A stretch of DNA of 32,000 nt, taken from positions 570,001 to 602,000 of the forward strand of contig NZ_CP180230.1 in the NCBI RefSeq assembly GCF_047555085.1, given 5' to 3'. This document shows, piece after piece, positions 1 through 32,000 of this stretch. Positions within the stretch are counted from its first letter, which is position 1, and each line of letters begins with the position of its first letter. Both the position numbers and the translations under genes were made by a program. This DNA comes from Candidatus Saccharimonadota bacterium (GTDB lineage Archaea; Nanohalarchaeota; Nanosalinia; Nanosalinales; Nanosalinaceae). The notes below the pieces were generated by a model that did no database searches, had not been told where the DNA came from, and saw nothing but the letters and a program-made list of their open reading frames with translations.

Positions 1-2128
1 CCTGCTCTGGGCCGCTGAAGAAGAGGCCTGCTATCAGAGTCCCCAGGAATATGAACATCACTTCCCCTGAGTTAGTCGAGAGCAACTGATTCGTGACTTT
101 TCTTATATTGTCGAAGACTGCTCGTCCTTCCGAGATAGCATCTCTTATAGTTACGAAGTTGTCGTCCTGTAGTACCATGTCGCTGCTTTTCTTGGCGACG
201 TCTGTTCCTCTCTGTCCCATGGCTACTCCGACATCCGAGTTTTTCAGCGCAGGCGCATCGTTCACTCCGTCACCTGTCATAGCCACGTTGTATCCGTGAT
301 CCTGAAGGGCCTGAGAGATTCTGACCTTATGTTCTGGAGAGACTCTTGCAAATATCTCTGTCTCCTTAACGGCCTCACCAAGCTCTTCATCACTCATCTT
401 CTCTATCTCCTGGCCGGTGATAGCTCCTTCAGGATCAAATCCAAGCTCCTTCCCTATAGCCTTCGCAGTCTCGATATTATCTCCAGTCGCCATGATCACG
501 CCGATACCTGCATTCCTGCAGTCATTAACTGCATCCTCTACTTCTTCACGTGCCGGATCTATGATTCCCTGAAGGCCCAGAAATACCATGCCACTTTCTA
601 TATCTTCTTCAGAGGCCTCGTCATCATCCAGATCTTTTCTTGCGAATCCAAGAACTCTCAAGGCCTCTCCTGCGTACTCATGATTCTTTTCAAGTATCTC
701 CTCTTTCTTCTCCTCAGTAAGCTTTTTCTCCTCGCCCTCAAGCAGGATCCTGTCACACCTGTCCAGGACTACTTCAGGCGCTCCCTTCATATAGGCCTGG
801 GAATCGTCAGTAACTACGGTCATCCTTTTCCTGTCAGATGAGAAAGGTATACTTCTGACACGTTCTTTATCGTTCTCTATGCCTGCCTTGAGGCCTGAAA
901 TCAACAAGGCCTTTTCAGTTGGTTCTCCACTGAATCCATCGTCTCTTTTCTCTGCATTGTTGCAGTAGACTCCACATTCAAGTACAGGCCTGAGATACTC
1001 CGAATCTATCTTTTCTCCGTCTTTTTTGAAAAGGCCTTGCGTTGATTCGCCTGTGCCTGTAACACTGTAGTCTTCTCCCTGGAAATGGACTTTTTCCACT
1101 GTCATTACGCCCTCAGTCAGAGTTCCTGTCTTATCGGTTACAATGTAGTTAACTGAGCCAAGTGCCTCAACTACTGGAAGACGCCTTACGAGAGCATTTT
1201 TATCTATCAACTTTCGGGAGCCCAGGGCCAGAGTTAAAGTAACTATAGCAGGAAGCGATTCAGGTATAGCCGCAACAGAGAGGCCTATAGCCAGTATGAT
1301 AACTGTTAATGGGCCTGCACCTGTCATAGTCGCCTGTATAAGTGCTGTTAAAGTGACTATGCCGACAACAAGATATCCTATCTTCTTTCCTAGAACATCT
1401 ACTTCCTCCTGGAACGGTGTCTGGCCACTATCTGCTTCCTCAAGCTCCTCCGCTATATCCCCTACCTCGGTATTCATGCCTGTATCCGTGACTATGGCCT
1501 TTCCACGGCCTTTCACCACGTGCGTGTTCATGAAAACCATGTTTGACTGTTCGGCTACTGCAGCTTCTTCATCAGTGACGCCAGGACTTTTTGACACATT
1601 CCGGCTCTCGCCCGTAAGCGCTGATTCATCAGTTGCAAGCGATTCACTCTCCAGAAGTCGTGCGTCAGCAGGAACAGCATCACCCTGCTCAAGATAGACA
1701 ATATCACCTGGAACGACCTGTGTGGAATCAACCTCCATCTTTTTACCGTCCCTCATCACTGTAGACTCCGGCGTCGCCATCTCTTTAAGAGCCTGAATCG
1801 ATTTCTCTGCCTTGTAATCCTGTCTGAACCCGAAAAGTGCATTAGCGAAAAGTATCAGAAATATTATCGCTGCTTCACGGTACTCAGGCGTATGATCCGG
1901 CAATAAACCTATGGAAAGAGAAAGTAAACCTGCTGCCATCAGCAGATATATCAGATTATCGTTAAACTGGCTGAATAAAATTTTCAGTGCAGAATCGGAC
2001 TTTTGTCCCTCTATCCTGTTTTCTCCCTGCTCCTCAAGCTTCTTTTCAGCCTGATCAGAAGTTAAACCTTCTTCACCGGATTCTAGACGGGAAAAAACCT
2101 CTTCTTCACTTAGTACATTCCATCCCAT
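1..2128 (-). CDS. P-type cation-transporting ATPase, type II-like (Ca2+/Mg2+-type); C-terminus cut by the window edge
   Basis: Absent from the ORF track because it runs off the left edge. My minus-strand translation starts at the ATG (complement of 2126-2128) and reads MGWNVLSEEEVFSRLESGEEGLTSDQAEKKLEEQGENRIE..., open all the way to position 1. It contains TGES (actuator), IPESLPA (TM4), DKTGTLT (phosphorylation site), KGAPE, MATGDN and GDGVNDAPAL. Confidence 0.9.
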   Translation of the reverse strand, partial: MGWNVLSEEEVFSRLESGEEGLTSDQAEKKLEEQGENRIEGQKSDSALKILFSQFNDNLIYLLMAAGLLSLSIGLLPDHTPEYREAAIIFLILFANALFGFRQDYKAEKSIQALKEMATPESTVMRDGKKMEVDSTQVVPGDIVYLEQGDAVPADARLLESESLATDESALTGESRNVSKSPGVTDEEAAVAEQSNMVFMNTHVVKGRGKAIVTDTGMNTEVGDIAEELEEADSGQTPFQEEVDVLGKKIGYLVVGIVTLTALIQATMTGAGPLTVIILAIGLSVAAIPESLPAIVTLTLALGSRKLIDKNALVRRLPVVEALGSVNYIVTDKTGTLTEGVMTVEKVHFQGEDYSVTGTGESTQGLFKKDGEKIDSEYLRPVLECGVYCNNAEKRDDGFSGEPTEKALLISGLKAGIENDKERVRSIPFSSDRKRMTVVTDDSQAYMKGAPEVVLDRCDRILLEGEEKKLTEEKKEEILEKNHEYAGEALRVLGFARKDLDDDEASEEDIESGMVFLGLQGIIDPAREEVEDAVNDCRNAGIGVIMATGDNIETAKAIGKELGFDPEGAITGQEIEKMSDEELGEAVKETEIFARVSPEHKVRISQALQDHGYNVAMTGDGVNDAPALKNSDVGVAMGQRGTDVAKKSSDMVLQDDNFVTIRDAISEGRAVFDNIRKVTNQLLSTNSGEVMFIFLGTLIAGLFFSGPEQ

Positions 2129-2302
2129 TCAATAACTGTAATATGCTATAGTCAAATTAAAAAGTAAATCCTAAAGGAAAGCCATATGCCGCAGATCGGG
2201 CCTGCCAATTTTTTCGAGCGATTACAGGCCTTGAAAAGAAATTTCAGGTATTTGTGATTCGTTCAATGAGAATGAGGGAAGGCCTACACAGGTAACCAAT
2301 CT

Positions 2303-2321
2303 GTTACTTGACGCAAGTAAC
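2303..2321. promoter_or_regulatory. Perfect 19-nt palindrome gttacttg-acg-caagtaac just upstream of an A/T-rich TATA-like element (about 2335-2349); candidate operator
   Basis: Read directly: 8-bp arms and a 3-nt centre. It sits in the 258-bp divergent intergenic region between the P-type ATPase (minus) and the histidine kinase (plus). A GGTGA Shine-Dalgarno lies at about 2371-2375. Confidence 0.35.
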
Positions 2322-2386
2322 AACATATATTTAAATTTTGTGGAACTTTTCTCTACTAGGCCTCTGGCCGTGGTGAAAAATCAAAT

Positions 2387-3781
2387 ATGGCTTTTACAGA
2401 TGAGATCTATGCATTAGTAGTCGACGATGATCAGGCCTCTGCGGAGACTGCCTCGATGATCATTGATGAGAAGTCTGACTACGTTACTGCAGAATATGTT
2501 ACATCGGGAGAGGCCGCTCTTGAAGTACTTGAATCCGAGAATATACATACTGTTGTATCCGACTACTCTATGCCAGGAATGGACGGCATGGAGCTTCTTG
2601 AGGAAGTAAATGAAAACTACGATCTTCCCTTCATCCTGTACACAGGAGAAGGATCAGAAGAGCTGGCTGTTCAGGCCTTGAAGTCAGGAGCAGAGGACTA
2701 CGTCACTAAAGGAGGAGCTGAAACGTTTGAAGTGCTTGCAAATCGTGTTGAAAATGCAGCTGTAAGTAAAAAAGCCGAGGATGAAGTGAACGTCTTTAAA
2801 GAAGGTGCAGAGAATGCAGGACATGCAATACAGGTTACAGATCCTGAAGGCAGAATAGTTTACGTCAATCCGGCCTTTGAAGATATAACAGGTTATGATG
2901 AATCCGAGGTTATAGGCGAGAACCCCTCGATACTCAGTTCTGGCGAACACGAAGACGAGTTCTATGAGCAGATGTGGACAACTATAGAAGCCGGAGAAGT
3001 GTGGCATGGAGAGATACTAAACGAAGATAGTGAGGGAGAACATTTCTGGGTGGATCAGACTATATCTCCGATTACTGATAACTCTGGAGATTTACAGTAC
3101 CTTATCGCCATAAATACAGATATTACAGATAAGAAAGAGAATAAGCACAGGCGTGAAGTCCTGAACACGATGCTCCGACACGACATCGCCAACAACCAGC
3201 AAGTCATCGCAGGAAACCTCACCATGCTTCAGGAGACAGAACTAGATGATAGACAGCAGGAGTACGTCAATAAGATACAGAGAAATGTAAATCAGAATAC
3301 AGACATCATGCACGGAATCAGAGGCCTTCTAAACGATAAAGACGGTGCTGAAAAGGAGATAGGCCTCAGAGACGTAGTTAATGAGGCACTTGAACAGAAC
3401 AAGACACAGGCAGACAGAAATAATGTAAGAATCAGATCAGATGTAGGAGACTCCTACAATGTAGTAGCAGGGCCTCTACTTGGACAGGCACTATCCAATC
3501 TCGTGGAGAACGCAGTAGTCCATCCTGAAAACGTGGAGAACGTGAGAATCGGCGCAGAGGCCTCTGAAGAAAATATAGAGATTTTCGTATCTGATGACGG
3601 TGATGGCGTGCCGGATGGCTTCAGTTTCGAGAAAGGTGCAAAAGGCGACGATTCCGATGGTACAGGTATCGGCACATGGCTCGTCAAGGAGATAGCAGAA
3701 GAATACGGCAACGGTATCGAAGTTGAGGAGTCTGAAGAAGGTGGCGCCAGATTCAGCATGAGGCTTCAGCAGGCCGAATAA
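2387..3781 (+). CDS. Hybrid sensor histidine kinase (N-terminal receiver, PAS, HisKA-like, HATPase_c)
   Basis: REC: VVDDD...SDYSMPGMDGMELLE...KSGAEDYVTK. PAS: VNPAFEDITGYDESEVIGENPSIL...WHGEILN. H-box: LRHDIANNQQVIAGNL. ATPase: NLVENAVVH, SDDGDGVP, GTGIGTWLV. Confidence 0.85.
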   Translation: MAFTDEIYALVVDDDQASAETASMIIDEKSDYVTAEYVTSGEAALEVLESENIHTVVSDYSMPGMDGMELLEEVNENYDLPFILYTGEGSEELAVQALKSGAEDYVTKGGAETFEVLANRVENAAVSKKAEDEVNVFKEGAENAGHAIQVTDPEGRIVYVNPAFEDITGYDESEVIGENPSILSSGEHEDEFYEQMWTTIEAGEVWHGEILNEDSEGEHFWVDQTISPITDNSGDLQYLIAINTDITDKKENKHRREVLNTMLRHDIANNQQVIAGNLTMLQETELDDRQQEYVNKIQRNVNQNTDIMHGIRGLLNDKDGAEKEIGLRDVVNEALEQNKTQADRNNVRIRSDVGDSYNVVAGPLLGQALSNLVENAVVHPENVENVRIGAEASEENIEIFVSDDGDGVPDGFSFEKGAKGDDSDGTGIGTWLVKEIAEEYGNGIEVEESEEGGARFSMRLQQAE

Positions 3782-3825
3782 AAAACTAGACGCCCAAGAA
3801 ATTTCTGGGAGGAGGAAAATTTTTA

Positions 3826-4296
3826 TTGAAAATTGAATCCGGAAATCAAGGCCTGAAAGGCTGGTACGACGGAGCACTGAAGAAGAGCGCTCAGGAAGAT
3901 GATTTTGAACTCCATCAAGACGACAATTATGCACTTATCCCGGATGCCTCTATGGCAGAAGAGGCCTGGAAAGATATCAGAAACACAGGCCTTGACGTGA
4001 TTGTCGACGGAGTGCTACATATGCAGGAGTTTCTGACAGGAGGACAGAGATTCGAGCTTGGACAGGTCGACAGGACAGGCATTGTTCTGGATGATAACTA
4101 TGCAGGCAGGAAAATAGGCGTGTCAGGATACGATCTCGTGTTTTTTGACGGAGAAGATGAAAGAGTATACAGCAACAGTTCTCTGGATGAGTTAGAGAAC
4201 GAGATGTACGGCTGGTTCAACGACGAGCAGGCAGATGCCTACATGCAGGAACTGAAGCCGCTTATAGACAGAGGAAACTGGCCCTGGACAGAGTGA
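3826..4296 (+). CDS. Hypothetical acidic protein; start uncertain (track start is TTG)
   Basis: 156-aa ORF with the acidic composition of the neighbouring genes. I recognise no motif. Confidence 0.45.
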   Translation: MKIESGNQGLKGWYDGALKKSAQEDDFELHQDDNYALIPDASMAEEAWKDIRNTGLDVIVDGVLHMQEFLTGGQRFELGQVDRTGIVLDDNYAGRKIGVSGYDLVFFDGEDERVYSNSSLDELENEMYGWFNDEQADAYMQELKPLIDRGNWPWTE

Positions 4297-4307
4297 ATTT
4301 TTAAAGA

Positions 4308-4757
4308 ATGAATCTCTCTACTGTCTCCATGAAACAGAAACTCCAGAAGCTCAATCCAGAACTGGAAAAAGAGAAGTACATCTACATACTCGTTATATTC
4401 CTGGCAGCGGCCCTAACAGGATTCATTGCCGGAGAAAATTTCCAGAACGGTACAGAAACTATCAGTATCGACGCCGAGATAAACAGCTCGAACTCAGTCG
4501 AGACAGTGGAGTTCTTCAACCACTCCGTCGACTTCATGGTGGAGGACGGAACGAACTCTACATTCTACATGGACAAAAACCGGGATGGCTCAGCAGACCA
4601 GACGTTTGACACCGAAAGCGACGGAGAAATCCACCAGAACAACGTACTCGTCGACTATCCGGAAAACGTGTACCGTATAACTTACAGATATCAGGACAGC
4701 CCGGAAATAGAAGACGACGGCTGGATGGAGATATACCGTGTAGAGGCCCTGAAGTAG
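4308..4757 (+). CDS. Hypothetical N-terminally membrane-anchored protein with an extracytoplasmic domain
   Basis: One hydrophobic helix (YIYILVIFLAAALTGFIAG) is followed by an acidic domain carrying four N-x-S/T sequons (NGT, NSS, NHS, NST). Confidence 0.5.
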   Translation: MNLSTVSMKQKLQKLNPELEKEKYIYILVIFLAAALTGFIAGENFQNGTETISIDAEINSSNSVETVEFFNHSVDFMVEDGTNSTFYMDKNRDGSADQTFDTESDGEIHQNNVLVDYPENVYRITYRYQDSPEIEDDGWMEIYRVEALK

Positions 4758-4776
4758 AACTTCTATCGGAAGCTAT

Positions 4777-5271
4777 TCACAGTTTTTTCCTGTACCGGTA
4801 ACGATAGTATCTTCTGAAAACATTTTGCAGAGGCCCTGGAAGCCTTGGATATATTCCTCTGATCTTTCTGTAGAAACGATTCCTCAGATATTTTTTCTCC
4901 GGCATCTCTAGACAGGTAACATTGTTTCTCCGCCACATCTCCGCCACGAAATTTTTGTCATCGACCGCGAAACTTATCTCCAGGCCTTCATCCCGTAACT
5001 TTTCCAGTATATCTTTCTTGAATTTTTCATCCGGGATGCCGAAGCTGTCTTCAGGCCTCATGTAAAGTCTATCGAAATCGATGTCAGAGGCCTCCAGCTT
5101 CTTGACTGTCTCGTCTCGCACCTCTTCTGCTCGTGCAGTCAGGAGGACTGTTAAAGTATCGTCCTTCTCCTGCATGTTCTCCAGGAGATTGCGTGCAGAT
5201 TCGATGAAGTCATCATCGTCGTCGTCAGATCCTACAAGAGTGTCATCGATATCGAAGATGGCGGCCTTCAT
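4777..5271 (-). CDS. HAD-superfamily phosphatase (resembles the PNKP-type 3'-phosphatase/nucleotidase subgroup) with an Arg/Tyr-rich basic tail
   Basis: MKAAIFDIDDTL carries the DxDxT motif I, LLTAR is motif II-like, and a later K...DD follows. I prefer the ATG at 5271 over the track's GTG at 5289. The C-terminus reads RNRFYRKIRGIYPRLPGPLQNVFRRYYRYRYRKKL. Confidence 0.65.
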   Translation of the reverse strand: MKAAIFDIDDTLVGSDDDDDDFIESARNLLENMQEKDDTLTVLLTARAEEVRDETVKKLEASDIDFDRLYMRPEDSFGIPDEKFKKDILEKLRDEGLEISFAVDDKNFVAEMWRRNNVTCLEMPEKKYLRNRFYRKIRGIYPRLPGPLQNVFRRYYRYRYRKKL

Positions 5272-5329
5272 CTGGAGAAGATTTCGCACTCAGTAAATAA
5301 AAAAGGAGAAGAAAAAGTTACAGAGGAAT

Positions 5330-6124
5330 TTACCAGGGAGCAAAGCCTGGATCGACCATGCGTTCCTCTCTGTCTATAGAATCGATCTTCTGAACGTCTT
5401 CGTCGTCAAGCTCGAGATCAAGGGCCTCGTAGTTATCTCTAATGTGTTCCTCACTACTGGCTTTAGGAATAGCTACTACTCCATCTTTCTGCATCAGCCA
5501 GGCAAGACTTACCTGCGCCTCTGAGACATCATGCTTTTCTGCGACTTCCTGAATCTCTGGAACGTCAAATACCTCTCCACGTGCCAGAGGACTGTACGCT
5601 ACAAGAGTTACATCGTGTTCACGGCACTTTTCCAGAAGTTCCTCCTGCTGAAGCAACGGATGCATCTCGACCTGATTCGCGATGATGTGCTTCGGAGCTA
5701 TCTCCATCGCTTTATCCAGCTGTTCCGGAGTGAAGTTGCTGACACCGATGTTCCTGATTTCTCCACTGTGAACAAGCTCCTTGAAGGCCTTCAGAGTTTC
5801 CTGCGGACTGTAGTCTCCGGCAGGCCAGTGAACATACATCAGGTCAACGTAGTCGACTCCAAGCTTCTCTACAGATTCTTTTGTAGAGGCCTTCACGTTT
5901 TCCGGAGCCAGTTGATCGATCCAGACCTTCGAGGCCAGGAAGTAATCCTCTCTATCGACATCCGCGTCTTCGAGGCCTTTTCCGACGTCTTCCTCATTTT
6001 CGTATGCCTGAGCAGTATCTATATGCCTGTAGCCCATGTTGAGAGCTGTTTCCACGGATTTTGCGCATTCTTCAGGATCTGTGTTCTGCCAGGTTCCAAG
6101 GCCTAGCTTCGGTATATCAGTCAT
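5330..6124 (-). CDS. Aldo/keto reductase (2,5-diketo-D-gluconate reductase-like)
   Basis: LGLGTWQ, GYRHIDTAQAYENEEDVG, LMYVHWP and IGVSNF are classical AKR signatures. Confidence 0.9.
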   Translation of the reverse strand: MTDIPKLGLGTWQNTDPEECAKSVETALNMGYRHIDTAQAYENEEDVGKGLEDADVDREDYFLASKVWIDQLAPENVKASTKESVEKLGVDYVDLMYVHWPAGDYSPQETLKAFKELVHSGEIRNIGVSNFTPEQLDKAMEIAPKHIIANQVEMHPLLQQEELLEKCREHDVTLVAYSPLARGEVFDVPEIQEVAEKHDVSEAQVSLAWLMQKDGVVAIPKASSEEHIRDNYEALDLELDDEDVQKIDSIDREERMVDPGFAPW

Positions 6125-6201
6125 AAGTTATCACTTTCGTGCTTGAAAGAATTCTGGAAAGTTTACAAACCTTCACATTTCTCTGGAGTAACCGGATTGA
6201 A

Positions 6202-6209
6202 TTTTTTAT
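6202..6209 (+). promoter_or_regulatory. TATA-like box (ttttttat) at -31..-24 of the pepF ATG; implies a leaderless or near-leaderless mRNA
   Basis: Read directly. The same spacing recurs upstream of several other genes in the window. Confidence 0.4.
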
Positions 6210-6232
6210 CTGTAGGCCTCTAATTCCTATCT

Positions 6233-8008
6233 ATGGTACAGGAAAGAGAGGAAATAGAAGACAGTTACAAATGGAATCTTGAGGAAATGTTTTCAAGCGA
6301 TGAGGAATGGAGCGAAACTTTCGAACAGGCCTCTGAGGAAATCGAAAAATTTGATGAGTATAAAGGAAAAGTTACTGAGCCCGGCGAAACTTTACTTGAA
6401 GTCCTGAAGCTGCGTGAAAAAGTCAAGCGGAAGATCAAGAATCTGGCTTCGTACGCTCAGATGCGTTACGATCAGGATACACGGAATCAGGAGTATCAGG
6501 CGCTTAAATCCAAGGCCTCTACACTCTCATCCGAGTTTTCTTCTGCTACAAGCTTTATCGAGCCGGAGATCCAGGACGCTGGAGAGGAACGTATACAGGA
6601 ATTGATCGAGGAAGAGGAAGATCTGGAAGTCTACAGGCATTACTTCGATGATGTTCTGCGTTTCAGGCCTCACACACTGTCTAAAAGCGAGGAAAAGCTT
6701 GTTTCCTCTCTGGGTGATGTCCTGGATGCACCGGACGATGCGTACAAGATGCTGATGAACGCTGATATGACGTTCCCTGAAGTCCAGACGCCTGAAGGCG
6801 AAAAAGTCGAGATCACTCAGAGCAACTTCACAAAGTTCCTGAAGAACAGCGATAGAGAATTCAGAAAGGAAGTATACGAAAAGTTCTACGACGAGATCGA
6901 TACAGTGAGGAATACTGTAACTTCCACTTTCCAGAAGAACGTGAAGCGTAACGTCAAGATGGCGGATATACGTGACTATGATTCGGCGCGAGAGGCCTCT
7001 CTGTTCAGTTCAAATATTCCTGTAGATGTGTACGATAATCTTGTGGATTCTGTAGAGGCCAATCTCGATGCTTTACACAGACATCTCGAGTTGAAGGAGT
7101 CTGTGCTTGACGTCGATCAGTTAGGAATGGAAGATGTCTACATGCCGGTCGCTACTTCAGATGAGCCGGAGATAGATTTCGAGGAAGCGAAGGAGTACGT
7201 GTTAAAGGCTGTCGAGCCGCTGGGCGAGAAGTATCAGGAGGCGATGCGTGAAGGTCTTGAAAGCGGATGGGTTGATGTCTACGAGAATCGTGGAAAGCGT
7301 TCAGGAGCTTACTCCGGTGGAACATATGATTCGATGCCGTACATCCTCCTCAATTACCAGGACGATGTCAACTCTATGTATACACTTGCCCATGAACTCG
7401 GCCACTCCATGCATTCATACTTCTCCACAGGCAATCAGCCGTACGTATACGGCGGCTACAAGATCTTCGTCGCAGAAGTCGCATCGACAGTTAACGAGGC
7501 CTTGTTGACGAGATACCTGATGGAGAATGCGCCTGAAGAAGTCAGGAAACATGCTTTGAGCCATTACCTGGAAAATTTCAGGAACACGCTGTTCAGACAG
7601 ACGATGTTCGCAGACTTCGAACAACGTGTGCATGAGGAAGTTGAGGATGGCGAAGCACTGACCTCGAAGAAACTGAATGAGATGTATGGAGGCCTGAAGG
7701 AGGATTACTACAGGCCTGCAGATGTGGATGAGCGTATCGAGAGGGAGTGGATGCGTATCCCGCATTTCTACTACAACTTCTACGTCTACCAGTACGCTAC
7801 AGGTATCTCTGCTGCAGAGACGCTTGTAGAAAAGATCAAAGATGAAGGGCCTGAAGACTACATCGAATTCCTGAAGACAGGATCATCCAAGTATCCACTG
7901 GAGGCCCTGAAAGTTGCAGGTGTAGACATGGAGGATCCTGAAGCAGTAGAGAAAGCTATAGAACATTACAGGGAACACATAGAGAAAGGAGAGGAAATGT
8001 TCGAATAG
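6233..8008 (+). CDS. pepF: Oligoendopeptidase F (M3B family metallopeptidase)
   Basis: 591 aa with the HExxH zinc site in TLAHELGHSMH. Overall length and layout are typical of PepF. Confidence 0.9.
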   Translation: MVQEREEIEDSYKWNLEEMFSSDEEWSETFEQASEEIEKFDEYKGKVTEPGETLLEVLKLREKVKRKIKNLASYAQMRYDQDTRNQEYQALKSKASTLSSEFSSATSFIEPEIQDAGEERIQELIEEEEDLEVYRHYFDDVLRFRPHTLSKSEEKLVSSLGDVLDAPDDAYKMLMNADMTFPEVQTPEGEKVEITQSNFTKFLKNSDREFRKEVYEKFYDEIDTVRNTVTSTFQKNVKRNVKMADIRDYDSAREASLFSSNIPVDVYDNLVDSVEANLDALHRHLELKESVLDVDQLGMEDVYMPVATSDEPEIDFEEAKEYVLKAVEPLGEKYQEAMREGLESGWVDVYENRGKRSGAYSGGTYDSMPYILLNYQDDVNSMYTLAHELGHSMHSYFSTGNQPYVYGGYKIFVAEVASTVNEALLTRYLMENAPEEVRKHALSHYLENFRNTLFRQTMFADFEQRVHEEVEDGEALTSKKLNEMYGGLKEDYYRPADVDERIEREWMRIPHFYYNFYVYQYATGISAAETLVEKIKDEGPEDYIEFLKTGSSKYPLEALKVAGVDMEDPEAVEKAIEHYREHIEKGEEMFE

Positions 8009-8045
8009 CGGCCTGAAGTATGAGGGATTTTTTCTCCCCTATTTT

Positions 8046-8243
8046 TTATCCATATCTTCTGTAGACTTTGATCAGTACCCAGACAAAGCAGTAGAACACT
8101 GTGAGCTTGAAGCCTACATCTATACTTGAATATCCGAACGCCGGGGCAAAAATCACCAGGATCCATGAGGCAGCGATAGCCGCAATACCTGTCGCCCCGA
8201 GAACTTTTCTCTGCTTCTTTGAAAGACTATCCAGAAAACCCAT
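8046..8243 (-). CDS. Small two-TM membrane protein
   Basis: 65 aa with two hydrophobic helices. Its start lies 7 nt after the stop of the upstream coiled-coil gene, so the two are probably co-transcribed. Confidence 0.5.
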   Translation of the reverse strand: MGFLDSLSKKQRKVLGATGIAAIAASWILVIFAPAFGYSSIDVGFKLTVFYCFVWVLIKVYRRYG

Positions 8244-8250
8244 GAACTAA

Positions 8251-9510
8251 TCAGGCCTCCGTGGATTTTTCAAACCAGGCCTTCAGAGTTACATCAACAC
8301 CGAGAGTCTTCTCCATGAATATCTCCAGTGTACGCAGCTCCTCCAGTCTGTCCTCCTCCAGATCCTCTAACTTTTCCTCCAGGCCATGAAGACGCTCCTG
8401 CTTGTCCTCAAGATCTCTTTCAAGGCCTTCAATCTTCTTCACAAGACTTTCACGCTTATCAGTTATATCCATTTCATCAAGCTCATCTTTCTTCGCCTCT
8501 ATCTCATCTTCGTACTCTCTTATCTCATTTTTATCGGCATCAAAGCCTTCAAAGTTCTCAACAGCATCTTCAAATTTTTCCAGCTGTCTATCATCAAGCA
8601 AGTCCTCTTCACGGATCTTTTCACAGGCCTTCTCCAGTTCAGAGGAAGGATTCTCTACAGAATCAAATTCTTTATCACGTATCCTCTTCAGAACACCAAG
8701 ATCGCCGTCGAAATCCGTACCAGAGTTCTCTACACTGTAGATAAGCTTTTTCAGGCCTCTATCAAGATTTGAAGCTCGACGGGAGATAGACTTCCGAACA
8801 TCGTCCCTCCTGGACTCGAGATAATTTATGCTGTCCTCAAGATCCTCCTTCCTATCCCAGGCCTCTGTACTCTCCAGCTCCTCCAGCTCATCTTTCCTAT
8901 CATCTAAATTCTCTTCTACATCTTCTATTTCATTTTTAACTGACTCAATTTTCTCTTCAGTTTTATCTATATCTTCAGAGAATCTTTCTATTCTTGATAG
9001 GGCCTTTTCAATCTGTTCAAGCTGTTTTATCGCCTGATACTCTTCTTTGATAAAATCTGACATCTCATCCCTGTGCTCAACGACAGCACTGAATTTTTCT
9101 GAGAGCACTCCAGAACTCTGCTCCACTCTCTTCATCACAGCACCTTCTTTGCGTGATACATCGTTTAACTCTTCCACAAAATCATCGAGATCTTCAAAAT
9201 GTTCTTCTAACTCTTCAGAGGCCTCAAAGTTGTCTATGAGCTTCTTGCGTGATTCATAGAAGTTTTGTGCTACATCTTCAACGGCCTGTATATCTGCCGC
9301 GTCCTCATAATCCGTTAGTTCATCCAGGCTTTCATCAAGCTCCTGAAGAAGATCATCTGTCCTTGAAACTAGCTGATCTGATCTTTCACGAGCTTTCTCG
9401 ATTTCCTGTTGCCTTCTTCTCCTGAAAGTTTTCTCTGCTTCGTCTAAATCTACTTCTAGTTCTTCTTCCTCCTTGGAAAAAATATTTTCCAGCTTGTCGA
9501 TCAGGCCCAT
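8251..9510 (-). CDS. Acidic coiled-coil protein (about 419 aa), function unknown
   Basis: Long Glu/Asp/Lys-rich heptad-like sequence. I prefer the ATG at 9510 (MGLIDKLENIF...) because the track's GTG at 9555 lies inside the TATA-like tttaaat element. Confidence 0.6.
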   Translation of the reverse strand: MGLIDKLENIFSKEEEELEVDLDEAEKTFRRRRQQEIEKARERSDQLVSRTDDLLQELDESLDELTDYEDAADIQAVEDVAQNFYESRKKLIDNFEASEELEEHFEDLDDFVEELNDVSRKEGAVMKRVEQSSGVLSEKFSAVVEHRDEMSDFIKEEYQAIKQLEQIEKALSRIERFSEDIDKTEEKIESVKNEIEDVEENLDDRKDELEELESTEAWDRKEDLEDSINYLESRRDDVRKSISRRASNLDRGLKKLIYSVENSGTDFDGDLGVLKRIRDKEFDSVENPSSELEKACEKIREEDLLDDRQLEKFEDAVENFEGFDADKNEIREYEDEIEAKKDELDEMDITDKRESLVKKIEGLERDLEDKQERLHGLEEKLEDLEEDRLEELRTLEIFMEKTLGVDVTLKAWFEKSTEA

Positions 9511-9561
9511 GACATCTCTGGATAATTTTTGCACTCCCAGATTTAAACAGGTCACCTAATA

Positions 9562-11499
9562 TCAGATATCCTTCCTCTTCATCAACTGGGCGTTGAAAGC
9601 CACTATTACAGTGGATAACGACATCACAAGCGCACCAACTGCTGGCTGAAGTGTCAATCCAATCGGTGCTGCAACTCCAGCGGCCAGAGGGATTGCAAAC
9701 GCGTTGTAGCCTGTGGCCCAGAAAAGGTTCTGCACCATCTTGGAGTAGGTCAATTCGCTGATGTTCATGACCTTCACGATACCCATCGGGCTGTCGTTAA
9801 CCAGTACAATGTCGGCTGATTCAACAGCTACATCTGTACCACTGCCGATTGCAACACCTATATCTGCTCTTGTCAATGCAACTGCATCGTTCACTCCGTC
9901 TCCAACCATCATGACTTCTCCGTCTTCCTGGAGTTCTCTGACTTTATCGTCTTTCTCATCTGGTAGCACTTCTGCAAACCAGTTGTCGATTCCCAGTTCT
10001 TCAGCTACTGCAGAGGCCACGTCCTCCGAGTCTCCGGTAATCATGGCAACTTCAACTCCTTTCTCATGCAGCTCTTCAATGGCCTCATAGCTTTCCTCTC
10101 TGATATGATCCCCCAGGGATACAGCGCCGATTACCTCGTCCTTGATCAGGTATACAACGGTACGGCCTTTATCACCTTCTTCCTCCGCAAATTCCTCAAA
10201 GCTGTTCTCTACGCCAAGCTCTTCCAGCATTTTAGGGCCTCCTGCATGGAATGTCTCTCCATCGATATCTGCCTTGACTCCTTTACCTTTGATTGCTTCA
10301 AAGCTGTCTGTCTCGTGAAGTTCAAGGCCTCTGTCCTCTGCTTCCTCTACAATGGCCTGTCCTATAACGTGTTCCGAGTTTTTCTCGATTGAGGCCAGTT
10401 TTGCGAAGTCTTCGTCGCTGATATCGGTTCTCTCAACTTTCTGCTCTCCCTCTGTTAGCGTGCCTGTCTTGTCCAGTGCTACCGTATCTATCTGTCGGGC
10501 CTGTTCAAGAGCTGTTCTCTGCCTGACAACCACTCCGTTGCTGGCGCTCATAGCTGTACTTATCGATACTACAAGAGGTATTGCAAGGCCAAGCGCGTGA
10601 GGACACGCGATAACAAGAACTGTGACTACTCTTTCCAGCGTGGTTATTCCGAGGCCTGTTGCAAGGGTCCATGCGAGGCCTGTAACAAATGCTGATCCCA
10701 GTGCGATGTAGAAAAGCCATCCTGCGGCCTTATCTGCGAGCAGCTGTGTCTCCGTCTTGTCCTCCTGGGCCTCGTCGACCAGCTTCATTATACCTGAGAG
10801 AGCTGTATCTTCGCCTGTCGCTGTAATCTTTACTCTGAGAGCTCCTTCCTTGTTGACAGTTCCTCCAATCACTTCATCTCCTTCTGACTTGCTTACAGGC
10901 TCTGATTCTCCTGTAATCATTGATTCATCGATAGATGAATCGCCTTCAACTACTTCTCCGTCCGCAGGAATCGAGCTGCCAGGCCTTACCAGAACTATGT
11001 CGCCTTCTTCAAGTTCGGAGACCTTTACTTCTTCTGTCTCGTCTCCGTCGACTACTTTCTCCGCTGTATTCGGTACAAGTTTCTTGAGTTCGTCCAGCGC
11101 GGAAGAGGCCTGACGTACAGATCTCATCTCTATCCAGTGGCCGAGTAGCATGATGTCGATCAGTGTTACCAGTTCCCAGAAAAAGCTGGAGGTAGTATTG
11201 AGGAAAAGCGAGGCCATGCTGTATGTGAAGGCCACTATTATTGCCAGCGAGATTAAGGCCATCATACCCGGCTTTCTGTCCTCTAACTCATCCTTGCCCA
11301 TTTTCAGGAATGGAAGGCCTCCGTATGCGAAAATTATTACGGAGAAAACCGGTACTGTCAGGTTGCTGCCATAAAATTCGATCGGTGTATAGTTGAAGAG
11401 GCCTGAGATAAAAGTCGAAAAGTAAAGTACAGGTATAGAAAGTAGCGTGGATACGAAGAATTTTTTCCTGAACATCATCTCGTGGTGTTTGTGGCTCAT
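9562..11499 (-). CDS. copB: Copper-transporting P1B-type ATPase, CopB-like (CPH motif, His-rich N-terminus, no HMA domain)
   Basis: MSHKHHEMM N-terminus, TGESEPV, the transmembrane IACPHALGLAIPLV (CPH), DKTGTLTEG, ITGD and GDGVNDAVAL. Confidence 0.88.
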   Translation of the reverse strand: MSHKHHEMMFRKKFFVSTLLSIPVLYFSTFISGLFNYTPIEFYGSNLTVPVFSVIIFAYGGLPFLKMGKDELEDRKPGMMALISLAIIVAFTYSMASLFLNTTSSFFWELVTLIDIMLLGHWIEMRSVRQASSALDELKKLVPNTAEKVVDGDETEEVKVSELEEGDIVLVRPGSSIPADGEVVEGDSSIDESMITGESEPVSKSEGDEVIGGTVNKEGALRVKITATGEDTALSGIMKLVDEAQEDKTETQLLADKAAGWLFYIALGSAFVTGLAWTLATGLGITTLERVVTVLVIACPHALGLAIPLVVSISTAMSASNGVVVRQRTALEQARQIDTVALDKTGTLTEGEQKVERTDISDEDFAKLASIEKNSEHVIGQAIVEEAEDRGLELHETDSFEAIKGKGVKADIDGETFHAGGPKMLEELGVENSFEEFAEEEGDKGRTVVYLIKDEVIGAVSLGDHIREESYEAIEELHEKGVEVAMITGDSEDVASAVAEELGIDNWFAEVLPDEKDDKVRELQEDGEVMMVGDGVNDAVALTRADIGVAIGSGTDVAVESADIVLVNDSPMGIVKVMNISELTYSKMVQNLFWATGYNAFAIPLAAGVAAPIGLTLQPAVGALVMSLSTVIVAFNAQLMKRKDI

Positions 11500-11561
11500 G
11501 TTCTAGGCCTCCATATTAACTGTCTTTTCTTTATCATTGTTTATTTTGTGGCGTAGCTGAG

Positions 11562-12134
11562 TCATAGTTGATCTTCCTCCTGCCATTCTCGCATCCTCCT
11601 GATCTCTTTTTGCTGTGCTTCAATCATCTGAAGCTGCATCTTTCTAAGCTCTGTGTTCTCTCCTGATCTGTAAAAGTTTTGAGACATCGCAATACCGCCT
11701 TCATGGTGCTCTATCATTAGTGCTGCGAACAACTCGTTGAACTCTGTCCCGTTGATATCCCTCAGCTTCTCCATCTCTTCTCGGGAAGCCATACCAGCCA
11801 TTCTGTGTCCTCTGACAGGCCTTTCATAGCCTAGCTGATTCAGCCATTCCGTCATCTGTCTGTTTTCCTGTGTCTGAGCCTGTGAAATATTTTTCGCAAG
11901 TTCCAGTATATTCTCGTTATCAGTCCTGTTCTCAGCAAGTTCTGCCATATCAATCGCCTGGTCGTGATGGATGATCATCATATTCATGAACATCACATCG
12001 TTCCGATTGAATCCGCTTTGCCCTCTTTCTTCACTTCCGGCCTGAATAAGCACTCCTGCCAAAAACAGCAAGCCTAGTAGTGCGATAGAGGCCTTCCTAA
12101 AATCAAGGTTTTCGATTGAAACCATACGTATCAT
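11562..12134 (-). CDS. DUF305-family protein (four-helix, His-rich; typically copper-associated) with an N-terminal anchor or signal
   Basis: Duplicated DUF305-type motifs MMIIHHDQAIDMAELA and ALMIEHHEGGIAMSQ. It lies directly upstream of copB on the same strand. Confidence 0.8.
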   Translation of the reverse strand: MIRMVSIENLDFRKASIALLGLLFLAGVLIQAGSEERGQSGFNRNDVMFMNMMIIHHDQAIDMAELAENRTDNENILELAKNISQAQTQENRQMTEWLNQLGYERPVRGHRMAGMASREEMEKLRDINGTEFNELFAALMIEHHEGGIAMSQNFYRSGENTELRKMQLQMIEAQQKEIRRMREWQEEDQL

Positions 12135-12203
12135 TATATGATAGGTCTTTTTTAGTCTTTTTCAGGCAAACCAATTTATGAGTTCACAGAAACTTCTAGA
12201 ACT

Positions 12204-12602
12204 GTGGCACGAGAAATCGACCTGTCAAATGTTAACAGAGTATACACACTTCTGCTTCTGAAGTCAGGGCCTAGACACGGCTATGGCATTATCAGTGATA
12301 TTGAAGATATTACCGGGGAGAGGCCTACGACTTCTCACATCTATCCTTTCATTGAGAAGTTGCTGGATAAGGAGATAATTGAAGTAGTGGAGAAGGGTGA
12401 TAGGGGGAAGAAAATCTACGGTCTGACATCTCACGGTGAGGAAATTATTGAACAGCAGCTGGATTCATTCAGCGAGATAATGTACGCTGCGATAGAGGAC
12501 CGGATCGAGGAATGCAGCCACTGCAGCTGCAAGATTTACGAAGGAGGATACGAAGAAGATGGAAAAGTTTACTGCTGTGAGCACTGCGCTAGATCCAAGT
12601 AG
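12204..12602 (+). CDS. PadR-family winged-helix regulator with a C-terminal Cys-rich (TRASH/zinc-ribbon-like) metal-binding tail
   Basis: PadR core: LLLLKSGPRHGYGIISDIE...IYPFIEKLLDKEIIEV...KKIYGLTSHGEE. Tail: ECSHCSCKIYEGGYEEDGKVYCCEHCARSK. GTG start, divergent from DUF305-copB. Confidence 0.75.
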   Translation: MAREIDLSNVNRVYTLLLLKSGPRHGYGIISDIEDITGERPTTSHIYPFIEKLLDKEIIEVVEKGDRGKKIYGLTSHGEEIIEQQLDSFSEIMYAAIEDRIEECSHCSCKIYEGGYEEDGKVYCCEHCARSK

Positions 12603-12612
12603 AGGCTTATAG

Positions 12613-13158
12613 CTAGGTCGCTGTCTCCTCCAGCGCCCTTTCTACATCATCTAAGGACGCGATCTGCTGAAATACTGCATCAGACTCATTTTTCACAGGT
12701 GTTATTCTTACAGTTTGGCCTTTAAGCCGTTCGCGGTACTCTCGCTGTACTTCTGTGGCTTGAGGACTTGAAGCCGGGATTGAACCGAGTATCACATCGT
12801 ATTCCATAGGATTCTCGTGGAACTCCGGATCGAATCTCAGAGTGGTGGAGAAACCTTCTTTATCTGATCGAACCCAGGCATCCAGCTCTGTAGGAATCTT
12901 CGCTGCCTGACCTTCTTCTAGATAAGGGATTAGAACCGCAGGATTCACCGCCAGCACATCATTAGTATTAGGCCAGTGATCTTCAATCTCTGTTAGATAA
13001 TTGCCGTGCATAGTATCCAGAGGCCTGAACTTTGAATCTGCAGTTCGGGTATAGAAATTTCCATCATTGAGTTCCCCGTCATATATACGATCTATAGGAT
13101 CGGTTTCGCCGTTATTTGCAATCCAGATGTAGTCAGGAATCTGCGATTCTTCTGTCAC
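12613..13158 (-). CDS. Hypothetical protein (181 aa)
   Basis: ORF with the local acidic composition. No motif recognised. Confidence 0.45.
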   Translation of the reverse strand: MTEESQIPDYIWIANNGETDPIDRIYDGELNDGNFYTRTADSKFRPLDTMHGNYLTEIEDHWPNTNDVLAVNPAVLIPYLEEGQAAKIPTELDAWVRSDKEGFSTTLRFDPEFHENPMEYDVILGSIPASSPQATEVQREYRERLKGQTVRITPVKNESDAVFQQIASLDDVERALEETAT

Positions 13159-13232
13159 TTTGTCATTTTAGACTATTAGCTTCAAAAAATTTGGCTCCAA
13201 GAAAGACCGTTATCCACAGGATTAGAAATTTT

Positions 13233-13628
13233 CTACTTGAACTCTCTTATCTCCCTGCTTTCACGCAGGATATCGCCTATGTCCTCCATCCTGTCCAGAT
13301 CCACTGTCTGTGGCATATACTTATCCGGAGAGGAAGACTGCGTCCTGACATCGACTACCTCCAGTTCCTGAAGAGCGTTAAGACAAGAGGCCGCTACAGG
13401 AACAGTCATGGGGAAATTATCAGCTACACGTGAAGAAGTAAATGACACCGATTTTTTCTCAGAGAAGTATCTCAAAGCAGACTTCATCAAGTAAAAATTT
13501 CTGGAAAGATAGTCAAAGCTCCTCCCGTTGAAATCCTTCAAGTCCTCGATCTCTCTCCTCAAATCCTTTTCAGCCGAACTCATCTCTACTGCGATAACAA
13601 CAGTTCGAAAGCCGTAGATAAAAAACAT
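13233..13628 (-). CDS. Hypothetical protein, possibly a small winged-helix DNA-binding protein; alternative start at 13583 (MSSAEKD...)
   Basis: The segment SFTSSRVADNFPMTVPVAASCLNALQELEVVDV looks like a helix-turn-helix plus wing. This is a weak, composition-level call. Confidence 0.35.
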   Translation of the reverse strand: MFFIYGFRTVVIAVEMSSAEKDLRREIEDLKDFNGRSFDYLSRNFYLMKSALRYFSEKKSVSFTSSRVADNFPMTVPVAASCLNALQELEVVDVRTQSSSPDKYMPQTVDLDRMEDIGDILRESREIREFK

Positions 13629-13643
13629 ACCGGGAACAGCAAA

Positions 13644-13738
13644 GGCCTCAACACAGGCCTCTGAAAAACAGTTTCAAGGCCTGAAAAATCGTTTGAGGAG
13701 TTTTAACTCCAGAAAATTCTTCCAGAAAATTTCCTGGA
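13644..13738. promoter_or_regulatory. Repeat-rich divergent control region: three AGGCCT copies, a direct repeat TCCAGAAAATT x2, and the inverted repeat TCCAG-N8-CTGGA
   Basis: Read directly. aggcctcaacacaggcctctgaaaaacagtttcaaggcctgaaaaatcgttt spans about 13644-13695. tccagaaaatt occurs at 13708-13718 and 13721-13731. tccagaaaatttcctgga lies at 13721-13738. Confidence 0.35.
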
Positions 13739-13783
13739 TTTTTTACAGATAGGATTATATTCTTGATGCTGGAAGAAATAGCT

Positions 13784-14206
13784 ATGGGAAGACGAATCTA
13801 TTCAGAGGTAGAAACTTTTACAGAGACAACTACTGATTACAGGAAATGTATGTTTCGGATGAAGCAGAAAGATTTCGACTTCCACAACAAAGAAGTGAAA
13901 GCTGTAAAGTTCAAGGGCGGAGTAAAGCACGGATTCATCAAATCCATGATCTGTAAAGCCCTTGACGATGCCGGGCATTACTACGTGACGGAGAAAGAGT
14001 TCGACAACGGAAGAGAGGCCGACATATACGACGCAAGTATCGACACAGTGATAGAAGTTGAGACAGACTGTTCTCCAGGAGACAGGAAGAAGAAACTGGA
14101 TGATTTCGGATCAAGCGTCAAAGAAGTATTTATTATAGATCCTAATAACTGGCCAGATGACTATAAAGAGGCCTACGAGAAGGCAAAGGAAGAATTCTGT
14201 GTCTAG
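13784..14206 (+). CDS. Hypothetical protein with a possible PD-(D/E)xK-like nuclease core
   Basis: I moved the start to the ATG at 13784 (MGRRIYSE...) because attatatt at 13754-13761 then sits at -30..-23, the spacing seen at other genes. EADIYD-x6-IEVE followed by RKKK resembles, but does not strictly match, a restriction-endonuclease-fold motif. Confidence 0.45.
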   Translation: MGRRIYSEVETFTETTTDYRKCMFRMKQKDFDFHNKEVKAVKFKGGVKHGFIKSMICKALDDAGHYYVTEKEFDNGREADIYDASIDTVIEVETDCSPGDRKKKLDDFGSSVKEVFIIDPNNWPDDYKEAYEKAKEEFCV

Positions 14207-14253
14207 AGTAATTCTAGAATAAAAAAGAACAGGAAAATGTGTTTTTGGGCCGT

Positions 14254-14463
14254 TTACTTCATCAGGCCGGCTATAATTGTTGAAGCCACCAGAATTGTGG
14301 CTGAAAGCACTGCAAAGTTGCCATCTGGTGTGTATCCTGCCAGCTGTGCTCCTGTGCTGATCACGAATACTGTCACGAAGAAGGACAGAATCGCGAATAC
14401 AAGCATTACAACTCCAGCTGTGACGTTCTCCACCAGATCGCCGAGTGCTCCTTTTACGCTCAT
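14254..14463 (-). CDS. Small two-TM membrane protein (69 aa)
   Basis: A strong Shine-Dalgarno (gaggtga) lies 4 nt upstream of the ATG on the minus strand. The protein has two hydrophobic helices. Confidence 0.6.
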   Translation of the reverse strand: MSVKGALGDLVENVTAGVVMLVFAILSFFVTVFVISTGAQLAGYTPDGNFAVLSATILVASTIIAGLMK

Positions 14464-14806
14464 AGTTTCACCTCACGGAACTTTTCGTACTGCAGTAACA
14501 TAACTTTTTCGAAAAAAGGCCCGGAATTTCGATTCTGTAGAAATAGAAAAATAACGAGGGTGATGGCTACGTTTTCAGGCCTTCATCTCTCAGCTTCTCA
14601 CTTTCAGGATGCCTGCTGGAGAGGCCGTAACGCGCCATAAGCTCGCTTATTGGATTATCAGGGTTCATCTGCAGTACAGTTATTACCTCTAGAACCCTTG
14701 AAAAGTAACGCAGAACTTTCCGCAGTTCCGCAAAAAAGAAAAAAGAGTTATGAGCCCTCCAAGACCTCCATTTCTATATTTTTCAGAGGTGCTGGAAACT
14801 CACATT

Positions 14807-15838
14807 TTACTCACTTGCTTTGACCATTACCTTGATCGCTTCTCTGTTATCCATGGCCTCGTAGCCTTCCGGCACTCCATCGAGATCCACGGTCTTGTTC
14901 AGGACTGGTGAAGGATCAAGTGTTCCCTGTAGAACATCTTCCATCAGTTCTTCAAGGTATTCTCTGACTGGCGCTGGCCCTCCTTCCAGAGCGACGTTCT
15001 TGTAGAACATTTGCTGGACGAAGTCTCCTGATTCAAGGTGCGGTACTCCTACGTAGCCTATTTTTCCGCCAGGCCTTGCCATCTGTGCTGCCTGCTCAAG
15101 TGAGGAGTCGTTTCCGACGCATTCCAGGATGTGGTTCGCTCCTCCGTTCGTTAGTTCCATGACTTTTTCAACTGCTTCTTCTCCTCTTGCTGCGACTGTA
15201 TCTGTAGCCCCCATTTCTTTCGCGACTTCAAGTCTATCTTCATGATGGCCTACAGCGATTATCCTCTCTGCTCCAAGCCTTTTCGAAGCTGCTACAGCAC
15301 ACAGGCCTACTGCTCCGTCTCCGATGACTACTGCCGTATCACCTGCGCTTACGTCTGCGCATACTGCTGCGTGGTGTCCTGTCCCCATTACATCGGTCAA
15401 TGGGAGTAGTTTTTCCAGTACTTTTTCGTTATCCTTGTATCTTTCCGGTACCTTGACCAGTGTGCCGTCTGCGTGCTCGATCCTCATCTTCTCGGCCTGG
15501 GCACCGCTTTCAAAGAATCCTGCGTTTTTACACGCGGTATGAATCCCTTTCCGGCAGAACTCGCATTCCCCACAGCTCATCGAGAAAGGTGAGATAACTC
15601 TGTCTCCTTCTTCCAGAGAGACTACGTCTTCGCCGACTTCTTCCACGATTCCCATCGGTTCGTGGCCGACTACAGAACCTTCTTCCTCGTCCTGATAGCC
15701 TCTGTAGAACCAGAGATCCGAACCACAGATACAGGTGTGAGTTATTCTAATTATTACGTCTTCAGGGTTTTCGATTTCAGGATCTTCAACTTCCTCAATC
15801 TGGATGTCGCCTTCGCCGTGATAGACTGCTGCTTTCAT
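14807..15838 (-). CDS. Zinc-dependent alcohol/formaldehyde dehydrogenase family (MDR superfamily)
   Basis: CGSDLWFYRG, GHEPMGIVEEVG, structural-zinc cysteines CGECEFC, and the Rossmann motif VIGDGAVG. Confidence 0.9.
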   Translation of the reverse strand: MKAAVYHGEGDIQIEEVEDPEIENPEDVIIRITHTCICGSDLWFYRGYQDEEEGSVVGHEPMGIVEEVGEDVVSLEEGDRVISPFSMSCGECEFCRKGIHTACKNAGFFESGAQAEKMRIEHADGTLVKVPERYKDNEKVLEKLLPLTDVMGTGHHAAVCADVSAGDTAVVIGDGAVGLCAVAASKRLGAERIIAVGHHEDRLEVAKEMGATDTVAARGEEAVEKVMELTNGGANHILECVGNDSSLEQAAQMARPGGKIGYVGVPHLESGDFVQQMFYKNVALEGGPAPVREYLEELMEDVLQGTLDPSPVLNKTVDLDGVPEGYEAMDNREAIKVMVKASE

Positions 15839-15950
15839 ACACTAAACAGGTATTCAGGAAATTGAAAAACAACGAGGTTACTCCAAAGAAACGGGACTTG
15901 TAGTAGACCTGTAATGCCAAAGTCCAAGCTATTTGTGAGGAAGAATTATG

Positions 15951-16022
15951 AGCCCCATCCGAGATTTGAACCCGGGATCTCGTCCTTACCAAGGACGCGC
16001 TCTACCGCTGAGCCAATGGGGC
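15951..16022 (-). tRNA. tRNA-Thr (anticodon GGU), no encoded CCA
   Basis: Hand-folded cloverleaf: acceptor GCCCCAT/ATGGGGC, D arm GCTC-AGCGGTA-GAGC, anticodon arm CGTCC-TTGGTAA-GGACG, T arm CCGGG-TTCAAAT-CTCGG. Confidence 0.9.
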
Positions 16023-16058
16023 CTGAGTTTCTTCTGTCTGAAGAATTACGATAGTGTG

Positions 16059-16087
16059 AGGCCTGGCCGGATATTTTTTCCAGGCCT
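16059..16087. other. Perfect 8-bp inverted repeat AGGCCTGG-N13-CCAGGCCT between rpl40e and tRNA-Thr; possible hairpin (terminator or processing signal)
   Basis: Read directly. The arms are built from two AGGCCT copies and the loop is ccggatatttttt. Confidence 0.3.
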
Positions 16088-16103
16088 CTGAATTAAAAAT
16101 TTT

Positions 16104-16265
16104 TTATCCTGCGAACTGGGAGTTCTTCTTTCTGAGGTCGCTGTATCCGCATTTTCTGCAGCTTGTCTTCTCTGGATTGTCTGTCTTGTTCTTTGCGTTG
16201 CAGCGTCTGCAGATGTATACGTTTTCGAATACTCTTTGTTCAGCTTCCTCAAATCTCTGTGCCAT
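16104..16265 (-). CDS. rpl40e: 50S ribosomal protein L40e (53 aa); missed by the ORF track
   Basis: My translation: MAQRFEEAEQRVFENVYICRRCNAKNKTDNPEKTSCRKCGYSDLRKKNSQFAG. It has the CxxC...CxxC zinc ribbon and an N-terminus typical of archaeal L40e. An AGAGGTG Shine-Dalgarno lies about 10 nt upstream. Confidence 0.85.
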   Translation of the reverse strand: MAQRFEEAEQRVFENVYICRRCNAKNKTDNPEKTSCRKCGYSDLRKKNSQFAG

Positions 16266-16320
16266 AAGTTTTGTACACCTCTATAGGTCTAAACTCGAGG
16301 CCTAGTTTTAAATAAGAAAT

Positions 16321-17673
16321 TTATCTGTCGTAGTTAGAATTTGGCAGATAAATATCGAATGATGGTGGTTTCAGGCCTGGCAGTATCTCGATGTCATGGC
16401 CGCTGGTATCTTTCCTGTCTCTCGAGTTGAATCCTTCAGGTACTGCACCCGGCTTTCTTGCTCCGAACACGTTGCCGTCTTTATCTACTACTTCATCTCC
16501 TCCGAGCTTGTCATATCTTACAAAGATTCTGGTAGGGCCTCCATCCTTGCTTACGTTGAACTCTCCTATTGTTTTAACGATTTTTGTAGGTGAAAGGAGG
16601 CCTTCGGCTTCAAGAGCGTTACATAGCTCTCCAACGATTTTTTCTGTAGTTTTCCTATTTTGATTTACATTATCGCTTGGCGAGTCATCTTGTTTTGGAT
16701 ATATGGTGGCAAGTTTTACAGCTGTCTCCTTTCCCTTGTTCTTCAGGCTTTCAGCGTTTCTTCCAAACTTGTTTTCACTTTCCATACCCTTAAGAACAGG
16801 CATAACTGCTTCTGCCACACGCAGAACTTCGTCCTCGTTTTCTGGATTGACAGCTACGTGAATCTTCCATCCCTGTGAAGCTGTTTTCCCGCTGTGCACC
16901 ATCCAGTTGAACCTTTTACCGCCGCTTTTGTGGACCCAGGCCCAGCGCCCCTTCCAGATGTCTGCACTGTTTTTACTCCAGTCAGGCTCAGTAGTAGGAT
17001 CTTTAGCCACTAACTGCCATGGCTCTGAAAGACTTGAACCTGTATCATCTGAACCATCTGAAGAATCATCAGAGGCCTCCGGAGCGTATTTTTTACTCAG
17101 AATGTTGCTGACTCTCTCCGCACGTTTATGGAGTTCTGTTTCAATTTCATCTTTTTCCAGACCGTGCTCATCCAAAATATCAGTTAAAATGGATTCAAGC
17201 TGCTGAACTTTCTTCCCTTTCCTGTCAAGCTCTTCTATCTTCCTCCCGAGCTCGTTAATCTGTTTCTCCTCCTTTCCTGCGATTTTTCCGAGGCCTGAGT
17301 CCTGAAGGCGTGAGGCGATACTTTCCAGCTCTCTGTCCTCTTCGGAGGCCTTGGATACATCCCGCTCAAGTTTATTTCTCAGATCTGATAGTCTTCTGGC
17401 ATTCCGGATGGAGGCCTCCAGCTGTTTCCCTATCTCCTGCTTTCTGGCGTTCTGTATCTCGGTGAGATAATCTTTCAGGACATCGGCAGAGCTATCAGTT
17501 AAAGAGATTTTAAGACCGTCTATACCGAAATCCACTGAGTCTGGATCTACTTCAAGGCCTTGCTTACTGATTATTACTCTTGCAAGTGAGAATCTTTCAG
17601 AGGCCTCTAAATCACGTTTAGTCGAAGTTATATCGCTTGCCAGGGCCTCCACTGCATCGCTGTAAGAAGTCAT
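16321..17673 (-). CDS. Cluster gene E: N-terminal coiled-coil adaptor plus a C-terminal domain with phospho-Ser/Thr-lyase-like (OspF/SpvC/HopA1/LanL-lyase) motifs
   Basis: 450 aa. The ATG immediately follows the stop of the JAMM gene (GGAGGA-TAA-ATG). Residues 1-190 align without gaps to the JAMM protein N-terminus (about 31% identity over residues 101-170). The C-terminal part has QGWK270-I-H272-V, NK302F and KLATIYP. The coding call is confident; the functional call is about 0.4. Confidence 0.8.
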   Translation of the reverse strand: MTSYSDAVEALASDITSTKRDLEASERFSLARVIISKQGLEVDPDSVDFGIDGLKISLTDSSADVLKDYLTEIQNARKQEIGKQLEASIRNARRLSDLRNKLERDVSKASEEDRELESIASRLQDSGLGKIAGKEEKQINELGRKIEELDRKGKKVQQLESILTDILDEHGLEKDEIETELHKRAERVSNILSKKYAPEASDDSSDGSDDTGSSLSEPWQLVAKDPTTEPDWSKNSADIWKGRWAWVHKSGGKRFNWMVHSGKTASQGWKIHVAVNPENEDEVLRVAEAVMPVLKGMESENKFGRNAESLKNKGKETAVKLATIYPKQDDSPSDNVNQNRKTTEKIVGELCNALEAEGLLSPTKIVKTIGEFNVSKDGGPTRIFVRYDKLGGDEVVDKDGNVFGARKPGAVPEGFNSRDRKDTSGHDIEILPGLKPPSFDIYLPNSNYDR

Positions 17674-18813
17674 TTATCCTCCACCACTGAACTCTGTTGG
17701 TTCTGGAAGTTTTTCGAAGCTGTATCCTGATGCTATGTTGCTCCATTCCTCGTCAAGTTCTTCACGCCATTCGCTGAACTCTCCGGAACTTTTTCTGTCG
17801 AAAGTGTTCAGTTCCGGATCTCTGGAGTTGCCTTTAAGCAGTACTTTTTTCGGAGTTACAAGCATTCCTATGTATCCTTCTCCCTGTTCCTTGAAATTTT
17901 CTATATCGCCTTCCGACCAGCTTTCAGCGTATTTTGGACCGTAACGATGTATTGTGCCAACCGAGTGCGTATGGAATTCTACAAGTCTGTACTTGGCATA
18001 ATTTTCTATCAGTTGGTTGGCTGCTCTCAGTCGGGCCTCATCCGGGGAAACTGACTGCTCATCCCCTACACCGGTCTTCAGAGTTTTCAGTACTGTCCAG
18101 TCTTTCCCTTCTTTCCTGCATATAAGGAGGCCTGTGATCTCCTCATTGTATGTATTAGCTGCGTGACGCAGATTCTGGAGGAACTCTTTATCGATGAATA
18201 TCTTTGTGTTTCCGCTTTTTCTTTCAGAGGCCTCTCCTGCATTTTCAAGTACAACGCCTATGACGTTCTTTCGATGCTTCAGTGATTCCACTATTCTGTG
18301 GCTTTCAGCGTAGCTTTCAAGATTTTCGTATTCGCTGAGCAATGTCTCAAGTTTTTCCTGCCTTTCCATAAGGCCTGAAAGCCTGTTCCCCATCTCCTGC
18401 ATCTGCTCTCCCTCATAATCGACTTCTGCAAGAAGATGTGCATCTTTTAATCGCCTTGCGATATTTTCAAGTTCTTTTCCTTCTCCTACAGCTTTCTCAA
18501 GCTCTGATACAAGCTGATCAGAAAGTGAGAAAAGCATGCTGTACTCGTTTTTCTTGTTTGGTGATGTATGCGTTGAATCCAGTTTTTTCGCCCATTCCAG
18601 ATTCTCGTCTATGGCCTGACTGTACTGCTGCAGAAGAGTTCTCCCGTCGTCGCTCAGATGTATCGTGCAGGCCTCGCAGATATTTTCCACTTCATCGATA
18701 TCGGAGTTATTTGAAAGCAGAAGGCCTAGAGCTTCTTCTCTGTCTCTTCCGTCGGGGACTTCCAGGCGTTCACTCAGTACGGCTTTGAACTGGCTGTAGT
18801 AGTTCTCACTCAT
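17674..18813 (-). CDS. Cluster gene D: coiled-coil adaptor plus a JAMM/MPN+ (JAB) metalloprotease domain
   Basis: NEEITGLL (Glu225/226) ... EFH282TH284S...S301EGD304 gives E...HxH...SxxD. The ATG at 18813 (or GTG at 18816) overlaps the stop of gene C (ATGAGTGA) and is preceded by a GGGGGAG Shine-Dalgarno-like run. Confidence 0.8.
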   Translation of the reverse strand: MSENYYSQFKAVLSERLEVPDGRDREEALGLLLSNNSDIDEVENICEACTIHLSDDGRTLLQQYSQAIDENLEWAKKLDSTHTSPNKKNEYSMLFSLSDQLVSELEKAVGEGKELENIARRLKDAHLLAEVDYEGEQMQEMGNRLSGLMERQEKLETLLSEYENLESYAESHRIVESLKHRKNVIGVVLENAGEASERKSGNTKIFIDKEFLQNLRHAANTYNEEITGLLICRKEGKDWTVLKTLKTGVGDEQSVSPDEARLRAANQLIENYAKYRLVEFHTHSVGTIHRYGPKYAESWSEGDIENFKEQGEGYIGMLVTPKKVLLKGNSRDPELNTFDRKSSGEFSEWREELDEEWSNIASGYSFEKLPEPTEFSGGG

Positions 18814-19630
18814 CACTCTCCCCCAGTAGATTGATTATACGTCTTATCCTGTCTATGTCTTCTTCCAGTTCATCTATTTCCTCGTCCATCAGCTCATTGA
18901 TCTCGTCTTCAGCATCTGATAGAATTCTTATAACTTGTTCAAGTTCTCTGGCAGTTGTCTCGGCTTCTTCATCGGCCTCTTCTTCCTCGCCTTCATCTAT
19001 TTCATCTTCTTCACGGGCCTCTTCTTCCTCGATCTGCTCTTCTTCGGTTTCTGCCCTGTCCAGTGCTTCTTTAGTGGCCTCTATACCTTCCACCATCTGT
19101 CCGACACCGCTTGAAGTGGCCTTAACTGATGCTCCGGTAATGTAAGCTGATCCTGCTATAGTTCCTCCGACTCCTCCGATAAGTATGAACAGTGTTCCTG
19201 CAAGGATCATGAATGTGAATGCGAGAAGAATCATTGACTGCCAGCCTCTTATCAGGCCTGTGAATCCTGCTGATCCAACTACGGTAAGCGTTATCAGTAG
19301 TGTAAGTACCGCAAGTACGTTTCTGCTATCATCGTCTGTAAGGCCTACAGCATCCTGGAACGGCGTGTCCATGTTGCTGTCTTCGAGGTTCTTATCGAGG
19401 TACTGGAGCGCTATCTTGAAGATTACGTATGCGGATACCCACATAACGGAGAATGTTGCGAGTATGCCAAGCACGTGGTATGGTTCCGAGACTCTTATTC
19501 CGAATACCTGTGATAGAAGTTCTGGAAGAGATGCAGATCCATACCCGTAGTATCCTCCGTTAGTTATCTGTGCAGATGTGGATGGTATGAAGGCTGTAAA
19601 CAGTAAAACCAGTTTTCTCCAGCGCCCCAT
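18806..19630 (-). CDS. Cluster gene C: signal peptide, 3 TM helices, then an acidic coiled-coil tail (short paralogue of gene A)
   Basis: The N-terminal 160 aa are collinear with gene A: signal peptide ending TSAQITNGG, helices LGILATFSVMWVSAYVIF, VLAVLTLLITLTVVG and the identical GLIRGWQSMILLAFTFMI. The tail then carries ARELEQVIRIL. Confidence 0.8.
   Translation of the reverse strand: MGRWRKLVLLFTAFIPSTSAQITNGGYYGYGSASLPELLSQVFGIRVSEPYHVLGILATFSVMWVSAYVIFKIALQYLDKNLEDSNMDTPFQDAVGLTDDDSRNVLAVLTLLITLTVVGSAGFTGLIRGWQSMILLAFTFMILAGTLFILIGGVGGTIAGSAYITGASVKATSSGVGQMVEGIEATKEALDRAETEEEQIEEEEAREEDEIDEGEEEEADEEAETTARELEQVIRILSDAEDEINELMDEEIDELEEDIDRIRRIINLLGESDE
19206..19258. repeat. 53-nt block nearly identical (2 mismatches) to 22904-22956; encodes GLIRGWQSMILLAFTFMI in gene C
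   Basis: Compared directly: atcatgaatgtgaatgcgagaagaatcattgactgccagcctcttatcaggcc versus atcatgaacgtgaatgcgagaaggatcattgactgccagcctcttatcaggcc. Confidence 0.85.
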
Positions 19631-19653
19631 GCCGTAAAATTATCGGTTCGTGG

Positions 19654-19661
19654 TTATAAGA
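19654..19661 (-). promoter_or_regulatory. TATA-like box (minus strand tcttataa) at -24..-31 of the gene C ATG
   Basis: Read directly. A T-run (ttcttcttttttg on the minus strand) lies further upstream, just downstream of the gene B stop. This suggests C-D-E is its own transcription unit. Confidence 0.4.
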
Positions 19662-19724
19662 GTTTACAAGAAAACGGCGTTTTCAATCAAAAAAGAAGAA
19701 TAAGAAGGGAGAAGTCAGGATGGC

Positions 19725-21110
19725 TCAGGGCATCCTGGCCATGCTTTCTATCTCTTCCCTGAACTCCTCGACAGCATCGTATTCTTCGCCAGTAGCATCT
19801 TCTACGTGAGACTGGACTCTCTCCGTCAGCGAATGGATGCCATAATCGTCCTCTGCAGTGATATCATCAAGGCCAAGGTGATCGTACAGACCTACAACTT
19901 CATCAAGACGTGTACCAACACGTACATCTTCCTCATCAAGCCTGTCTGTTATTGCTTCAGCTGCCTGTGCGTAATCCGTTACTGCATCCTCCAGGTAGTC
20001 GATTCTTGTCAAAGCACGCTTTGCAACTGCATTGGCTGCTCTGCTGATATCCTGTACTACGCCCTGCTGGTCCTGTGAAAGCTCCGGTGAGCCTGGAAGT
20101 GTTTCTGGAACAGATTTAGCTTCATAAACGTCGCGCATGTTCCCAAGGCTGGATAGTGTGATGAAAAGATCCTCTATGCTCTCTGCCTGATCCTCAACAT
20201 ACTCTATCACATCGGTAGAGAACTCAACATGAACCTCTTCAAGTTCATCCATCCTGTCCGTTCTCTCTGAGACAAGATCCTGTTTCTCATCCTTGAGTGT
20301 AGAACGCTGTTCCTGAGCATCAGATCTAACTTCCTGTTTCTCCTCTTCAAGCTCTTCACGGCGCTCCTCATACTCGGATTCAGCCTCTTCCACAGTAGTT
20401 CTGAAGCTTCCCGAGATATCATCCCATTCCTGCTGCCACATATCATTCGTCTCATCGTAGGACGACTCATCAAGATCAGAAGTGGACATGCCAGAAACCT
20501 GAGACTTCAGATCTCCAACTTCTTCCTCCTTCTCCCGTTCAGCCTGCTCAATACGCTCATCTCTTCTTTCCTCAGCCTGCTCAATCTCCTGCTCAATCTC
20601 ATCAACACGCTCCCGCTCCCTGTCGGAAACATTGCTTATCAGGCCTGTAAACTGCTGGACCTGTGATGAGAGAGTATCAACAGCAGCAGAGTTGGACTGG
20701 AGATATTCCATCAAGCTCTGATCCTCATCAGCAAACTCGATGCGCTCTCCATCCTCCTCAAGATACTTTAAATCAACCAGCTCCCACTCATCATCTACTT
20801 CTGCAAGACCTGTCTCACGGGCATCCGCAAGGAACCTGTTAACAGGCTGATTCTCATCACCAGCTCTGCTTTCAAGCCTGCTCTTCAGATCACGGAACTG
20901 TATTTCTCTCTGTCTCTGTTTCCCAAGCGCATTGCCGTACTCCGACTCAGCACTCTGGGCCTCTCTAGCAAGTTCATCTTCATCAAGAACATTTGCATTA
21001 GCATGAGTTCCAGCACGTCTGTTCGCAGGATTTCCATTAACCTCAGCCTCTCTCCCTTCAAGTTCAAAACCAAATTCTTCCTCTACAGTCTCCTCTCCAT
21101 TATCATCCAT
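19725..21110 (-). CDS. Cluster gene B: highly acidic soluble coiled-coil protein (461 aa), unknown function
   Basis: Long ORF with no TM helix and extended Glu/Asp/Arg-rich helical repeats. A GGTGA Shine-Dalgarno lies 7 nt upstream of the ATG. Confidence 0.7.
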   Translation of the reverse strand: MDDNGEETVEEEFGFELEGREAEVNGNPANRRAGTHANANVLDEDELAREAQSAESEYGNALGKQRQREIQFRDLKSRLESRAGDENQPVNRFLADARETGLAEVDDEWELVDLKYLEEDGERIEFADEDQSLMEYLQSNSAAVDTLSSQVQQFTGLISNVSDRERERVDEIEQEIEQAEERRDERIEQAEREKEEEVGDLKSQVSGMSTSDLDESSYDETNDMWQQEWDDISGSFRTTVEEAESEYEERREELEEEKQEVRSDAQEQRSTLKDEKQDLVSERTDRMDELEEVHVEFSTDVIEYVEDQAESIEDLFITLSSLGNMRDVYEAKSVPETLPGSPELSQDQQGVVQDISRAANAVAKRALTRIDYLEDAVTDYAQAAEAITDRLDEEDVRVGTRLDEVVGLYDHLGLDDITAEDDYGIHSLTERVQSHVEDATGEEYDAVEEFREEIESMARMP

Positions 21111-21231
21111 ATTGTAATCACCAGGGTATAGTAAAGCACGTGAGAATTATATACTTAATCCTGGCCTTAGATTTGAACAGAATCATTTAAGACCACTGAG
21201 AAAAATTATGATCGCTGCTAGGACGTCTTCA

Positions 21232-23313
21232 TTAACTCTCAAACGTGTAAAAAACTTCTTCAATTCTCTCTCTTTCAATATTCCTGAAAACGTCTCCTGT
21301 TGCCGGGCAGAAGCACACGCCAATACTCTCCGTGTCAACGAACACACAAGGAAAAACACCGCCGCCTACACGATAAAAACCGAGGCTGACAAACGCATCA
21401 TCAATGAAATCCCTGACAGGCCTCCATGCACCAACTTTGGAGCTGTTAAGCTCATCTACAAGCCTGTGATCATATATAGGCCTGAAGTTATGGATAAGGA
21501 ATCCAAGATAAACCGCATTCACAAGATCAGAATCAAAACGCAGAGAATCAAACGCTTCGGACAGCAAAATATTCTTCCTGTCCCTATCAGGAATTTTTGA
21601 AGAATTTATATCGCTATTTATGGACTCGAAGACATTAACAAGCTCTTCACCAACCTTGCTTTTCCTGCTTATGTCTCTGGACTTGATAAAATTCCTTATG
21701 TCTCCTTCAAATCTTTTGATAAGGCCTCTGGATTTCTTATCAAATTCAAAAGCTTTTTTGCCAGTATGGCTTCCTGCCGACATACCGATATCTACTTTCA
21801 AAGTTGTATTGCTTTTTCCGGAAGGAAAAATAGTTAGTCCAGGCCTTATCGAAGCTTCAGCTTCTGCTTCGCTGTCAAAACTTACAAATTTGGCTGTACT
21901 GATGCCAGTACTGCTTGAGTCGATGATCTGTTCTGTCAGTATTTTTCTTACATCTATTGCGTTTCTTAGGGCGTCAAGGCCTCCTATATGGGATTCAAGC
22001 TCCTTGATGTGCTCCTCTAAATCTTTCAGTCTTTCGTCCATATCTCTTATGCGCTCAAGTTCTTTCTTCAGCTCCTTCAGTTGATTTATCTCGTACTCGT
22101 ATTCTTCTGCAATTTTTCTCCTGTTTCTGGATGACTCCAGATGATCTATTAGCTCTTGAAGATCTTTTTCCTCATCCACAGCATGGCCTATCTCGGCCTC
22201 AAGGCCTTCGATTAAATCCTGTAACTCGCTGTAAATCCTGTTGTTGGCCTCCAAGTCAGATACCTGATTTTTCAATCTTTCAAGTTCATTCAGGTACTGC
22301 TCCAGCAAGTCCAGTTCCTCTTCCGTGACCGGCAAAGCTCCTGCAGAATTTATTATATCTCTGAAACGTGCTTCAGCTTCACCTGAGGCCTCGTTAAGTG
22401 AAAGAAGCTCTTCCAGTTCATCCCTACTTATTTCAAGTCTCTCTACTACATTCCTGAGATTTTCGAATCCTTCATGTCCCTCCTGTACTCCAAGAGCTCT
22501 CAGTAACTCTTTCAAGGCCTGCAAATCATTTTTCAGATTTTCAAGCTCTGTGCTGATACTTCCCTCTATCCTGTTCTCTATATCCTCGATCAACTGTATG
22601 ACTCTTTCAAGCCTGTTAGCTATATCCTCTAACTCTCTTTCTACTTCACTCGCTCCACGACTGCCTGTATCTGTTGAACTGTCAGTATCGCCTTCCTCTT
22701 TTCTTCGTGCATCATCCTCTTCCCTGTCGATGCTTTCCTCAAGTTCCTCGACTTCATCCTCTTCCCCTCTTATCTTCTCAACCTCTTCTGAGGCCTCTTT
22801 CACTCCTCTGGCAACTGATTTAGCGGATTTACCGAGTAGATATCCGCCGCCTCCCAGTATAAAGCCTGTGCCTCCTATAAGTACGAACATCAGGCCTGCT
22901 ATAATCATGAACGTGAATGCGAGAAGGATCATTGACTGCCAGCCTCTTATCAGGCCGTAAAACGCTCCTGTGCCGATGACGCTGAGAGTTACAAGTAGAG
23001 TGAGTACCGCCAGAATATTCCTGTCCTCGCTCCTGGCAATTCCAAATGCGTCAGCAAATCCGTTGCGTCCGTCAAGGCCTTCATCCAGCTTCCCTATAGC
23101 TATCTTGAAGATTAAATACGCGGACAGCCACATCAGGCCGAAAGTAGCAAGCAGTCCTATCAGTTCTGTAGGATTTCCGATGTTGATCCCCAGTAGTTCT
23201 GATAGAAGAGCAGGTATAGACGCTGTGCTTCCGAAGCCTCCTCCGGTTATCTGCGCAGAGGCCTCAGACAAAAGAAGCGAAAACACAAGTACTAGCTGGG
23301 AAAGCCTCTTCAT
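21232..23313 (-). CDS. Cluster gene A: signal peptide, 3 TM helices, about 280 aa of coiled coil, and an unknown C-terminal globular domain of about 230 aa
   Basis: 693 aa. The signal peptide ends EASAQITGGG and the TM helices are paralogous to gene C. RELEDIANRL sits at aa 226-235. The C-terminal domain (STGISTAKFVSF...FYRVGGGVFPCVFVDTESIGVCFCPATGD...) matches nothing I recognise. Confidence 0.8.
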   Translation of the reverse strand: MKRLSQLVLVFSLLLSEASAQITGGGFGSTASIPALLSELLGINIGNPTELIGLLATFGLMWLSAYLIFKIAIGKLDEGLDGRNGFADAFGIARSEDRNILAVLTLLVTLSVIGTGAFYGLIRGWQSMILLAFTFMIIAGLMFVLIGGTGFILGGGGYLLGKSAKSVARGVKEASEEVEKIRGEEDEVEELEESIDREEDDARRKEEGDTDSSTDTGSRGASEVERELEDIANRLERVIQLIEDIENRIEGSISTELENLKNDLQALKELLRALGVQEGHEGFENLRNVVERLEISRDELEELLSLNEASGEAEARFRDIINSAGALPVTEEELDLLEQYLNELERLKNQVSDLEANNRIYSELQDLIEGLEAEIGHAVDEEKDLQELIDHLESSRNRRKIAEEYEYEINQLKELKKELERIRDMDERLKDLEEHIKELESHIGGLDALRNAIDVRKILTEQIIDSSSTGISTAKFVSFDSEAEAEASIRPGLTIFPSGKSNTTLKVDIGMSAGSHTGKKAFEFDKKSRGLIKRFEGDIRNFIKSRDISRKSKVGEELVNVFESINSDINSSKIPDRDRKNILLSEAFDSLRFDSDLVNAVYLGFLIHNFRPIYDHRLVDELNSSKVGAWRPVRDFIDDAFVSLGFYRVGGGVFPCVFVDTESIGVCFCPATGDVFRNIERERIEEVFYTFES
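22904..22956. repeat. Partner of the 53-nt conserved block at 19206-19258 (gene A copy)
   Basis: See 19206-19258. The flanking paralogous sequence is much more diverged at the nucleotide level. Confidence 0.85.
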
Positions 23314-23336
23314 AAGGCCTAATTTGTCTTTTACAA

Positions 23337-23344
23337 AATATAAA
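23337..23344 (-). promoter_or_regulatory. TATA-like box (minus strand tttatatt) at -24..-31 of the gene A ATG
   Basis: Read directly, in the 242-bp divergent region shared with the AbrB-like gene. Confidence 0.4.
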
Positions 23345-23555
23345 GATGGAAGAACACCTCAAAAATTCATCTCCCACGTTCAGCCCACGCACAGTTTAAA
23401 AATATGGCAGCTACAATTTCTGTCTGTGGTTCACAAATGAAAGGTGAATACGATCATCTCTCCAGAAGGAGAGAAAGCGGAAGAAAAGTTACAGAATAGT
23501 TCTCAAAATCTTCTAGATAGTTCAAGCGATTCCTGCAGCTCTTCACCAATCAAAG

Positions 23556-23804
23556 GTGAAGGCGTTCACGGAAAGCTTCTCAACAACTCTTGACTCAAAA
23601 GGCCGTGTAACTTTACCTGCCAGTGTCAGAAGGAAGCTAGGCCTCGAGAAAGGAGACAAAGTGAAGATCTCCGCAAAAAATCCCCGCATCCGGAGTAGAG
23701 AGGCCTCATGTATTGAGGAGGCTCTGAGCTTTCTGCAGGAATTTGATTCCGTGGAAACTTTCTCCTTCAACGGGGAAAGAGTTGAGGTGGTTCTAAGTGG
23801 ATAG
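23556..23804 (+). CDS. AbrB/SpoVT/MazE-family DNA-binding protein (antitoxin-like)
   Basis: DSKGRVTLPASVRRKLGLEKGDKVKI is a typical swapped-hairpin AbrB motif. GTG start, with no in-frame ATG available upstream. Confidence 0.75.
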   Translation: MKAFTESFSTTLDSKGRVTLPASVRRKLGLEKGDKVKISAKNPRIRSREASCIEEALSFLQEFDSVETFSFNGERVEVVLSG

Positions 23805-24378
23805 CCTCGAGTTCACGGATCTAAGTTACGAACCCGGTGAGTACTCTCTAAGCGACGAAAAGATGGAATCAGCTGTGATAGGTATGTACCAGAGAGTGTT
23901 CAATAACTCTCCTTACGGGGAGAACTTTGACTACGAACTGGCTGAAGATATTGTCCAGGGAATCCGGGGAAAGGATACGGAAGGCCTTCTTGCTGTTCAG
24001 GACGGTATGCCTGTCGGATTTGCATGGGGAGAAGTTCTGGAGCCGGGGGATAGGGAAATTTTTCCGGATGAAATCCCTGGAGAATTCTTCGATGGAAGTA
24101 GTTACTACTTCGCTGAGCTCGGTGTACTACCGGATTACCGTGATCAGGGCCTCGGTAAAGAGCTAAAGAGGCGGGAGCTGGAGAAAGTTAAAAACCGTGA
24201 AGATATCGATAAAGGCCTGATGCGGACATCTGTGGAGGAGAACGATAAGAAGCTGGGTCTTGACAGCGATCTGGGATTCGAGGCCTTGGAGCCTGATGGA
24301 GAACCTGTAACAGAGGAGGTTGAATCCGTGGGAGTTGAAGGAAGTGATCTCCGTGGCTACTTCTGGAGGCCTGTATGA
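23797..24378 (+). CDS. GNAT-family N-acetyltransferase; start uncertain (GTG at 23797 overlapping the AbrB stop, or ATG at 23863)
   Basis: AELGVLPDYRDQGLGKELKRREL matches the acetyl-CoA-binding motif A (R/Q-x-x-G-x-G/A). Confidence 0.7.
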   Translation: MDSLEFTDLSYEPGEYSLSDEKMESAVIGMYQRVFNNSPYGENFDYELAEDIVQGIRGKDTEGLLAVQDGMPVGFAWGEVLEPGDREIFPDEIPGEFFDGSSYYFAELGVLPDYRDQGLGKELKRRELEKVKNREDIDKGLMRTSVEENDKKLGLDSDLGFEALEPDGEPVTEEVESVGVEGSDLRGYFWRPV

Positions 24379-24463
24379 AGCTTTCTGGAAGTTTTCTCTC
24401 TTTTTTCTTTACTTATTTAGTATTGGAGGCCTCTCCTATCTTCATGAGAAATGGTGAAATCAG

Positions 24464-25786
24464 ATGAGCGTGAATCTTGAAAGTCTGAAAGGGACGTACG
24501 ACAGGTATCCTGGTGAATGGGCGTCTTGGAGGAAACTGATAGATGTTGTTGATGAAACAGCTGGAGAGTTCGGATTCCGGCAGTTGAATCCTCCGACGAT
24601 CGAGAGACAGGAGTTATGGACGGAAAAAGAGGAGGACTCTGTTACAGACGAGATGTATGCCTTCACGGATAAAGGCGGTAACGAGATAACACTTATTCCT
24701 GAGCAGACTCCTACAAGAGCTAGATTGATTCAGAAGAGAAAAGATCTGAAAAAGCCTGTGAAATGGTACGACACCTCCAAGAGATGGCGTTACGAAGACG
24801 TCACACGCGGAAGAGACAGAGAATTTTTGCAGGGAGACTTCGATATCTTCGGAATACAGTCAGTCGAGGCCGATGCCGAGATAATCACAGCAGCAGCCAT
24901 CATCTACAGAAAACTGAGCAAGGAGACTGAAACAGATCTTACTGATCGCATCGTATTCAAGATCAGTGACAGGCAGATAGTTGAAGGATTCCTCGAACTA
25001 AACGACATCCCTGAAGTTGAGGAAGTCATGAAAGTCATTGATGATGAGGAGAAGATGAAAAGAGAAGAGTTCATCGAGGAACTTGAAGAACTGGGCCTGA
25101 AACAGGAGGAAATCAGGAAAGTAGACGATCTTATGAATGTCTCCGGTGCTGATAACGAGCAGCAGCTGGAGGAACTGGAAAAAATCGCTCCAGAACAGCT
25201 ACAGGGCCGTATAGACAGGATGCGTTCCCTTGTAGAAGCCCTGGATGCCTACGGAGTCTCAGACATGATAGAAATCGACCTATCTATCGTCAGAGGCCTG
25301 GCATACTACACAGGCCTTGTGTTCGAGGCCTTTGACTCTGAAGGCGAGCTTCGTGCTTTATTCGGAGGTGGAAGATACGACGAGCTTGTGGGCGAGTTCG
25401 GAGATCAGGATGTTCCTGCTGTAGGGTTCGCATTCGGATACTCCACGACTATCGAACTCCTGAAGAAGGAAGACGAGTGGCCTCTGAAGGAGATCGAGAC
25501 GGATGTCTACGTTCTCTCAGTCAGCGACAGCGTGAGAGACATCGCTCTTGATTATGCAACAAAATTAAGGAGTGAAGGCCTATCCGTGGAAACAGATCTT
25601 GCCGGAAGAGGATTCGGAACACAGCTGGGATACGCTGACGACATGAACGCGGAAAGGGTGCTGATCATCGGTGAGAGAGATCTGGAAAACGATGAAGTCA
25701 CGATGAAGCACATGGATTCTGGCGAAGAGGAGACACTGGATAGAGATGAAGTAATAGAGCATCTGAAATCAGAAGAATTTATCTGA
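24464..25786 (+). CDS. hisS: Histidine--tRNA ligase
   Basis: Class II motifs: LIPEQTPTRARL, RWRYEDVTRGRDREFLQGDFDIFG, RGLAYYTGLVFEAF and GGGRYDELV. A GGTGA Shine-Dalgarno lies 6 nt upstream. Confidence 0.92.
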   Translation: MSVNLESLKGTYDRYPGEWASWRKLIDVVDETAGEFGFRQLNPPTIERQELWTEKEEDSVTDEMYAFTDKGGNEITLIPEQTPTRARLIQKRKDLKKPVKWYDTSKRWRYEDVTRGRDREFLQGDFDIFGIQSVEADAEIITAAAIIYRKLSKETETDLTDRIVFKISDRQIVEGFLELNDIPEVEEVMKVIDDEEKMKREEFIEELEELGLKQEEIRKVDDLMNVSGADNEQQLEELEKIAPEQLQGRIDRMRSLVEALDAYGVSDMIEIDLSIVRGLAYYTGLVFEAFDSEGELRALFGGGRYDELVGEFGDQDVPAVGFAFGYSTTIELLKKEDEWPLKEIETDVYVLSVSDSVRDIALDYATKLRSEGLSVETDLAGRGFGTQLGYADDMNAERVLIIGERDLENDEVTMKHMDSGEEETLDRDEVIEHLKSEEFI

Positions 25787-25819
25787 AGAACTCTTTCCAG
25801 GAAAAATTCTTCTTTACAT

Positions 25820-26206
25820 TTACTTTCTGGAGAATTCTCCGAGACTTTTCTGCATCTGTTCCTCTTCCGTGAAAAAGTTGTACTCTCTTGCTATCCAGCG
25901 AGTCAGAAGATTTACAACGGCCTCTATCTCACTCTCGGAAAGCTTTCTTCCCGCAGGAATTCTATGCGCTCGGGAGAGCTCTCTGCGTGAAGAACAGCGG
26001 CAGGCATGCATCGCCTTGTATATAGGATTACCGGCCTTCGGCGTCTGAACGCCATCATTATCCGGCTGTTCCTCCAGCTTGTTCCTGACTATTTTCCGGG
26101 CCTGATCCTTTATCTCCTGGATGCCCTGTTCCTGTACAAGCCTGTAATCTGTATCGTTCAGCCTGGGCATCTCCTTTGTACGTCCCGGGAGTTTGAGCTT
26201 TCTCAT
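25820..26206 (-). CDS. DUF4186-like protein (tentative)
   Basis: NPIYKAMHACRCSSRRELSRAHRIPAGRKLSESEIEAVVNLLTRWI resembles, from memory, the conserved core of DUF4186 (HATATCCRGCL.KWH.IP.GR.L...E...IV..I..WI), but with a degenerate Cys cluster. Confidence 0.45.
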   Translation of the reverse strand: MRKLKLPGRTKEMPRLNDTDYRLVQEQGIQEIKDQARKIVRNKLEEQPDNDGVQTPKAGNPIYKAMHACRCSSRRELSRAHRIPAGRKLSESEIEAVVNLLTRWIAREYNFFTEEEQMQKSLGEFSRK

Positions 26207-26266
26207 GAAGAACTATGACTTTTCAATTCTTTAATAAATAGAAAAATTTCAGGAAATATGAGGCCT

Positions 26267-26827
26267 TCAGGACTGTCTTATATCAGTTTCAATATCCTCA
26301 GCAGTCTCTAACTCGTCTTCAAGCACCTCTGCCTCCTCAGCATCCGTCGTAATCTTGTTCTCGATCTTCGACATCATCTCATCATGAGAGAAATTCTCGC
26401 CTTTGAGAACTTTCTCTGCGGCCTCTACAATCTGCTCCAGTCTCTGAATCTCCTCATCAGTCTTTGAGACGGCATCCTGTATAACCTCCAGAAGCCTCTG
26501 ATGCTCCTCTACGAGCGGCTTCGAGGCCTGTAGCTTTCCTTCATGATCCCTGAGTTTCTCCAGTTCAGAACGGATACTTTTCTCCCGTGGTTCAACATCG
26601 TCCTCGATGTATATCTCTATACTTCCGACCCTGTCCTCCACAACATTTTCAGACAGGCCCTGCTTCAAGGCCCTGAAAAGATTCATCTCAGCTTCAAGAG
26701 CATCTTCAATAGCGTTCTGAAGCGACTCCAGATCAGAGATTATCTGCGACTCCTCAAACTCGATTTCCTCTTCCGGAGAATCAGGACCATCATCTTCACC
26801 ACTGCTGAAAGGATTCAGTATACTCAT
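26267..26827 (-). CDS. Acidic coiled-coil protein (186 aa), unknown function
   Basis: ORF with a TATA-like ttgataaa at -23..-30 of the ATG. No enzymatic motif. Confidence 0.55.
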   Translation of the reverse strand: MSILNPFSSGEDDGPDSPEEEIEFEESQIISDLESLQNAIEDALEAEMNLFRALKQGLSENVVEDRVGSIEIYIEDDVEPREKSIRSELEKLRDHEGKLQASKPLVEEHQRLLEVIQDAVSKTDEEIQRLEQIVEAAEKVLKGENFSHDEMMSKIENKITTDAEEAEVLEDELETAEDIETDIRQS

Positions 26828-27053
26828 ACACAGAAATTAGTGCTCTTGGTTTATCAAATCTGCGTGAAAAAAGCTGTCATTCGCAGACTTCTATCCTGAT
26901 AGGCCTGTGATCTGAAAAAGTCTCTTCAAGCCGTGTAACTTCTACATCAAGTCCTGGAGAGCTGAAGGCCATATCAAGTTTTTTCTTGCGTTAATCGATA
27001 CTATTTTCACGTGTAACAAACTTTTACACCCGACACGATAAATACAATTTGGA

Positions 27054-27061
27054 TTAAAAAT
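27054..27061 (+). promoter_or_regulatory. TATA-like box (ttaaaaat) at -29..-22 of the ychF-like ATG
   Basis: Read directly. Confidence 0.35.
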
Positions 27062-27082
27062 CTTCTTGCATCAATTTTCTCC

Positions 27083-28279
27083 ATGCCTTACAAAATCGGA
27101 TTAGTAGGAAAGCCTTCTGTAGGAAAATCCACATTCTTCAATGCAGCGACGATGAACTCTGTCGATGAAGGAAACTATCCCTTCACAACTATCGATCCAA
27201 GTGTGGGAGAGGCCTACGTACGTGTAGACTGTGCAGCACCGGACTTCGACGAAGAATGCGATCCACGAGTAGGATTCTGCCACGACGGCATCAGGCATGT
27301 CCCCGTCAAACTTGTCGATGTAGCAGGATTGATTCCAGGAGCTCACGAAGGTAAAGGCCTTGGCAACAAGTTCCTGACAGATCTTAACGAGGCCGATGTA
27401 CTGATTCACATCGTGGATTTTTCCGGTGAGACAGATATCGAGGGAGAGCCGACGGAAGGTCACGATCCACGGGAAGATATCGATTTCCTGGAAGAGGAGC
27501 TTGACATGTGGTACCTGGAGATCCTGGAGAAAGGGATCGAGAGATACGAGTCAAAGATGAATCAGCAGGACGTGAAGCTTGAGGAAGAGTTAGCGGAGCA
27601 GATGTCTGCCTTCAAGACTAACAAGAACGAGATCAAACAGTTAATTTTACAGGAAGGCCTTGAACTTGATCCTGATACCTGGGATGAGGAAGACAGAAAA
27701 CAGCTTGCACGGACGATCCGTAAAGAGACCAAGCCGATGATCGTCGCAGCGAATAAAATGGATACAGAAAAGGCCCAGGAAAACTTTGAGGAGATCACTT
27801 CTGATCCGGAGTACGAGCATCTTGACTTTGTACCGGCCTCTGCTCACGCTGAGAAGGCCCTGAAGAATGCTGCAGAACAGGACGTCGTTGATTACTATCC
27901 GGGAGATGAAGATTTCGAAATTTTAACGGATGACTTGCCTGAGGAGAAAAGTAAAGGCCTTGAACAGATCAGAGAGTTTATGGATAAGTACGGCGGTACA
28001 GGCGTACAAAAGGCCTTGGAAGACGCACTGTTCGAGGAATTAGGAGTTATGGCTGTCTTCCCTGGAGGTGCTGACGGACTGGGCGACGAACACGGCAATA
28101 TCTTGCCAGACTGCTTCCTTGTTCCAGAAGGTGCGACTGCTGAAGACTTCGCGTATACTATCCACAGTGATCTTGGGGAAGGATTCATTCATGCTATTGA
28201 TTGCCGTGAGAATCGTCAGATAGGCGCCGATCACGAGCTTGAGCATACTGATGTCATCGAGATTGTGTCTTCTAACTAG
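27083..28279 (+). CDS. ychF: Obg-family P-loop GTPase/ATPase, YchF/OLA1-like, with a C-terminal TGS domain
   Basis: G1 GLVGKPSVGKSTFFNAAT, NYPFTTIDPSVG, G3 DVAGLIPGAHEG, G4 ANKMD, and a C-terminal TGS-like LVPEGATAEDFAYTIHSDLGEGFIHA. Confidence 0.85.
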   Translation: MPYKIGLVGKPSVGKSTFFNAATMNSVDEGNYPFTTIDPSVGEAYVRVDCAAPDFDEECDPRVGFCHDGIRHVPVKLVDVAGLIPGAHEGKGLGNKFLTDLNEADVLIHIVDFSGETDIEGEPTEGHDPREDIDFLEEELDMWYLEILEKGIERYESKMNQQDVKLEEELAEQMSAFKTNKNEIKQLILQEGLELDPDTWDEEDRKQLARTIRKETKPMIVAANKMDTEKAQENFEEITSDPEYEHLDFVPASAHAEKALKNAAEQDVVDYYPGDEDFEILTDDLPEEKSKGLEQIREFMDKYGGTGVQKALEDALFEELGVMAVFPGGADGLGDEHGNILPDCFLVPEGATAEDFAYTIHSDLGEGFIHAIDCRENRQIGADHELEHTDVIEIVSSN

Positions 28280-28292
28280 AAAAATTATTTAG

Positions 28293-28314
28293 AGGCCTGT
28301 AAAATTTCAGGCCT
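28293..28314. terminator. AGGCCT-N10-AGGCCT potential hairpin between the convergent ychF and membrane-protein stops
   Basis: Read directly (aggcctgtaaaatttcaggcct). The motif is self-complementary, so the two copies can pair into a 6-bp stem. Confidence 0.3.
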
Positions 28315-28654
28315 GTTTCTTGCTTAATCTTAGTAATAGAGCTGTCGGGAGTCCCAGGAAAATTGCTGTTACAAACGTTATGGTAGTCCAGAACTCTTCT
28401 CCAAGCGGGTACGATGTCAGAGGCCCGGCTACAACCAGTGCAACTCCTACCACACCGTATAGATCAAGGAGTGATTTGTATCTTTTTGCTCCGCCGACAA
28501 ACAGGCCTGCAGAGATCATAAGCACGCCGTAGAGAACGGTTATAAGCTGATCCATCATAGGGAAAGTTATATCGATGGGAAGCATTCCGAAAGTGACTGG
28601 CGCGGTTACAAACACAAGTCCAAGTATGACTGCGGAGACAGATCTCTCACTCAT
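28307..28654 (-). CDS. Small multi-TM membrane protein (115 aa)
   Basis: I truncated the track ORF (28307-28777) to the ATG at 28654 (MSERSVSAVILGL...). The longer form would overlap the nfi start and its promoter. The protein has three or four hydrophobic helices. Confidence 0.55.
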   Translation of the reverse strand: MSERSVSAVILGLVFVTAPVTFGMLPIDITFPMMDQLITVLYGVLMISAGLFVGGAKRYKSLLDLYGVVGVALVVAGPLTSYPLGEEFWTTITFVTAIFLGLPTALLLRLSKKQA

Positions 28655-28746
28655 GCAACAGTTTAACGTGAAAGAAGTTGAAAAACACTTTGGAGCCGGA
28701 CAAATCTTTTTAGCAAATAAAACAGAAAGAAACTGCAGAAGAAGAT

Positions 28747-29484
28747 ATGGAACCTGTAAATCCTGAACTAGTGCCACGGAAAGGCCTCAAGAAAGAGGAG
28801 ATGAAGAATCTACAGAGAAATATAGCGGAGAAAGCAGTATTCCAGGACAGATTCAAGTTCAGTGCAGAAAGGCCTGAAGAGCTGACAGTGGCCGGAGTAG
28901 ATCAGGCCTTTACCGACGATAAATCCGTCAGCGCAGCCGTTGTCATGGAGGACGGCGAAGTAATCGAAGAGGCCTCCGCAGCCGCTGAACTCGATATACC
29001 GTACATCCCCGGACTTCTGGCATTCAGGGAAGGCGAGTCGATAGTCAAGGCCCTGGGAAATCTTGATGCGGAACCTGATATTCTTTTTCTGGATGGAAGC
29101 GGGCGTATACACTTCCGAGAGGCCGGTATTGCCACGCACATAGGAGTGATATTTGATGAACCTTCTATAGGGATCGCAAAGAATCTTCTCTGCGGTGAAA
29201 CCAGCTGGAACGGCGGAAAACTTGAGCAGGGTCGTAAAATACCGGTCACAGCCAGTGAAAAAGTTGAAAACACAGAGAACGGGGAAATAATCGGGTACAC
29301 ATTCCAGTCAAAGCAGTACACCGGCGACAGAAAAATCAATCCGCTTTACGTAAGTCCCGGCCACAGAATCAGCGCTGGCTCATCAGTGAAGATTGTGGAA
29401 GAGTTCTGCCAGAACTACAAACTTCCTGAACCTACCAGACTTGCGGATAAACGTGTAAGTGAACTCAAAGACGAATACCGGTAG
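28747..29484 (+). CDS. nfi: Endonuclease V (deoxyinosine 3' endonuclease)
   Basis: VAGVDQAF, PYIPGLLAFREGE, LFLDGSGRIHFREAGIATHIGV, IGIAKNLL and YVSPGHRIS are canonical EndoV blocks. Confidence 0.9.
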   Translation: MEPVNPELVPRKGLKKEEMKNLQRNIAEKAVFQDRFKFSAERPEELTVAGVDQAFTDDKSVSAAVVMEDGEVIEEASAAAELDIPYIPGLLAFREGESIVKALGNLDAEPDILFLDGSGRIHFREAGIATHIGVIFDEPSIGIAKNLLCGETSWNGGKLEQGRKIPVTASEKVENTENGEIIGYTFQSKQYTGDRKINPLYVSPGHRISAGSSVKIVEEFCQNYKLPEPTRLADKRVSELKDEYR

Positions 29485-29538
29485 AGGCCTTAAACTACAT
29501 CAATTAAAAATTTGTGTGTCTATCTCTGTATACACAGA

Positions 29539-29612
29539 GGGCTCTTAGTTCAGCTTGGCGGAACGCTTCCTTGGCAGGGAAGAGGCCTCGGGTTCAAATC
29601 CCGAAGAGTCCA
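29539..29612 (+). tRNA. tRNA-Ala (anticodon GGC), no encoded CCA
   Basis: Hand-folded: acceptor GGGCTCT/AGAGTCC including the G3:U70 alanine identity pair, anticodon arm CTTCC-TTGGCAG-GGAAG, T arm TCGGG-TTCAAAT-CCCGA. The variable region contains an AGGCCT copy. Confidence 0.9.
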
Positions 29613-29676
29613 TACACATAGACACCATATAGATTAATTTTTCCAGCTTCTGACTTCTTGCGGCTTCAGATCTATT

Positions 29677-30804
29677 TTACCGGCTGTAACTGTAAAGCCC
29701 TATCAATAGGCCTGCTGTGTTTATTATGAGTATGTGTGGAAGTAGTTCTGGAGTGTAAGCTACTGAAAGATAAAGCTGCGGTATCAGGATTACACCGATT
29801 CCCAGCATGTACTTGATGAATGCATCAGCGTGGAAAAGTTTTTCATTGGGCTTCAGGCCTGTAATATGTGATGCAACAGCCATGTTGTATACTGTCATGG
29901 ACGCTGTTGTAAACACGCCTAGCAGTAGATGCCCGGAGTAGAAAATACCTGAGATAAGTACTGCAGAAACTGAAACAGGAACTGCTACAGCAGTGTAGGC
30001 CTGTTTCTTAGATTTCATGATTTCTTGAAGATCTAATGGGAGGAAAGTGTAGTCTTCAAGTTCATCGAATCTGTTAAGCCAGTTATACACTGTGAGGGAT
30101 ACAAGGCCCATGATAACGCTGTATGAAAGCAGTGGATTGGACAGGAATATGGACGTTACCGGGAAGTAAAGTACTAGAGTCCAGTAGAACGCTGTCAGAA
30201 GGCCTACAGAGAAAAGAATCTTCAGGAATCCACCCGAGGATCTGAAGAGATCAAGCACAGATTTTGCGGACAAAGGCCTCAATCCGGATAGCCTGCCGTA
30301 GTTGAGGAAGCGATTTGAGGGCAGGGTTAGCGAACTTACTGTTATTACTGTGCTGACAAGTATTCCTCCCAAGAAGAGTAAAGGAGCCATATAGACTACC
30401 GAGACATAGTTAAGGCCTGCTAGTATAAGGAATCCTGCGATTATAGGCAGCACCATGAGTACAGAGTAGTAGAATATATCCTTGACTACAAAACTTGTAA
30501 TCAGGCTTTTTCGTGATATCGGCAGTGTTCTGGAGGTGAATACGAGATAGTTTGTCCTGCCCAGTACATTTCTGAATGCATCACGGCTTGAAAATCCTAC
30601 AGCTCCAACTCCAAGCCCCAGGAAAGCTGAGAGGCCTAGCACAAAGTTCTGAAGTGTTTCAGCAGTTATAACAGAAAAATTCAATGCCATCCAGTTCCAG
30701 GCAAAACTGAAGAAAAATACAAGTACGGGGAAAGCTGCAAAAGAGCGGCCTCTGTACAGCGCAGAGTTCTTGCGCCACTCCTCTTCAATCATCTTCTTTA
30801 TCAT
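29677..30804 (-). CDS. ABC transporter permease-like polytopic membrane protein
   Basis: 375 aa with about 10 hydrophobic helices. It lies directly downstream of the ABC ATPase on the same strand. Confidence 0.65.
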   Translation of the reverse strand: MIKKMIEEEWRKNSALYRGRSFAAFPVLVFFFSFAWNWMALNFSVITAETLQNFVLGLSAFLGLGVGAVGFSSRDAFRNVLGRTNYLVFTSRTLPISRKSLITSFVVKDIFYYSVLMVLPIIAGFLILAGLNYVSVVYMAPLLFLGGILVSTVITVSSLTLPSNRFLNYGRLSGLRPLSAKSVLDLFRSSGGFLKILFSVGLLTAFYWTLVLYFPVTSIFLSNPLLSYSVIMGLVSLTVYNWLNRFDELEDYTFLPLDLQEIMKSKKQAYTAVAVPVSVSAVLISGIFYSGHLLLGVFTTASMTVYNMAVASHITGLKPNEKLFHADAFIKYMLGIGVILIPQLYLSVAYTPELLPHILIINTAGLLIGLYSYSR

Positions 30805-30829
30805 AATTTTTTACAGGCCTCTACGTTAA

Positions 30830-31507
30830 TTATTGATCTTCCAGGAATTTTTCCTTCAAGTTTTCGACTTCTGTGATCTCTCTAGTTATTTTTCCATCTT
30901 TAAGGAAGAAAACTCTATCGCATACCTCTTCTGCCAGGGAGATAACGTGTGTGCAGAGGAAGACTGTGCCTCCGTTGTCTCTTCTCTCCTTGAAAACTTT
31001 CTTGGCCTCTTCCTGGACTACAGGATCAAGATTGACGAGAGGCTCATCGATGAAAACAATCTCTGGATCATGGAAGAAGGCCTGAGTAATCATAAGTTTC
31101 TGTCTCTCTCCCTTGGAAAGATTGCGCGTCTGACTATCCATTTTTCCCTCCATGTTCAGTCTTTCTATCCAGGCCTGTTTATCGATTTCAGTATCCCTTG
31201 TATCTGAGACAAAGTCGAGGTATTCGCTGCCCGTCAGAAAGCTAGGCGGATCCTCTCTTTCCGGGAGTATGCCCATTTTTTCACGGGCCTCTACAGGATT
31301 TTCCGATGGATCTATTCCAAGTATCTCTGCAGTTCCTGCATCCGATTTCATCTGGCCTGTCAGTATCTGGATTAAAGTAGATTTCCCTGCGCCATTCGGG
31401 CCAAGTACACCGACTATCTCGCCCTCCTCCACTTCAAGATCGATGCCGTCAAGCGCTTTTACATCACCGAAACTTTTCTTCAGGCCTTTAACTTCGATAA
31501 GAGACAT
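30830..31507 (-). CDS. ABC transporter ATP-binding protein
   Basis: Walker A GPNGAGKST, signature LSKGERQKL, Walker B IVFIDEP, H-loop CTHV. Confidence 0.9.
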   Translation of the reverse strand: MSLIEVKGLKKSFGDVKALDGIDLEVEEGEIVGVLGPNGAGKSTLIQILTGQMKSDAGTAEILGIDPSENPVEAREKMGILPEREDPPSFLTGSEYLDFVSDTRDTEIDKQAWIERLNMEGKMDSQTRNLSKGERQKLMITQAFFHDPEIVFIDEPLVNLDPVVQEEAKKVFKERRDNGGTVFLCTHVISLAEEVCDRVFFLKDGKITREITEVENLKEKFLEDQ

Positions 31508-31605
31508 TGTTTGAACACTTATTCAGGCCTGTATAAATTGGTTGGGGGATGGAGTGAAGGAACAGTGGTTTAAGTTTAAATGCAGAAGTTCTTCTCTGTA
31601 CTGCG

Positions 31606-32000
31606 ATGAATCCTCAGGAAAGCGATAATGTTCTAAAGCACATACAGAGCGACAAGAAAAAGGTTTCAAACTTTCTCGATAACTATCTGGATGAATGGGA
31701 GGAGATGGAGCCTGATGCAAGCCGCTGGAGATCAGACATCAAGGGAAGAATGAAGGAAATGGCGAAAGGCGGCAAAATGGTGCGTGGCGCACTTGTACTT
31801 AAAACAAATAATTTCTACGACGGAAAAAATACAGATGAGGCAGTAAAAGTTGCCGGAGCGATTGAACTTCTGCATACAGGCCTCCTCATGCACGACGATA
31901 TAATCGACAAAGACGATTACAGGAGAGGGATGCCGACTTTCGCCAAGCAGTATCAGGAACTTGGTGAAGACGAGGATCTTGACAACGTCGAGCATTTCGG
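31606..32000 (+). CDS. Polyprenyl (geranylgeranyl) diphosphate synthase; 3' end cut by the window edge
   Basis: Absent from the ORF track. My translation reads MNPQESDNVLKHIQ...GGKMVRGALVLKT...AGAIELLHTGLLMHDDIIDKDDYRRGMPT, which contains the first Asp-rich FARM motif plus RRG. Confidence 0.85.
   Translation, partial: MNPQESDNVLKHIQSDKKKVSNFLDNYLDEWEEMEPDASRWRSDIKGRMKEMAKGGKMVRGALVLKTNNFYDGKNTDEAVKVAGAIELLHTGLLMHDDIIDKDDYRRGMPTFAKQYQELGEDEDLDNVEHF

Follow-up and report, generated by a model that had tools for sequence, protein, structure and literature searches.

Active restriction systems normally cause avoidance of their target sequences. Very-short-patch repair by the Dcm/Vsr pair is credited with the skew of CCWGG-related words in E. 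coli, and an archaeal pair acting at GGCC, M.MthTI and the T:G glycosylase Mig.Mth, is carried by the Methanothermobacter plasmid pFV1. Uptake sequences (USS of Pasteurellaceae, DUS of Neisseriaceae) are 9–12 nt long, non-palindromic and frequently arranged as inverted pairs in terminators; they are scattered over both strands, every reading frame and non-coding DNA, and affect the encoded peptides. The word described here, AGGCCT, is by our estimate not strongly enriched in the genome of Alcanivorax borkumensis SK2, which we take to be about 3.1 Mb with a GC content of about 55%. A StuI-type restriction-modification (RM) system recognising AGGCCT, with 1674 motifs, has been reported in that bacterium (PMC12128166).

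The closest known precedent for the pattern described below is the highly iterated palindromes (HIPs) of cyanobacteria, themselves still unexplained. They include HIP1 (GCGATCGC) and the alternates GGCGCC, GCCGGC/rCCGGy and GCsGC (Elhai 2015, PMC4390886; Xu et al. 2018, PMC5861425). Conserved positions and a 10–90 kb periodicity have been reported for HIP1 (PMC5861425), and every cyanobacterial genome with an alternate HIP encodes a methyltransferase able to modify that HIP (PMC4390886).

Abundance and placement of AGGCCT

The window analysed here is a stretch of 32,000 bases (46.0% GC) of the chromosome of a nanohaloarchaeon (DPANN). By exact count it carries 134 copies of AGGCCT, or one per 239 bp, in close agreement with the original hand count of about 130 copies, one per 240 bp. 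The rough expectation of about 6 was also near the mark, as independent bases give 6.5, an order-1 Markov model 8.0, and dinucleotide-preserving shuffles (n = 100) 8.18 ± 2.89 with a maximum of 16. The excess over chance is about 17-fold and AGGCCT ranks first among all hexamers in the window. Of the 248 GGCC tetramers, 134 (54%) are embedded in the hexamer, as anticipated. The proposed check against a maximal-order Markov model gave an expectation of 130, close to the count (observed/expected 1.03), yet it is uninformative, since the expectation is built from the pentamers AGGCC (173 copies) and GGCCT (187), which are each about 7.7-fold over-represented and carry the signal themselves. The hyperabundance is real and confirmed, and no published account of it was found in the literature. 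A short, GC-rich palindrome in an excess of more than an order of magnitude, about 15-fold or more for HIPs, is a likeness to them, but this one occurs in Archaea, is a different word, and reaches about 4/kb compared to roughly 1/kb for HIPs.

Within genes there are 115 copies, and 19 lie wholly or partly outside them, corresponding to densities of 3.9/kb in coding and 6.9/kb in non-coding DNA. The coding copies were not reproduced by shuffles that preserve codons: exchange of synonymous codons within genes (n = 200) gave 20.3 ± 4.0 copies with a maximum of 36, and shuffling of codon order gave 9.5 ± 3.0. All three reading frames are used (16, 45 and 54 copies over all window genes), even within the single gene pepF, as originally noted, although the Arg-Pro site there is at 7712 rather than about 7722. 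This spread over genes in all frames and over spacers, with no larger repeat unit, is shared with HIPs.

Among the peptide contexts of window genes that are able to encode AGGCCT, 68% do so (89% for Arg-Pro, 61% and 68% for the other two frames), and no gene departs significantly from this rate. Sister genomes without the trait use only 6% of their synonymous opportunities (odds ratio 32 for the window versus these). Such near-saturation is a difference from HIPs. The use of synonymous opportunities and the codon shuffles bear out the view that AGGCCT is a frame-independent signal at the DNA level, not a codon or dipeptide artefact. A weak, strand-symmetric, genome-wide force acts on the DNA and favours the complete hexamer. 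Its strength is about equal across all genes, reading frames and non-coding DNA, and it generates new copies wherever the encoded protein permits. Measured against the trait-less sister genomes, the odds ratio is about 30 (log-odds about 3.5).

Gly-Leu dipeptides occur at 1.44–1.57 of expectation in enriched genomes versus 1.17–1.18 in non-enriched relatives, and Arg-Pro at 1.11–1.51 versus 0.76–0.85. For the reversed dipeptides, Leu-Gly differs far less between the two groups, and Pro-Arg differs in the opposite direction. The DNA-level force has therefore probably altered proteins, nudging them toward Gly-Leu and Arg-Pro. In the three highly conserved orthologues compared, opportunity tripeptides were not in significant excess (p = 0.12).

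Individual sites in the window

Table 1. Positions of AGGCCT sites and clusters in the 32 kb window.
Feature	Coordinates	Strand	Evidence
Dispersed AGGCCT population, n = 134	1..32000		Counts and shuffles
pepF (6233-8008), all three frames: 6327 Q-A-S (xAG-GCC-Txx), 7690 G-G-L (xxA-GGC-CTx), 7712 R-P (AGG-CCT)	6327..7717	+	Site positions and frame analysis
Three copies in 40 bp, spacer of divergent genes 13233-13628 (-) and 13763-14206 (+)	13643..13682		Sequence
Pair extended to a 9-bp inverted repeat, GAGGCCTGG ... CCAGGCCTC	16058..16088		Fold -9.9 kcal/mol, z = -4.7
Block upstream of hisS, CTTATTTAGTATT(G/A)GAGGCCT, ending in the hexamer at 24427	24404..24432	+	Alignment with L008
Three copies in 38 bp inside hisS (24464-25786)	25294..25331	+	Positions and fold
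Pair forming a 7-bp stem at convergent 3′ ends	28293..28314		Fold -7.0 kcal/mol, z = -3.8
Copy in tRNA-Ala(GGC), junction of variable loop and T-stem	29583..29588	+	tRNA call

Three close pairs or clusters situated outside genes or at their ends form stems of about 7–12 bp on folding. In the spacer of the divergent genes, the hairpin is formed by copies two and three (-11.3 kcal/mol, z = -4.7). A small conserved ORF (16046-16252, -) carries the extended pair at its 3′ end, immediately upstream of a tRNA-Thr gene (15950-16022, -). The pair at convergent 3′ ends lies between a YchF-like GTPase gene (27083-28279, +) and an ORF on the opposite strand (28307-28777, -) and is missing at the equivalent place in L008, the closest relative of the window in the comparison. 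The hairpins that had been suggested do form, but they are trivial, as close pairs are not in excess (see below). The copies listed earlier as intergenic all exist, but those given as 16059 and 16082 are inside the 3′ end of the small ORF, and that at 28309 overlaps the stop codon of the ORF at 28307-28777.

The presence of AGGCCT in the tRNA-Ala gene was also correct, although not its placement at 29581. The stretch is identical in L008, and a different tRNA-Ala isoacceptor in the non-enriched L012 has AGGCCC together with a compensating change. The block upstream of hisS is conserved with L008 and looks promoter-like.

Word structure and distribution among relatives

Copies are spaced at random along the window, the distances fitting an exponential (KS p = 0.58), and there are 11 gaps of less than 30 bp where random spacing predicts 15.7. 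The number of copies per kb shows slight under-dispersion (variance/mean 0.77). A profile of ±12 bp around the window sites showed no conservation of flanks (≤0.17 bit per position), the sole preferences being avoidance of T at -1 and of A at +1. With no extended context and random spacing, AGGCCT is therefore neither a mobile repeat element nor a positioned site.

Given GGCC, the first and last bases are roughly independent in the window (odds ratio 1.43, p = 0.26) and show strong coupling elsewhere among the enriched genomes (odds ratio 4.0, p = 7e-11), so the unit is the whole hexamer. One-letter variants in the window are at 2.2–4.5 of expectation when the deviation is in the first or last letter and at 0.14–0.86 when it is central. 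Elhai saw the same for HIP1, with deviations at the ends and depletion at the centre (PMC4390886). Other enriched genomes show the pattern less strongly (1.2–1.7 for flanking versus 0.5–1.05 for central letters); one-letter variants there are close to baseline, which is what a reversible force acting on the complete word would produce.

The recommended search of related genomes for the same word found it enriched in some lineages and at baseline in others. Enrichment is 13- to 20-fold in five related loci (L005, L007, L008, L023 and L025) and about 8-fold in a further metagenome contig (L216). Three saturated clades use 54–75% of their opportunities and intermediates 26–36%, while sister lineages and haloarchaea are at baseline. 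Saturated, intermediate and baseline lineages are interleaved on the tree, and the trait has been switched on and off repeatedly within the phylum, a sporadic gain and loss like that of alternate HIPs. Whereas restriction targets are avoided, AGGCCT is over-represented; avoidance is seen instead for GGCC in two lineages, L012 (11 versus 35 expected) and L014 (9 versus 55 expected), and GGCC-directed systems therefore evidently circulate in the phylum.

Opportunities unique to either the window or L008 are used in 14 of 20 and 19 of 22 cases, at least as often as shared ones, so creation of AGGCCT is ongoing. Both genomes use 15 of 30 shared opportunities versus 12.7 expected (p = 0.11, a small sample), and the comparisons with L007, L025 and L023 show the same trend, not significant in these small samples. 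AGGCCT positions in the 32 kb window thus show no significant conservation beyond chance in these samples, and their short-range spacing is random; for HIP1, conserved positions have been reported.

Possible sources of the accumulation

The reading we favour, if tentatively, is that AGGCCT is a lineage-specific archaeal counterpart of the cyanobacterial HIPs, with an enzyme-linked force behind its accumulation. The source would be a sequence-specific enzyme with AGGCCT as its target, the most plausible candidate being an orphan cytosine methyltransferase of the StuI type. Its mark may skew the outcome of mismatch repair, recombinational repair or DNA exchange, such that changes creating a full site would become fixed and those destroying one would be reverted; gain or loss of the enzyme would start or stop accumulation. 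This would be a ratchet of the type that Elhai proposed for HIPs, itself hypothetical. We know of no methyl-directed mismatch repair in Archaea.

A cognate methyltransferase is the key correlate in cyanobacteria, whereas for AGGCCT it is putative. Searches of the window and of about 470 kb of loci from related nanohaloarchaea turned up no methyltransferase, no Vsr and no other candidate enzyme, and phmmer queries with E. coli Dcm and Vsr gave no match there. Cytosine methyltransferases specific for AGGCCT do exist, as in A. borkumensis (PMC12128166), and in a REBASE survey the single RM-related gene of M3_22 was an orphan type II methyltransferase with predicted m4C activity (PMC10609329). M3_22 is L001, which is intermediate in AGGCCT enrichment. 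Together with the GGCC avoidance and the methyltransferases that accompany alternate HIPs, these provide circumstantial support for a link to methylation. The one nanohaloarchaeal methylome described concerns another motif, GDGCHC, of which that genome has few copies rather than many (PMC10266531). From word statistics at equilibrium, biased repair or conversion cannot be told apart from weak selection acting on individual copies. All three classes of explanation put forward originally are still live: a bias linked to methylation, a tag for uptake or recognition, and an architectural motif.

It is less probable that AGGCCT is a self-recognition tag, whereby an uptake or recombination machinery prefers DNA carrying the word, which molecular drive or selection then accumulates, with or without methylation. 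The force on all six positions, and its reach over both strands, all frames, non-coding DNA and peptides genome-wide, resemble the accumulation of USS and DUS, for which molecular drive suffices without a benefit per copy. Accumulation through DNA exchange has been proposed for these and recently for HIP1, which reportedly makes transformation more efficient, depending on homology and methylation (bioRxiv 10.1101/2024.09.10.611283), and for whose abundance a correlation with proteins of type IV secretion has been reported (bioRxiv 10.64898/2026.06.24.733823). Giant surface proteins containing VirB4/TraG-like ATPase domains occur in nanohaloarchaea (PMC10266531). However, a 6-bp palindrome is a poor discriminator, and it lacks the length, orientation and frequent terminator pairing of known uptake sequences, having no extended context and no excess of close pairs. 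Patchy loss among sisters would require repeated loss of the exchange system and, to our knowledge, neither competence nor DNA uptake is known in nanohaloarchaea, which also counts against a tag.

An abundant chromosomal protein that binds AGGCCT, each copy weakly aiding nucleoid architecture, condensation or segregation and selection maintaining the copy number, seems improbable. The density of one copy per ~240 bp, even over all genes, and the slight under-dispersion would suit such a protein, and a nucleoid role has been argued for HIP1 by Xu et al. (PMC5861425), but the exponential spacing and the lack of significant positional conservation between the window and L008 do not. Sister lineages live without the word, which would be unexpected for a core architectural system.

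Very improbable is a pure bias of the very-short-patch type, in which cytosine methylation within GGCC or AGGCCT and T:G repair (Vsr- or Mig-like) would drain GGTC/GACC into GGCC. As with Dcm/Vsr and M.MthTI/Mig.Mth, the context would be a methylated cytosine (putative for AGGCCT), and the words expected from deamination are depleted in the window and L008: GGTC/GACC are at 0.28 and 0.40 of expectation, uniformly over all flanking contexts, and AGGTCT/AGACCT at 0.38 and 0.46. The 2–4.5-fold window enrichment of GGCC with only one correct flank is also consistent with it. In other saturated genomes, however, GGTC/GACC are only slightly depleted (0.73) and AGGTCT/AGACCT not at all (0.92). Neutral simulations, with T-to-C correction at the methylated position up to infinitely efficient, reached at most 3.2-fold (hexamer context) or 2.8-fold (tetramer context), so that the observed excess of about 17-fold outstrips the process by an order of magnitude, and such repair cannot select the flanking A and T. 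Neither Vsr or Mig-like genes nor C5-methyltransferase homologues were detected in the window or related loci. As sole cause the repair is insufficient; in the clade of the window and L008 it may act as an additional layer.

An origin as a by-product of codon usage or favoured peptides, or as copies of a small mobile or repeated element of the REP/MITE type, is refuted: although peptide content contributes a little (20 versus 9.5 copies in the two shuffles), the 115 coding copies far exceed the synonymous maximum, non-coding DNA is densest, nothing is conserved beyond the six core bases, and non-enriched relatives encode the conserved tripeptides of orthologues by other codons, e.g., RGL by AGGTCT, AGGACT or AGGGCT.

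Abundance and distribution of AGGCCT

The 32,000-base window (GC 46.0%) contains 134 copies of AGGCCT, more than of any other of the 4,096 hexamers. The original prediction, made from the sequence alone, had put the number at about 130 and placed roughly half of all GGCC tetramers within the hexamer; both figures agree with the exact counts, the second being 134/248. Base composition alone predicts 6.5 copies, and 100 dinucleotide-preserving shuffles of the window gave 8.18±2.89 (maximum 16). Markov models below the maximal order predict 8 (8.0 at order 1), 26 and 71 copies, and the maximal-order model, which had been proposed as a refuting check, predicts 130 (observed/expected 1.03). Taken by itself the last ratio shows no excess, but that model conditions on AGGCC (173 copies) and GGCCT (187 copies), each about 7.7-fold over-represented and each one half of the same signal, so that the excess is absorbed rather than refuted. 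Given GGCC, the flanking A and T are almost independent in the window (odds ratio 1.43, p=0.26), but they depend strongly on each other in the other enriched genomes (odds ratio 4.0, p=7e-11), indicating that the hexamer is the unit.

Genes of the window hold 115 copies. Permuting synonymous codons within each gene left 20.3±4.0 (maximum 36) and permuting codon order 9.5±3.0, so the codon-shuffle control suggested with the original prediction rules out a by-product of codon or dipeptide usage. The copies encode Arg-Pro (16), [K/E/Q]-Ala-[F/L/S/Y/C/W] (45) and x-Gly-Leu (54) in the three frames, using 89%, 61% and 68%, respectively, of the opportunities, i.e., peptide contexts able to encode AGGCCT synonymously, and 68% overall. 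No gene of the window departs significantly from the overall value, and this evenness means that nothing in the window looks recently imported; a foreign island is ruled out by the uniformity of the motif over all genes. Density is higher in non-coding (6.9 per kb) than in coding DNA (3.9 per kb). The positions first assigned to individual copies were essentially right, including three in pepF that lie in different frames (see the table below). The copy in the tRNA-Ala gene was dropped as a sign of drive on RNA genes, since the sole non-enriched comparison was a different isoacceptor.

Outside the hexamer the sequence carries no information beyond an avoidance of T at −1 and of A at +1, and the gaps between copies fit an exponential distribution (KS p=0.58). 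Such a bare, randomly scattered hexamer is neither a repeat element nor a positioned operator nor a terminator. Gaps below 30 bp are not in excess (11 versus 15.7 expected). The suggestion that close pairs form hairpins holds for a few pairs or clusters, outside genes or at gene ends, that are extended to stems of about 7–12 bp and fold well; hairpin formation is no general property of AGGCCT, and a hairpin or terminator function was rejected as the general explanation.

An AT-rich block, CTTATTTAGTATT(G/A)GAGGCCT, is found upstream of hisS both in the window and in its nearest relative, L008, within spacers that have otherwise diverged. The block is probably the hisS promoter with a TATA-like box, with AGGCCT just downstream.

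Coordinates of features in the window and in its nearest relative (L008)
Feature	Locus	Position	Strand	Details
pepF	window	6233–8008		
AGGCCT copies in pepF	window	6327, 7690, 7712		each in a different frame
Run of five large genes	window	16321–23313	minus	450, 380, 274, 461 and 693 aa; little or no family assignment
AT-rich block upstream of hisS	window	24404–24432		
AT-rich block upstream of hisS	L008	about 6110–6139		
hisS	window	24464–25786		
AGGCCT copy in tRNA-Ala	window	29583–29588		

Occurrence among relatives and gain of sites

Among the genes of the window are the housekeeping genes hisS, pepF, a copA-type ATPase, a YchF-related GTPase, tRNA-Thr and tRNA-Ala, and the GTPase shares 76–92% identity with its nanohaloarchaeal (DPANN) homologues and about 70% with those of Halobacteria. 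Exact matches were found neither for three proteins of the window in a contig collection nor for a 44-mer in viral contigs. The status of relatives was read from loci of about 20 kb. AGGCCT is the top hexamer in L005, L007 (SG9), L008 (NHA29), L023 and L025, where it is 13–20-fold enriched and takes 54–75% of opportunities, and also in the metagenome contig L216 (about 8-fold). Use is intermediate (26–36%) in L001 (M3_22) and L009 and at baseline (1–19%) in the other nanohaloarchaea, and all 54 haloarchaeal loci show about 1-fold representation. Saturated genomes among the relatives are SG9 (CP012986.1), NHA29 (JALDAN01), BLK6-1.bin.86 (JAWOFP01) and B1-Br10_U2g29 (LKMQ01); M3_22 (CP046106.1) and DAL-WCL_22_75C1R are intermediate, and the sisters at baseline include JBEQBC01, JACOQA01 and CAZSAB01. 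In a tree of GTPase and HisRS the saturated genomes fall into three clades, with baseline lineages in between. This patchwork marks the trait as evolutionarily labile, which fits dependence on a gene subject to gain and loss.

L216 was the one further AGGCCT-rich contig from a metagenome scan with pepF, which returned mostly haloarchaeal contigs. A scan of viral contigs for triple AGGCCT clusters gave mainly tandem repeats and chance matches, and no recognisable nanohaloarchaeal virus. Two AT-rich viral contigs from IMG/VR (L082 and L140, GC 36%) have dispersed AGGCCT; the commonest words of L082 are TTAAGG, TAAGGC and AAGGCC (15–16 copies in 3.6 kb), suggestive of a different and longer iterated word in some unrelated virus or host of low GC. 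The closest homologue of the window GTPase (92% identity) lies on JBLGBK010000010.1, labelled 'MAG: Colwellia polaris' (a marine bacterium). That contig also has hisS and DUF4186 orthologues in the nanohaloarchaeal arrangement and is probably mis-binned or mislabelled.

Where the tripeptide RGL is conserved, enriched genomes have AGGCCT and non-enriched relatives AGGTCT, AGGACT or AGGGCT; conserved tripeptides are likewise encoded with other codons in the non-enriched relatives. When the window is compared with L008 (69% amino-acid identity), 15 shared opportunities carry the word in both, versus 12.7 expected under independence (p=0.11), and opportunities present in only one of the two are used in 14/20 and 19/22 cases. 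New copies thus keep arising in each lineage, with no demonstrable conservation of position. The odds of use are 32-fold above those in sister genomes (6% use), a log-odds of about 3.5, and the excess in spacers is roughly 30-fold, taking our own estimate of about 0.2 copies per kb as the sister-genome baseline. The similar excess in genes and spacers suggests a force that is uniform and weak per site.

Proteins may also have been affected. Observed/expected ratios are 1.44–1.57 for Gly-Leu and 1.11–1.51 for Arg-Pro in enriched genomes, versus 1.17–1.18 and 0.76–0.85 in non-enriched relatives; of the reversed dipeptides, Leu-Gly is nearly the same in both groups, and Pro-Arg has a lower ratio in the window. 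Opportunity tripeptides number 17.5 versus 11.2 per 1000 codons locus-wide (p=2e-5), with loci that differ in gene content, and show no significant difference when three strongly conserved orthologues are compared (p=0.12). Amino-acid identity at motif codons is not lower in conserved genes (0.77 versus 0.74). These data are suggestive, and the force has probably changed less-constrained protein positions.

Candidate forces acting on the word

One-letter variants of AGGCCT are near baseline in the other enriched genomes, as predicted for a reversible force on the full word, be it selection or a bias of conversion or repair; what is required is a force on the complete word that extends to each of the six positions. 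Equilibrium word statistics are unable to tell drive from weak selection. A possible explanation, which we favour tentatively, is an enzyme recognising AGGCCT, most plausibly an orphan StuI-type cytosine methyltransferase, whose link to repair, recombination or exchange would lead the word to accumulate. Methyltransferases of this specificity exist (PMC12128166), and the intermediate genome M3_22 has a single orphan methyltransferase, predicted to be m4C (PMC10609329). GGCC is avoided in two nanohaloarchaeal loci, L012 (11 versus 35 expected) and L014 (9 versus 55), the reverse of the window, which points to active restriction systems cutting GGCC in some lineages, and systems directed at GGCC are evidently in circulation within the phylum. 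All three points are circumstantial support for the enzyme. Pfam and NCBIfam scans found no methyltransferase or Vsr among the 30 proteins of the window, and none was found on the AGGCCT-rich L216. phmmer searches with E. coli Dcm and Vsr, together with motif searches, over all ORFs of 27 nanohaloarchaeal genome loci and five low-GC metagenome loci taken to be nanohaloarchaeal, gave no candidate; the sole matches, two type IIG Eco57I-like enzymes in L009 and L010, have no bearing on the question. Methyl-directed repair, moreover, is not known in Archaea, which also counts against the enzyme.

The uptake tag of the original prediction, a self-recognition signal for DNA exchange, seems unlikely; in its favour, recent work connects HIP1, one of the highly iterated palindromes (HIPs) of cyanobacteria, with transformation and with type IV secretion (bioRxiv 10.1101/2024.09.10.611283; 10.64898/2026.06.24.733823). 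A further reading, which we consider distinctly doubtful, is that AGGCCT functionally marks some nanohaloarchaeal chromosomes as 'self', so that a cell-attached DPANN symbiont would tell its own DNA from the host or foreign DNA that it meets. The mark would serve a dedicated recognition system, either methylation plus a reader or an uptake or recombination machine, and spread by molecular drive. If true, this would give Archaea a counterpart of uptake sequences or of Chi-like self-recognition, and HIPs would have arisen a second time, independently. The architectural motif, a binding site of an abundant chromosomal protein, is very improbable.

A bias of the very-short-patch (VSP) repair type fails as the sole cause, because a simulation pushed to its limit, in which any T at the methylated position is corrected to C at once, reaches only 3.2-fold enrichment in the hexamer and 2.8-fold in the tetramer context, and the flanking A and T are beyond its reach. 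The footprint expected of such a process is depletion of GGTC/GACC and AGGTCT/AGACCT. GGTC/GACC stands at 0.28 of expectation in the window (55 versus 197) and 0.40 in L008, evenly over all flanking bases, at 0.73 in the other saturated genomes and at 0.7–1.0 in other nanohaloarchaea; the corresponding values for AGGTCT/AGACCT are 0.38, 0.46 and, in the other saturated genomes, 0.92. A VSP-like process may at most form a second layer in the window/L008 clade. The shortage of GGTC/GACC could reflect a VSP-like process draining it into GGCC, an independent avoidance of restriction, or a shift in codon usage.

Relation to cyanobacterial palindromes, and other words in the window

The HIPs have been a cyanobacterial puzzle for about thirty years, with their cause disputed between a repair by-product, a role in the nucleoid and a transformation signal. 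By analogy they are the closest precedent for AGGCCT, which we rate as a HIP-like word new in DPANN archaea. One-letter deviations cluster at the outer letters of HIPs (PMC4390886), as they do in the window, and the sporadic origin of alternate palindromes (PMC4390886) is a further common feature. Unlike HIP1, AGGCCT occurs in DPANN archaea, is about four times denser, is near saturation, is randomly spaced and is phylogenetically on or off. Each over-represented palindrome of cyanobacteria is matched by a cognate methyltransferase encoded in the same genome, and in the ratchet proposed by Elhai methyl-directed repair fixes the replication errors that create sites (PMC4390886). The literature library searched held no paper combining Nanohaloarchaea with AGGCCT and no report of its over-representation in an archaeon. 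The sole nanohaloarchaeal methylome described concerns GDGCHC, a rare motif in the genome in question (PMC10266531, PMC11001535).

With tiny genomes of about 1 Mb and relatives that are saturated, half-way or at baseline, these archaea would offer a far simpler comparative system, whose main value is that presence/absence profiling could reveal the gene, or the few genes, responsible for a highly iterated palindrome. AGGCCT skews the codon and dipeptide usage of these genomes, as well as their k-mer-based binning and phylogenetic signals. StuI and HaeIII-type enzymes are predicted to cut very densely unless the DNA is modified, and the word is a possible clock for the residence time of acquired DNA.

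Several other words are unusual. The non-palindromic CCTGTA/TACAGG occurs 52 times in the window versus 9.4 expected, only 12/52 copies being next to AGGCCT, and is 2–5-fold enriched in most nanohaloarchaea whatever their AGGCCT status. GTATAC is in excess (14 versus 2.4) and the BsaI-type word GGTCTC/GAGACC is depleted (2 versus 21) in the window only. Near-absent palindromes of the window are CTAG (36 versus 137), CAATTG (0 versus 8.7), CTTAAG (1 versus 10.4), ATTAAT (1 versus 7.6) and CCTAGG (0 versus 5.8); CTTAAG is avoided in every nanohaloarchaeal locus checked. The run of five large genes in the window includes two coiled-coil SMC/Rad50-like proteins and one protein with a RamC N-terminal-like domain, and shows partial synteny with L008 and one other locus, L016, only.

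Follow-up and report, generated by a model that had tools for sequence, protein, structure and literature searches.

A lineage-specific gene cassette of Nanohaloarchaeota with predicted membrane anchors and exchangeable enzyme heads

Introduction

An arrangement similar to the one reported here is that of the polymorphic toxin and effector systems, such as the T7SS LXG proteins, whose N-terminal helical module is constant while recombination at its junction renews the variable heads attached to it (Zhang et al. 2012, PMC3482391). Besides nucleases and deaminases, these heads include JAB, zinc-peptidase and transglutaminase-like domains, and the systems are generally absent from archaea (PMC3482391). 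The five-gene cluster analyzed in this study combines a constant helical module with variable heads in the same way, but it has no secretion or trafficking domain, immunity gene, stand-alone head cassettes or secretion ATPase, its heads are predicted to be erasers of modifications instead of nucleases or deaminases, and its N-terminal module (N-module) is found within a membrane protein as well.

Two further families are relevant to the enzymes of the cluster. The archaeal JAMM/MPN+ isopeptidases (HvJAMM1, PfJAMM1 and a Caldiarchaeum Rpn11 homologue) and CBASS Cap3 have the MPN fold with Glu, His-x-His, Ser and Asp as zinc and catalytic residues. The phosphothreonine lyases OspF, SpvC and HopAI1 and the lyase domains of LanKC and LanL enzymes (RamC_N, PF25816) have a catalytic Lys-x-His, a base Lys and a Tyr; OspF-type lyases that are not part of a lanthipeptide synthetase are known effectors, and lyases of this type have been reported exclusively from bacteria (PMC4159009).

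Membrane-bound proteins whose long cytoplasmic helical tail positions enzymes are known from Zorya (ZorA) and from the eukaryotic AKAP scaffolds; these are functional analogies only, and our cluster is unrelated to them in sequence and domains and lacks both a MotB-like partner and a kinase. Hamm et al. (2024, PMC11291902) described coiled-coil proteins specific to DPANN, with weak "nucleoporin-like" matches, from loci resembling those of type IV pili; these proteins are compared here by description only. They are pilus-locus proteins for which enzyme heads were not reported, whereas the present cluster has no pilus genes; weak Nup54/57 and Nup49 matches were found in the N-module of its protein A.

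Results and discussion

Organization and chromosomal context of the cluster

The cluster belongs to Candidatus Nanosalina sp. VS9-1, a DPANN nanohaloarchaeon, and was analyzed within a stretch of 32,000 nucleotides (the window). A first-pass annotation had proposed five minus-strand genes from a DPANN-type organism, and both the source and all gene coordinates and sizes agree with that proposal. In the direction of transcription the genes are A (21232..23313, 693 aa), B (19725..21110, 461 aa), C (18806..19630, 274 aa), D (17674..18816, 380 aa) and E (16321..17673, 450 aa). The length of D refers to a GTG start; the NCBI call uses an ATG at 18813, which gives 379 aa. The translational coupling suggested for C, D and E was found exactly as described, since the C stop is overlapped by the D start (GTGATGAGTGA) and the E start directly abuts the D stop (GGAGGATAAATG).

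The chromosomal site is constant in all relatives, with hisS/GNAT/AbrB on one side and L40e/tRNA-Thr on the other. The constant downstream neighbour is a minus-strand gene (16104..16265) for the 53-aa ribosomal protein L40e (NCBIfam NF003161, 57 bits against a cut-off of 54), which was located 3' of the last cassette gene in 14 loci. This ORF was considered as a precursor peptide and rejected, being L40e. The usual upstream neighbours are overlapping plus-strand genes, divergent from A, for an AbrB/MazE-like protein (82 aa) and a GNAT protein (193 aa) (23556..24378), possibly a regulator or a toxin-antitoxin pair. As the first-pass annotation had noted, no ubiquitin-like protein (Ubl), E1/E2, kinase or ATPase partner is encoded within the window; cyclase, precursor peptide and immunity genes are likewise not present.

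Membrane anchors and protein B

Proteins A and C are paralogues, as had been supposed (44% identity over 254 aa, E 4e-59). The membrane module of A (residues 1-173; 22795..23313, minus strand), which has no credible Pfam or NCBIfam family, begins with a Sec signal peptide, after which the mature chain opens with an invariant Q-I-T; it has three TM helices, with an invariant GWQ loop and a Gly-rich TM3. In the short anchor C, an acidic linker joins the membrane module to a conserved C-terminal helix. In both proteins the signal peptide ends in ASA before the Q, three hydrophobic segments follow, the first mature stretch is almost free of Lys and Arg, and Lys/Arg-rich stretches follow TM1 and TM3. 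This hydrophobic-segment and charge pattern bears out the proposed signal peptide, three TM helices and cytoplasmic coiled coil, and predicts Sec-exported N-out/C-in anchors that would expose an invariant peptide of about 30 residues outside and an acidic coiled coil inside.

The long anchor A had been described as a coiled coil followed by an extra C-terminal domain. Both parts were recovered by family alignment and local HMMs, but the middle (residues ~294-467; 21913..22434, minus strand) is not coiled coil alone; it is a copy of the N-module of D and E (hhalign of the A family against the N-module alignment: probability 98.1%, E 1.4e-13). The exhaustive search also matched P0027 to the N-module at residues 294-476. 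The head of A (residues ~468-693; 21235..21912, minus strand) is alpha/beta without an invariant Cys or His in the family alignment, and its model (pLDDT 62, ~80 in the core) gave no Foldseek match in the PDB below E 0.2.

Protein B is helical and, as proposed, soluble and hyper-acidic (pI 4.08, 29% Asp plus Glu). No hydrophobic segment was found in B, D or E. A and B occurred together at every locus where both could be seen, and P0038 combines an A-type anchor with a counterpart of the C-terminal 196 aa of B in one chain (44% identity, E 1e-46).

A membrane protein with coiled coils and polymorphic effectors would also suit an antiviral system in which the anchor, as a Zorya-like membrane sensor with a cytoplasmic coiled coil, would recruit or activate effector enzymes on infection. 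In DPANN archaea, CRISPR and RM systems are scarce and compact or candidate systems are overrepresented (PMC12988326), and weak PADLOC matches to ZorA, JetC and LmuB were obtained. These matches were confined to coiled-coil regions (E 0.007-0.3 for ZorA), fit compositional noise and did not include D. Moreover, no MotB/ZorB-like partner, nuclease, NADase or ATPase was found, the locus is fixed rather than a variable defence island, the phage and plasmid collections contained no matches to the cluster, and the PHROGs search returned noise only. We consider an antiviral role improbable.

The N-module of D and E

The N-modules of D (residues 1-196; 18229..18816, minus strand) and E (residues 1-199; 17077..17673, minus strand) are helical and about 190 aa long; in the secondary structure of the D model, a small N-terminal subdomain precedes a long helical hairpin. 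Their homology, postulated from the letters, was recovered by hhalign (probability 98.6%, E 8e-16, 162 columns). Among 1.84 billion proteins, just 38 representatives contained the module at E<=1e-10, in all of which it was N-terminal; five weaker matches with signal-peptide/TM N-termini contained it internally. Wherever the source could be identified, it was Nanohaloarchaeota.

The JAMM and lyase heads

The D head (residues 200-380; 17677..18219, minus strand) matched Pfam Prok-JAB only marginally (E 0.014). The AlphaFold model of D (pLDDT 82 overall, about 90 in the head) gave 35 Foldseek matches in the PDB at E<=1e-3, every one of them JAMM/MPN, including CSN5, the Caldiarchaeum Rpn11 homologue, SAMP2-bound PfJAMM1 (TM 0.72, rmsd 3.3 Å) and Cap3. 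Together with the conserved residues E226, H282-x-H284-S285 and S301-x-x-D304, these matches uphold the earlier assignment of D as JAMM/MPN+. The head differs from the archaeal JAMM proteases and Cap3 in the gap between His-x-His and Ser-x-x-Asp (16 residues in D, seven in the others), in its fusion to the N-module without a Ubl, E1 or E2 nearby, and in being exchangeable in situ with HExxH domains.

The E head (residues 231-450; 16324..16983, minus strand) matched Pfam RamC_N at 38.7 bits (cut-off 27), with the N-terminal half of the profile alone aligning, and the E family profile matched the lyase domain of solved LanKC enzymes. The motif residues are K270-x-H272, K302, K320, Y325, R382, R386 and Y387; they are invariant across 13 heads, the exception being R386, which is Thr in four, and the K-x-H, K, Y tetrad is invariant. 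The spacing of the motif residues is +32 and +55 in E and +32 and +54 in SpvC, with downstream Arg at +112 and +116 in E and at +109 and +116 in SpvC. This likeness, drawn from sequence, points to an OspF/LanL-type lyase domain, as had been suggested. Compared with the described lyases, E is archaeal, has the helical N-module in place of the kinase-cyclase part of class III/IV lanthipeptide synthetases or the type III secretion signal of OspF effectors, is encoded beside a membrane anchor, and is exchangeable in situ with a PPP phosphatase.

The homology of RamC_N to class III/IV lanthipeptide synthetases, the adjacent peptidase gene and the membrane proteins would also suit RiPP maturation, in which the lyase dehydrates a phosphorylated precursor, the peptidase cuts the leader and the membrane proteins export the product. 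This is highly improbable: kinase and cyclase domains are absent, the score of E is 28 bits where the LanL cut-off is 650, the sole small downstream ORF is that of L40e, and the anchors, with their three TM helices, lack the features of a transporter. It is also counted against because most relatives replace the lyase with a PPP phosphatase, which cannot make dehydro-residues.

Exchange of heads in related loci

The cluster is syntenic in about 17 independent related loci, a recurrence far beyond chance. The first gene of the core cassette is invariably C, followed by two slots, occupied in the window by D (slot 1) and E (slot 2). Slot 1 contains a JAMM head, an HExxH head or nothing, and slot 2 a lyase, a PPP phosphatase (15 of 23 representatives) or, rarely, a transglutaminase-like (TGase) cysteine-enzyme fold; the HExxH and TGase-like assignments have motif-level or near-threshold support. 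Heads of the two slots combine freely, and the combinations observed were JAMM+lyase, JAMM+PPP, HExxH+lyase, HExxH+PPP, none+lyase and none+TGase. C and slot 2 form a core found in every locus, and A+B are an optional pair. Slot 1 is of predicted zinc-peptidase type (JAMM here, HExxH elsewhere), and slot 2 is a predicted phosphate remover (lyase here, PPP in most relatives). "Irreversible" erasure, as first proposed, is not a conserved property, given the hydrolytic PPP heads and the frequent HExxH heads.

The constant N-module with variable heads, previously deduced from D and E, was directly visible as head swaps. The N-modules of P0002 (lyase) and P0040 (PPP) are 95% identical (residues 1-191) and their heads are unrelated; the shared N-module identity is 83% between P0016 (JAMM) and P0023 (HExxH) and 78% between P0068 and P0065. 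No close cross-slot pair of N-modules was found. Judged from these pairs, recombination replaces heads directly behind the N-module, and does so within a slot only. The pattern is mosaic: compared with D of the window, P0013 shares 77% of its N-module residues but 46% of those in the head, and for P0012 the values are 61% and 70%, respectively.

In three cases anchor and head parts are fused: A (anchor, N-module and the head described above), P0073 (anchor, N-module and lyase in one chain) and P0039/L018 (anchor and HExxH-type region). Because of these fusions, we infer that heads work tethered to the anchor. The earlier proposal of a membrane scaffold that presents or delivers enzymes is therefore supported as to docking; delivery is not, since D and E lack an export signal and their heads are predicted to be cytoplasmic.

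A proposed role in conflict

It is important to mention that the cassette failed every test of membership in a named system, which agrees with the earlier statement that it matches no SAMP, Bil, CBASS-Cap3 or lanthipeptide locus, and we regard it as undescribed. In our opinion, the chances are somewhat better than even that it is a polymorphic cassette of protein-modification erasers, specific to this lineage, tethered to the membrane and used in a conflict. The membrane anchor would be C, as well as the long paralogue A, with the coiled coil facing the cytoplasm, and the N-module would hold the D or E head on the anchor, as in the one-chain fusions. The pair would then act on protein substrates at the inner membrane face, slot 1 cutting an (iso)peptide-linked tag or peptide, and slot 2 removing phospho-Ser/Thr, in this strain by beta-elimination; by family membership, the target marks may be ubiquitin-like conjugates and pSer/pThr. 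Since close relatives swap enzyme parts, an arms race, perhaps with the host, can be proposed, and the quick turnover of heads suggests an antagonistic interaction (host contact-site or viral proteins) rather than housekeeping. Against this, D and E lack export signals, neither an ATPase nor a translocon gene is present that would give access to host proteins, and, unlike typical conflict islands, the cassette has no immunity genes and a fixed site between the housekeeping genes hisS and L40e.

Those last features, together with the invariable C and slot 2 core, the missing secretion signals and the tight translational coupling of C, D and E, would be expected of an AKAP-like membrane scaffold that focuses a deconjugating peptidase, along with a phosphatase or a lyase, on membrane-proximal proteins of the symbiont itself, with the transport, division or envelope machinery as candidate substrates. 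A housekeeping regulator is not expected to alternate JAMM with HExxH or lyase with phosphatase or TGase-like heads, near-identical N-modules bear chemically different heads in close relatives, and some loci lack slot 1 or the A+B pair; we hold such a self-directed function to be unlikely.

A specific version of the conflict cassette places the anchor at the symbiont-host contact, where the invariant external peptide would touch or insert into the host membrane and the tethered erasers would strip SAMP-type tags and phospho-marks from host proteins via a cytoplasmic bridge, rewiring host proteostasis. The source is a nanohaloarchaeon whose cultivated relatives need haloarchaeal hosts (PMC6642349, PMC11291902), and a JAMM with a phospho-eraser would hit both marks because, in Haloferax, a sampylated protein carries phosphorylation as well before the proteasome degrades it (PMC4895103). 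The effector role of OspF-type lyases, the polymorphic heads, the invariant mature N-terminus of the anchor, and the view that toxins lacking immunity genes are directed against distant targets (PMC3482391) are in line with this version. It is nevertheless doubtful: delivery machinery is absent from the cluster and the window, the predicted location of the heads is the symbiont's own cytoplasm, and the published candidates for Nanohaloarchaeota interaction loci differ, consisting of a type IV pilus and coiled-coil proteins.

Two further points against the protein-modification-erasing cassette concern slot 2. Its PPP heads are most similar to Pnkp, PrpE and ApaH, members of a clade with activity on nucleotides and RNA ends as well, so that this slot may not be protein-directed. 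In addition, non-canonical metal motifs occur in about half of these heads. Finally, as a point of resemblance to the pilus loci of the DPANN coiled-coil proteins, a distant relative, P0076 (L014), is encoded near T2SSE ATPase and FlaC/ArlX-like ORFs.

Organization of the gene cluster

The first-pass annotation had described five consecutive minus-strand ORFs, and these are present in the window as gene A (21232-23313, 693 aa), gene B (19725-21110, 461 aa), gene C (18806-19630, 274 aa), gene D (17674-18816, 380 aa) and gene E (16321-17673, 450 aa). The translational coupling of C, D and E that it had proposed can be read directly from the two junctions: in GTGATGAGTGA the ATG of D lies 8 nt inside the end of C, and in GGAGGATAAATG the start of E directly adjoins the stop of D. 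ACK3SF_03475 of Candidatus Nanosalina sp. VS9-1 has the same sequence as the protein encoded by E (100% identity), in agreement with the DPANN-type organism that had been guessed from the sequence. The rest of the window consists of housekeeping genes (HisRS, an Obg-like GTPase, endonuclease V, a P-type ATPase, an M3 peptidase, ADH and two tRNAs); Pfam scans of the other window ORFs revealed neither a ubiquitin-like protein (Ubl) nor E1/E2, a kinase or an ATPase that could be a partner, and the first-pass annotation had seen none of these in the cluster. An uncharacterised helical ORF of 434 aa (8251-9555, minus strand) adjoins the P-type ATPase gene and has a weak coiled-coil-type Pfam match (COG3_N); it was matched neither by the HMM of the N-terminal module shared by D and E nor by that of the membrane module of A and C, both described below.

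Approximately 55 nt downstream of E lies the gene of ribosomal protein L40e (16104-16265, minus strand, 53 aa). On the other side of the cluster, an AbrB/MazE-like gene (23556-23804, plus strand, 82 aa) is divergent from A and overlaps by 8 nt a GNAT acetyltransferase gene (23797-24378, plus strand, 193 aa), an arrangement that resembles an AbrB-GNAT toxin-antitoxin pair. Since this pair is kept beside the cluster in most of the related loci, it may be a regulator of the cluster. Two copies of the palindrome TTCAC-N9-GTGAA lie between A and the AbrB-like gene (0.03 occurrences expected in the window), at 23430-23448 and at 23542-23560, the second copy overlapping the AbrB start codon. It was considered as a conserved operator upstream of A and rejected: it is absent from all 30 related loci and is therefore strain-specific.

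A shared N-terminal module and two different predicted enzymatic heads in D and E

As claimed in the first-pass annotation, D and E share a homologous N-terminal module of ~190 aa (N-module; hhalign 98.6%, E 8e-16), behind which each protein carries a different C-terminal domain (head). In the structure model of D, the N-module is formed by a small subdomain and a long helical hairpin; it has no match to a known trafficking domain.

The head of D had been annotated as a JAMM/MPN+ domain. Its match to Pfam Prok-JAB was marginal (E 0.014), as was an Rpn11-like match of the D family profile to the PDB (E 1.9), and single-sequence PDB searches of D, like those of E, returned noise only; a structure model was therefore required for D. 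The model obtained (pLDDT 82, ~90 in the head) was submitted to Foldseek, which the first-pass annotation had suggested as a check, and gave 35 PDB matches at E<=1e-3, all of them JAMM/MPN with no unrelated fold, among them CSN5, the Caldiarchaeum Rpn11 homologue, the PfJAMM1:SAMP2 complex (TM 0.72, rmsd 3.3 A) and Cap3. Residues E226, H282-T-H284-S285 and S301-E-G-D304 are kept in 15 of 16 aligned family members. His-x-His and Ser-x-x-Asp are separated by 16 residues instead of the canonical 7, and D therefore has a variant JAMM motif. By predicted fold and motif, the head of D is a JAMM/MPN+ domain.

The head of E matched RamC_N (PF25816), the lyase domain of class III/IV lanthipeptide synthetases, with 38.7 bits (cut-off 27, E 9.5e-10); the alignment spans profile positions 12-101 of 191, the N-terminal part of the profile. 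Additionally, the E family profile matched residues 49-124 of LanKC (8sao), which belong to the lyase domain of this solved enzyme. Residues K270, H272, K302 and Y325 of E are invariant in 13 of 13 lyase-type heads. In the phospho-lyase SpvC, the catalytic residues are K104, H106, K136 and Y158 (PMC4159009), and R148, R213 and R220 bind the phosphate (PMC4159009; PMC2843593). Counted from the first lysine, the offsets are +2, +32, +55, +112 and +116 in E, compared with +2, +32, +54, +109 and +116 in SpvC. R382 of E is invariant in the 13 lyase-type heads, and the position of R386 is occupied by Arg in nine and by Thr in four; judged by spacing only, R382 and R386 may be the equivalents of the SpvC phosphate-binding arginines. 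The sequence of the E head thus matches an OspF/SpvC/LanL-type lyase domain, as the first-pass annotation had read from the K-x-H, K and Y motifs. The OspF/LanL lyase family was reported in 2014 as exclusively bacterial (PMC4159009), and the head of E would represent an archaeal lyase domain of this type.

The predicted membrane anchors A and C, and protein B

The paralogy of A and C was verified (44% identity over 254 aa, E 4e-59), and the signal peptide and three transmembrane helices (TM) attributed to them were found in both sequences. Each begins with a Sec-type signal peptide ending in ASA↓Q, followed by ~30 residues almost without K/R and then by three hydrophobic segments, with K/R-rich stretches behind TM1 and TM3. 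This distribution points to an N-out/C-in topology, which would put the acidic coiled coil on the cytoplasmic side; a further argument for this topology is that signal-less D/E-type proteins and anchor fusions have head types in common. The membrane module (signal peptide and three TM) is strongly conserved, with an invariant mature N-terminus Q-I-T, a GWQ loop and a Gly-rich TM3, and no Pfam or NCBIfam family matched it. Protein B is soluble and hyper-acidic, as had been described (pI 4.08, 29% D+E), and belongs to no known family.

The first-pass annotation of A, a coiled coil followed by an additional C-terminal domain, was right as to the latter and had to be amended as to the former: residues ~312-467 of A correspond to the N-module (hhalign 98.1%, E 1.4e-13), and the exhaustive N-module profile search also matched an A-family member internally. 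The order in A is therefore anchor, acidic coiled coil, N-module and a head of ~225 aa, and A is, as judged by these alignments, a C-type anchor fused with a D/E-type protein. The model of the A head is of moderate quality (pLDDT 62) and had no significant match in a structure search of the PDB. A weak lean towards a papain/transglutaminase-like fold (LapG, USPs, PLpro) was not significant and was discarded; the family alignment of the A head contains no invariant Cys or His.

Further fusions were found among the related proteins. P0073 combines anchor, N-module and lyase head in one chain; P0039, in locus L018, joins the anchor to an HExxH-type region without an N-module; and P0038 joins an A-type anchor to the C-terminal domain of B (44% identity, E 1e-46). 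By the gene-fusion argument, we infer from these proteins and from A that the heads, and likewise B, are physically attached to the anchor when they act.

Distribution of the modules and the two-slot cassette

The N-module profile was searched against 1.84 billion protein representatives and matched 45 proteins at E<=1e-3, of which 38 at E<=1e-10. The module is N-terminal in all 38 strong matches, and internal in five of the seven weaker ones (P0027, P0071, P0073, P0074 and P0076), whose N-termini are of the signal-peptide/TM type. Three GTDB species representatives contain the membrane module, all of them Nanohaloarchaeota and including Nanosalina sp. J07AB43; a metagenome pattern scan with the membrane module as query added 13 metagenome loci. 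Phage and plasmid collections yielded no match. Local HMMs were then built for each module and head and used to scan the window and 30 loci, which yielded ~17 distinct loci.

In these ~17 loci the synteny asked for in the first-pass annotation is kept. The core order is always C, slot 1 (the position of D) and slot 2 (the position of E), usually followed by L40e, which lies behind slot 2 in 14 related loci, and usually preceded by hisS and the divergent AbrB-like and GNAT genes. Eukaryotic L40e is synthesised as a ubiquitin fusion, and its constant presence beside a JAMM-containing cassette is a curious coincidence. In slot 1, the D-type N-module carries a JAMM head in the window, L003, L007, L008, L009 and L021, an HExxH type 1 head in L005, L016, L019 and L020, and an HExxH type 2 head in L013; the slot is empty in L001, L011 and L028. 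In slot 2, the E-type N-module carries a lyase head in the window, L001, L005, L007, L019 and L020, a PPP-type metallophosphatase head in L003, L008, L009, L013, L016 and L021, and a transglutaminase-like head in L011 and L028. The head types of the two slots combine freely. Genes A and B are both present in seven loci and otherwise both absent; wherever the contig allowed it to be seen, neither was found without the other. In the distantly related locus L015, no partner genes were found; two membrane-module genes are followed there by an ORF of 348 aa (4774-5820), which has no Pfam match and in which 'ILEVNSWPGY' was noticed by eye as a possible ATP-grasp-like stretch.

Six head types occur on this one N-module family. 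The 38 representatives comprise 15 with PPP, eight with HExxH, seven with lyase, six with JAMM and one with TGase-like heads, and one fragment. The PPP heads have the GDxHG / GDxxDRG / GNH[DE] signature and reach 44 bits with Pfam Metallophos. Approximately half of them are variant, with DxE or SD[IV]E for GDxHG and GDLIQHG for GDxxDRG, and may have altered or lost activity; non-canonical metal motifs were noticed in P0009, P0043, P0047, P0048, P0052 and P0065. The NCBIfam families nearest to the PPP heads are Pnkp phosphatase, PrpE and ApaH, so a nucleotide or RNA-end substrate is possible; that a lyase shares slot 2 with PPP argues for a phosphoprotein substrate. The TGase-like head falls just under the threshold (22.6 vs 23 bits), and the HExxH heads are, by their motif only, candidate zinc peptidases. 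Some slot-2 proteins are long (734-1071 aa; P0008, P0040, P0045, P0051, P0052, P0054, P0065 and P0068) and contain an extra helical insert of 250-500 aa between N-module and head, which in some of them partly matches the N-module profile again. P0042 has a CxxC...CxxC zinc-ribbon-like insert (residues ~195-235) between N-module and lyase head.

Exchange of heads within a slot

The first-pass annotation had compared D and E to families in which a constant N-terminal module is fused to variable heads, and the alignments bear this out. The N-modules of P0002 (lyase) and P0040 (PPP) are 95% identical over residues 1-191, beyond which there is no similarity. Those of P0016 (JAMM) and P0023 (HExxH type 1) are 83% identical, and those of P0068/P0065 and of P0054/P0052, each a lyase/PPP pair, 78% identical. 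Among the best 18 different-head pairs listed (at least 51% identity), none paired a slot-1 head with a slot-2 head. Within the JAMM family, moreover, N-module and head identities are incongruent: compared with the window D, P0013 is 77% identical in the N-module and 46% in the head, and P0012 61% and 70%, respectively. In J07AB43 (L010), a 555-aa chimera (6158-7825) joins an E-type N-module to the N-terminal half of a lyase head and to a JAMM head that is complete, and an orphan 142-aa N-module fragment (7829-8257) follows; the arrangement resembles a scar left by recombination or deletion, or an artefact of the assembly.

Such head swaps on near-identical N-modules are the hallmark of polymorphic effector or toxin evolution. 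Systems of this kind had been regarded as nearly absent from archaea, in which the head exchange now shows this mode of evolution. As heads are exchanged in place within a slot, the comparison says that the alternative heads of one slot would be functionally equivalent, and the replacement of a lyase by a phosphatase, or of JAMM by an HExxH peptidase, would amount to a natural experiment on equivalent activities.

Comparison with known systems

In line with the first-pass annotation, which had found no match to SAMP, Bil, CBASS-Cap3 or lanthipeptide loci, the defining features of these systems are absent. Neither the window scans nor the precomputed Pfam annotation of the related loci, as far as their genes were called, contained a Ubl, E1, E2 or CD-NTase, and D had no match in PADLOC; SAMP-UbaA, Bil and the CBASS Cap2/Cap3 module were therefore excluded on the basis of the missing Ubl, E1/E2 and CD-NTase. 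E scored 28.4 bits with NCBIfam LanL (cut-off 650) and 27.1 bits with LanKC (cut-off 575), the lyase region alone being aligned. Whereas LanKC and LanL combine lyase, kinase and cyclase in one protein, E (450 aa) lacks kinase and cyclase. No precursor peptide gene was found in the cluster: its sole conserved small ORF, the 53-aa candidate after E, is ribosomal L40e. With kinase, cyclase and precursor all absent, a lanthipeptide synthetase (RiPP) locus was rejected.

The D and E families resemble polymorphic toxin systems in their constant N-terminal region and recombining C-terminal heads. However, such systems have a secretion/trafficking domain, which D and E lack; neither protein has a signal peptide or a hydrophobic segment. 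They also have an immunity gene downstream and stand-alone head cassettes; here E is followed by L40e, and no extra small genes or orphan heads were found in the ~17 loci. A classical polymorphic toxin system, as defined in PMC3482391, was thus ruled out by the lack of trafficking domain, immunity gene and cassettes. Zorya was likewise dismissed: the PADLOC ZorA matches (E 0.007-0.3) are confined to the coiled-coil regions of B and C, and no MotB-like gene lies beside the cluster. In general, PADLOC and PHROGs gave only weak matches confined to coiled-coil/TM regions, and the PADLOC, PHROGs, phage and plasmid searches showed no sign of a known defence system or of virus or plasmid origin. A description of these families was not found in the Nanohaloarchaeota literature searched, which included comparative-genomics papers.

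The heads are new members of the known superfamilies JAMM/MPN+ and OspF/LanL lyases. The whole matches none of the systems tested, and we rate it as new as a system, with a function predicted from sequence, one good structure model and comparative genomics only; by analogy, it appears to work like a polymorphic effector system on a membrane scaffold.

Proposed function

Taken together, we infer a two-slot, recombining, membrane-tethered eraser cassette confined to Nanohaloarchaeota. Through its N-module, each head would be held on the part of C that extends into the cytoplasm, much as in A, where the link is in cis; slot 1 would cleave an (iso)peptide bond, and slot 2 would strip Ser/Thr phosphate, by beta-elimination in VS9-1 and by hydrolysis in most relatives. 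The substrates would be proteins close to the inner membrane face, and the turnover of heads may reflect an antagonistic interaction. Compared with the first-pass reading of a membrane-docked scaffold presenting or delivering two erasing enzymes, the enzyme families and the module logic stand and the tethering is suggested by the fusions, but D and E carry no export signal.

As to the target, DPANN archaea live on other archaea, and a host-directed role would agree with this way of life, with the lack of immunity genes and with the finding that, in haloarchaea, proteins can carry both sampylation and phosphorylation before they are degraded (PMC4895103); there is, however, no visible route of delivery. 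Alternatively, the cassette may be a self-regulatory hub; the fixed locus and the location in the cytoplasm agree with this, the head swaps do not. The boldest form of the host-directed role, which we consider rather improbable, is that of the first effector system of an archaeal parasite, in which a contact-site platform presents recombining erasers to haloarchaeal host proteins. If it were true, desampylase-like JAMM/zinc peptidases and phospho-lyases/PPP phosphatases would disarm Ubl- and phospho-dependent proteostasis or signalling of the host; archaea would then possess an equivalent of the type III effectors of bacteria, for instance OspF, and delivery would follow a new principle. We know of almost no DPANN molecules acting on hosts, and the cluster provides a defined, testable candidate set, with a new membrane module, a new adaptor module and heads of predictable chemistry. 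Should the cassette instead act on the cell's own proteins, it would nonetheless represent a new way in which a prokaryote arranges de-modifying enzymes at its membrane.

Hamm et al. 2024 put forward type-IV-pilus loci with coiled-coil proteins (CCPs) as interaction loci (PMC11291902). Nucleoporin-like matches were reported for these DPANN CCPs, and the N-module of A likewise has weak nucleoporin-like matches. The distant relative P0076, in the region 8001-16446 of L014, has a signal peptide, a TM region and an internal N-module; the gene of a T2SSE (type IV filament) ATPase with an intein is ~3 kb away, and the neighbouring ORFs are small multi-TM ones and coiled-coil ones with weak matches to FlaC/ArlX. 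In this single distant case, the surroundings are reminiscent of the loci of Hamm et al. 2024 in which DPANN CCPs accompany type IV pili.

Follow-up and report, generated by a model that had tools for sequence, protein, structure and literature searches.

Organisation of the cassette

Gene E occupies positions 16321–17673 on the minus strand of the 32,000-nucleotide stretch of nanohaloarchaeal (DPANN) DNA analysed here, which we call the window, and encodes a protein of 450 residues. It is the last gene of a five-gene cassette inserted in a conserved backbone. The genes of the cassette abut or overlap in an operon-like manner, and the start ATG of gene E abuts the stop codon of the gene upstream. 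The protein sequence quoted in the initial annotation occurs without change in this open reading frame, and the opposite strand holds short ORFs only, of 65–99 aa.

The gene immediately upstream (17674–18816, minus strand) encodes a 380-residue JAB/JAMM-like protein, consisting of an N-terminal domain also present in gene E (hereafter, the N-domain) and a C-terminal domain with an invariant E…HTHS…WSxxD motif. BLASTP relates this protein to gene E with an E-value of 1e-7, and hydropathy analysis reveals neither a signal peptide nor a hydrophobic segment in it. The initial annotation had taken it for a JAMM enzyme. The E…HxH…SxxD residues are indeed invariant in five orthologues, but the profile similarity is sub-threshold: Pfam Prok-JAB is matched with an E-value of 0.014, below the cut-off, and Rpn11-like entries in the PDB with an E-value of about 1. 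The start of the JAB-like gene is overlapped by 11 nt by the gene for a membrane protein of 274 residues (18806–19630, minus strand), which begins like a signal peptide, has three hydrophobic segments and ends in a very acidic coiled-coil tail. Its gene is preceded by that for an acidic coiled-coil protein of 461 residues, 135 of them Asp or Glu (19725–21110, minus strand); this protein recurs at 40–70% identity in the loci L001, L005, L029 and L031, and no family match was found for it in a profile search. The remaining gene (21232–23313, minus strand) encodes a protein of 693 residues. It combines a membrane domain paralogous to the 274-residue protein with a coiled coil, a further N-domain copy (residues ~342–487) and a C-terminal domain of ~200 residues. 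Neither its C-terminal 230 residues nor its membrane domain has a match in Pfam or the PDB.

The cassette is bordered on one side by divergent genes of the conserved backbone on the plus strand (23556–24378), encoding AbrB/MazE-like (23556–23804) and GNAT (23797–24378) proteins. The downstream border (15950–16265, minus strand) is formed by an ORF for a 53-residue eL40-like Zn-ribbon protein (16104–16265) and a tRNA-Thr gene (15950–16022). The Zn-ribbon ORF is 75–91% identical in most, although not all, of the nanohaloarchaeal loci that we fetched, and where the cassette occurs it is followed either by the eL40-like gene and tRNA-Thr or by an EamA transporter gene. Of the 20 HisRS loci of nanohaloarchaea that were fetched from the genome collection, 19 do not have the cassette. 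In L008, the closest genome fetched from that collection, the cassette proteins are 43–69% identical to those described here, and the products of the neighbouring backbone genes (HisRS, the Obg-like GTPase and the eL40-like protein) are 83–87% identical.

Several other origins for the cassette were considered and rejected. Judged by gene order, it is not an element integrated at tRNA-Thr: it fills a variable slot between the conserved eL40-like and AbrB–GNAT genes, with synteny kept in relatives. A viral origin finds no favour from PHROGs, which returned coiled-coil noise only, or from BFVD, which gave no fold match, and the two matches in IMG/VR proved to be ordinary full-length bacterial LanKC synthetases. 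A plasmid origin was set aside after a tblastn search of PLSDB gave no match, and an anti-phage defence system after PADLOC gave weak coiled-coil noise only. Searches of the cassette with PADLOC, PHROG and NCBIfam yielded no meaningful matches of the secretion or immunity type. Scans for sigma-70 promoters and terminators did not rise above shuffled background; sigma-70 models do not apply to archaea.

Family and fold of the C-terminal domain

The gene E protein is laid out as an N-terminal helical adaptor, an acidic linker of Ser, Gly and Asp, and a C-terminal domain that we assign as a phospho-Ser/Thr lyase. Hydropathy analysis of the whole protein shows it to be without a signal peptide or a hydrophobic, transmembrane-like segment. 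The initial annotation had placed the lyase-like region at 16321–16971, equivalent to residues 235–450; this span holds most of the domain, but the structural model and the alignment put its true start at about residue 216 (position 17028). The domain thus covers residues 216–450 (16324–17028, minus strand), and its assignment as a RamC_N/LanKC-type domain with the OspF/SpvC fold draws on Pfam, an AlphaFold2 model, Foldseek and a family profile.

Pfam RamC_N (PF25816) matches gene E at residues 245–332 with 38.7 bits (curated cut-off, 27) and an E-value of 9.5e-10. When gene E is taken by itself, the match spans only positions 12–101 of the 191 in the profile, and for the second half of the lyase domain the alignment depends solely on the family profile together with the model. 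The same Pfam family is matched by all 28 of a diverse set of homologues, with a best E-value of 4e-57. The family profile in turn finds the sequences of LanKC enzymes in the PDB with E-values of 1.7e-21 and 1.4e-18, the latter for ThurKC, across the lyase domain. For VirA the E-value is only 0.018, and there is no match to the Pfam family of OspF and SpvC for gene E or any of the 28 homologues.

An AlphaFold2 model of the lyase domain built on the 28-sequence alignment has a pLDDT of 85.4 and a pTM of 0.87; an earlier model of the full-length protein, built on seven sequences, had a pLDDT of 45 and was too poor to use for this purpose. With the domain model as the query, the best 32 Foldseek matches in the PDB are all lyases of the phospho-Ser/Thr fold, and 24 of them have E-values of 1e-3 or lower. 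The lyase domains of LanKC enzymes are found with E-values of 3e-7 to 5e-5 and a probability of 1.00, and VirA, SpvC and OspF (PDB entries 3bo6, 2p1w, 3i0u and 2q8y) with E-values of 1.5e-4 to 2e-3, again with a probability of 1.00. The TM-scores between the model and solved lyases are moderate (0.41–0.48); for VirA, SpvC and OspF, the target-normalised values are 0.43–0.48. LxmY and HopA1 (PDB 4rsx) rank below these, with E-values of 0.012–0.03.

We conclude from homology and predicted fold that the C-terminal 235 residues of gene E are a LanKC (RamC_N)-type phospho-Ser/Thr lyase domain. The proposal of a phospho-Ser/Thr-lyase-like enzyme, made originally from motifs, is therefore borne out by the profile and structure searches that had been recommended as checks and by the conservation of the Lys/His/Lys residues in orthologues. 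The likeness to HopA1 noted at the same time survives as a remote fold match (Foldseek E-value 0.03) but not at the family level, since none of the 28 homologues matches Pfam HopA1. The domain had also been called unusual for an archaeon. This holds in part: the domain is rare, but it makes up a small family in metagenome contigs that appear to be from DPANN archaea or halophiles. A word-indexed protein search queried with the lyase alignment (A2) yielded no more than four orthologues, all of them already known.

Active-site residues

The GWKIHV motif is the translation of positions 16855–16872 on the minus strand, as first given, and the codon positions of the candidate catalytic residues were confirmed. 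Two of these residues lie in this motif: K270 (16864–16866), the counterpart of the phosphate-binding Lys, is kept in all 28 homologues, and H272 (16858–16860), the counterpart of the general acid, in 27. They correspond to K65 and H67 of ThurKC and to K104 and H106 of SpvC. In hmmalign alignments, K302 (16768–16770, minus strand) is equivalent to the catalytic base, K94 in ThurKC and K136 in SpvC, and is also kept in 28 of 28. The SpvC residues K104, H106 and K136, which the initial annotation had named, are as published (PMC10604976), and they match K270, H272 and K302 by way of ThurKC. Further along, the block K320-L-A-T-I-Y-P (16696–16716, minus strand, with TIYP at 16696–16707) brings K320 to the place of ThurKC K117, the position of R148 in SpvC; its Lys, Thr and Tyr are each present in 27 of the 28 homologues. 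Finally, hmmalign pairs E371 (16561–16563) and R386 (16516–16518), which delimit 16516–16563 on the minus strand, with ThurKC D152 and R163 and with SpvC D201 and R213. The acidic residue is Glu in gene E and Asp in ThurKC; it is acidic throughout the homologues (23 Glu, 5 Asp), and R386 is retained in 27 of 28.

The conservation of K270 and K302 reaches homologues with ~20% identity, and in seven orthologues with 40–63% identity K270, H272, K302 and T323–P326 are invariant. Mutagenesis has shown that K65, H67, K94, K117, D152 and R163 of ThurKC matter for dehydration (PMC10604976). By alignment, counterparts of this six-residue set are all present in gene E, each of them kept in 27 or 28 of the 28 homologues. 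Two more ThurKC residues, K108 and R191, fall in unaligned insert regions, for which spacing only offers the candidates K311, which is poorly conserved (9/28), and R406/K407, kept in 14–15 of the 28. In two homologues, P0019 and P0020, the position of the catalytic His is occupied by Arg.

A common N-domain and exchangeable C-terminal enzymes

The N-domain of gene E (residues 1–197; 17083–17673, minus strand) is predicted to be all-helical, with long helices and a core motif ELExIAxRLxD, the secondary structure being read from the model of the full-length protein, whose confidence is low. The corresponding HMM (alignment A4) matches the JAB-like proteins with E-values of 1e-17 to 1e-24 and a group of HExxH proteins with an E-value of 5e-21. 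It also matches fusions to PPP-type phosphatases and the centre of the 693-residue protein (2.7e-10). The domain is therefore carried by four unrelated C-terminal enzymes: lyase, PPP phosphatase, JAB-like protein and an HExxH protease, the last found in relatives. A metagenome scan with a narrower N-domain alignment (A5) gave four loci. The word-indexed protein search with A4 found nothing at E-values of 1 or lower, not even the members of the alignment that are present in the database, probably owing to a composition or bias filter on the coiled-coil profile.

Between close relatives, the C-terminus is exchanged at the acidic low-complexity linker. In L003, L008 and L029, the locus position of the lyase is taken by a PPP-type phosphatase, and the best solved relatives of its PPP domain are protein phosphatases (1v73, E-value 1e-8). 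In the distant homologue P0011, a single chain joins a membrane domain and a coiled coil to the core of the adaptor and the lyase (E-value 2e-27); its N-terminus is a homologue of the 274-residue membrane protein (E-value 9e-9), and a second membrane paralogue adjoins its gene. In P0010 and P0012, an N-terminal hydrophobic segment is followed by a long low-complexity, charged helical region and then by the lyase. This context, namely the common N-domain, the swap of lyase and phosphatase and the membrane-anchored partners, is the most informative that we have for gene E, and it was absent from the initial annotation.

Proposed role of gene E

Our preferred interpretation of the sequence and model data, held with reasonable though far from complete confidence, is that gene E encodes an enzyme tethered to the membrane, where it would dephosphorylate proteins by β-elimination. 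By homology, K270, K320, R386 and probably R406/K407 would hold the phosphate, and K302 would abstract the α-proton; H272, assisted by E371, would protonate the leaving phosphate. Phosphorylated Ser would be converted to dehydroalanine and phosphorylated Thr to dehydrobutyrine, and as a result the dephosphorylation would be irreversible. The N-terminal helical domain of ~195 residues would serve as an adaptor common to other cassette proteins. Judging from the fused homologue and from the arrangement of the operon, it probably makes coiled-coil contacts with the operon's membrane-anchored coiled-coil proteins and so docks the enzyme there. The lyase would then work at the cytoplasmic face of the membrane, a topology predicted from hydropathy. 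As substrate, a phosphoprotein is more likely than the precursor of a ribosomally synthesised peptide (RiPP): in sister genomes, a PPP-type protein phosphatase with the same adaptor occupies the same slot. Profile searches found no protein kinase in the cassette that could make such a substrate.

Relation to known phospholyases and effectors

Phospho-Ser/Thr lyases are known in two settings, as bacterial virulence effectors and as parts of bacterial lanthipeptide synthetases. The closest relatives of gene E by sequence and fold are the lyase domains of LanKC enzymes (ThurKC, CuvL, PneKC and SalKC), with which it has the QGWKIH, K, GKxxTIYP, D/E and RY blocks in common. The lyase is N-terminal in LanKC, whereas in gene E it is C-terminal and is preceded by a Trp-rich extension of ~50 residues (PWQLVAKDP…W.W). 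Gene E further differs in an insert with an N-x-N…T motif after TIYP, in its fusion to a coiled-coil adaptor and in its archaeal host. It also lacks the kinase, the cyclase domain and the precursor peptide. Profile searches found no kinase domain in the polypeptide, and the NCBIfam LanKC and LanL models match the lyase segment only, with scores of 27–28 bits where the cut-offs are 575 and 650. Nothing follows the lyase domain in the protein, and there is no LanC match anywhere in the window. No precursor peptide gene lies nearby, the sole small ORF being the 53-residue one downstream, which we rejected as a candidate because it is the conserved eL40-like Zn-ribbon housekeeping gene. With kinase, cyclase and precursor all absent, gene E is not a lanthipeptide synthetase, as had been suggested from the start.

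The type III secreted effectors OspF, SpvC, VirA and HopAI1 resemble gene E in fold, in the K-x-H pair followed by a Lys 30 residues past the His and in being free-standing, outside any RiPP synthetase; they act on proteins, as is predicted for gene E. They differ from it in that gene E does not belong to their sequence family, has no type III secretion or MAPK context and has Glu for Asp201. No known secretion system was found near gene E. The class V LanY protein LxmY and HopA1 are likewise stand-alone lyase-type proteins with remote similarity in fold, but no LanK-type kinase adjoins gene E. The cassette as a whole, with its constant N-domain and four exchangeable C-terminal enzymes, is reminiscent of polymorphic toxins and effectors, from which it differs in that neither a domain for secretion or trafficking nor an immunity gene can be recognised. 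Moreover, its enzymes would remove modifications or cleave proteins, unlike classic toxins such as nucleases or deaminases.

Alternative interpretations

The same chemistry could instead be directed at proteins of a haloarchaeal host, the cassette being the exchangeable armament of an ectosymbiont. The set would consist of the lyase or the PPP phosphatase, the JAMM-like or the HExxH protease and the membrane platform proteins, and the enzymes would pass through the cell–cell contact and, in the manner of OspF and SpvC, silence phospho-signalling in the host irreversibly. In favour of this, the DNA is that of a nanohaloarchaeon, and cultivated DPANN archaea are described as host-dependent ectosymbionts in a preprint (bioRxiv 10.1101/2023.02.24.529834). 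The nearest characterised free-standing relatives of gene E by fold are secreted virulence effectors, and the exchange among close relatives of four C-terminal enzymes on a constant N-domain fits such a role, as does the location of the cassette in a variable slot of the conserved backbone, with the cassette absent from nearly all the HisRS loci that were fetched. The faster divergence of the cassette proteins than of the flanking genes in L008 fits too, although this would be expected of any accessory gene. Against the idea, gene E and the JAB-like protein have neither signal peptide nor hydrophobic segment, and known translocation machinery and an immunity-like gene are absent from the cassette. 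We regard host-directed action as rather unlikely. Its fuller form, which we likewise consider unlikely, would make the cassette the exchangeable effector set of an ectosymbiotic DPANN archaeon. Enzymes that erase or cut protein modifications, namely the lyase or the PPP phosphatase and a JAMM-like isopeptidase or the HExxH protease, would all be borne by one coiled-coil adaptor, gather on a membrane platform where symbiont and host touch, and target haloarchaeal proteins of the host. The lyase would be the archaeal counterpart of OspF and SpvC and would disable phospho-signalling in the host for good.

Two further alternatives both appear very improbable. Gene E could be one half of a split RiPP dehydratase, acting with a kinase encoded elsewhere to dehydrate Ser and Thr in a precursor, in the manner of the class V LanK/LanY pair. 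Its nearest sequence relatives are the lyase domains of class III lanthipeptide synthetases, and a stand-alone lyase with a separate kinase has been solved in the lexapeptide dehydratase LxmKY (PDB 9dk1); class V clusters contain the kinase LanK and a HopA1-like LanY (PMC10604976). Against this, neither the cassette nor the contexts of the distant homologues contain a Ser/Thr or APH-type kinase such as class V LanK, a LanC-like cyclase, a transporter, a leader protease or a small ORF rich in Cys, Ser and Thr; the small ORF downstream is accounted for as a housekeeping gene. Nor would it make sense, in a dehydratase pathway, for sister genomes to have a PPP phosphatase where gene E has the lyase. 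Equally, the domain may have kept the fold and yet not be a protein lyase, serving for non-catalytic phospho-binding or acting at the membrane on a non-protein phosphoester, for example a lipid head group of the phosphoserine type. In several lineages the domain is fused or otherwise tethered to membrane proteins, and the Arg for His replacements in P0019 and P0020 mean that non-canonical members exist. HopA1, a solved relative of this fold, is not known to have lyase activity. However, gene E and nearly all its homologues retain the entire catalytic set and not just the phosphate-binding residues, and the enzyme that can take the place of the lyase in the slot resembles protein phosphatases.

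Implications

In a survey of 2014, lyases of the SpvC and LanL types were reported solely from bacteria (PMC4159009). The novelty of the present case is a lyase domain with its active-site residues intact in Nanohaloarchaeota, carried on a lineage-specific adaptor, and a setting in which a protein phosphatase substitutes for the lyase in sister genomes. If gene E is active, irreversible dephosphorylation and the presence of dehydroalanine and dehydrobutyrine in proteins would join the repertoire of archaeal protein regulation, and the enzyme would provide a testable handle on how a genome-reduced symbiont deals with its own phosphoproteins or those of its host. The modular design of adaptor plus enzyme, taken with the membrane partners, points to a protein assembly in DPANN archaea that has not been described before. 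Were the effector-set reading to prove true, the cassette would be the first effector-like module for host manipulation to be described in archaea.

The C-terminal domain of gene E belongs to the RamC_N family

Gene E is a 450-residue open reading frame on the reverse strand (16321–17673), the final member of a run of five genes on that strand, referred to here as the cassette. The peptide quoted in the initial annotation is present exactly in its translation, and the GWKIHV codons lie where they had been placed, at 16855–16872 (reverse strand). On the same strand, K270 is encoded at 16864–16866, H272 at 16858–16860, K302 at 16768–16770 and the TIYP motif at 16696–16707; the span originally remarked upon, 16321–16971, covers residues 235–450, the bulk of the C-terminal domain. 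Seven orthologues of gene E, sharing 40–63% identity, were found in metagenome assemblies, and K270, H272, K302, R305, K320 and T323–P326 are invariant across them. The proteins of the window are strongly acidic, its GC content is about 46%, gene E lies on a contig of 1.05 Mb, and the HisRS encoded near gene E is 66–83% identical to those of Candidatus Nanohaloarchaea genomes and metagenome-assembled genomes (MAGs). We conclude from these features that the window comes from the chromosome of a nanohaloarchaeon, a member of the DPANN archaea.

Pfam places residues 245–332 in RamC_N (PF25816), the profile for the lyase domain at the N-terminus of class III lanthipeptide synthetases, with an E-value of 9.5e-10 and 38.7 bits against a curated cut-off of 27. 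The LanL and LanKC models of NCBIfam hit this segment too (E ~1e-6); the motifs in gene E are therefore no chance pattern. HMMER, run exhaustively with the C-terminal domain as query, recovered at E ≤ 1e-3 the representatives of 27 clusters, among them two repeat-protein artefacts. RamC_N is matched by all 28 homologues and the HopA1 Pfam family by none of the 28. Searched against PDB sequences, the profile of the 28-sequence alignment matched across the lyase domain of LanKC (1.7e-21) and ThurKC (1.4e-18), and matched VirA with an E-value of 0.018.

A model of full-length gene E from seven sequences was poor (pLDDT 45); that of residues 216–450, from the 28-sequence alignment, was confident (pLDDT 85.4, pTM 0.87). 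Foldseek comparison of the domain model with the PDB gave phospho-Ser/Thr lyases exclusively among the top 32 matches: SalKC, CuvL, ThurKC and PneKC, all class III synthetases, at E-values of 3e-7 to 5e-5; the secreted effectors VirA, SpvC and OspF at 1.5e-4 to 2e-3, with target-normalised TM-scores of 0.43–0.48; and LxmY and HopA1 at 0.01–0.1. By sequence, fold and residues, the domain belongs to the RamC_N family. The RamC_N match, the modelled fold and the retained Lys/His/Lys residues thus bear out the proposal that gene E is a putative phospho-Ser/Thr-lyase-like protein.

The predicted active site

Mutagenesis of ThurKC has identified K65, H67, K94, K108, K117, D152, R163 and R191, for which the SpvC equivalents are K104 (K65), H106 (H67), K136 (K94), R148 (K117), D201 (D152), R213 (R163) and R220 (R191); K108 has no SpvC counterpart, lying in a loop missing from SpvC and OspF (PMC10604976). 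The SpvC triad K104/H106/K136, named in the initial annotation, agrees with this source. Gene E and ThurKC were aligned to the family HMM and conservation was counted over the 28 sequences. ThurKC K65 and K94 correspond to gene E K270 and K302 (each kept in 28 of 28), H67, K117 and R163 to H272, K320 and R386 (each in 27 of 28), and D152 to E371, a position that is acidic throughout (23 Glu, 5 Asp). ThurKC K108 and R191 fall in unaligned inserts; spacing alone suggests K311 and R406/K407 as candidate counterparts. Alignment and model together show gene E to have a predicted LanKC-type lyase fold with a conserved putative catalytic set.

Such an enzyme would eliminate phosphate from protein phosphoserine or phosphothreonine by β-elimination, leaving dehydroalanine or dehydrobutyrine. 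Its targets may be proteins of the symbiont itself or of its haloarchaeal host. K302 would serve as the base and H272, with E371, as the acid; the phosphate would be bound by K270, K320 and R386, and probably also by R406/K407. Two stand-alone lyase homologues from metagenomes, P0019 and P0020, carry GWK[IL]R, with Arg replacing the catalytic His, and may be inactive or mechanistically different.

A shared adaptor domain carries interchangeable enzymes

Residues 1 to ~195 of gene E make up a domain predicted to be all-helical, the adaptor, whose core motif is ELExIAxRLxD. Its HMM matches the JAB-like proteins (E 1e-17 to 1e-24), HExxH (SprT-like) proteins of the relative loci L005 and L031 (5e-21), the middle of the 693-residue cassette protein (2.7e-10) and PPP-type metallophosphatase fusions. 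These last are encoded in L008 (1481–3076, reverse), L003 (10001–12295, forward; P0009) and L029 (6001–8307, forward), and include the metagenome protein P0008. Among solved structures, the PPP domains come closest to the cold-active protein phosphatases of Shewanella (1v73, E 1e-8); a further metallophosphoesterase and ApaH come next. The PPP fusion of L003, L008 and L029 stands at the exact position of the lyase fusion in the window, L001, L005, L007 and L031. Thus two enzymes that, by homology, remove phosphate from Ser/Thr are interchangeable on one adaptor, which argues for a phosphoprotein as the substrate of gene E. The first metal motif of the PPP fusions reads D-V-E in three of the four, as against the canonical D-x-H-G, and DIHG in P0008; some copies may be catalytically altered.

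The gene preceding gene E encodes a 380-residue JAB/JAMM-like protein (17674–18816, reverse). Its assignment as a JAMM protein in the initial annotation is weakly supported by profiles (Pfam E 0.014; Rpn11-like PDB entries E ~1), yet E30/E31, H87, H89, S106 and D109, numbered by alignment position, are invariant in five orthologues. In L005 (6401–7615, forward) and L031 (4763–5986, forward) the JAB-like gene is replaced by an adaptor with a HExxH SprT-like metalloprotease C-terminus; the motif is HELMH in L005, and the Pfam matches are sub-threshold. In the 693-residue protein the adaptor copy is followed by a conserved C-terminal domain of ~200 residues (~490–693; 21232–21840, reverse), which found no match in Pfam or the PDB and may represent a payload of a fifth kind.

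Proposed membrane-anchored partners

The 693-residue protein (21232–23313, reverse) has a signal-peptide-like N-terminus, three hydrophobic segments, a coiled coil and further domains. It is followed by a very acidic coiled-coil protein of 461 residues (19725–21110, reverse) and a 274-residue protein (18806–19630, reverse) with a paralogous membrane domain and an acidic coiled-coil tail. The 274-residue, JAB-like and gene E reading frames overlap or abut. Both membrane domains begin like signal peptides, contain a conserved SAQITGGG/NGG stretch and have three hydrophobic segments; we take them to resemble VirB2/TrbC-type pilin precursors, without profile support.

P0011, a non-acidic distant homologue from a contig of 35% GC, is a single polypeptide in which a membrane domain related by homology to the 274-residue protein (E 9e-9) is united with a coiled coil, the core motif of the adaptor and a lyase that matches gene E at E 2e-27; the neighbouring gene encodes a further paralogue of the membrane protein. 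P0010 and P0012 combine a lyase with a hydrophobic segment at the N-terminus and an extended helical region that is charged and of low complexity. Because of the P0011 fusion and the operon structure, we propose that gene E docks on membrane-anchored coiled-coil proteins. It would then act on the cytoplasmic side of the membrane, a topology predicted from hydropathy.

Comparison with known lyases

Pfam and NCBIfam searches found no kinase or cyclase domain in gene E, and no Ser/Thr or APH-type kinase, LanC-like protein or candidate precursor is encoded in the window, the syntenic loci or the surroundings of the distant homologues. A lanthipeptide synthetase, already considered unlikely in view of the missing kinase and cyclase, is thereby ruled out. 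Gene E shares the fold and predicted catalytic arrangement of OspF and SpvC but lies outside their sequence family, and we consider it improbable that the cassette is a host-directed effector set of a DPANN symbiont. Searches of PADLOC, PHROGs, BFVD, IMG/VR and PLSDB linked the cassette to no defence system, phage or plasmid.

The RamC_N call itself is not new, as automatic Pfam annotation already labels these proteins so. Novelty lies in the architecture, which places the lyase C-terminal to a lineage-specific adaptor, in the swapping of lyase for phosphatase, in the membrane-anchored partners and in the phylum: our literature search found no such lyases described for archaea or DPANN, and a 2014 survey listed lyases of the SpvC and LanL types for bacteria alone (PMC4159009).

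The cassette is a variable accessory module

Most of the 20 fetched nanohaloarchaeal HisRS loci share the backbone eL40 ... AbrB–GNAT–HisRS–DUF4186–Obg-like GTPase, the AbrB, GNAT or eL40-like gene being missing in some. Between eL40 and AbrB lie 0.8–4 kb with unrelated genes. The cassette occupies this place in the window and a few relatives only, every cassette gene being absent from 19 of the 20 loci. The 693- and 461-residue genes are missing in L003, L007 and L008, and the JAB-like gene in L001. In L008, the closest locus fetched from the genome collection, the cassette proteins are 43–69% identical to those of the window and the flanking HisRS (83%), Obg-like GTPase and eL40-like proteins 83–87%. 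The cassette is thus a variable accessory module. The slot (16266–23555) holds UppP-like, GNAT and carbonic-anhydrase-like genes in other lineages (L009–L027).

Directly downstream of gene E, a 53-residue reading frame (16104–16265), followed by tRNA-Thr, encodes a Zn-ribbon that we take to be eL40-like; its Pfam matches are sub-threshold Zn-ribbons only, and it is 75–91% identical in most, not all, fetched nanohaloarchaeal loci. At the other end, divergent from the cassette, an AbrB/MazE-like reading frame runs into the start of one for a GNAT acetyltransferase (23556–24378, forward) in a toxin–antitoxin-like arrangement seen in many, not all, examined relatives. One locus, L017 (JBLGBK010000010.1), titled as a Colwellia polaris MAG, has its genes ordered as in nanohaloarchaea and encodes a HisRS with 74% identity to the window's, and is probably a mis-binned contig.

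Elsewhere in the window are a 434-residue coiled-coil protein without family match (8251–9555, reverse) and a probable metal-resistance cluster (9562–12602) of a P-type ATPase, a DUF305 protein and a PadR regulator, whose C-terminal tail has a weak, sub-threshold metallothionein-like match (Pfam E 0.0011).

Follow-up and report, generated by a model that had tools for sequence, protein, structure and literature searches.

A nanohaloarchaeal gene cluster encoding a candidate membrane-docked platform for interchangeable modification-removing enzymes

Comparison with described systems

JAMM domains cleave ubiquitin-like isopeptide conjugates, and the lyase domains of the OspF/SpvC/HopAI1 and LanL types eliminate phosphate from phosphoserine and phosphothreonine. 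Polymorphic toxin and effector families, such as the LXG proteins of type VII secretion, carry a conserved helical N-terminal domain with variable C-terminal heads, and the JAMM deubiquitinase AMSH/STAMBP is recruited to membrane-bound helical-hairpin proteins (ESCRT-III). The window analyzed here, a stretch of 32,000 nucleotides taken as a whole, contains a cluster of five minus-strand genes (A to E; positions 16321-23313) that can be set against each of these systems.

Like the archaeal JAMM desampylases (PfJAMM1, HvJAMM1) and minimal prokaryotic JAMM/MPN+ proteins (Cap3, Rpn11 homologues), the product of gene D has the MPN fold as its best match and a complete E…HxH…SxxD motif, but it differs in having a 190-residue helical adaptor ahead of the head, a longer spacer between HxH and SxxD (16 residues), and a Pfam score below the cut-off. 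No SAMP/ThiS-type tag or E1 gene was found in the genome, so the substrate of D would not be the usual cognate conjugate. The product of gene E can be set beside the OspF/SpvC/HopAI1 lyases and the LanKC/LanL lyase domain of class III/IV lanthipeptide synthetases through a RamC_N match, the GWKIH and K..TIYP motifs that align to LanKC, and structural similarity to LanL/LanKC lyase clusters at TM 0.58; however, E is archaeal rather than bacterial, is fused to a putative membrane-docking adaptor, and gives way to a PPP-like phosphatase head in sister genomes. An assignment of E as a lanthipeptide synthetase was rejected, as it comes without a kinase domain, LanC cyclase, or precursor peptide.

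From general knowledge of LXG-type families, the cluster resembles them in retaining an N-terminal module (N-module) of about 190 residues while exchanging heads, in its narrow and patchy distribution, and in the small helical partners that bind the N-module, here by prediction. In contrast to those families, the N-module matches neither LXG nor a further Pfam family by sequence, the heads remove modifications instead of acting as nucleases or pore-formers, the cluster contains neither immunity genes nor a secretion ATPase, and natural fusions bind heads to a membrane anchor. D is also analogous to AMSH/STAMBP in that a helical recruitment domain precedes its JAMM head and its predicted partner is helical and membrane-associated, but the cluster has no MIT domain or Snf7/ESCRT-III match, and the hairpin resemblance is non-specific, with structural hairpins matching at a non-discriminating Z of about 10. 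The lineage of this organism is not known to employ ESCRT. A reading made from sequence only had recognized no described counterpart, and none emerged from Pfam, NCBIfam, PADLOC, PHROGs, the PDB, or the searched literature; the apparent anchoring of interchangeable mark erasers under the membrane is new to these sources.

Gene layout, adaptor module, and enzyme heads

The five consecutive minus-strand ORFs of the sequence-only reading were all present at their full lengths and positions (Table 1), with D counting 380 aa from GTG or 379 aa from the ATG at 18813. The proposed translational coupling of C, D, and E was also borne out: the ATG start of D overlaps the stop of C in GATGAGTGA, the TAA stop of D abuts the ATG start of E in GGTGGAGGATAAATG, and equally tight junctions recur in relatives (G003, G004, and metagenome contigs). 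Each of A, B, and C has its own TATA-like box, and the tight operon comprises C-D-E only; a T-run follows the stop of B, and TTATAA likely serves as the promoter of C-D-E. The conserved, coupled core is C-D-E, which also occurs as a three-gene form in G003 and on contig L067, with A and B as accessories.

Table 1. Positions of genes, domains, and promoter elements in the window
Feature	Coordinates	Strand	Description or basis
Gene A, 693 aa	21232..23313	-	ORF and translation: leader, predicted 3-TM membrane module, acidic helical stalk with C-like tail, D/E-type N-module, unrecognized head
A residues 1-165, membrane module	22819..23313	-	cleavable-looking leader (…ASA/QITGGG) and three hydrophobic segments
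A residues 315-469	21907..22371	-	internal copy of the D/E N-terminal adaptor module, directly after the C-like tail
A residues 470-693, head of unrecognized fold	21235..21906	-	conserved in 7 sequences
Gene B, 461 aa	19725..21110	-	soluble, 29% Asp+Glu, helical; accessory
Gene C, 274 aa	18806..19630	-	membrane module and cytoplasmic acidic helical tail (predicted); proposed docking anchor
C residues 171-274, tail predicted to bind D N-module	18809..19120	-	complex prediction
Gene D, 379/380 aa	17674..18816	-	N-module and JAMM/MPN+ head
D residues 1-195, adaptor N-module	18232..18816	-	small N-terminal part and long helical hairpin 86-171
D residues 204-362, JAMM/MPN+ metalloprotease domain	17731..18207	-	fold and motif
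Gene E, 450 aa	16321..17673	-	N-module and phospho-Ser/Thr lyase head
E residues 215-450, OspF/SpvC/LanL-type lyase domain (Pfam RamC_N)	16324..17031	-	RamC_N match, LanKC alignment, Atlas
TATA-like box TTTATATT	23337..23344	-	candidate, 24 nt upstream of A start
TATA-like TTATAA	19654..19659	-	candidate, 24 nt upstream of C start

The acidic coiled coils previously ascribed to the cluster were retained in part. B proved soluble and hyper-acidic, with 29% Asp+Glu against 18% in long ORFs of the same genome and no hydrophobic segment, whereas the acidity of A, C, D, and E equals the halophile proteome average, and the label of coiled coil rests on long helices in structure models. B, which had no family match in our searches and no homology to the N-module or C tail, is an accessory acidic helical protein; it has orthologues in G004 (52% identity) and on L064-L066, and is missing from the three-gene form.

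D and E share their N-module at 28% identity over 125 aa (E 1e-7), as had been supposed, and an alignment of 11 sequences left L62, Y65, A109, E112, E115, L116, I119, L123, D125, and R182 invariant. The fold and motif of D, a family of 15 proteins in 5.8 billion, confirmed that it ends in a JAMM/MPN+ domain. Its AlphaFold model (pLDDT 82) matched PfJAMM1 at Z 12.9 (VIA; rmsd 2.6 Å, 121 aligned), and Foldseek placed the head on PfJAMM1 5ld9 at TM 0.77 by target (E 6e-5), with 49 JAMM/MPN matches at E<=1e-3 and STAMBP and AMSH among the structural matches. The residues E226, H282xH284, and S301xxD304 were invariant in 13 JAMM heads, although the Prok-JAB score (15.7 bits) fell below the cut-off of 25 and a profile search of the head against the PDB found no JAMM by sequence.

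The assignment of the E head, in a family of 6 proteins, as an OspF/LanL-type phospho-Ser/Thr lyase domain was likewise confirmed. It scored 38.7 bits against RamC_N (cut-off 27), and profile A6 aligned GWKIH and K..TIYP with LanKC 8sao (E 1.1e-3), the alignment by sequence covering only the first half of the lyase domain. In the Atlas, OspF/VRP3 clusters were nearest by features (0.90), and LanL/LanKC lyase clusters matched by structure at up to TM 0.58 over about 170 residues; the KxH/K motifs were invariant in 6 sequences. In relatives, the E slot holds either a lyase or a PPP-like phosphatase on near-identical scaffolds: Metallophos heads with GDLLDRG, GNHD, and HGG motifs scored above cut-off in G004 (27.8 bits), L064 (25.4), and L067 (27.5), and the G004 E' protein is 67% identical over residues 1-414 to G060a, one ending as a phosphatase and the other as a lyase. 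Of the family members examined, only one has something other than JAMM in its D slot. The notion of a conserved N-module with variable heads was thus upheld with more head types than had been proposed, comprising JAMM, lyase, PPP-like phosphatase, an HExxH head, and two unrecognized heads.

Membrane anchors and docking of the enzymes

A and C are paralogous, being 44% identical over 254 aa (E 4e-59), and hydropathy revealed in each the anticipated N-terminal leader, ending ASA/Q, followed by three hydrophobic segments, which in A lie at about 50-73, 98-122, and 124-160. The membrane-module alignments (A2/A3) kept Q21, Y66, Q126, and G147-G148 invariant. This module is rare, with 55 cluster representatives among 1.84 billion, and that of A had no match in Pfam or the PDB and none to TrbC. 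Basic residues cluster directly after TM3 in both proteins, and prediction from hydropathy and charge alone, the module models having pLDDT <50, supports a topology for C with a short outside N-terminus, three TM segments, and an inside C-terminus. The C tail motif TAEELEQVI…ELExDxExxRxxxxLLGExD was kept in 8 of 9 sequences. Anchor and adaptor are both confined to one nanohaloarchaeal lineage, and neither belongs to a Pfam family.

The globular C-terminal domain of about 230 aa earlier noted in A corresponds to the head at 470-693, but the adaptor copy preceding it had been overlooked. Profile A7 of this copy matched G000:C1:591907-592428 at E 1.9e-14, and hhalign of A7 against A4 gave a probability of 98.4% (E 1e-14, 151 columns), compared with 0.9% against B and 0.6% against P0007 as controls. 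By these profiles, A joins a membrane anchor like that of C to an adaptor module of the D/E type and an unrecognized head. The head conserves GxHT, FEF, and N..Y.GFL..NF motifs but no Cys in the 7 sequences, and it had no usable Atlas match; the model of A was poor (pLDDT 54.6). Among 5.8 billion proteins, the A family has 6 members, each about 700 aa long, with orthologues in G004 and on contigs L064-L066.

The predicted complex of the C tail with the D N-module, built from helical, highly acidic chains with small custom alignments, reached an ipSAE of 0.79 (0.78-0.80 in three runs) against 0.07 for the best control; of 80 solved complexes, 58 attained the mark applied, as did 2 of 110 mismatched pairs. 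The interface involves C residues 179-271 and D residues 65-182, with at least 73% of contacts common to the runs and a partner pLDDT of at least 85, and this prediction supports docking of the cytoplasmic tail of C on the adaptor hairpin of D. The A/C module co-occurs with D/E-type adaptors in G003, G004, and metagenome contigs, and in G015, from another genus, a single ORF joins anchor, N-module core, and lyase. The membrane-docked scaffold envisaged in the sequence-only reading therefore gains three independent supports, namely the C/D/E coupling, the two natural fusions (A and G015), and the control-passing complex prediction. Its suggestion of delivery fared worse: D and E have no hydrophobic segment, leader, or signal peptide by hydropathy, the cluster contains no translocase, and the heads fused in cis to a membrane anchor argue that the enzymes stay tethered at the cytoplasmic face.

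Possible roles of the cluster

We tentatively favor, at somewhat short of even chances, a membrane-anchored docking platform for interchangeable modification-removing enzymes at the cytoplasmic face. C would insert in the cell membrane via its cleavable-looking leader and three TM segments, and its roughly 100-residue acidic helical tail would pack in the cytoplasm onto the hairpin of the roughly 190-residue N-module of D and E. Such docking would bring two enzymes just under the membrane: in D, a metallo-isopeptidase of the JAMM/MPN+ type, and in E, a phosphate remover that is a phospho-Ser/Thr beta-elimination lyase here and a PPP-like phosphatase in sister genomes. A would present the whole arrangement in one polypeptide of anchor, stalk, N-module, and a third head of unrecognized type. 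The enzymes may be active and may have a part in symbiosis, and a role in host interaction or defense is conceivable.

The cluster carries no ubiquitin-like protein, E1/E2, kinase, or ATPase, as previously read, and a Pfam-based search of the genome (1.05 Mb, one contig, 95.9% complete) yielded nothing above cut-off for ThiF and no match for ThiS. D and E were the sole JAB and RamC_N matches, and the only kinase-like genes were ABC1 and a small RIO-type protein. A putative tag-removing enzyme thus occurs in a tiny, salt-loving symbiotic archaeon in whose genome no tag-making gene was recognized. Because no ThiF-type E1, ThiS/MoaD-type tag, or Hanks-type kinase was found in the genome, the substrates are most likely not the symbiont's own products but probably host-derived proteins met at the membrane or the contact site with the haloarchaeal host; an unrecognized tag or a non-tag JAMM substrate is also compatible with this result. 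Against this step, the RIO and ABC1 kinases could supply endogenous phospho-substrates, and the data show no route for cytoplasmically tethered enzymes to host proteins.

In a rival reading, D, E, and their variable-head relatives would leave the platform and be translocated into the haloarchaeal host to strip SAMP conjugates and phospho-marks, with the N-module as a secretion or docking signal like that of polymorphic effectors. Swappable heads on a conserved N-module, the narrow lineage-specific distribution, the missing tag/E1 system, and the proximity of E by features to the injected effectors OspF/SpvC all fit this idea, and according to a published proposal (PMC10266531), nanohaloarchaea use VirB4-like giant proteins to inject 'yet unknown effectors'. 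We nevertheless regard injection as unlikely, as the enzymes lack signal peptides, the cluster encodes no translocase or ATPase, and the covalent anchoring in A and G015 fits tethering unless the head is cleaved off. A T2SSE ATPase lies near the third paralogue, but its gene belongs to the core of the whole phylum (61 of 70 genomes), and its occurrence does not follow that of the module (14 of 70).

Endogenous regulation, in which the tethered enzymes would act on the symbiont's own membrane-proximal proteins (e.g., transporters, contact apparatus), resetting RIO/ABC1-type phosphorylation while the JAMM domain processed proteins as a peptidase instead of removing tags, also seems doubtful. The predicted cytoplasmic placement of tail and enzymes, the ABC1 and RIO-type kinase genes, the ordinary GC content, and a chromosomal position fixed by the adjoining HisRS and L40e genes across the genus agree with it; however, a canonical JAMM substrate would require the tag/E1 system that was not found, head swapping and presence in only some members of one family are unexpected for a housekeeping regulator, and a lyase, whose action is irreversible, would suit reversible self-regulation poorly.

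It is distinctly improbable that the cluster is a conflict or defense system in which variable heads act as effectors or counter-measures on proteins of viruses or competing symbionts at the membrane. The variable heads, the patchy distribution, the mostly viral Atlas neighbors of both heads (Prok-JAB 74% viruses, RamC_N 67% viruses), and an adjoining MazE-like/GNAT pair are in its favor, but PADLOC gave only weak matches, all within coiled-coil regions of A, B, or C, with none for D or E; the cluster has no sensor, nuclease, or NTPase; and the locus, which has no integrase or att-like repeats, is syntenic rather than island-like.

A purely structural role, in which membrane and coiled-coil proteins with inactive heads would assemble into a cytoskeletal, division, or envelope scaffold, is highly improbable despite the long helical acidic proteins that dominate A, B, and C and the resemblance of the N-module hairpin to many structural hairpins, because most genera of the family lack the cluster, which is thus not a core structure, the JAMM and lyase catalytic residues are invariant, and the exchange between lyase and phosphatase in the E slot suggests that selection acts on the chemistry.

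Modular organization of the five-gene cluster

Genes A to E were recovered as five consecutive minus-strand open reading frames (ORFs), as the sequence-only reading had described them. A and C proved to be paralogues (44% identity over 254 aa, E 4e-59) that share a leader ending in ASA|Q, three hydrophobic segments, and an acidic helical region. B is soluble and hyper-acidic (29% Asp+Glu), and D and E carry a common N-terminal module (pairwise E-value 1e-7) with an invariant core, A..E..EL..I...L.D, in an 11-sequence alignment. The coupling proposed for C, D, and E was also borne out, with the C stop overlapping the D start (ATGAGTGA) and the D stop abutting the E start (TAAATG). A TATA-like box lies 24-40 nt upstream of each of A, B, and C, and a T-run follows B; together with the tight C/D/E junctions, these signals indicate that the tight operon is C-D-E, with A and B apparently forming units of their own. 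A bacterial sigma-70 promoter scan was uninformative, as expected for an archaeon.

The globular C-terminal domain that had been left unassigned in A (residues 470-693) is preceded by a D/E-type adaptor module, which had been overlooked. The N-module profile matched A residues 295-469 (E 1.9e-14), and hhalign placed residues 315-469 with the D/E adaptor at 98.4% probability over 151 columns; the same profile reached 0.9% with B and 0.6% with P0007, the third paralogue, so coiled-coil noise does not explain the match. Just ahead of this module, A carries the tail motif conserved at the end of C (…LLxxLG), so that A is a C-like anchor, comprising membrane module and acidic tail, joined to a D/E-like protein. 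Its head (residues 470-693) is a third domain type beside those of D and E. A protease reading of this head (Atlas matches with TM <0.33 and weak C39-peptidase-like rows) was dropped because its Cys residues are not conserved. The structural model of A was poor (pLDDT 54.6, with the membrane part <50).

Neither the anchor nor the adaptor matched any family in Pfam, NCBIfam, or PDB. Residues 1-200 of D and E gave no Pfam family at E<=1 except coiled-coil noise, and the membrane-module profile had no match in PDB. Several candidate identities were rejected: a VirB2/TrbC-type pilin for the membrane module (PF04956 without a match in the source genome at E<=1), an ESCRT-III/prefoldin-like fold for the N-module hairpin (Z ~10, non-specific for helical proteins), SMC/Rad50 (NCBIfam matches far under the cut-offs, coiled-coil noise), and the PADLOC and PHROGs matches LmuB, JetC, and tape measure, which were coiled-coil noise only.

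Complex prediction for the C tail (residues 165-274) and the D N-module (residues 1-200) returned an ipSAE of 0.79 against 0.07 for the best control; 58 of 80 solved complexes attained this mark, as did 2 of 110 mismatched pairs. At least 73% of contacts were common to the runs, partner pLDDT was at least 85, and the predicted interface lies between the conserved C tail and the D hairpin. These models support binding of the C tail to the D N-module. Besides A, a second natural fusion is present in a relative from another genus (G015), where the membrane module (hhalign 92.8%) shares one ORF with an acidic stalk, the N-module core (77.9%), and a RamC_N lyase (31.4 bits). Another apparent fusion, a 555-aa protein of genome G002 with N-module, lyase, and JAMM, was rejected, as its ORF crosses a 20-N run (locus L013, 9232-9251); the scaffold to which L013 and L016 belong (G002:C7) contains 20- or 50-N runs every 1-3 kb, which makes ORFs crossing them unreliable.

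Coordinates of the cluster genes and other features discussed in the text (G000, source genome; other G handles, genomes of relatives; L, loci or metagenomic contigs; P, single proteins)
Feature	Location	Strand	Remarks
Gene A	window 21232-23313	-	
Gene B	window 19725-21110	-	
Gene C	window 18806-19630	-	
Gene D	window 17674-18816	-	
Gene E	window 16321-17673	-	
Ribosomal protein L40e	window 16046-16252	-	zinc-ribbon CxxC…CxxC; directly downstream of E
tRNA-Thr(GGU)	window 15950-16022	-	directly downstream of E
MazE/AbrB-like protein, 82 aa	window 23556-23804	+	Pfam 37.1 bits
GNAT acetyltransferase gene	window 23797-24378	+	start overlapped 8 nt by MazE/AbrB-like ORF
434-aa protein	window 8251-9555	-	32% Asp+Glu; all-helical (predicted); adjoins P-type ATPase gene
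Hybrid receiver-PAS-HisKA-HATPase histidine kinase	window 2387-3781	+	in a 1 Mb symbiont genome
Third paralogue P0007, 537 aa	L001:7286-8899 = G000:C1:83285-84898		separate locus
T2SSE-family ATPase, 754 aa	L001:14361-16625		61/70 genomes of the phylum
Stand-alone RamC_N proteins	L069:1192-2145; also G061, G045, G065, G051, G048, G049, G046		

Catalytic heads of D and E

Both the fold and the full motif of a JAMM/MPN+ metalloprotease, as had been suggested for D, were found in its head. The model, built from a 13-sequence alignment, reached a pLDDT of 82 (~90 over the head, residues 205-362), and Foldseek matched the head at probability 1.0 to Rpn11, CSN5, PfJAMM1, and Cap3. PfJAMM1 came first (TM 0.77 by target), followed by Rpn11, CSN5, Cap3, and BubCD, and superposition on 5ld9 (VIA) gave Z 12.9 and an rmsd of 2.6 A over 121 aligned residues. 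Residues E226, H282, H284, S301, and D304 are invariant in 13/13 D-type heads, with a spacer of 16 residues between HxH and SxxD, longer than usual. D nevertheless fell below the Pfam Prok-JAB/JAB cut-off (15.7 bits vs 25; 17 bits in the genome search), and its head profile matched no JAMM chain in PDB; by sequence, D is a divergent JAMM member. The D position in relatives' clusters (D slot) is occupied by JAMM in all full-length family members except one, which has an HExxH head. The metagenomic protein P0021 bears an HExxH (HELMH) zincin-like head on the same N-module, and a locus of another relative (L051:1-1434, G005:C89) encodes a ~280-aa head of yet another type on it.

The phospho-Ser/Thr lyase head proposed for E was likewise upheld, with Pfam RamC_N scoring 38.7 bits against a cut-off of 27 (39.8 in the genome search) in a match limited to profile positions 12-101 of 191. 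K270-I-H272 and K320 (VKLATIYP), to which catalytic roles were assigned from the literature (PMC4159009), are invariant in 6/6 sequences, a TRIFVRY motif is conserved, and in the head profile GWKIH and K..TIYP align to LanKC 8sao (E 1.1e-3). By features, the nearest entries in the ESM Atlas were OspF/SpvC clusters (0.90, 208 shared features); by structure, they were LanL/LanKC lyase clusters (TM 0.58 over ~170 residues, from an Atlas model with a mean pLDDT of 0.48). E gave no Pkinase or LANC_like match, and the NCBIfam LanL and LanKC models scored 28 and 27 bits (cut-offs 650 and 575) over the lyase part only. Lacking the central Ser/Thr kinase domain and the C-terminal LanC-like cyclase of LanKC/LanL synthetases, E is a stand-alone lyase domain rather than a lanthipeptide synthetase.

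In the E slot, the lyase head is found in the source genome, five metagenomic proteins, and two proteins of genome G060, whereas a PPP-like metallophosphoesterase head takes its place in genomes G004 and G003 and in two metagenomic lineages. Metallophos scores (cut-off 21.5) were 27.8 bits for G004, 25.4 and 27.5 for the contigs L064 and L067, and 18.8 for G003. These heads contain GDLLDRG, GNHD, VHGG, and GHTG, with motif I reading SDVES instead of the consensus DxH. Over the first 414 residues, the G004 protein and one of the G060 proteins (G060a) share 67% identity; beyond that point, the former continues as a phosphatase and the latter as a lyase. The fold in the E slot varies but the predicted chemistry does not, and such alternation on one scaffold offers a clean evolutionary argument about the job of this slot.

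A 2014 survey reported lyases of the SpvC and LanL types from bacteria alone (PMC4159009). Stand-alone RamC_N lyase-domain proteins of ~310-340 aa, without kinase or cyclase, occur in 8 genera of one nanohaloarchaeal family (12/70 genomes), where these domains are widespread outside any lanthipeptide context. The G062 copy has K-V-R in place of KxH.

Distribution and candidate roles of the cluster

Our comparison set for the phylum comprised 70 genomes (0.5-1.7 Mb). Strong-scoring C, D, and E were confined to the genus of the source genome (4-5/6 genomes) and a handful of metagenomic contigs, and among 5.8 billion proteins the families of D, A, and E numbered 15, 6, and 6, respectively. The five-gene order recurs in G004 and contigs L064-L066, and the C-D-E configuration alone is found in G003 and L067/L068, both sharing one chromosomal place between HisRS and L40e. 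A mobile-element origin was rejected on the basis of ordinary GC, the conserved chromosomal position, and the lack of an integrase or att-like direct repeats. The cluster consists of known catalytic domains and two undescribed modules in one narrow lineage. It is unlike the SAMP/UbaA, Bil, Bub, and CBASS Cap2-Cap3 operons, with no E1/E2-like enzyme, tag protein, or CD-NTase beside the JAMM gene. With LXG-type and polymorphic toxins it has the architectural logic alone in common, as the N-module matched no known trafficking domain in Pfam. No described counterpart of the whole arrangement was found, and our literature search returned no paper joining DPANN with OspF or nanohaloarchaea with desampylase.

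We favor a mechanism in which anchor and adaptor form a membrane-anchored docking platform that would keep both heads, JAMM and phosphate-removing, tethered on the cytoplasmic side. The sequence-only reading had envisaged a membrane-docked scaffold delivering its enzymes; the scaffold and both heads were supported, but delivery was not, since the cis fusions, the absence of signal peptides from D and E, and the lack of a translocase favor heads that are tethered rather than injected. Injected effectors, which would share the head-swapping logic of polymorphic toxins, are for these reasons doubtful; the cluster contains neither a secretion ATPase nor a small immunity-like gene.

D is the sole JAB match and E the sole RamC_N match in the source genome, in which a whole-genome search found no ThiF match above cut-off and no ThiS match, and the only Pkinase matches, one ABC1-type protein and one small RIO-type protein, were sub-threshold; ThiF, ThiS, and Pkinase matches were all detected in the control genome, Haloferax volcanii. 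The enzymes therefore lack obvious endogenous substrates, which makes regulation of the symbiont's own proteins by the tethered heads rather unlikely, and for the same reason we infer that D and E would act on host-derived proteins. A defensive role for D and E, neither of which had a match in PADLOC, is very unlikely, and a purely structural one is hardly credible beside the invariant catalytic residues of both heads.

Nanohaloarchaea depend on haloarchaeal hosts. Their effectors have been postulated and still await identification (PMC10266531). C-D-E and A might, as a speculative and rather improbable reading, constitute a DPANN-specific host-manipulation apparatus, with the membrane module placed where the symbiont contacts its host or at the cytoplasmic bridge, and the stalk presenting swappable enzymes for the irreversible removal of SAMP-type tags and phosphates from proteins of the host. 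Tethered heads might meet such proteins through uptake or through a cytoplasmic bridge. The cluster provides concrete effector candidates, namely a JAMM enzyme in a genome without a detectable tag-conjugation system and a predicted phosphate-eliminating or -hydrolysing enzyme in a genome nearly devoid of protein kinases; both enzymes seem to be carried by a membrane anchor specific to the lineage. If host manipulation were true, a nanohaloarchaeon would for the first time have effector-like enzymes assigned to it, and the OspF-plus-deubiquitinase strategy of bacterial pathogens would gain its first counterpart in archaea; if it is wrong, the cluster would still define two new protein modules, anchor and adaptor, and a predicted docking principle.

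Genomic surroundings and the wider membrane-module family

The source genome is a single contig of 1,046,238 bp (45.8% GC, estimated completeness 95.9%) with an acidic proteome throughout (median pI 4.6; 18% Asp+Glu in long ORFs). The cluster's neighbors in the window, among them HisRS, a YGR210-type GTPase, ribosomal protein L40e, and tRNA-Thr, are housekeeping genes of archaeal type, and L40e likewise comes after the E slot in G004 and L064. Together with the small genome sizes in the phylum, these features are consistent with a nanohaloarchaeal source. The MazE/AbrB-like and GNAT genes look like an antitoxin/GNAT-toxin-type pair, which is kept beside the C-D-E operon in G003 and contig L067. 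The 434-aa acidic protein is without a family match and has a G004 orthologue (37% identity); the histidine kinase gene is followed by two small proteins, also without a family match.

The membrane module was detected in 14/70 genomes from about six genera of one family, with 55 cluster representatives among 1.84 billion proteins, and is older than the C-D-E cluster. In the Atlas it matched unnamed DPANN clusters only, at a score of 0.81 that is a lead and no more. The locus of the third paralogue (L001:6700-16625) is conserved in at least 4 genera and encodes small multi-TM proteins (188, 206, and 162 aa), a 754-aa acidic helical protein, FlaC-like coiled-coil proteins, and a T2SSE-type ATPase. 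A functional link between module and ATPase was rejected, as the latter occurs in 61/70 genomes vs 14/70 for the module, so that the link is positional at most. The ATPase has matches in G009, G016, G028, G039, G048, G049, G055, G058, G063, G067, and other genomes; in ~12 genomes the match is split (1-496, 491-754) within open frames of 1125-2013 aa, a pattern suggestive of an intein-like insertion.

Follow-up and report, generated by a model that had tools for sequence, protein, structure and literature searches.

A candidate membrane platform for modification-erasing enzymes, encoded by a five-gene nanohaloarchaeal cassette

Organization and surroundings of the cassette

Five consecutive genes, A to E, lie on the minus strand of the window, the whole 32,000-nucleotide stretch of DNA that was analysed: A (21232-23313, 693 aa), B (19725-21110, 461 aa), C (18806-19630, 274 aa), D (17674-18813, 379 aa) and E (16321-17673, 450 aa). 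The genes are real, and their positions and lengths agree with the open reading frames as an earlier note on this DNA had listed them, save that the 380 aa it gave for D correspond to a GTG start at 18816, 3 nt upstream of the ATG at 18813 from which 379 aa are counted. P0014, a public cluster member, begins at the ATG. A TATA-like, AT-rich element (23338..23352, minus strand), read by eye about 35 nt upstream of the A start, is a possible promoter of the cassette.

The cassette has a fixed place, with a HisRS–GNAT–MazE-like block on one side and a tRNA-Thr gene on the other. On the A side, the conserved flank consists of plus-strand genes for a MazE/AbrB-like antitoxin and a GNAT acetyltransferase (23556..24378), which may form a toxin-antitoxin pair. 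On the E side, the boundary is tRNA-Thr(GGT) (15950..16022, minus strand), and in three related loci, making four in all, a tRNA-Thr likewise adjoins the gene in the E slot. A mobile island integrated at the tRNA was considered and rejected, as the genome holds no att-like duplicate of the tRNA-Thr 3′ end and no integrase lies near the cassette. The range of the cassette is a single genus within a Nanohaloarchaeota-like family, where the genes keep their synteny; C and D are present in every locus and A and B in some, with B accompanying A in relatives. A search with A through GTDB species genomes gave no related loci, and no public sequencing runs containing the cassette are listed.

The three genes C, D and E are translationally coupled at the positions first proposed, and the coupling is conserved among relatives. 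At the C/D junction (18806..18830, minus strand), a GGGGGAG Shine-Dalgarno-like motif precedes the D ATG at 18813, and the TGA stop of C overlaps this ATG in ATGAGTGA (18813-18806). At the D/E junction (17671..17690, minus strand), GGAGGA is followed by an abutting stop and start, TAAATG (17676-17671). The C/D overlap, together with an upstream GGGAGA-type Shine-Dalgarno-like motif, also occurs in five related loci.

Membrane proteins, acidic partner and shared adaptor

A and C are paralogues, as had been noticed from the sequence, with 44% identity across residues 1-250 (E 4e-59). Both carry an N-terminal signal peptide, glycine-rich transmembrane segments, which are invariant in A, and a long acidic helical tail; in C the acidic C-terminal helix spans residues ~165-274. 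The topology first drawn for them stands as to signal peptide, membrane segments and tail, while the transmembrane count is three or four and not firmly three: the last hydrophobic block, residues 124-160, is readable as one segment or as two. Because of this block, the placement of the tail on the cytoplasmic side is a prediction, and two segments would turn the tail outside, which would count against a docking platform. With C as query, Atlas points weakly (below 0.9) to hypothetical proteins from other DPANN.

In A, the long acidic coiled coil is followed by a C-terminal domain of ~230 aa with a weak transglutaminase/papain-like resemblance (VIA Z<=5.5, on a model of pLDDT 58). A Cys-His-Asp triad was sought in this domain, and no Cys or His is conserved across its homologues; Foldseek returned no match with the same poor model (pLDDT 58) as query. 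B is a soluble, acidic coiled-coil protein as described earlier, with no hydrophobic segment and a net charge of -89. Atlas feature and structure searches with B and with the A C-terminal domain recovered generic coiled coils or weak look-alikes only. When A, B and C were compared with FtsZ, SepF, CdvB/ESCRT, S-layer and PGF-CTERM families, Pfam, NCBIfam and PHROGs gave nonspecific coiled-coil matches only and Atlas gave nothing; the cassette matches no described cell-division or S-layer locus.

The N-terminal modules of D and E are homologous (28% identity over about 125 aa, E 1e-7), in keeping with the earlier note, and genome searches with the E module recover D and vice versa. They constitute a common helical adaptor of ~190 aa. 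In an AlphaFold-type complex model, the D adaptor docks on the C tail with an ipSAE of 0.78 against 0.27 for the best control, long helices being a class prone to false passes. The model suggests that the D adaptor binds the cytoplasmic helix of C. A protein of another nanohaloarchaeon, P0079, has the A/C membrane module fused directly to an E-type lyase head. Together with the fold and family matches of the heads given below, the model and the fusion support that part of the earlier idea in which a membrane scaffold presents mark-erasing enzymes.

Enzymatic heads of D and E

D consists of the helical adaptor (~residues 1-195) followed by a JAMM/MPN metalloprotease domain, the fold that had been read from its sequence. 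Foldseek matches this head best to Pyrococcus JAMM1 (5ld9, TMt 0.78), an archaeal Rpn11 homologue, Cap3, BubCD, CSN5 and AMSH. The candidate active site comprises E226, H282-x-H284 and S301-x2-D304 (P0004 numbering, counted from the GTG), and the E/HxH/SxxD motif is kept across 14 homologues. The spacing between HxH and SxxD is 16 residues against the canonical 7, and the activity of D is uncertain because of this longer spacing. From its fold and motif, D is expected to be a zinc metalloprotease that would cut isopeptide-linked conjugates, for example of ubiquitin-like proteins, or peptide bonds.

E has the adaptor at residues ~1-215, an EPW junction at residue 217 and a lyase head at residues ~218-450. 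The head scores 38.7 bits against Pfam RamC_N (gathering score 27) and matches the LanKC lyase domain 8sao by profile. The phospho-Ser/Thr lyase and motif named in the earlier note are thus borne out, and its branch is LanKC/LanL (RamC_N) rather than the OspF/SpvC sequence family. The catalytic residues K270, H272, K320 and Y325 are kept in E, and K-x-H...K...Y is kept across seven homologues. The predicted activity of E is an irreversible beta-elimination of phosphate from pSer/pThr, which would leave dehydroalanine or dehydrobutyrine. In relatives, the same adaptor in the E slot carries either a lyase head or, in its place, a phosphoesterase head of the PPP superfamily, and the suspected logic of a conserved module with variable heads is seen in this swap. 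With enzyme folds and catalytic residues kept in both heads, neither D nor E ends in a non-enzymatic fold.

Neither D nor E has a signal peptide, so that delivery to a host, also envisaged earlier, is without support in the sequence; no immunity-like gene or secretion/trafficking domain was found with D and E or among their neighbours. PDB sequence searches gave no significant relative of the D family or of E, and phage and plasmid collections gave no relative of D or of the E lyase head.

The partners with which such enzymes usually work in the systems compared below were sought in the cassette and in the genome. As already observed from the sequence, the cassette holds no ubiquitin-like protein, E1, E2 or kinase. 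In the genome there is no ThiS/MoaD-type ubiquitin-like protein and no second JAMM besides D, and ThiF appears below cut-off only, at a different locus. As neither a ubiquitin-like protein nor an E1 or E2 is present, a ubiquitin-like conjugation system was rejected. The genome likewise shows no eukaryotic-type Ser/Thr kinase above cut-off, and E has no kinase domain. A LanC_like cyclase was likewise not found in the genome, which is weak evidence as the control also gave no match, and neither a small Ser/Thr/Cys-rich ORF that could encode a precursor peptide nor a transporter is present.

Proposed function, alternatives and relation to known systems

We give about an even chance to the reading of the cassette as the source of a membrane-docked platform whose enzymes remove protein modifications, namely isopeptide conjugates and pSer/pThr. 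C, and in some strains also its paralogue A with partner B, would sit in the membrane and extend the long acidic helix into the cytoplasm, and D and E would dock on this helix through their common adaptor. D would cut isopeptide-linked conjugates or peptide bonds as a JAMM/MPN zinc metalloprotease, while the E slot would supply a phospho-eraser, either a LanKC/LanL-type lyase or, in relatives, a PPP-type phosphatase. Coupled translation would keep the amounts of C, D and E at a constant ratio and thereby favour their co-assembly. The substrates would not be encoded by the cassette. Since ThiS/MoaD, LanC and, above cut-off, a eukaryotic-type kinase are all missing from the genome, proteins marked by others are the most likely targets of the platform, probably those of the haloarchaeal host at the site of membrane contact; alternatively, the substrates may be symbiont proteins whose marks are placed by enzymes yet unnamed.

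Several more specific roles have to be weighed against one another. Nanohaloarchaea carry viruses, and the platform might sense infection and erase marks from viral or host proteins. Variable content at a fixed locus beside a possible toxin-antitoxin pair and a tRNA is typical of defence islands, the nearest solved folds of D include Cap3 of CBASS and BubCD of the Bub anti-phage system, and the E-slot heads are exchanged polymorphically; however, defence hallmarks such as a ubiquitin-like protein, E1/E2 or a nucleotide cyclase are missing from the cassette and its surroundings, the PADLOC matches are weak coiled-coil ones only, and phage and plasmid records hold no homologues, which leaves defence unlikely. 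A role at the symbiont–host interface, where host phosphates and ubiquitin-like tags would be removed at attachment to silence signalling in the manner of the OspF/SpvC/HopAI1 effectors, is in our estimate just as unlikely. It accords with the confinement of the cassette to an obligate episymbiont lineage, with the absence of kinases (above cut-off) and ubiquitin-like proteins from the symbiont itself, and with the interchange of irreversible and reversible phospho-erasers in the E slot, but D and E carry no signal peptides or secretion motifs, and the reading needs some way for host proteins to gain access to the cytoplasmic face of the symbiont. A more elaborate form, in which a membrane platform at the contact site strips host phosphates irreversibly (or, in PPP strains, by hydrolysis), removes SAMP conjugates and so rewires host signalling as an archaeal analogue of OspF/HopAI1, seems to us improbable.

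The cytoplasmic appearance of every enzyme would also suit a self-regulatory eraser acting on symbiont proteins marked by atypical kinases of the RIO/Bud32 type or by unidentified conjugation systems, and a scaffold would place the enzymes near the symbiont's own membrane proteins. Against this, the genome has no canonical kinase or ubiquitin-like protein, and a single-genus range with variable content points to an accessory system and not to a housekeeping one; we regard such a role as decidedly improbable. The LanKC/LanL type of the E lyase further raises a RiPP-like, lanthipeptide-like pathway, with a precursor peptide in which the lyase would form Dha/Dhb and which the JAMM enzyme would process; a BLES03-like archaeal PTL has been linked with lanthipeptide-like clusters (PMC4159009). 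Neither the cassette nor the genome supplies a kinase, LanC cyclase, precursor peptide or transporter; the lanthipeptide pathway was therefore rejected as the main reading, and a RiPP-like role is very improbable.

Phosphothreonine lyases are familiar from bacterial effectors and from lanthipeptide synthetases. The E head is homologous to the LanKC/LanL lyase domain and has the same K-x-H…K…Y set, but it is the sole domain that its helical adaptor carries, without a kinase or cyclase domain; its neighbours are a membrane scaffold and a JAMM enzyme, and in relatives a PPP phosphatase may take its place. With OspF/SpvC/HopAI1 effectors E would share irreversible pSer/pThr beta-elimination, and the OspF/SpvC and LanL lyase branches have a common fold and catalytic logic (PMC4159009); unlike these effectors, E belongs to the LanKC branch, lacks a secretion signal, comes from a non-pathogen and is proposed to be anchored on a membrane platform. 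D has the fold and E/HxH/SxxD motif of Pyrococcus/Haloferax JAMM1, the Caldiarchaeum Rpn11 homologue, CBASS Cap3 and BubCD/BilD of Bub/Bil systems. It differs from known JAMM deconjugases in its long helical N-terminal adaptor and 16-residue HxH–SxxD loop, and from known JAMM systems in its coupling to a membrane protein and in having no ubiquitin-like, E1 or E2 partner. As in polymorphic toxin/effector systems (Zhang et al. 2012, PMC3482391), a conserved N-terminal module bears interchangeable heads (JAMM, PTL, PPP) at a variable locus; in contrast to polymorphic toxins, the cassette has no secretion/trafficking domain, immunity gene or repeat-based delivery, and its heads are erasers of protein modifications, not nucleases or toxins.

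The fused protein P0079 and the head exchanges offer a clean comparative test of the domain interactions. To our knowledge, a membrane platform combined with a JAMM enzyme and a swappable phospho-eraser is absent from described systems. If the proposed platform is real, it would give a first indication that DPANN symbionts possess a modification-erasing machine, and, if host proteins are its targets, it would provide a testable mechanism for a long-standing question, how nanohaloarchaea manipulate their haloarchaeal hosts.

Predicted catalytic heads of D and E

The ORF coordinates bear out exactly the five consecutive minus-strand genes, A to E, described in the earlier note, and the proteins of this cassette are strongly acidic. 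D and E have in common, as had been claimed, a helical N-terminal adaptor of ~190 aa (BLASTP E 1e-7); as a genome-search query, E's module matched D and also gave a faint match to A's helical region. D had been read as 380 aa; its start is placed here at the ATG at 18813, with a GTG 3 nt upstream, and its 379 aa agree with public cluster member P0014. Its C-terminal head is the JAMM/MPN metalloprotease domain that had been proposed: the AF2 model (pLDDT 82) is matched by Foldseek, with Pyrococcus JAMM1 on top (5ld9, TMt 0.78) and a Caldiarchaeum Rpn11 homologue, CBASS Cap3, Bub BubCD, CSN5 and AMSH as further best matches. Across 14 D homologues, E226, H282-x-H284 and S301-x2-D304 (numbered as in P0004, D read from the GTG) are kept as putative zinc/water ligands. 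The loop from H284 to the WSxxD segment exceeds that of Rpn11/AMSH by about 10 residues.

In line with the earlier reading, the head of E is a predicted phospho-Ser/Thr lyase, of the lanthipeptide-synthetase branch (RamC_N, 38.7 bits against a gathering score of 27). The NCBIfam LanL/LanKC models match it weakly, and an E-family profile run against the PDB found the LanKC lyase domain (8sao, 8sap, 8sam; E 3.5e-4) in an alignment anchored on the QGWKIHV and K…TIYP motifs. K270, H272, K320 and Y325, which are invariant in 7 homologues, are the counterparts of the catalytic K/H/K/Y set in the SpvC and LanL mechanism of phosphothreonine lyases (PMC4159009).

Membrane module, coupling and proposed docking

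A and C are indeed paralogues (44% identity across 250 aa, E 4e-59). Each begins with a Sec-type signal peptide that has a conserved SAQIT motif at its end, followed by hydrophobic segments dense in GxxxG motifs and in residues that do not vary in the alignments, and by an acidic helical tail. Where three TM helices had been counted, we find three to four segments, as the block at 124-160 may be one or two; the tails are inferred to lie on the cytoplasmic side, which depends on that same choice. A has in addition a longer coiled coil and a C-terminal domain of ~230 aa, whose poor model (pLDDT 58) found no match in Foldseek and, in VIA, resembled transglutaminase/papain-like folds only weakly (Z≤5.5). 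Together with the absence of a conserved Cys or His across homologues, this suggests that the domain is probably non-catalytic and of unknown fold. For B, the first description holds: it is a soluble coiled-coil protein, hyper-acidic, in which domain searches recognised no domain.

Both junctions read as previously claimed, with D's ATG overlapping C's TGA (ATGAGTGA) and E's ATG abutting D's TAA. A Shine-Dalgarno-like GGGGGAG motif lies just upstream of the C/D overlap. L001, L003, L030 and L031, all related loci, show the same coupled arrangement (ATGGATGA, ATGGTTGA and similar), which points to selection for coupled translation of C→D(→E).

Complex prediction of the C tail (160-274) with the D adaptor (1-200), using alignments for both, gave an ipSAE of 0.78 (runs 0.80/0.72/0.78) against 0.27 for the best control; in the calibration, 58 out of 80 solved complexes reached this mark, as did 2 out of 110 mismatched pairs. 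Partner pLDDT was at least 75, contact agreement between runs was at least 58%, and D adaptor helices 68-182 run along C helix 179-271. The model, which presupposes that the C tail is inside the cell, supports binding of the C tail to the D adaptor, helical pairs being prone to false passes. P0079 (656 aa) is a natural fusion in which one chain carries the membrane module, its coiled coil and a directly attached lyase head; this head and that of E are 37% identical (E 4e-27, catalytic motifs aligned). It comes from a 6254-bp Logan contig (SRR33394503) on which neighbour genes encode 554 and 348 aa. This Rosetta-stone evidence argues that membrane module and lyase would cooperate on the same side of the membrane.

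Locus variants and distribution

The window covers positions 570001-602000 of a single-contig genome of 1.046 Mb, 95.9% complete (family f1, genus g1). Three observations put this genome among the Nanohaloarchaeota (DPANN): the named homologues of A and its family, the gene surroundings and the acidity of the proteins. The YGR210-like GTPase and HisRS surroundings are the same as in Ca. Nanosalina and metagenomic nanohaloarchaeal contigs, and the expected synteny holds: every related locus has the cassette directly after a HisRS–GNAT–MazE/AbrB-like antitoxin block. The MazE/AbrB-type antitoxin (Pfam MazE_antitoxin, 37 bits) overlaps the GNAT acetyltransferase (23556-24378, plus strand); the two, possibly a GNAT-toxin/antitoxin module, border the cassette at every related locus. 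At the cassette end stands tRNA-Thr(GGT) (15950-16022, minus strand), which adjoins the E-slot gene also in L001, L029 and L030, four loci in all. No att-like duplicate of the tRNA-Thr 3′ end occurs in the genome, and there is thus no evidence for the cassette as an integrated element; searches of phage and plasmid records with D and with E's lyase head gave no relatives. Elsewhere in the window, the P-type ATPase (9562-11499, minus), M3 oligopeptidase (6233-8008, plus) and endonuclease V (28747-29484, plus) are ordinary genes. A response-regulator–PAS–histidine kinase hybrid (RR, PAS, HisKA and HATPase; 2387-3781, plus) is of a kind unusual in reduced DPANN-like genomes.

C and D form the core, and the remaining content varies among loci. 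The window has A B C D E with the lyase head, and G004 (L031) has A B C D E′, where E′ (790 aa) carries E's adaptor and a PPP-type phosphoesterase head with GDxxDRG/GNHx motifs, matched by Metallophos and ApaH/PrpE-type PPP models. C D E′ is found in G003 (L030) and metagenomic contig L001, and A B C D without E in metagenomic contig L003, where a different downstream context follows (15843-22127: DUF3467, a Cdc6-like AAA+ ATPase, DUF389 and a PIN–T2SSE ATPase). G002 (L029, G002:C7:780000-798418) holds a second C–D–[adaptor + lyase] copy adjoining tRNA-Thr. That copy is flanked by two tRNA-Thr genes, and its adaptor-lyase frame after C continues, across the Ns of an assembly gap, as JAMM-like sequence, which may mean a fusion or two genes separated by the gap. 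With either head on one adaptor, the predicted occupant of the E slot is an irreversible (β-elimination) or hydrolytic phospho-eraser.

Among genus-g1 genomes, D homologues occur in five of five and E homologues in four; across 35 other family or order relatives there was none save one weak JAMM-only match, so that the cassette is, by homology search, lineage-restricted. The A/C membrane-module profile found 42 proteins, P0079 among them, in 1.84 billion cluster representatives, the named ones all nanohaloarchaeal; for A and the wider family, homologues with a name come solely from Candidatus Nanosalina sp. and Nanohaloarchaea archaeon H01. On the evidence here, the coiled-coil membrane module is confined to nanohaloarchaea.

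Possible functions of the cassette

The best-supported model, to which we give about an even chance, sees the cassette as a membrane-docked platform that carries modification-erasing enzymes. C, in some strains with A and B, would anchor an acidic helix on the cytoplasmic side, on which the shared adaptor would dock D, as JAMM isopeptidase/protease, and the E-slot phospho-eraser; the docked enzymes would erase isopeptide conjugates and pSer/pThr phosphates from proteins encoded outside the cassette. In the genome, searches found no ThiS/MoaD-type ubiquitin-like protein, no JAMM other than D, one lyase domain only, ThiF matches below cut-off only and no eukaryotic-type protein kinase above cut-off, which would leave the cassette enzymes with no obvious substrate-making partners there.

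Among other readings, an antiviral defence island is unlikely, and a host-manipulation device at the contact site is equally so. Self-regulation, by which the enzymes would act on the symbiont's own proteins, seems less probable still. Least probable is a RiPP-like pathway: the cassette contains no precursor-like peptide, and the genome search for a LanC cyclase, whose control was silent too, gave no match. The earlier comparison with polymorphic effectors and toxins stands in part, for the cassette follows the same logic of a conserved module with exchangeable catalytic heads; as far as visible, it is not a toxin system.

For the membrane-docked platform, all domains fall in known families (JAMM, LanKC/LanL-type PTL, PPP and the coiled-coil membrane module). 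To our knowledge, a constant JAMM has not been described together with an exchangeable phospho-eraser slot on a shared adaptor that would dock to a membrane scaffold. The cassette would offer a concrete molecular handle on the possible action of DPANN symbionts on the modification state of proteins, with host proteins as the most plausible targets.
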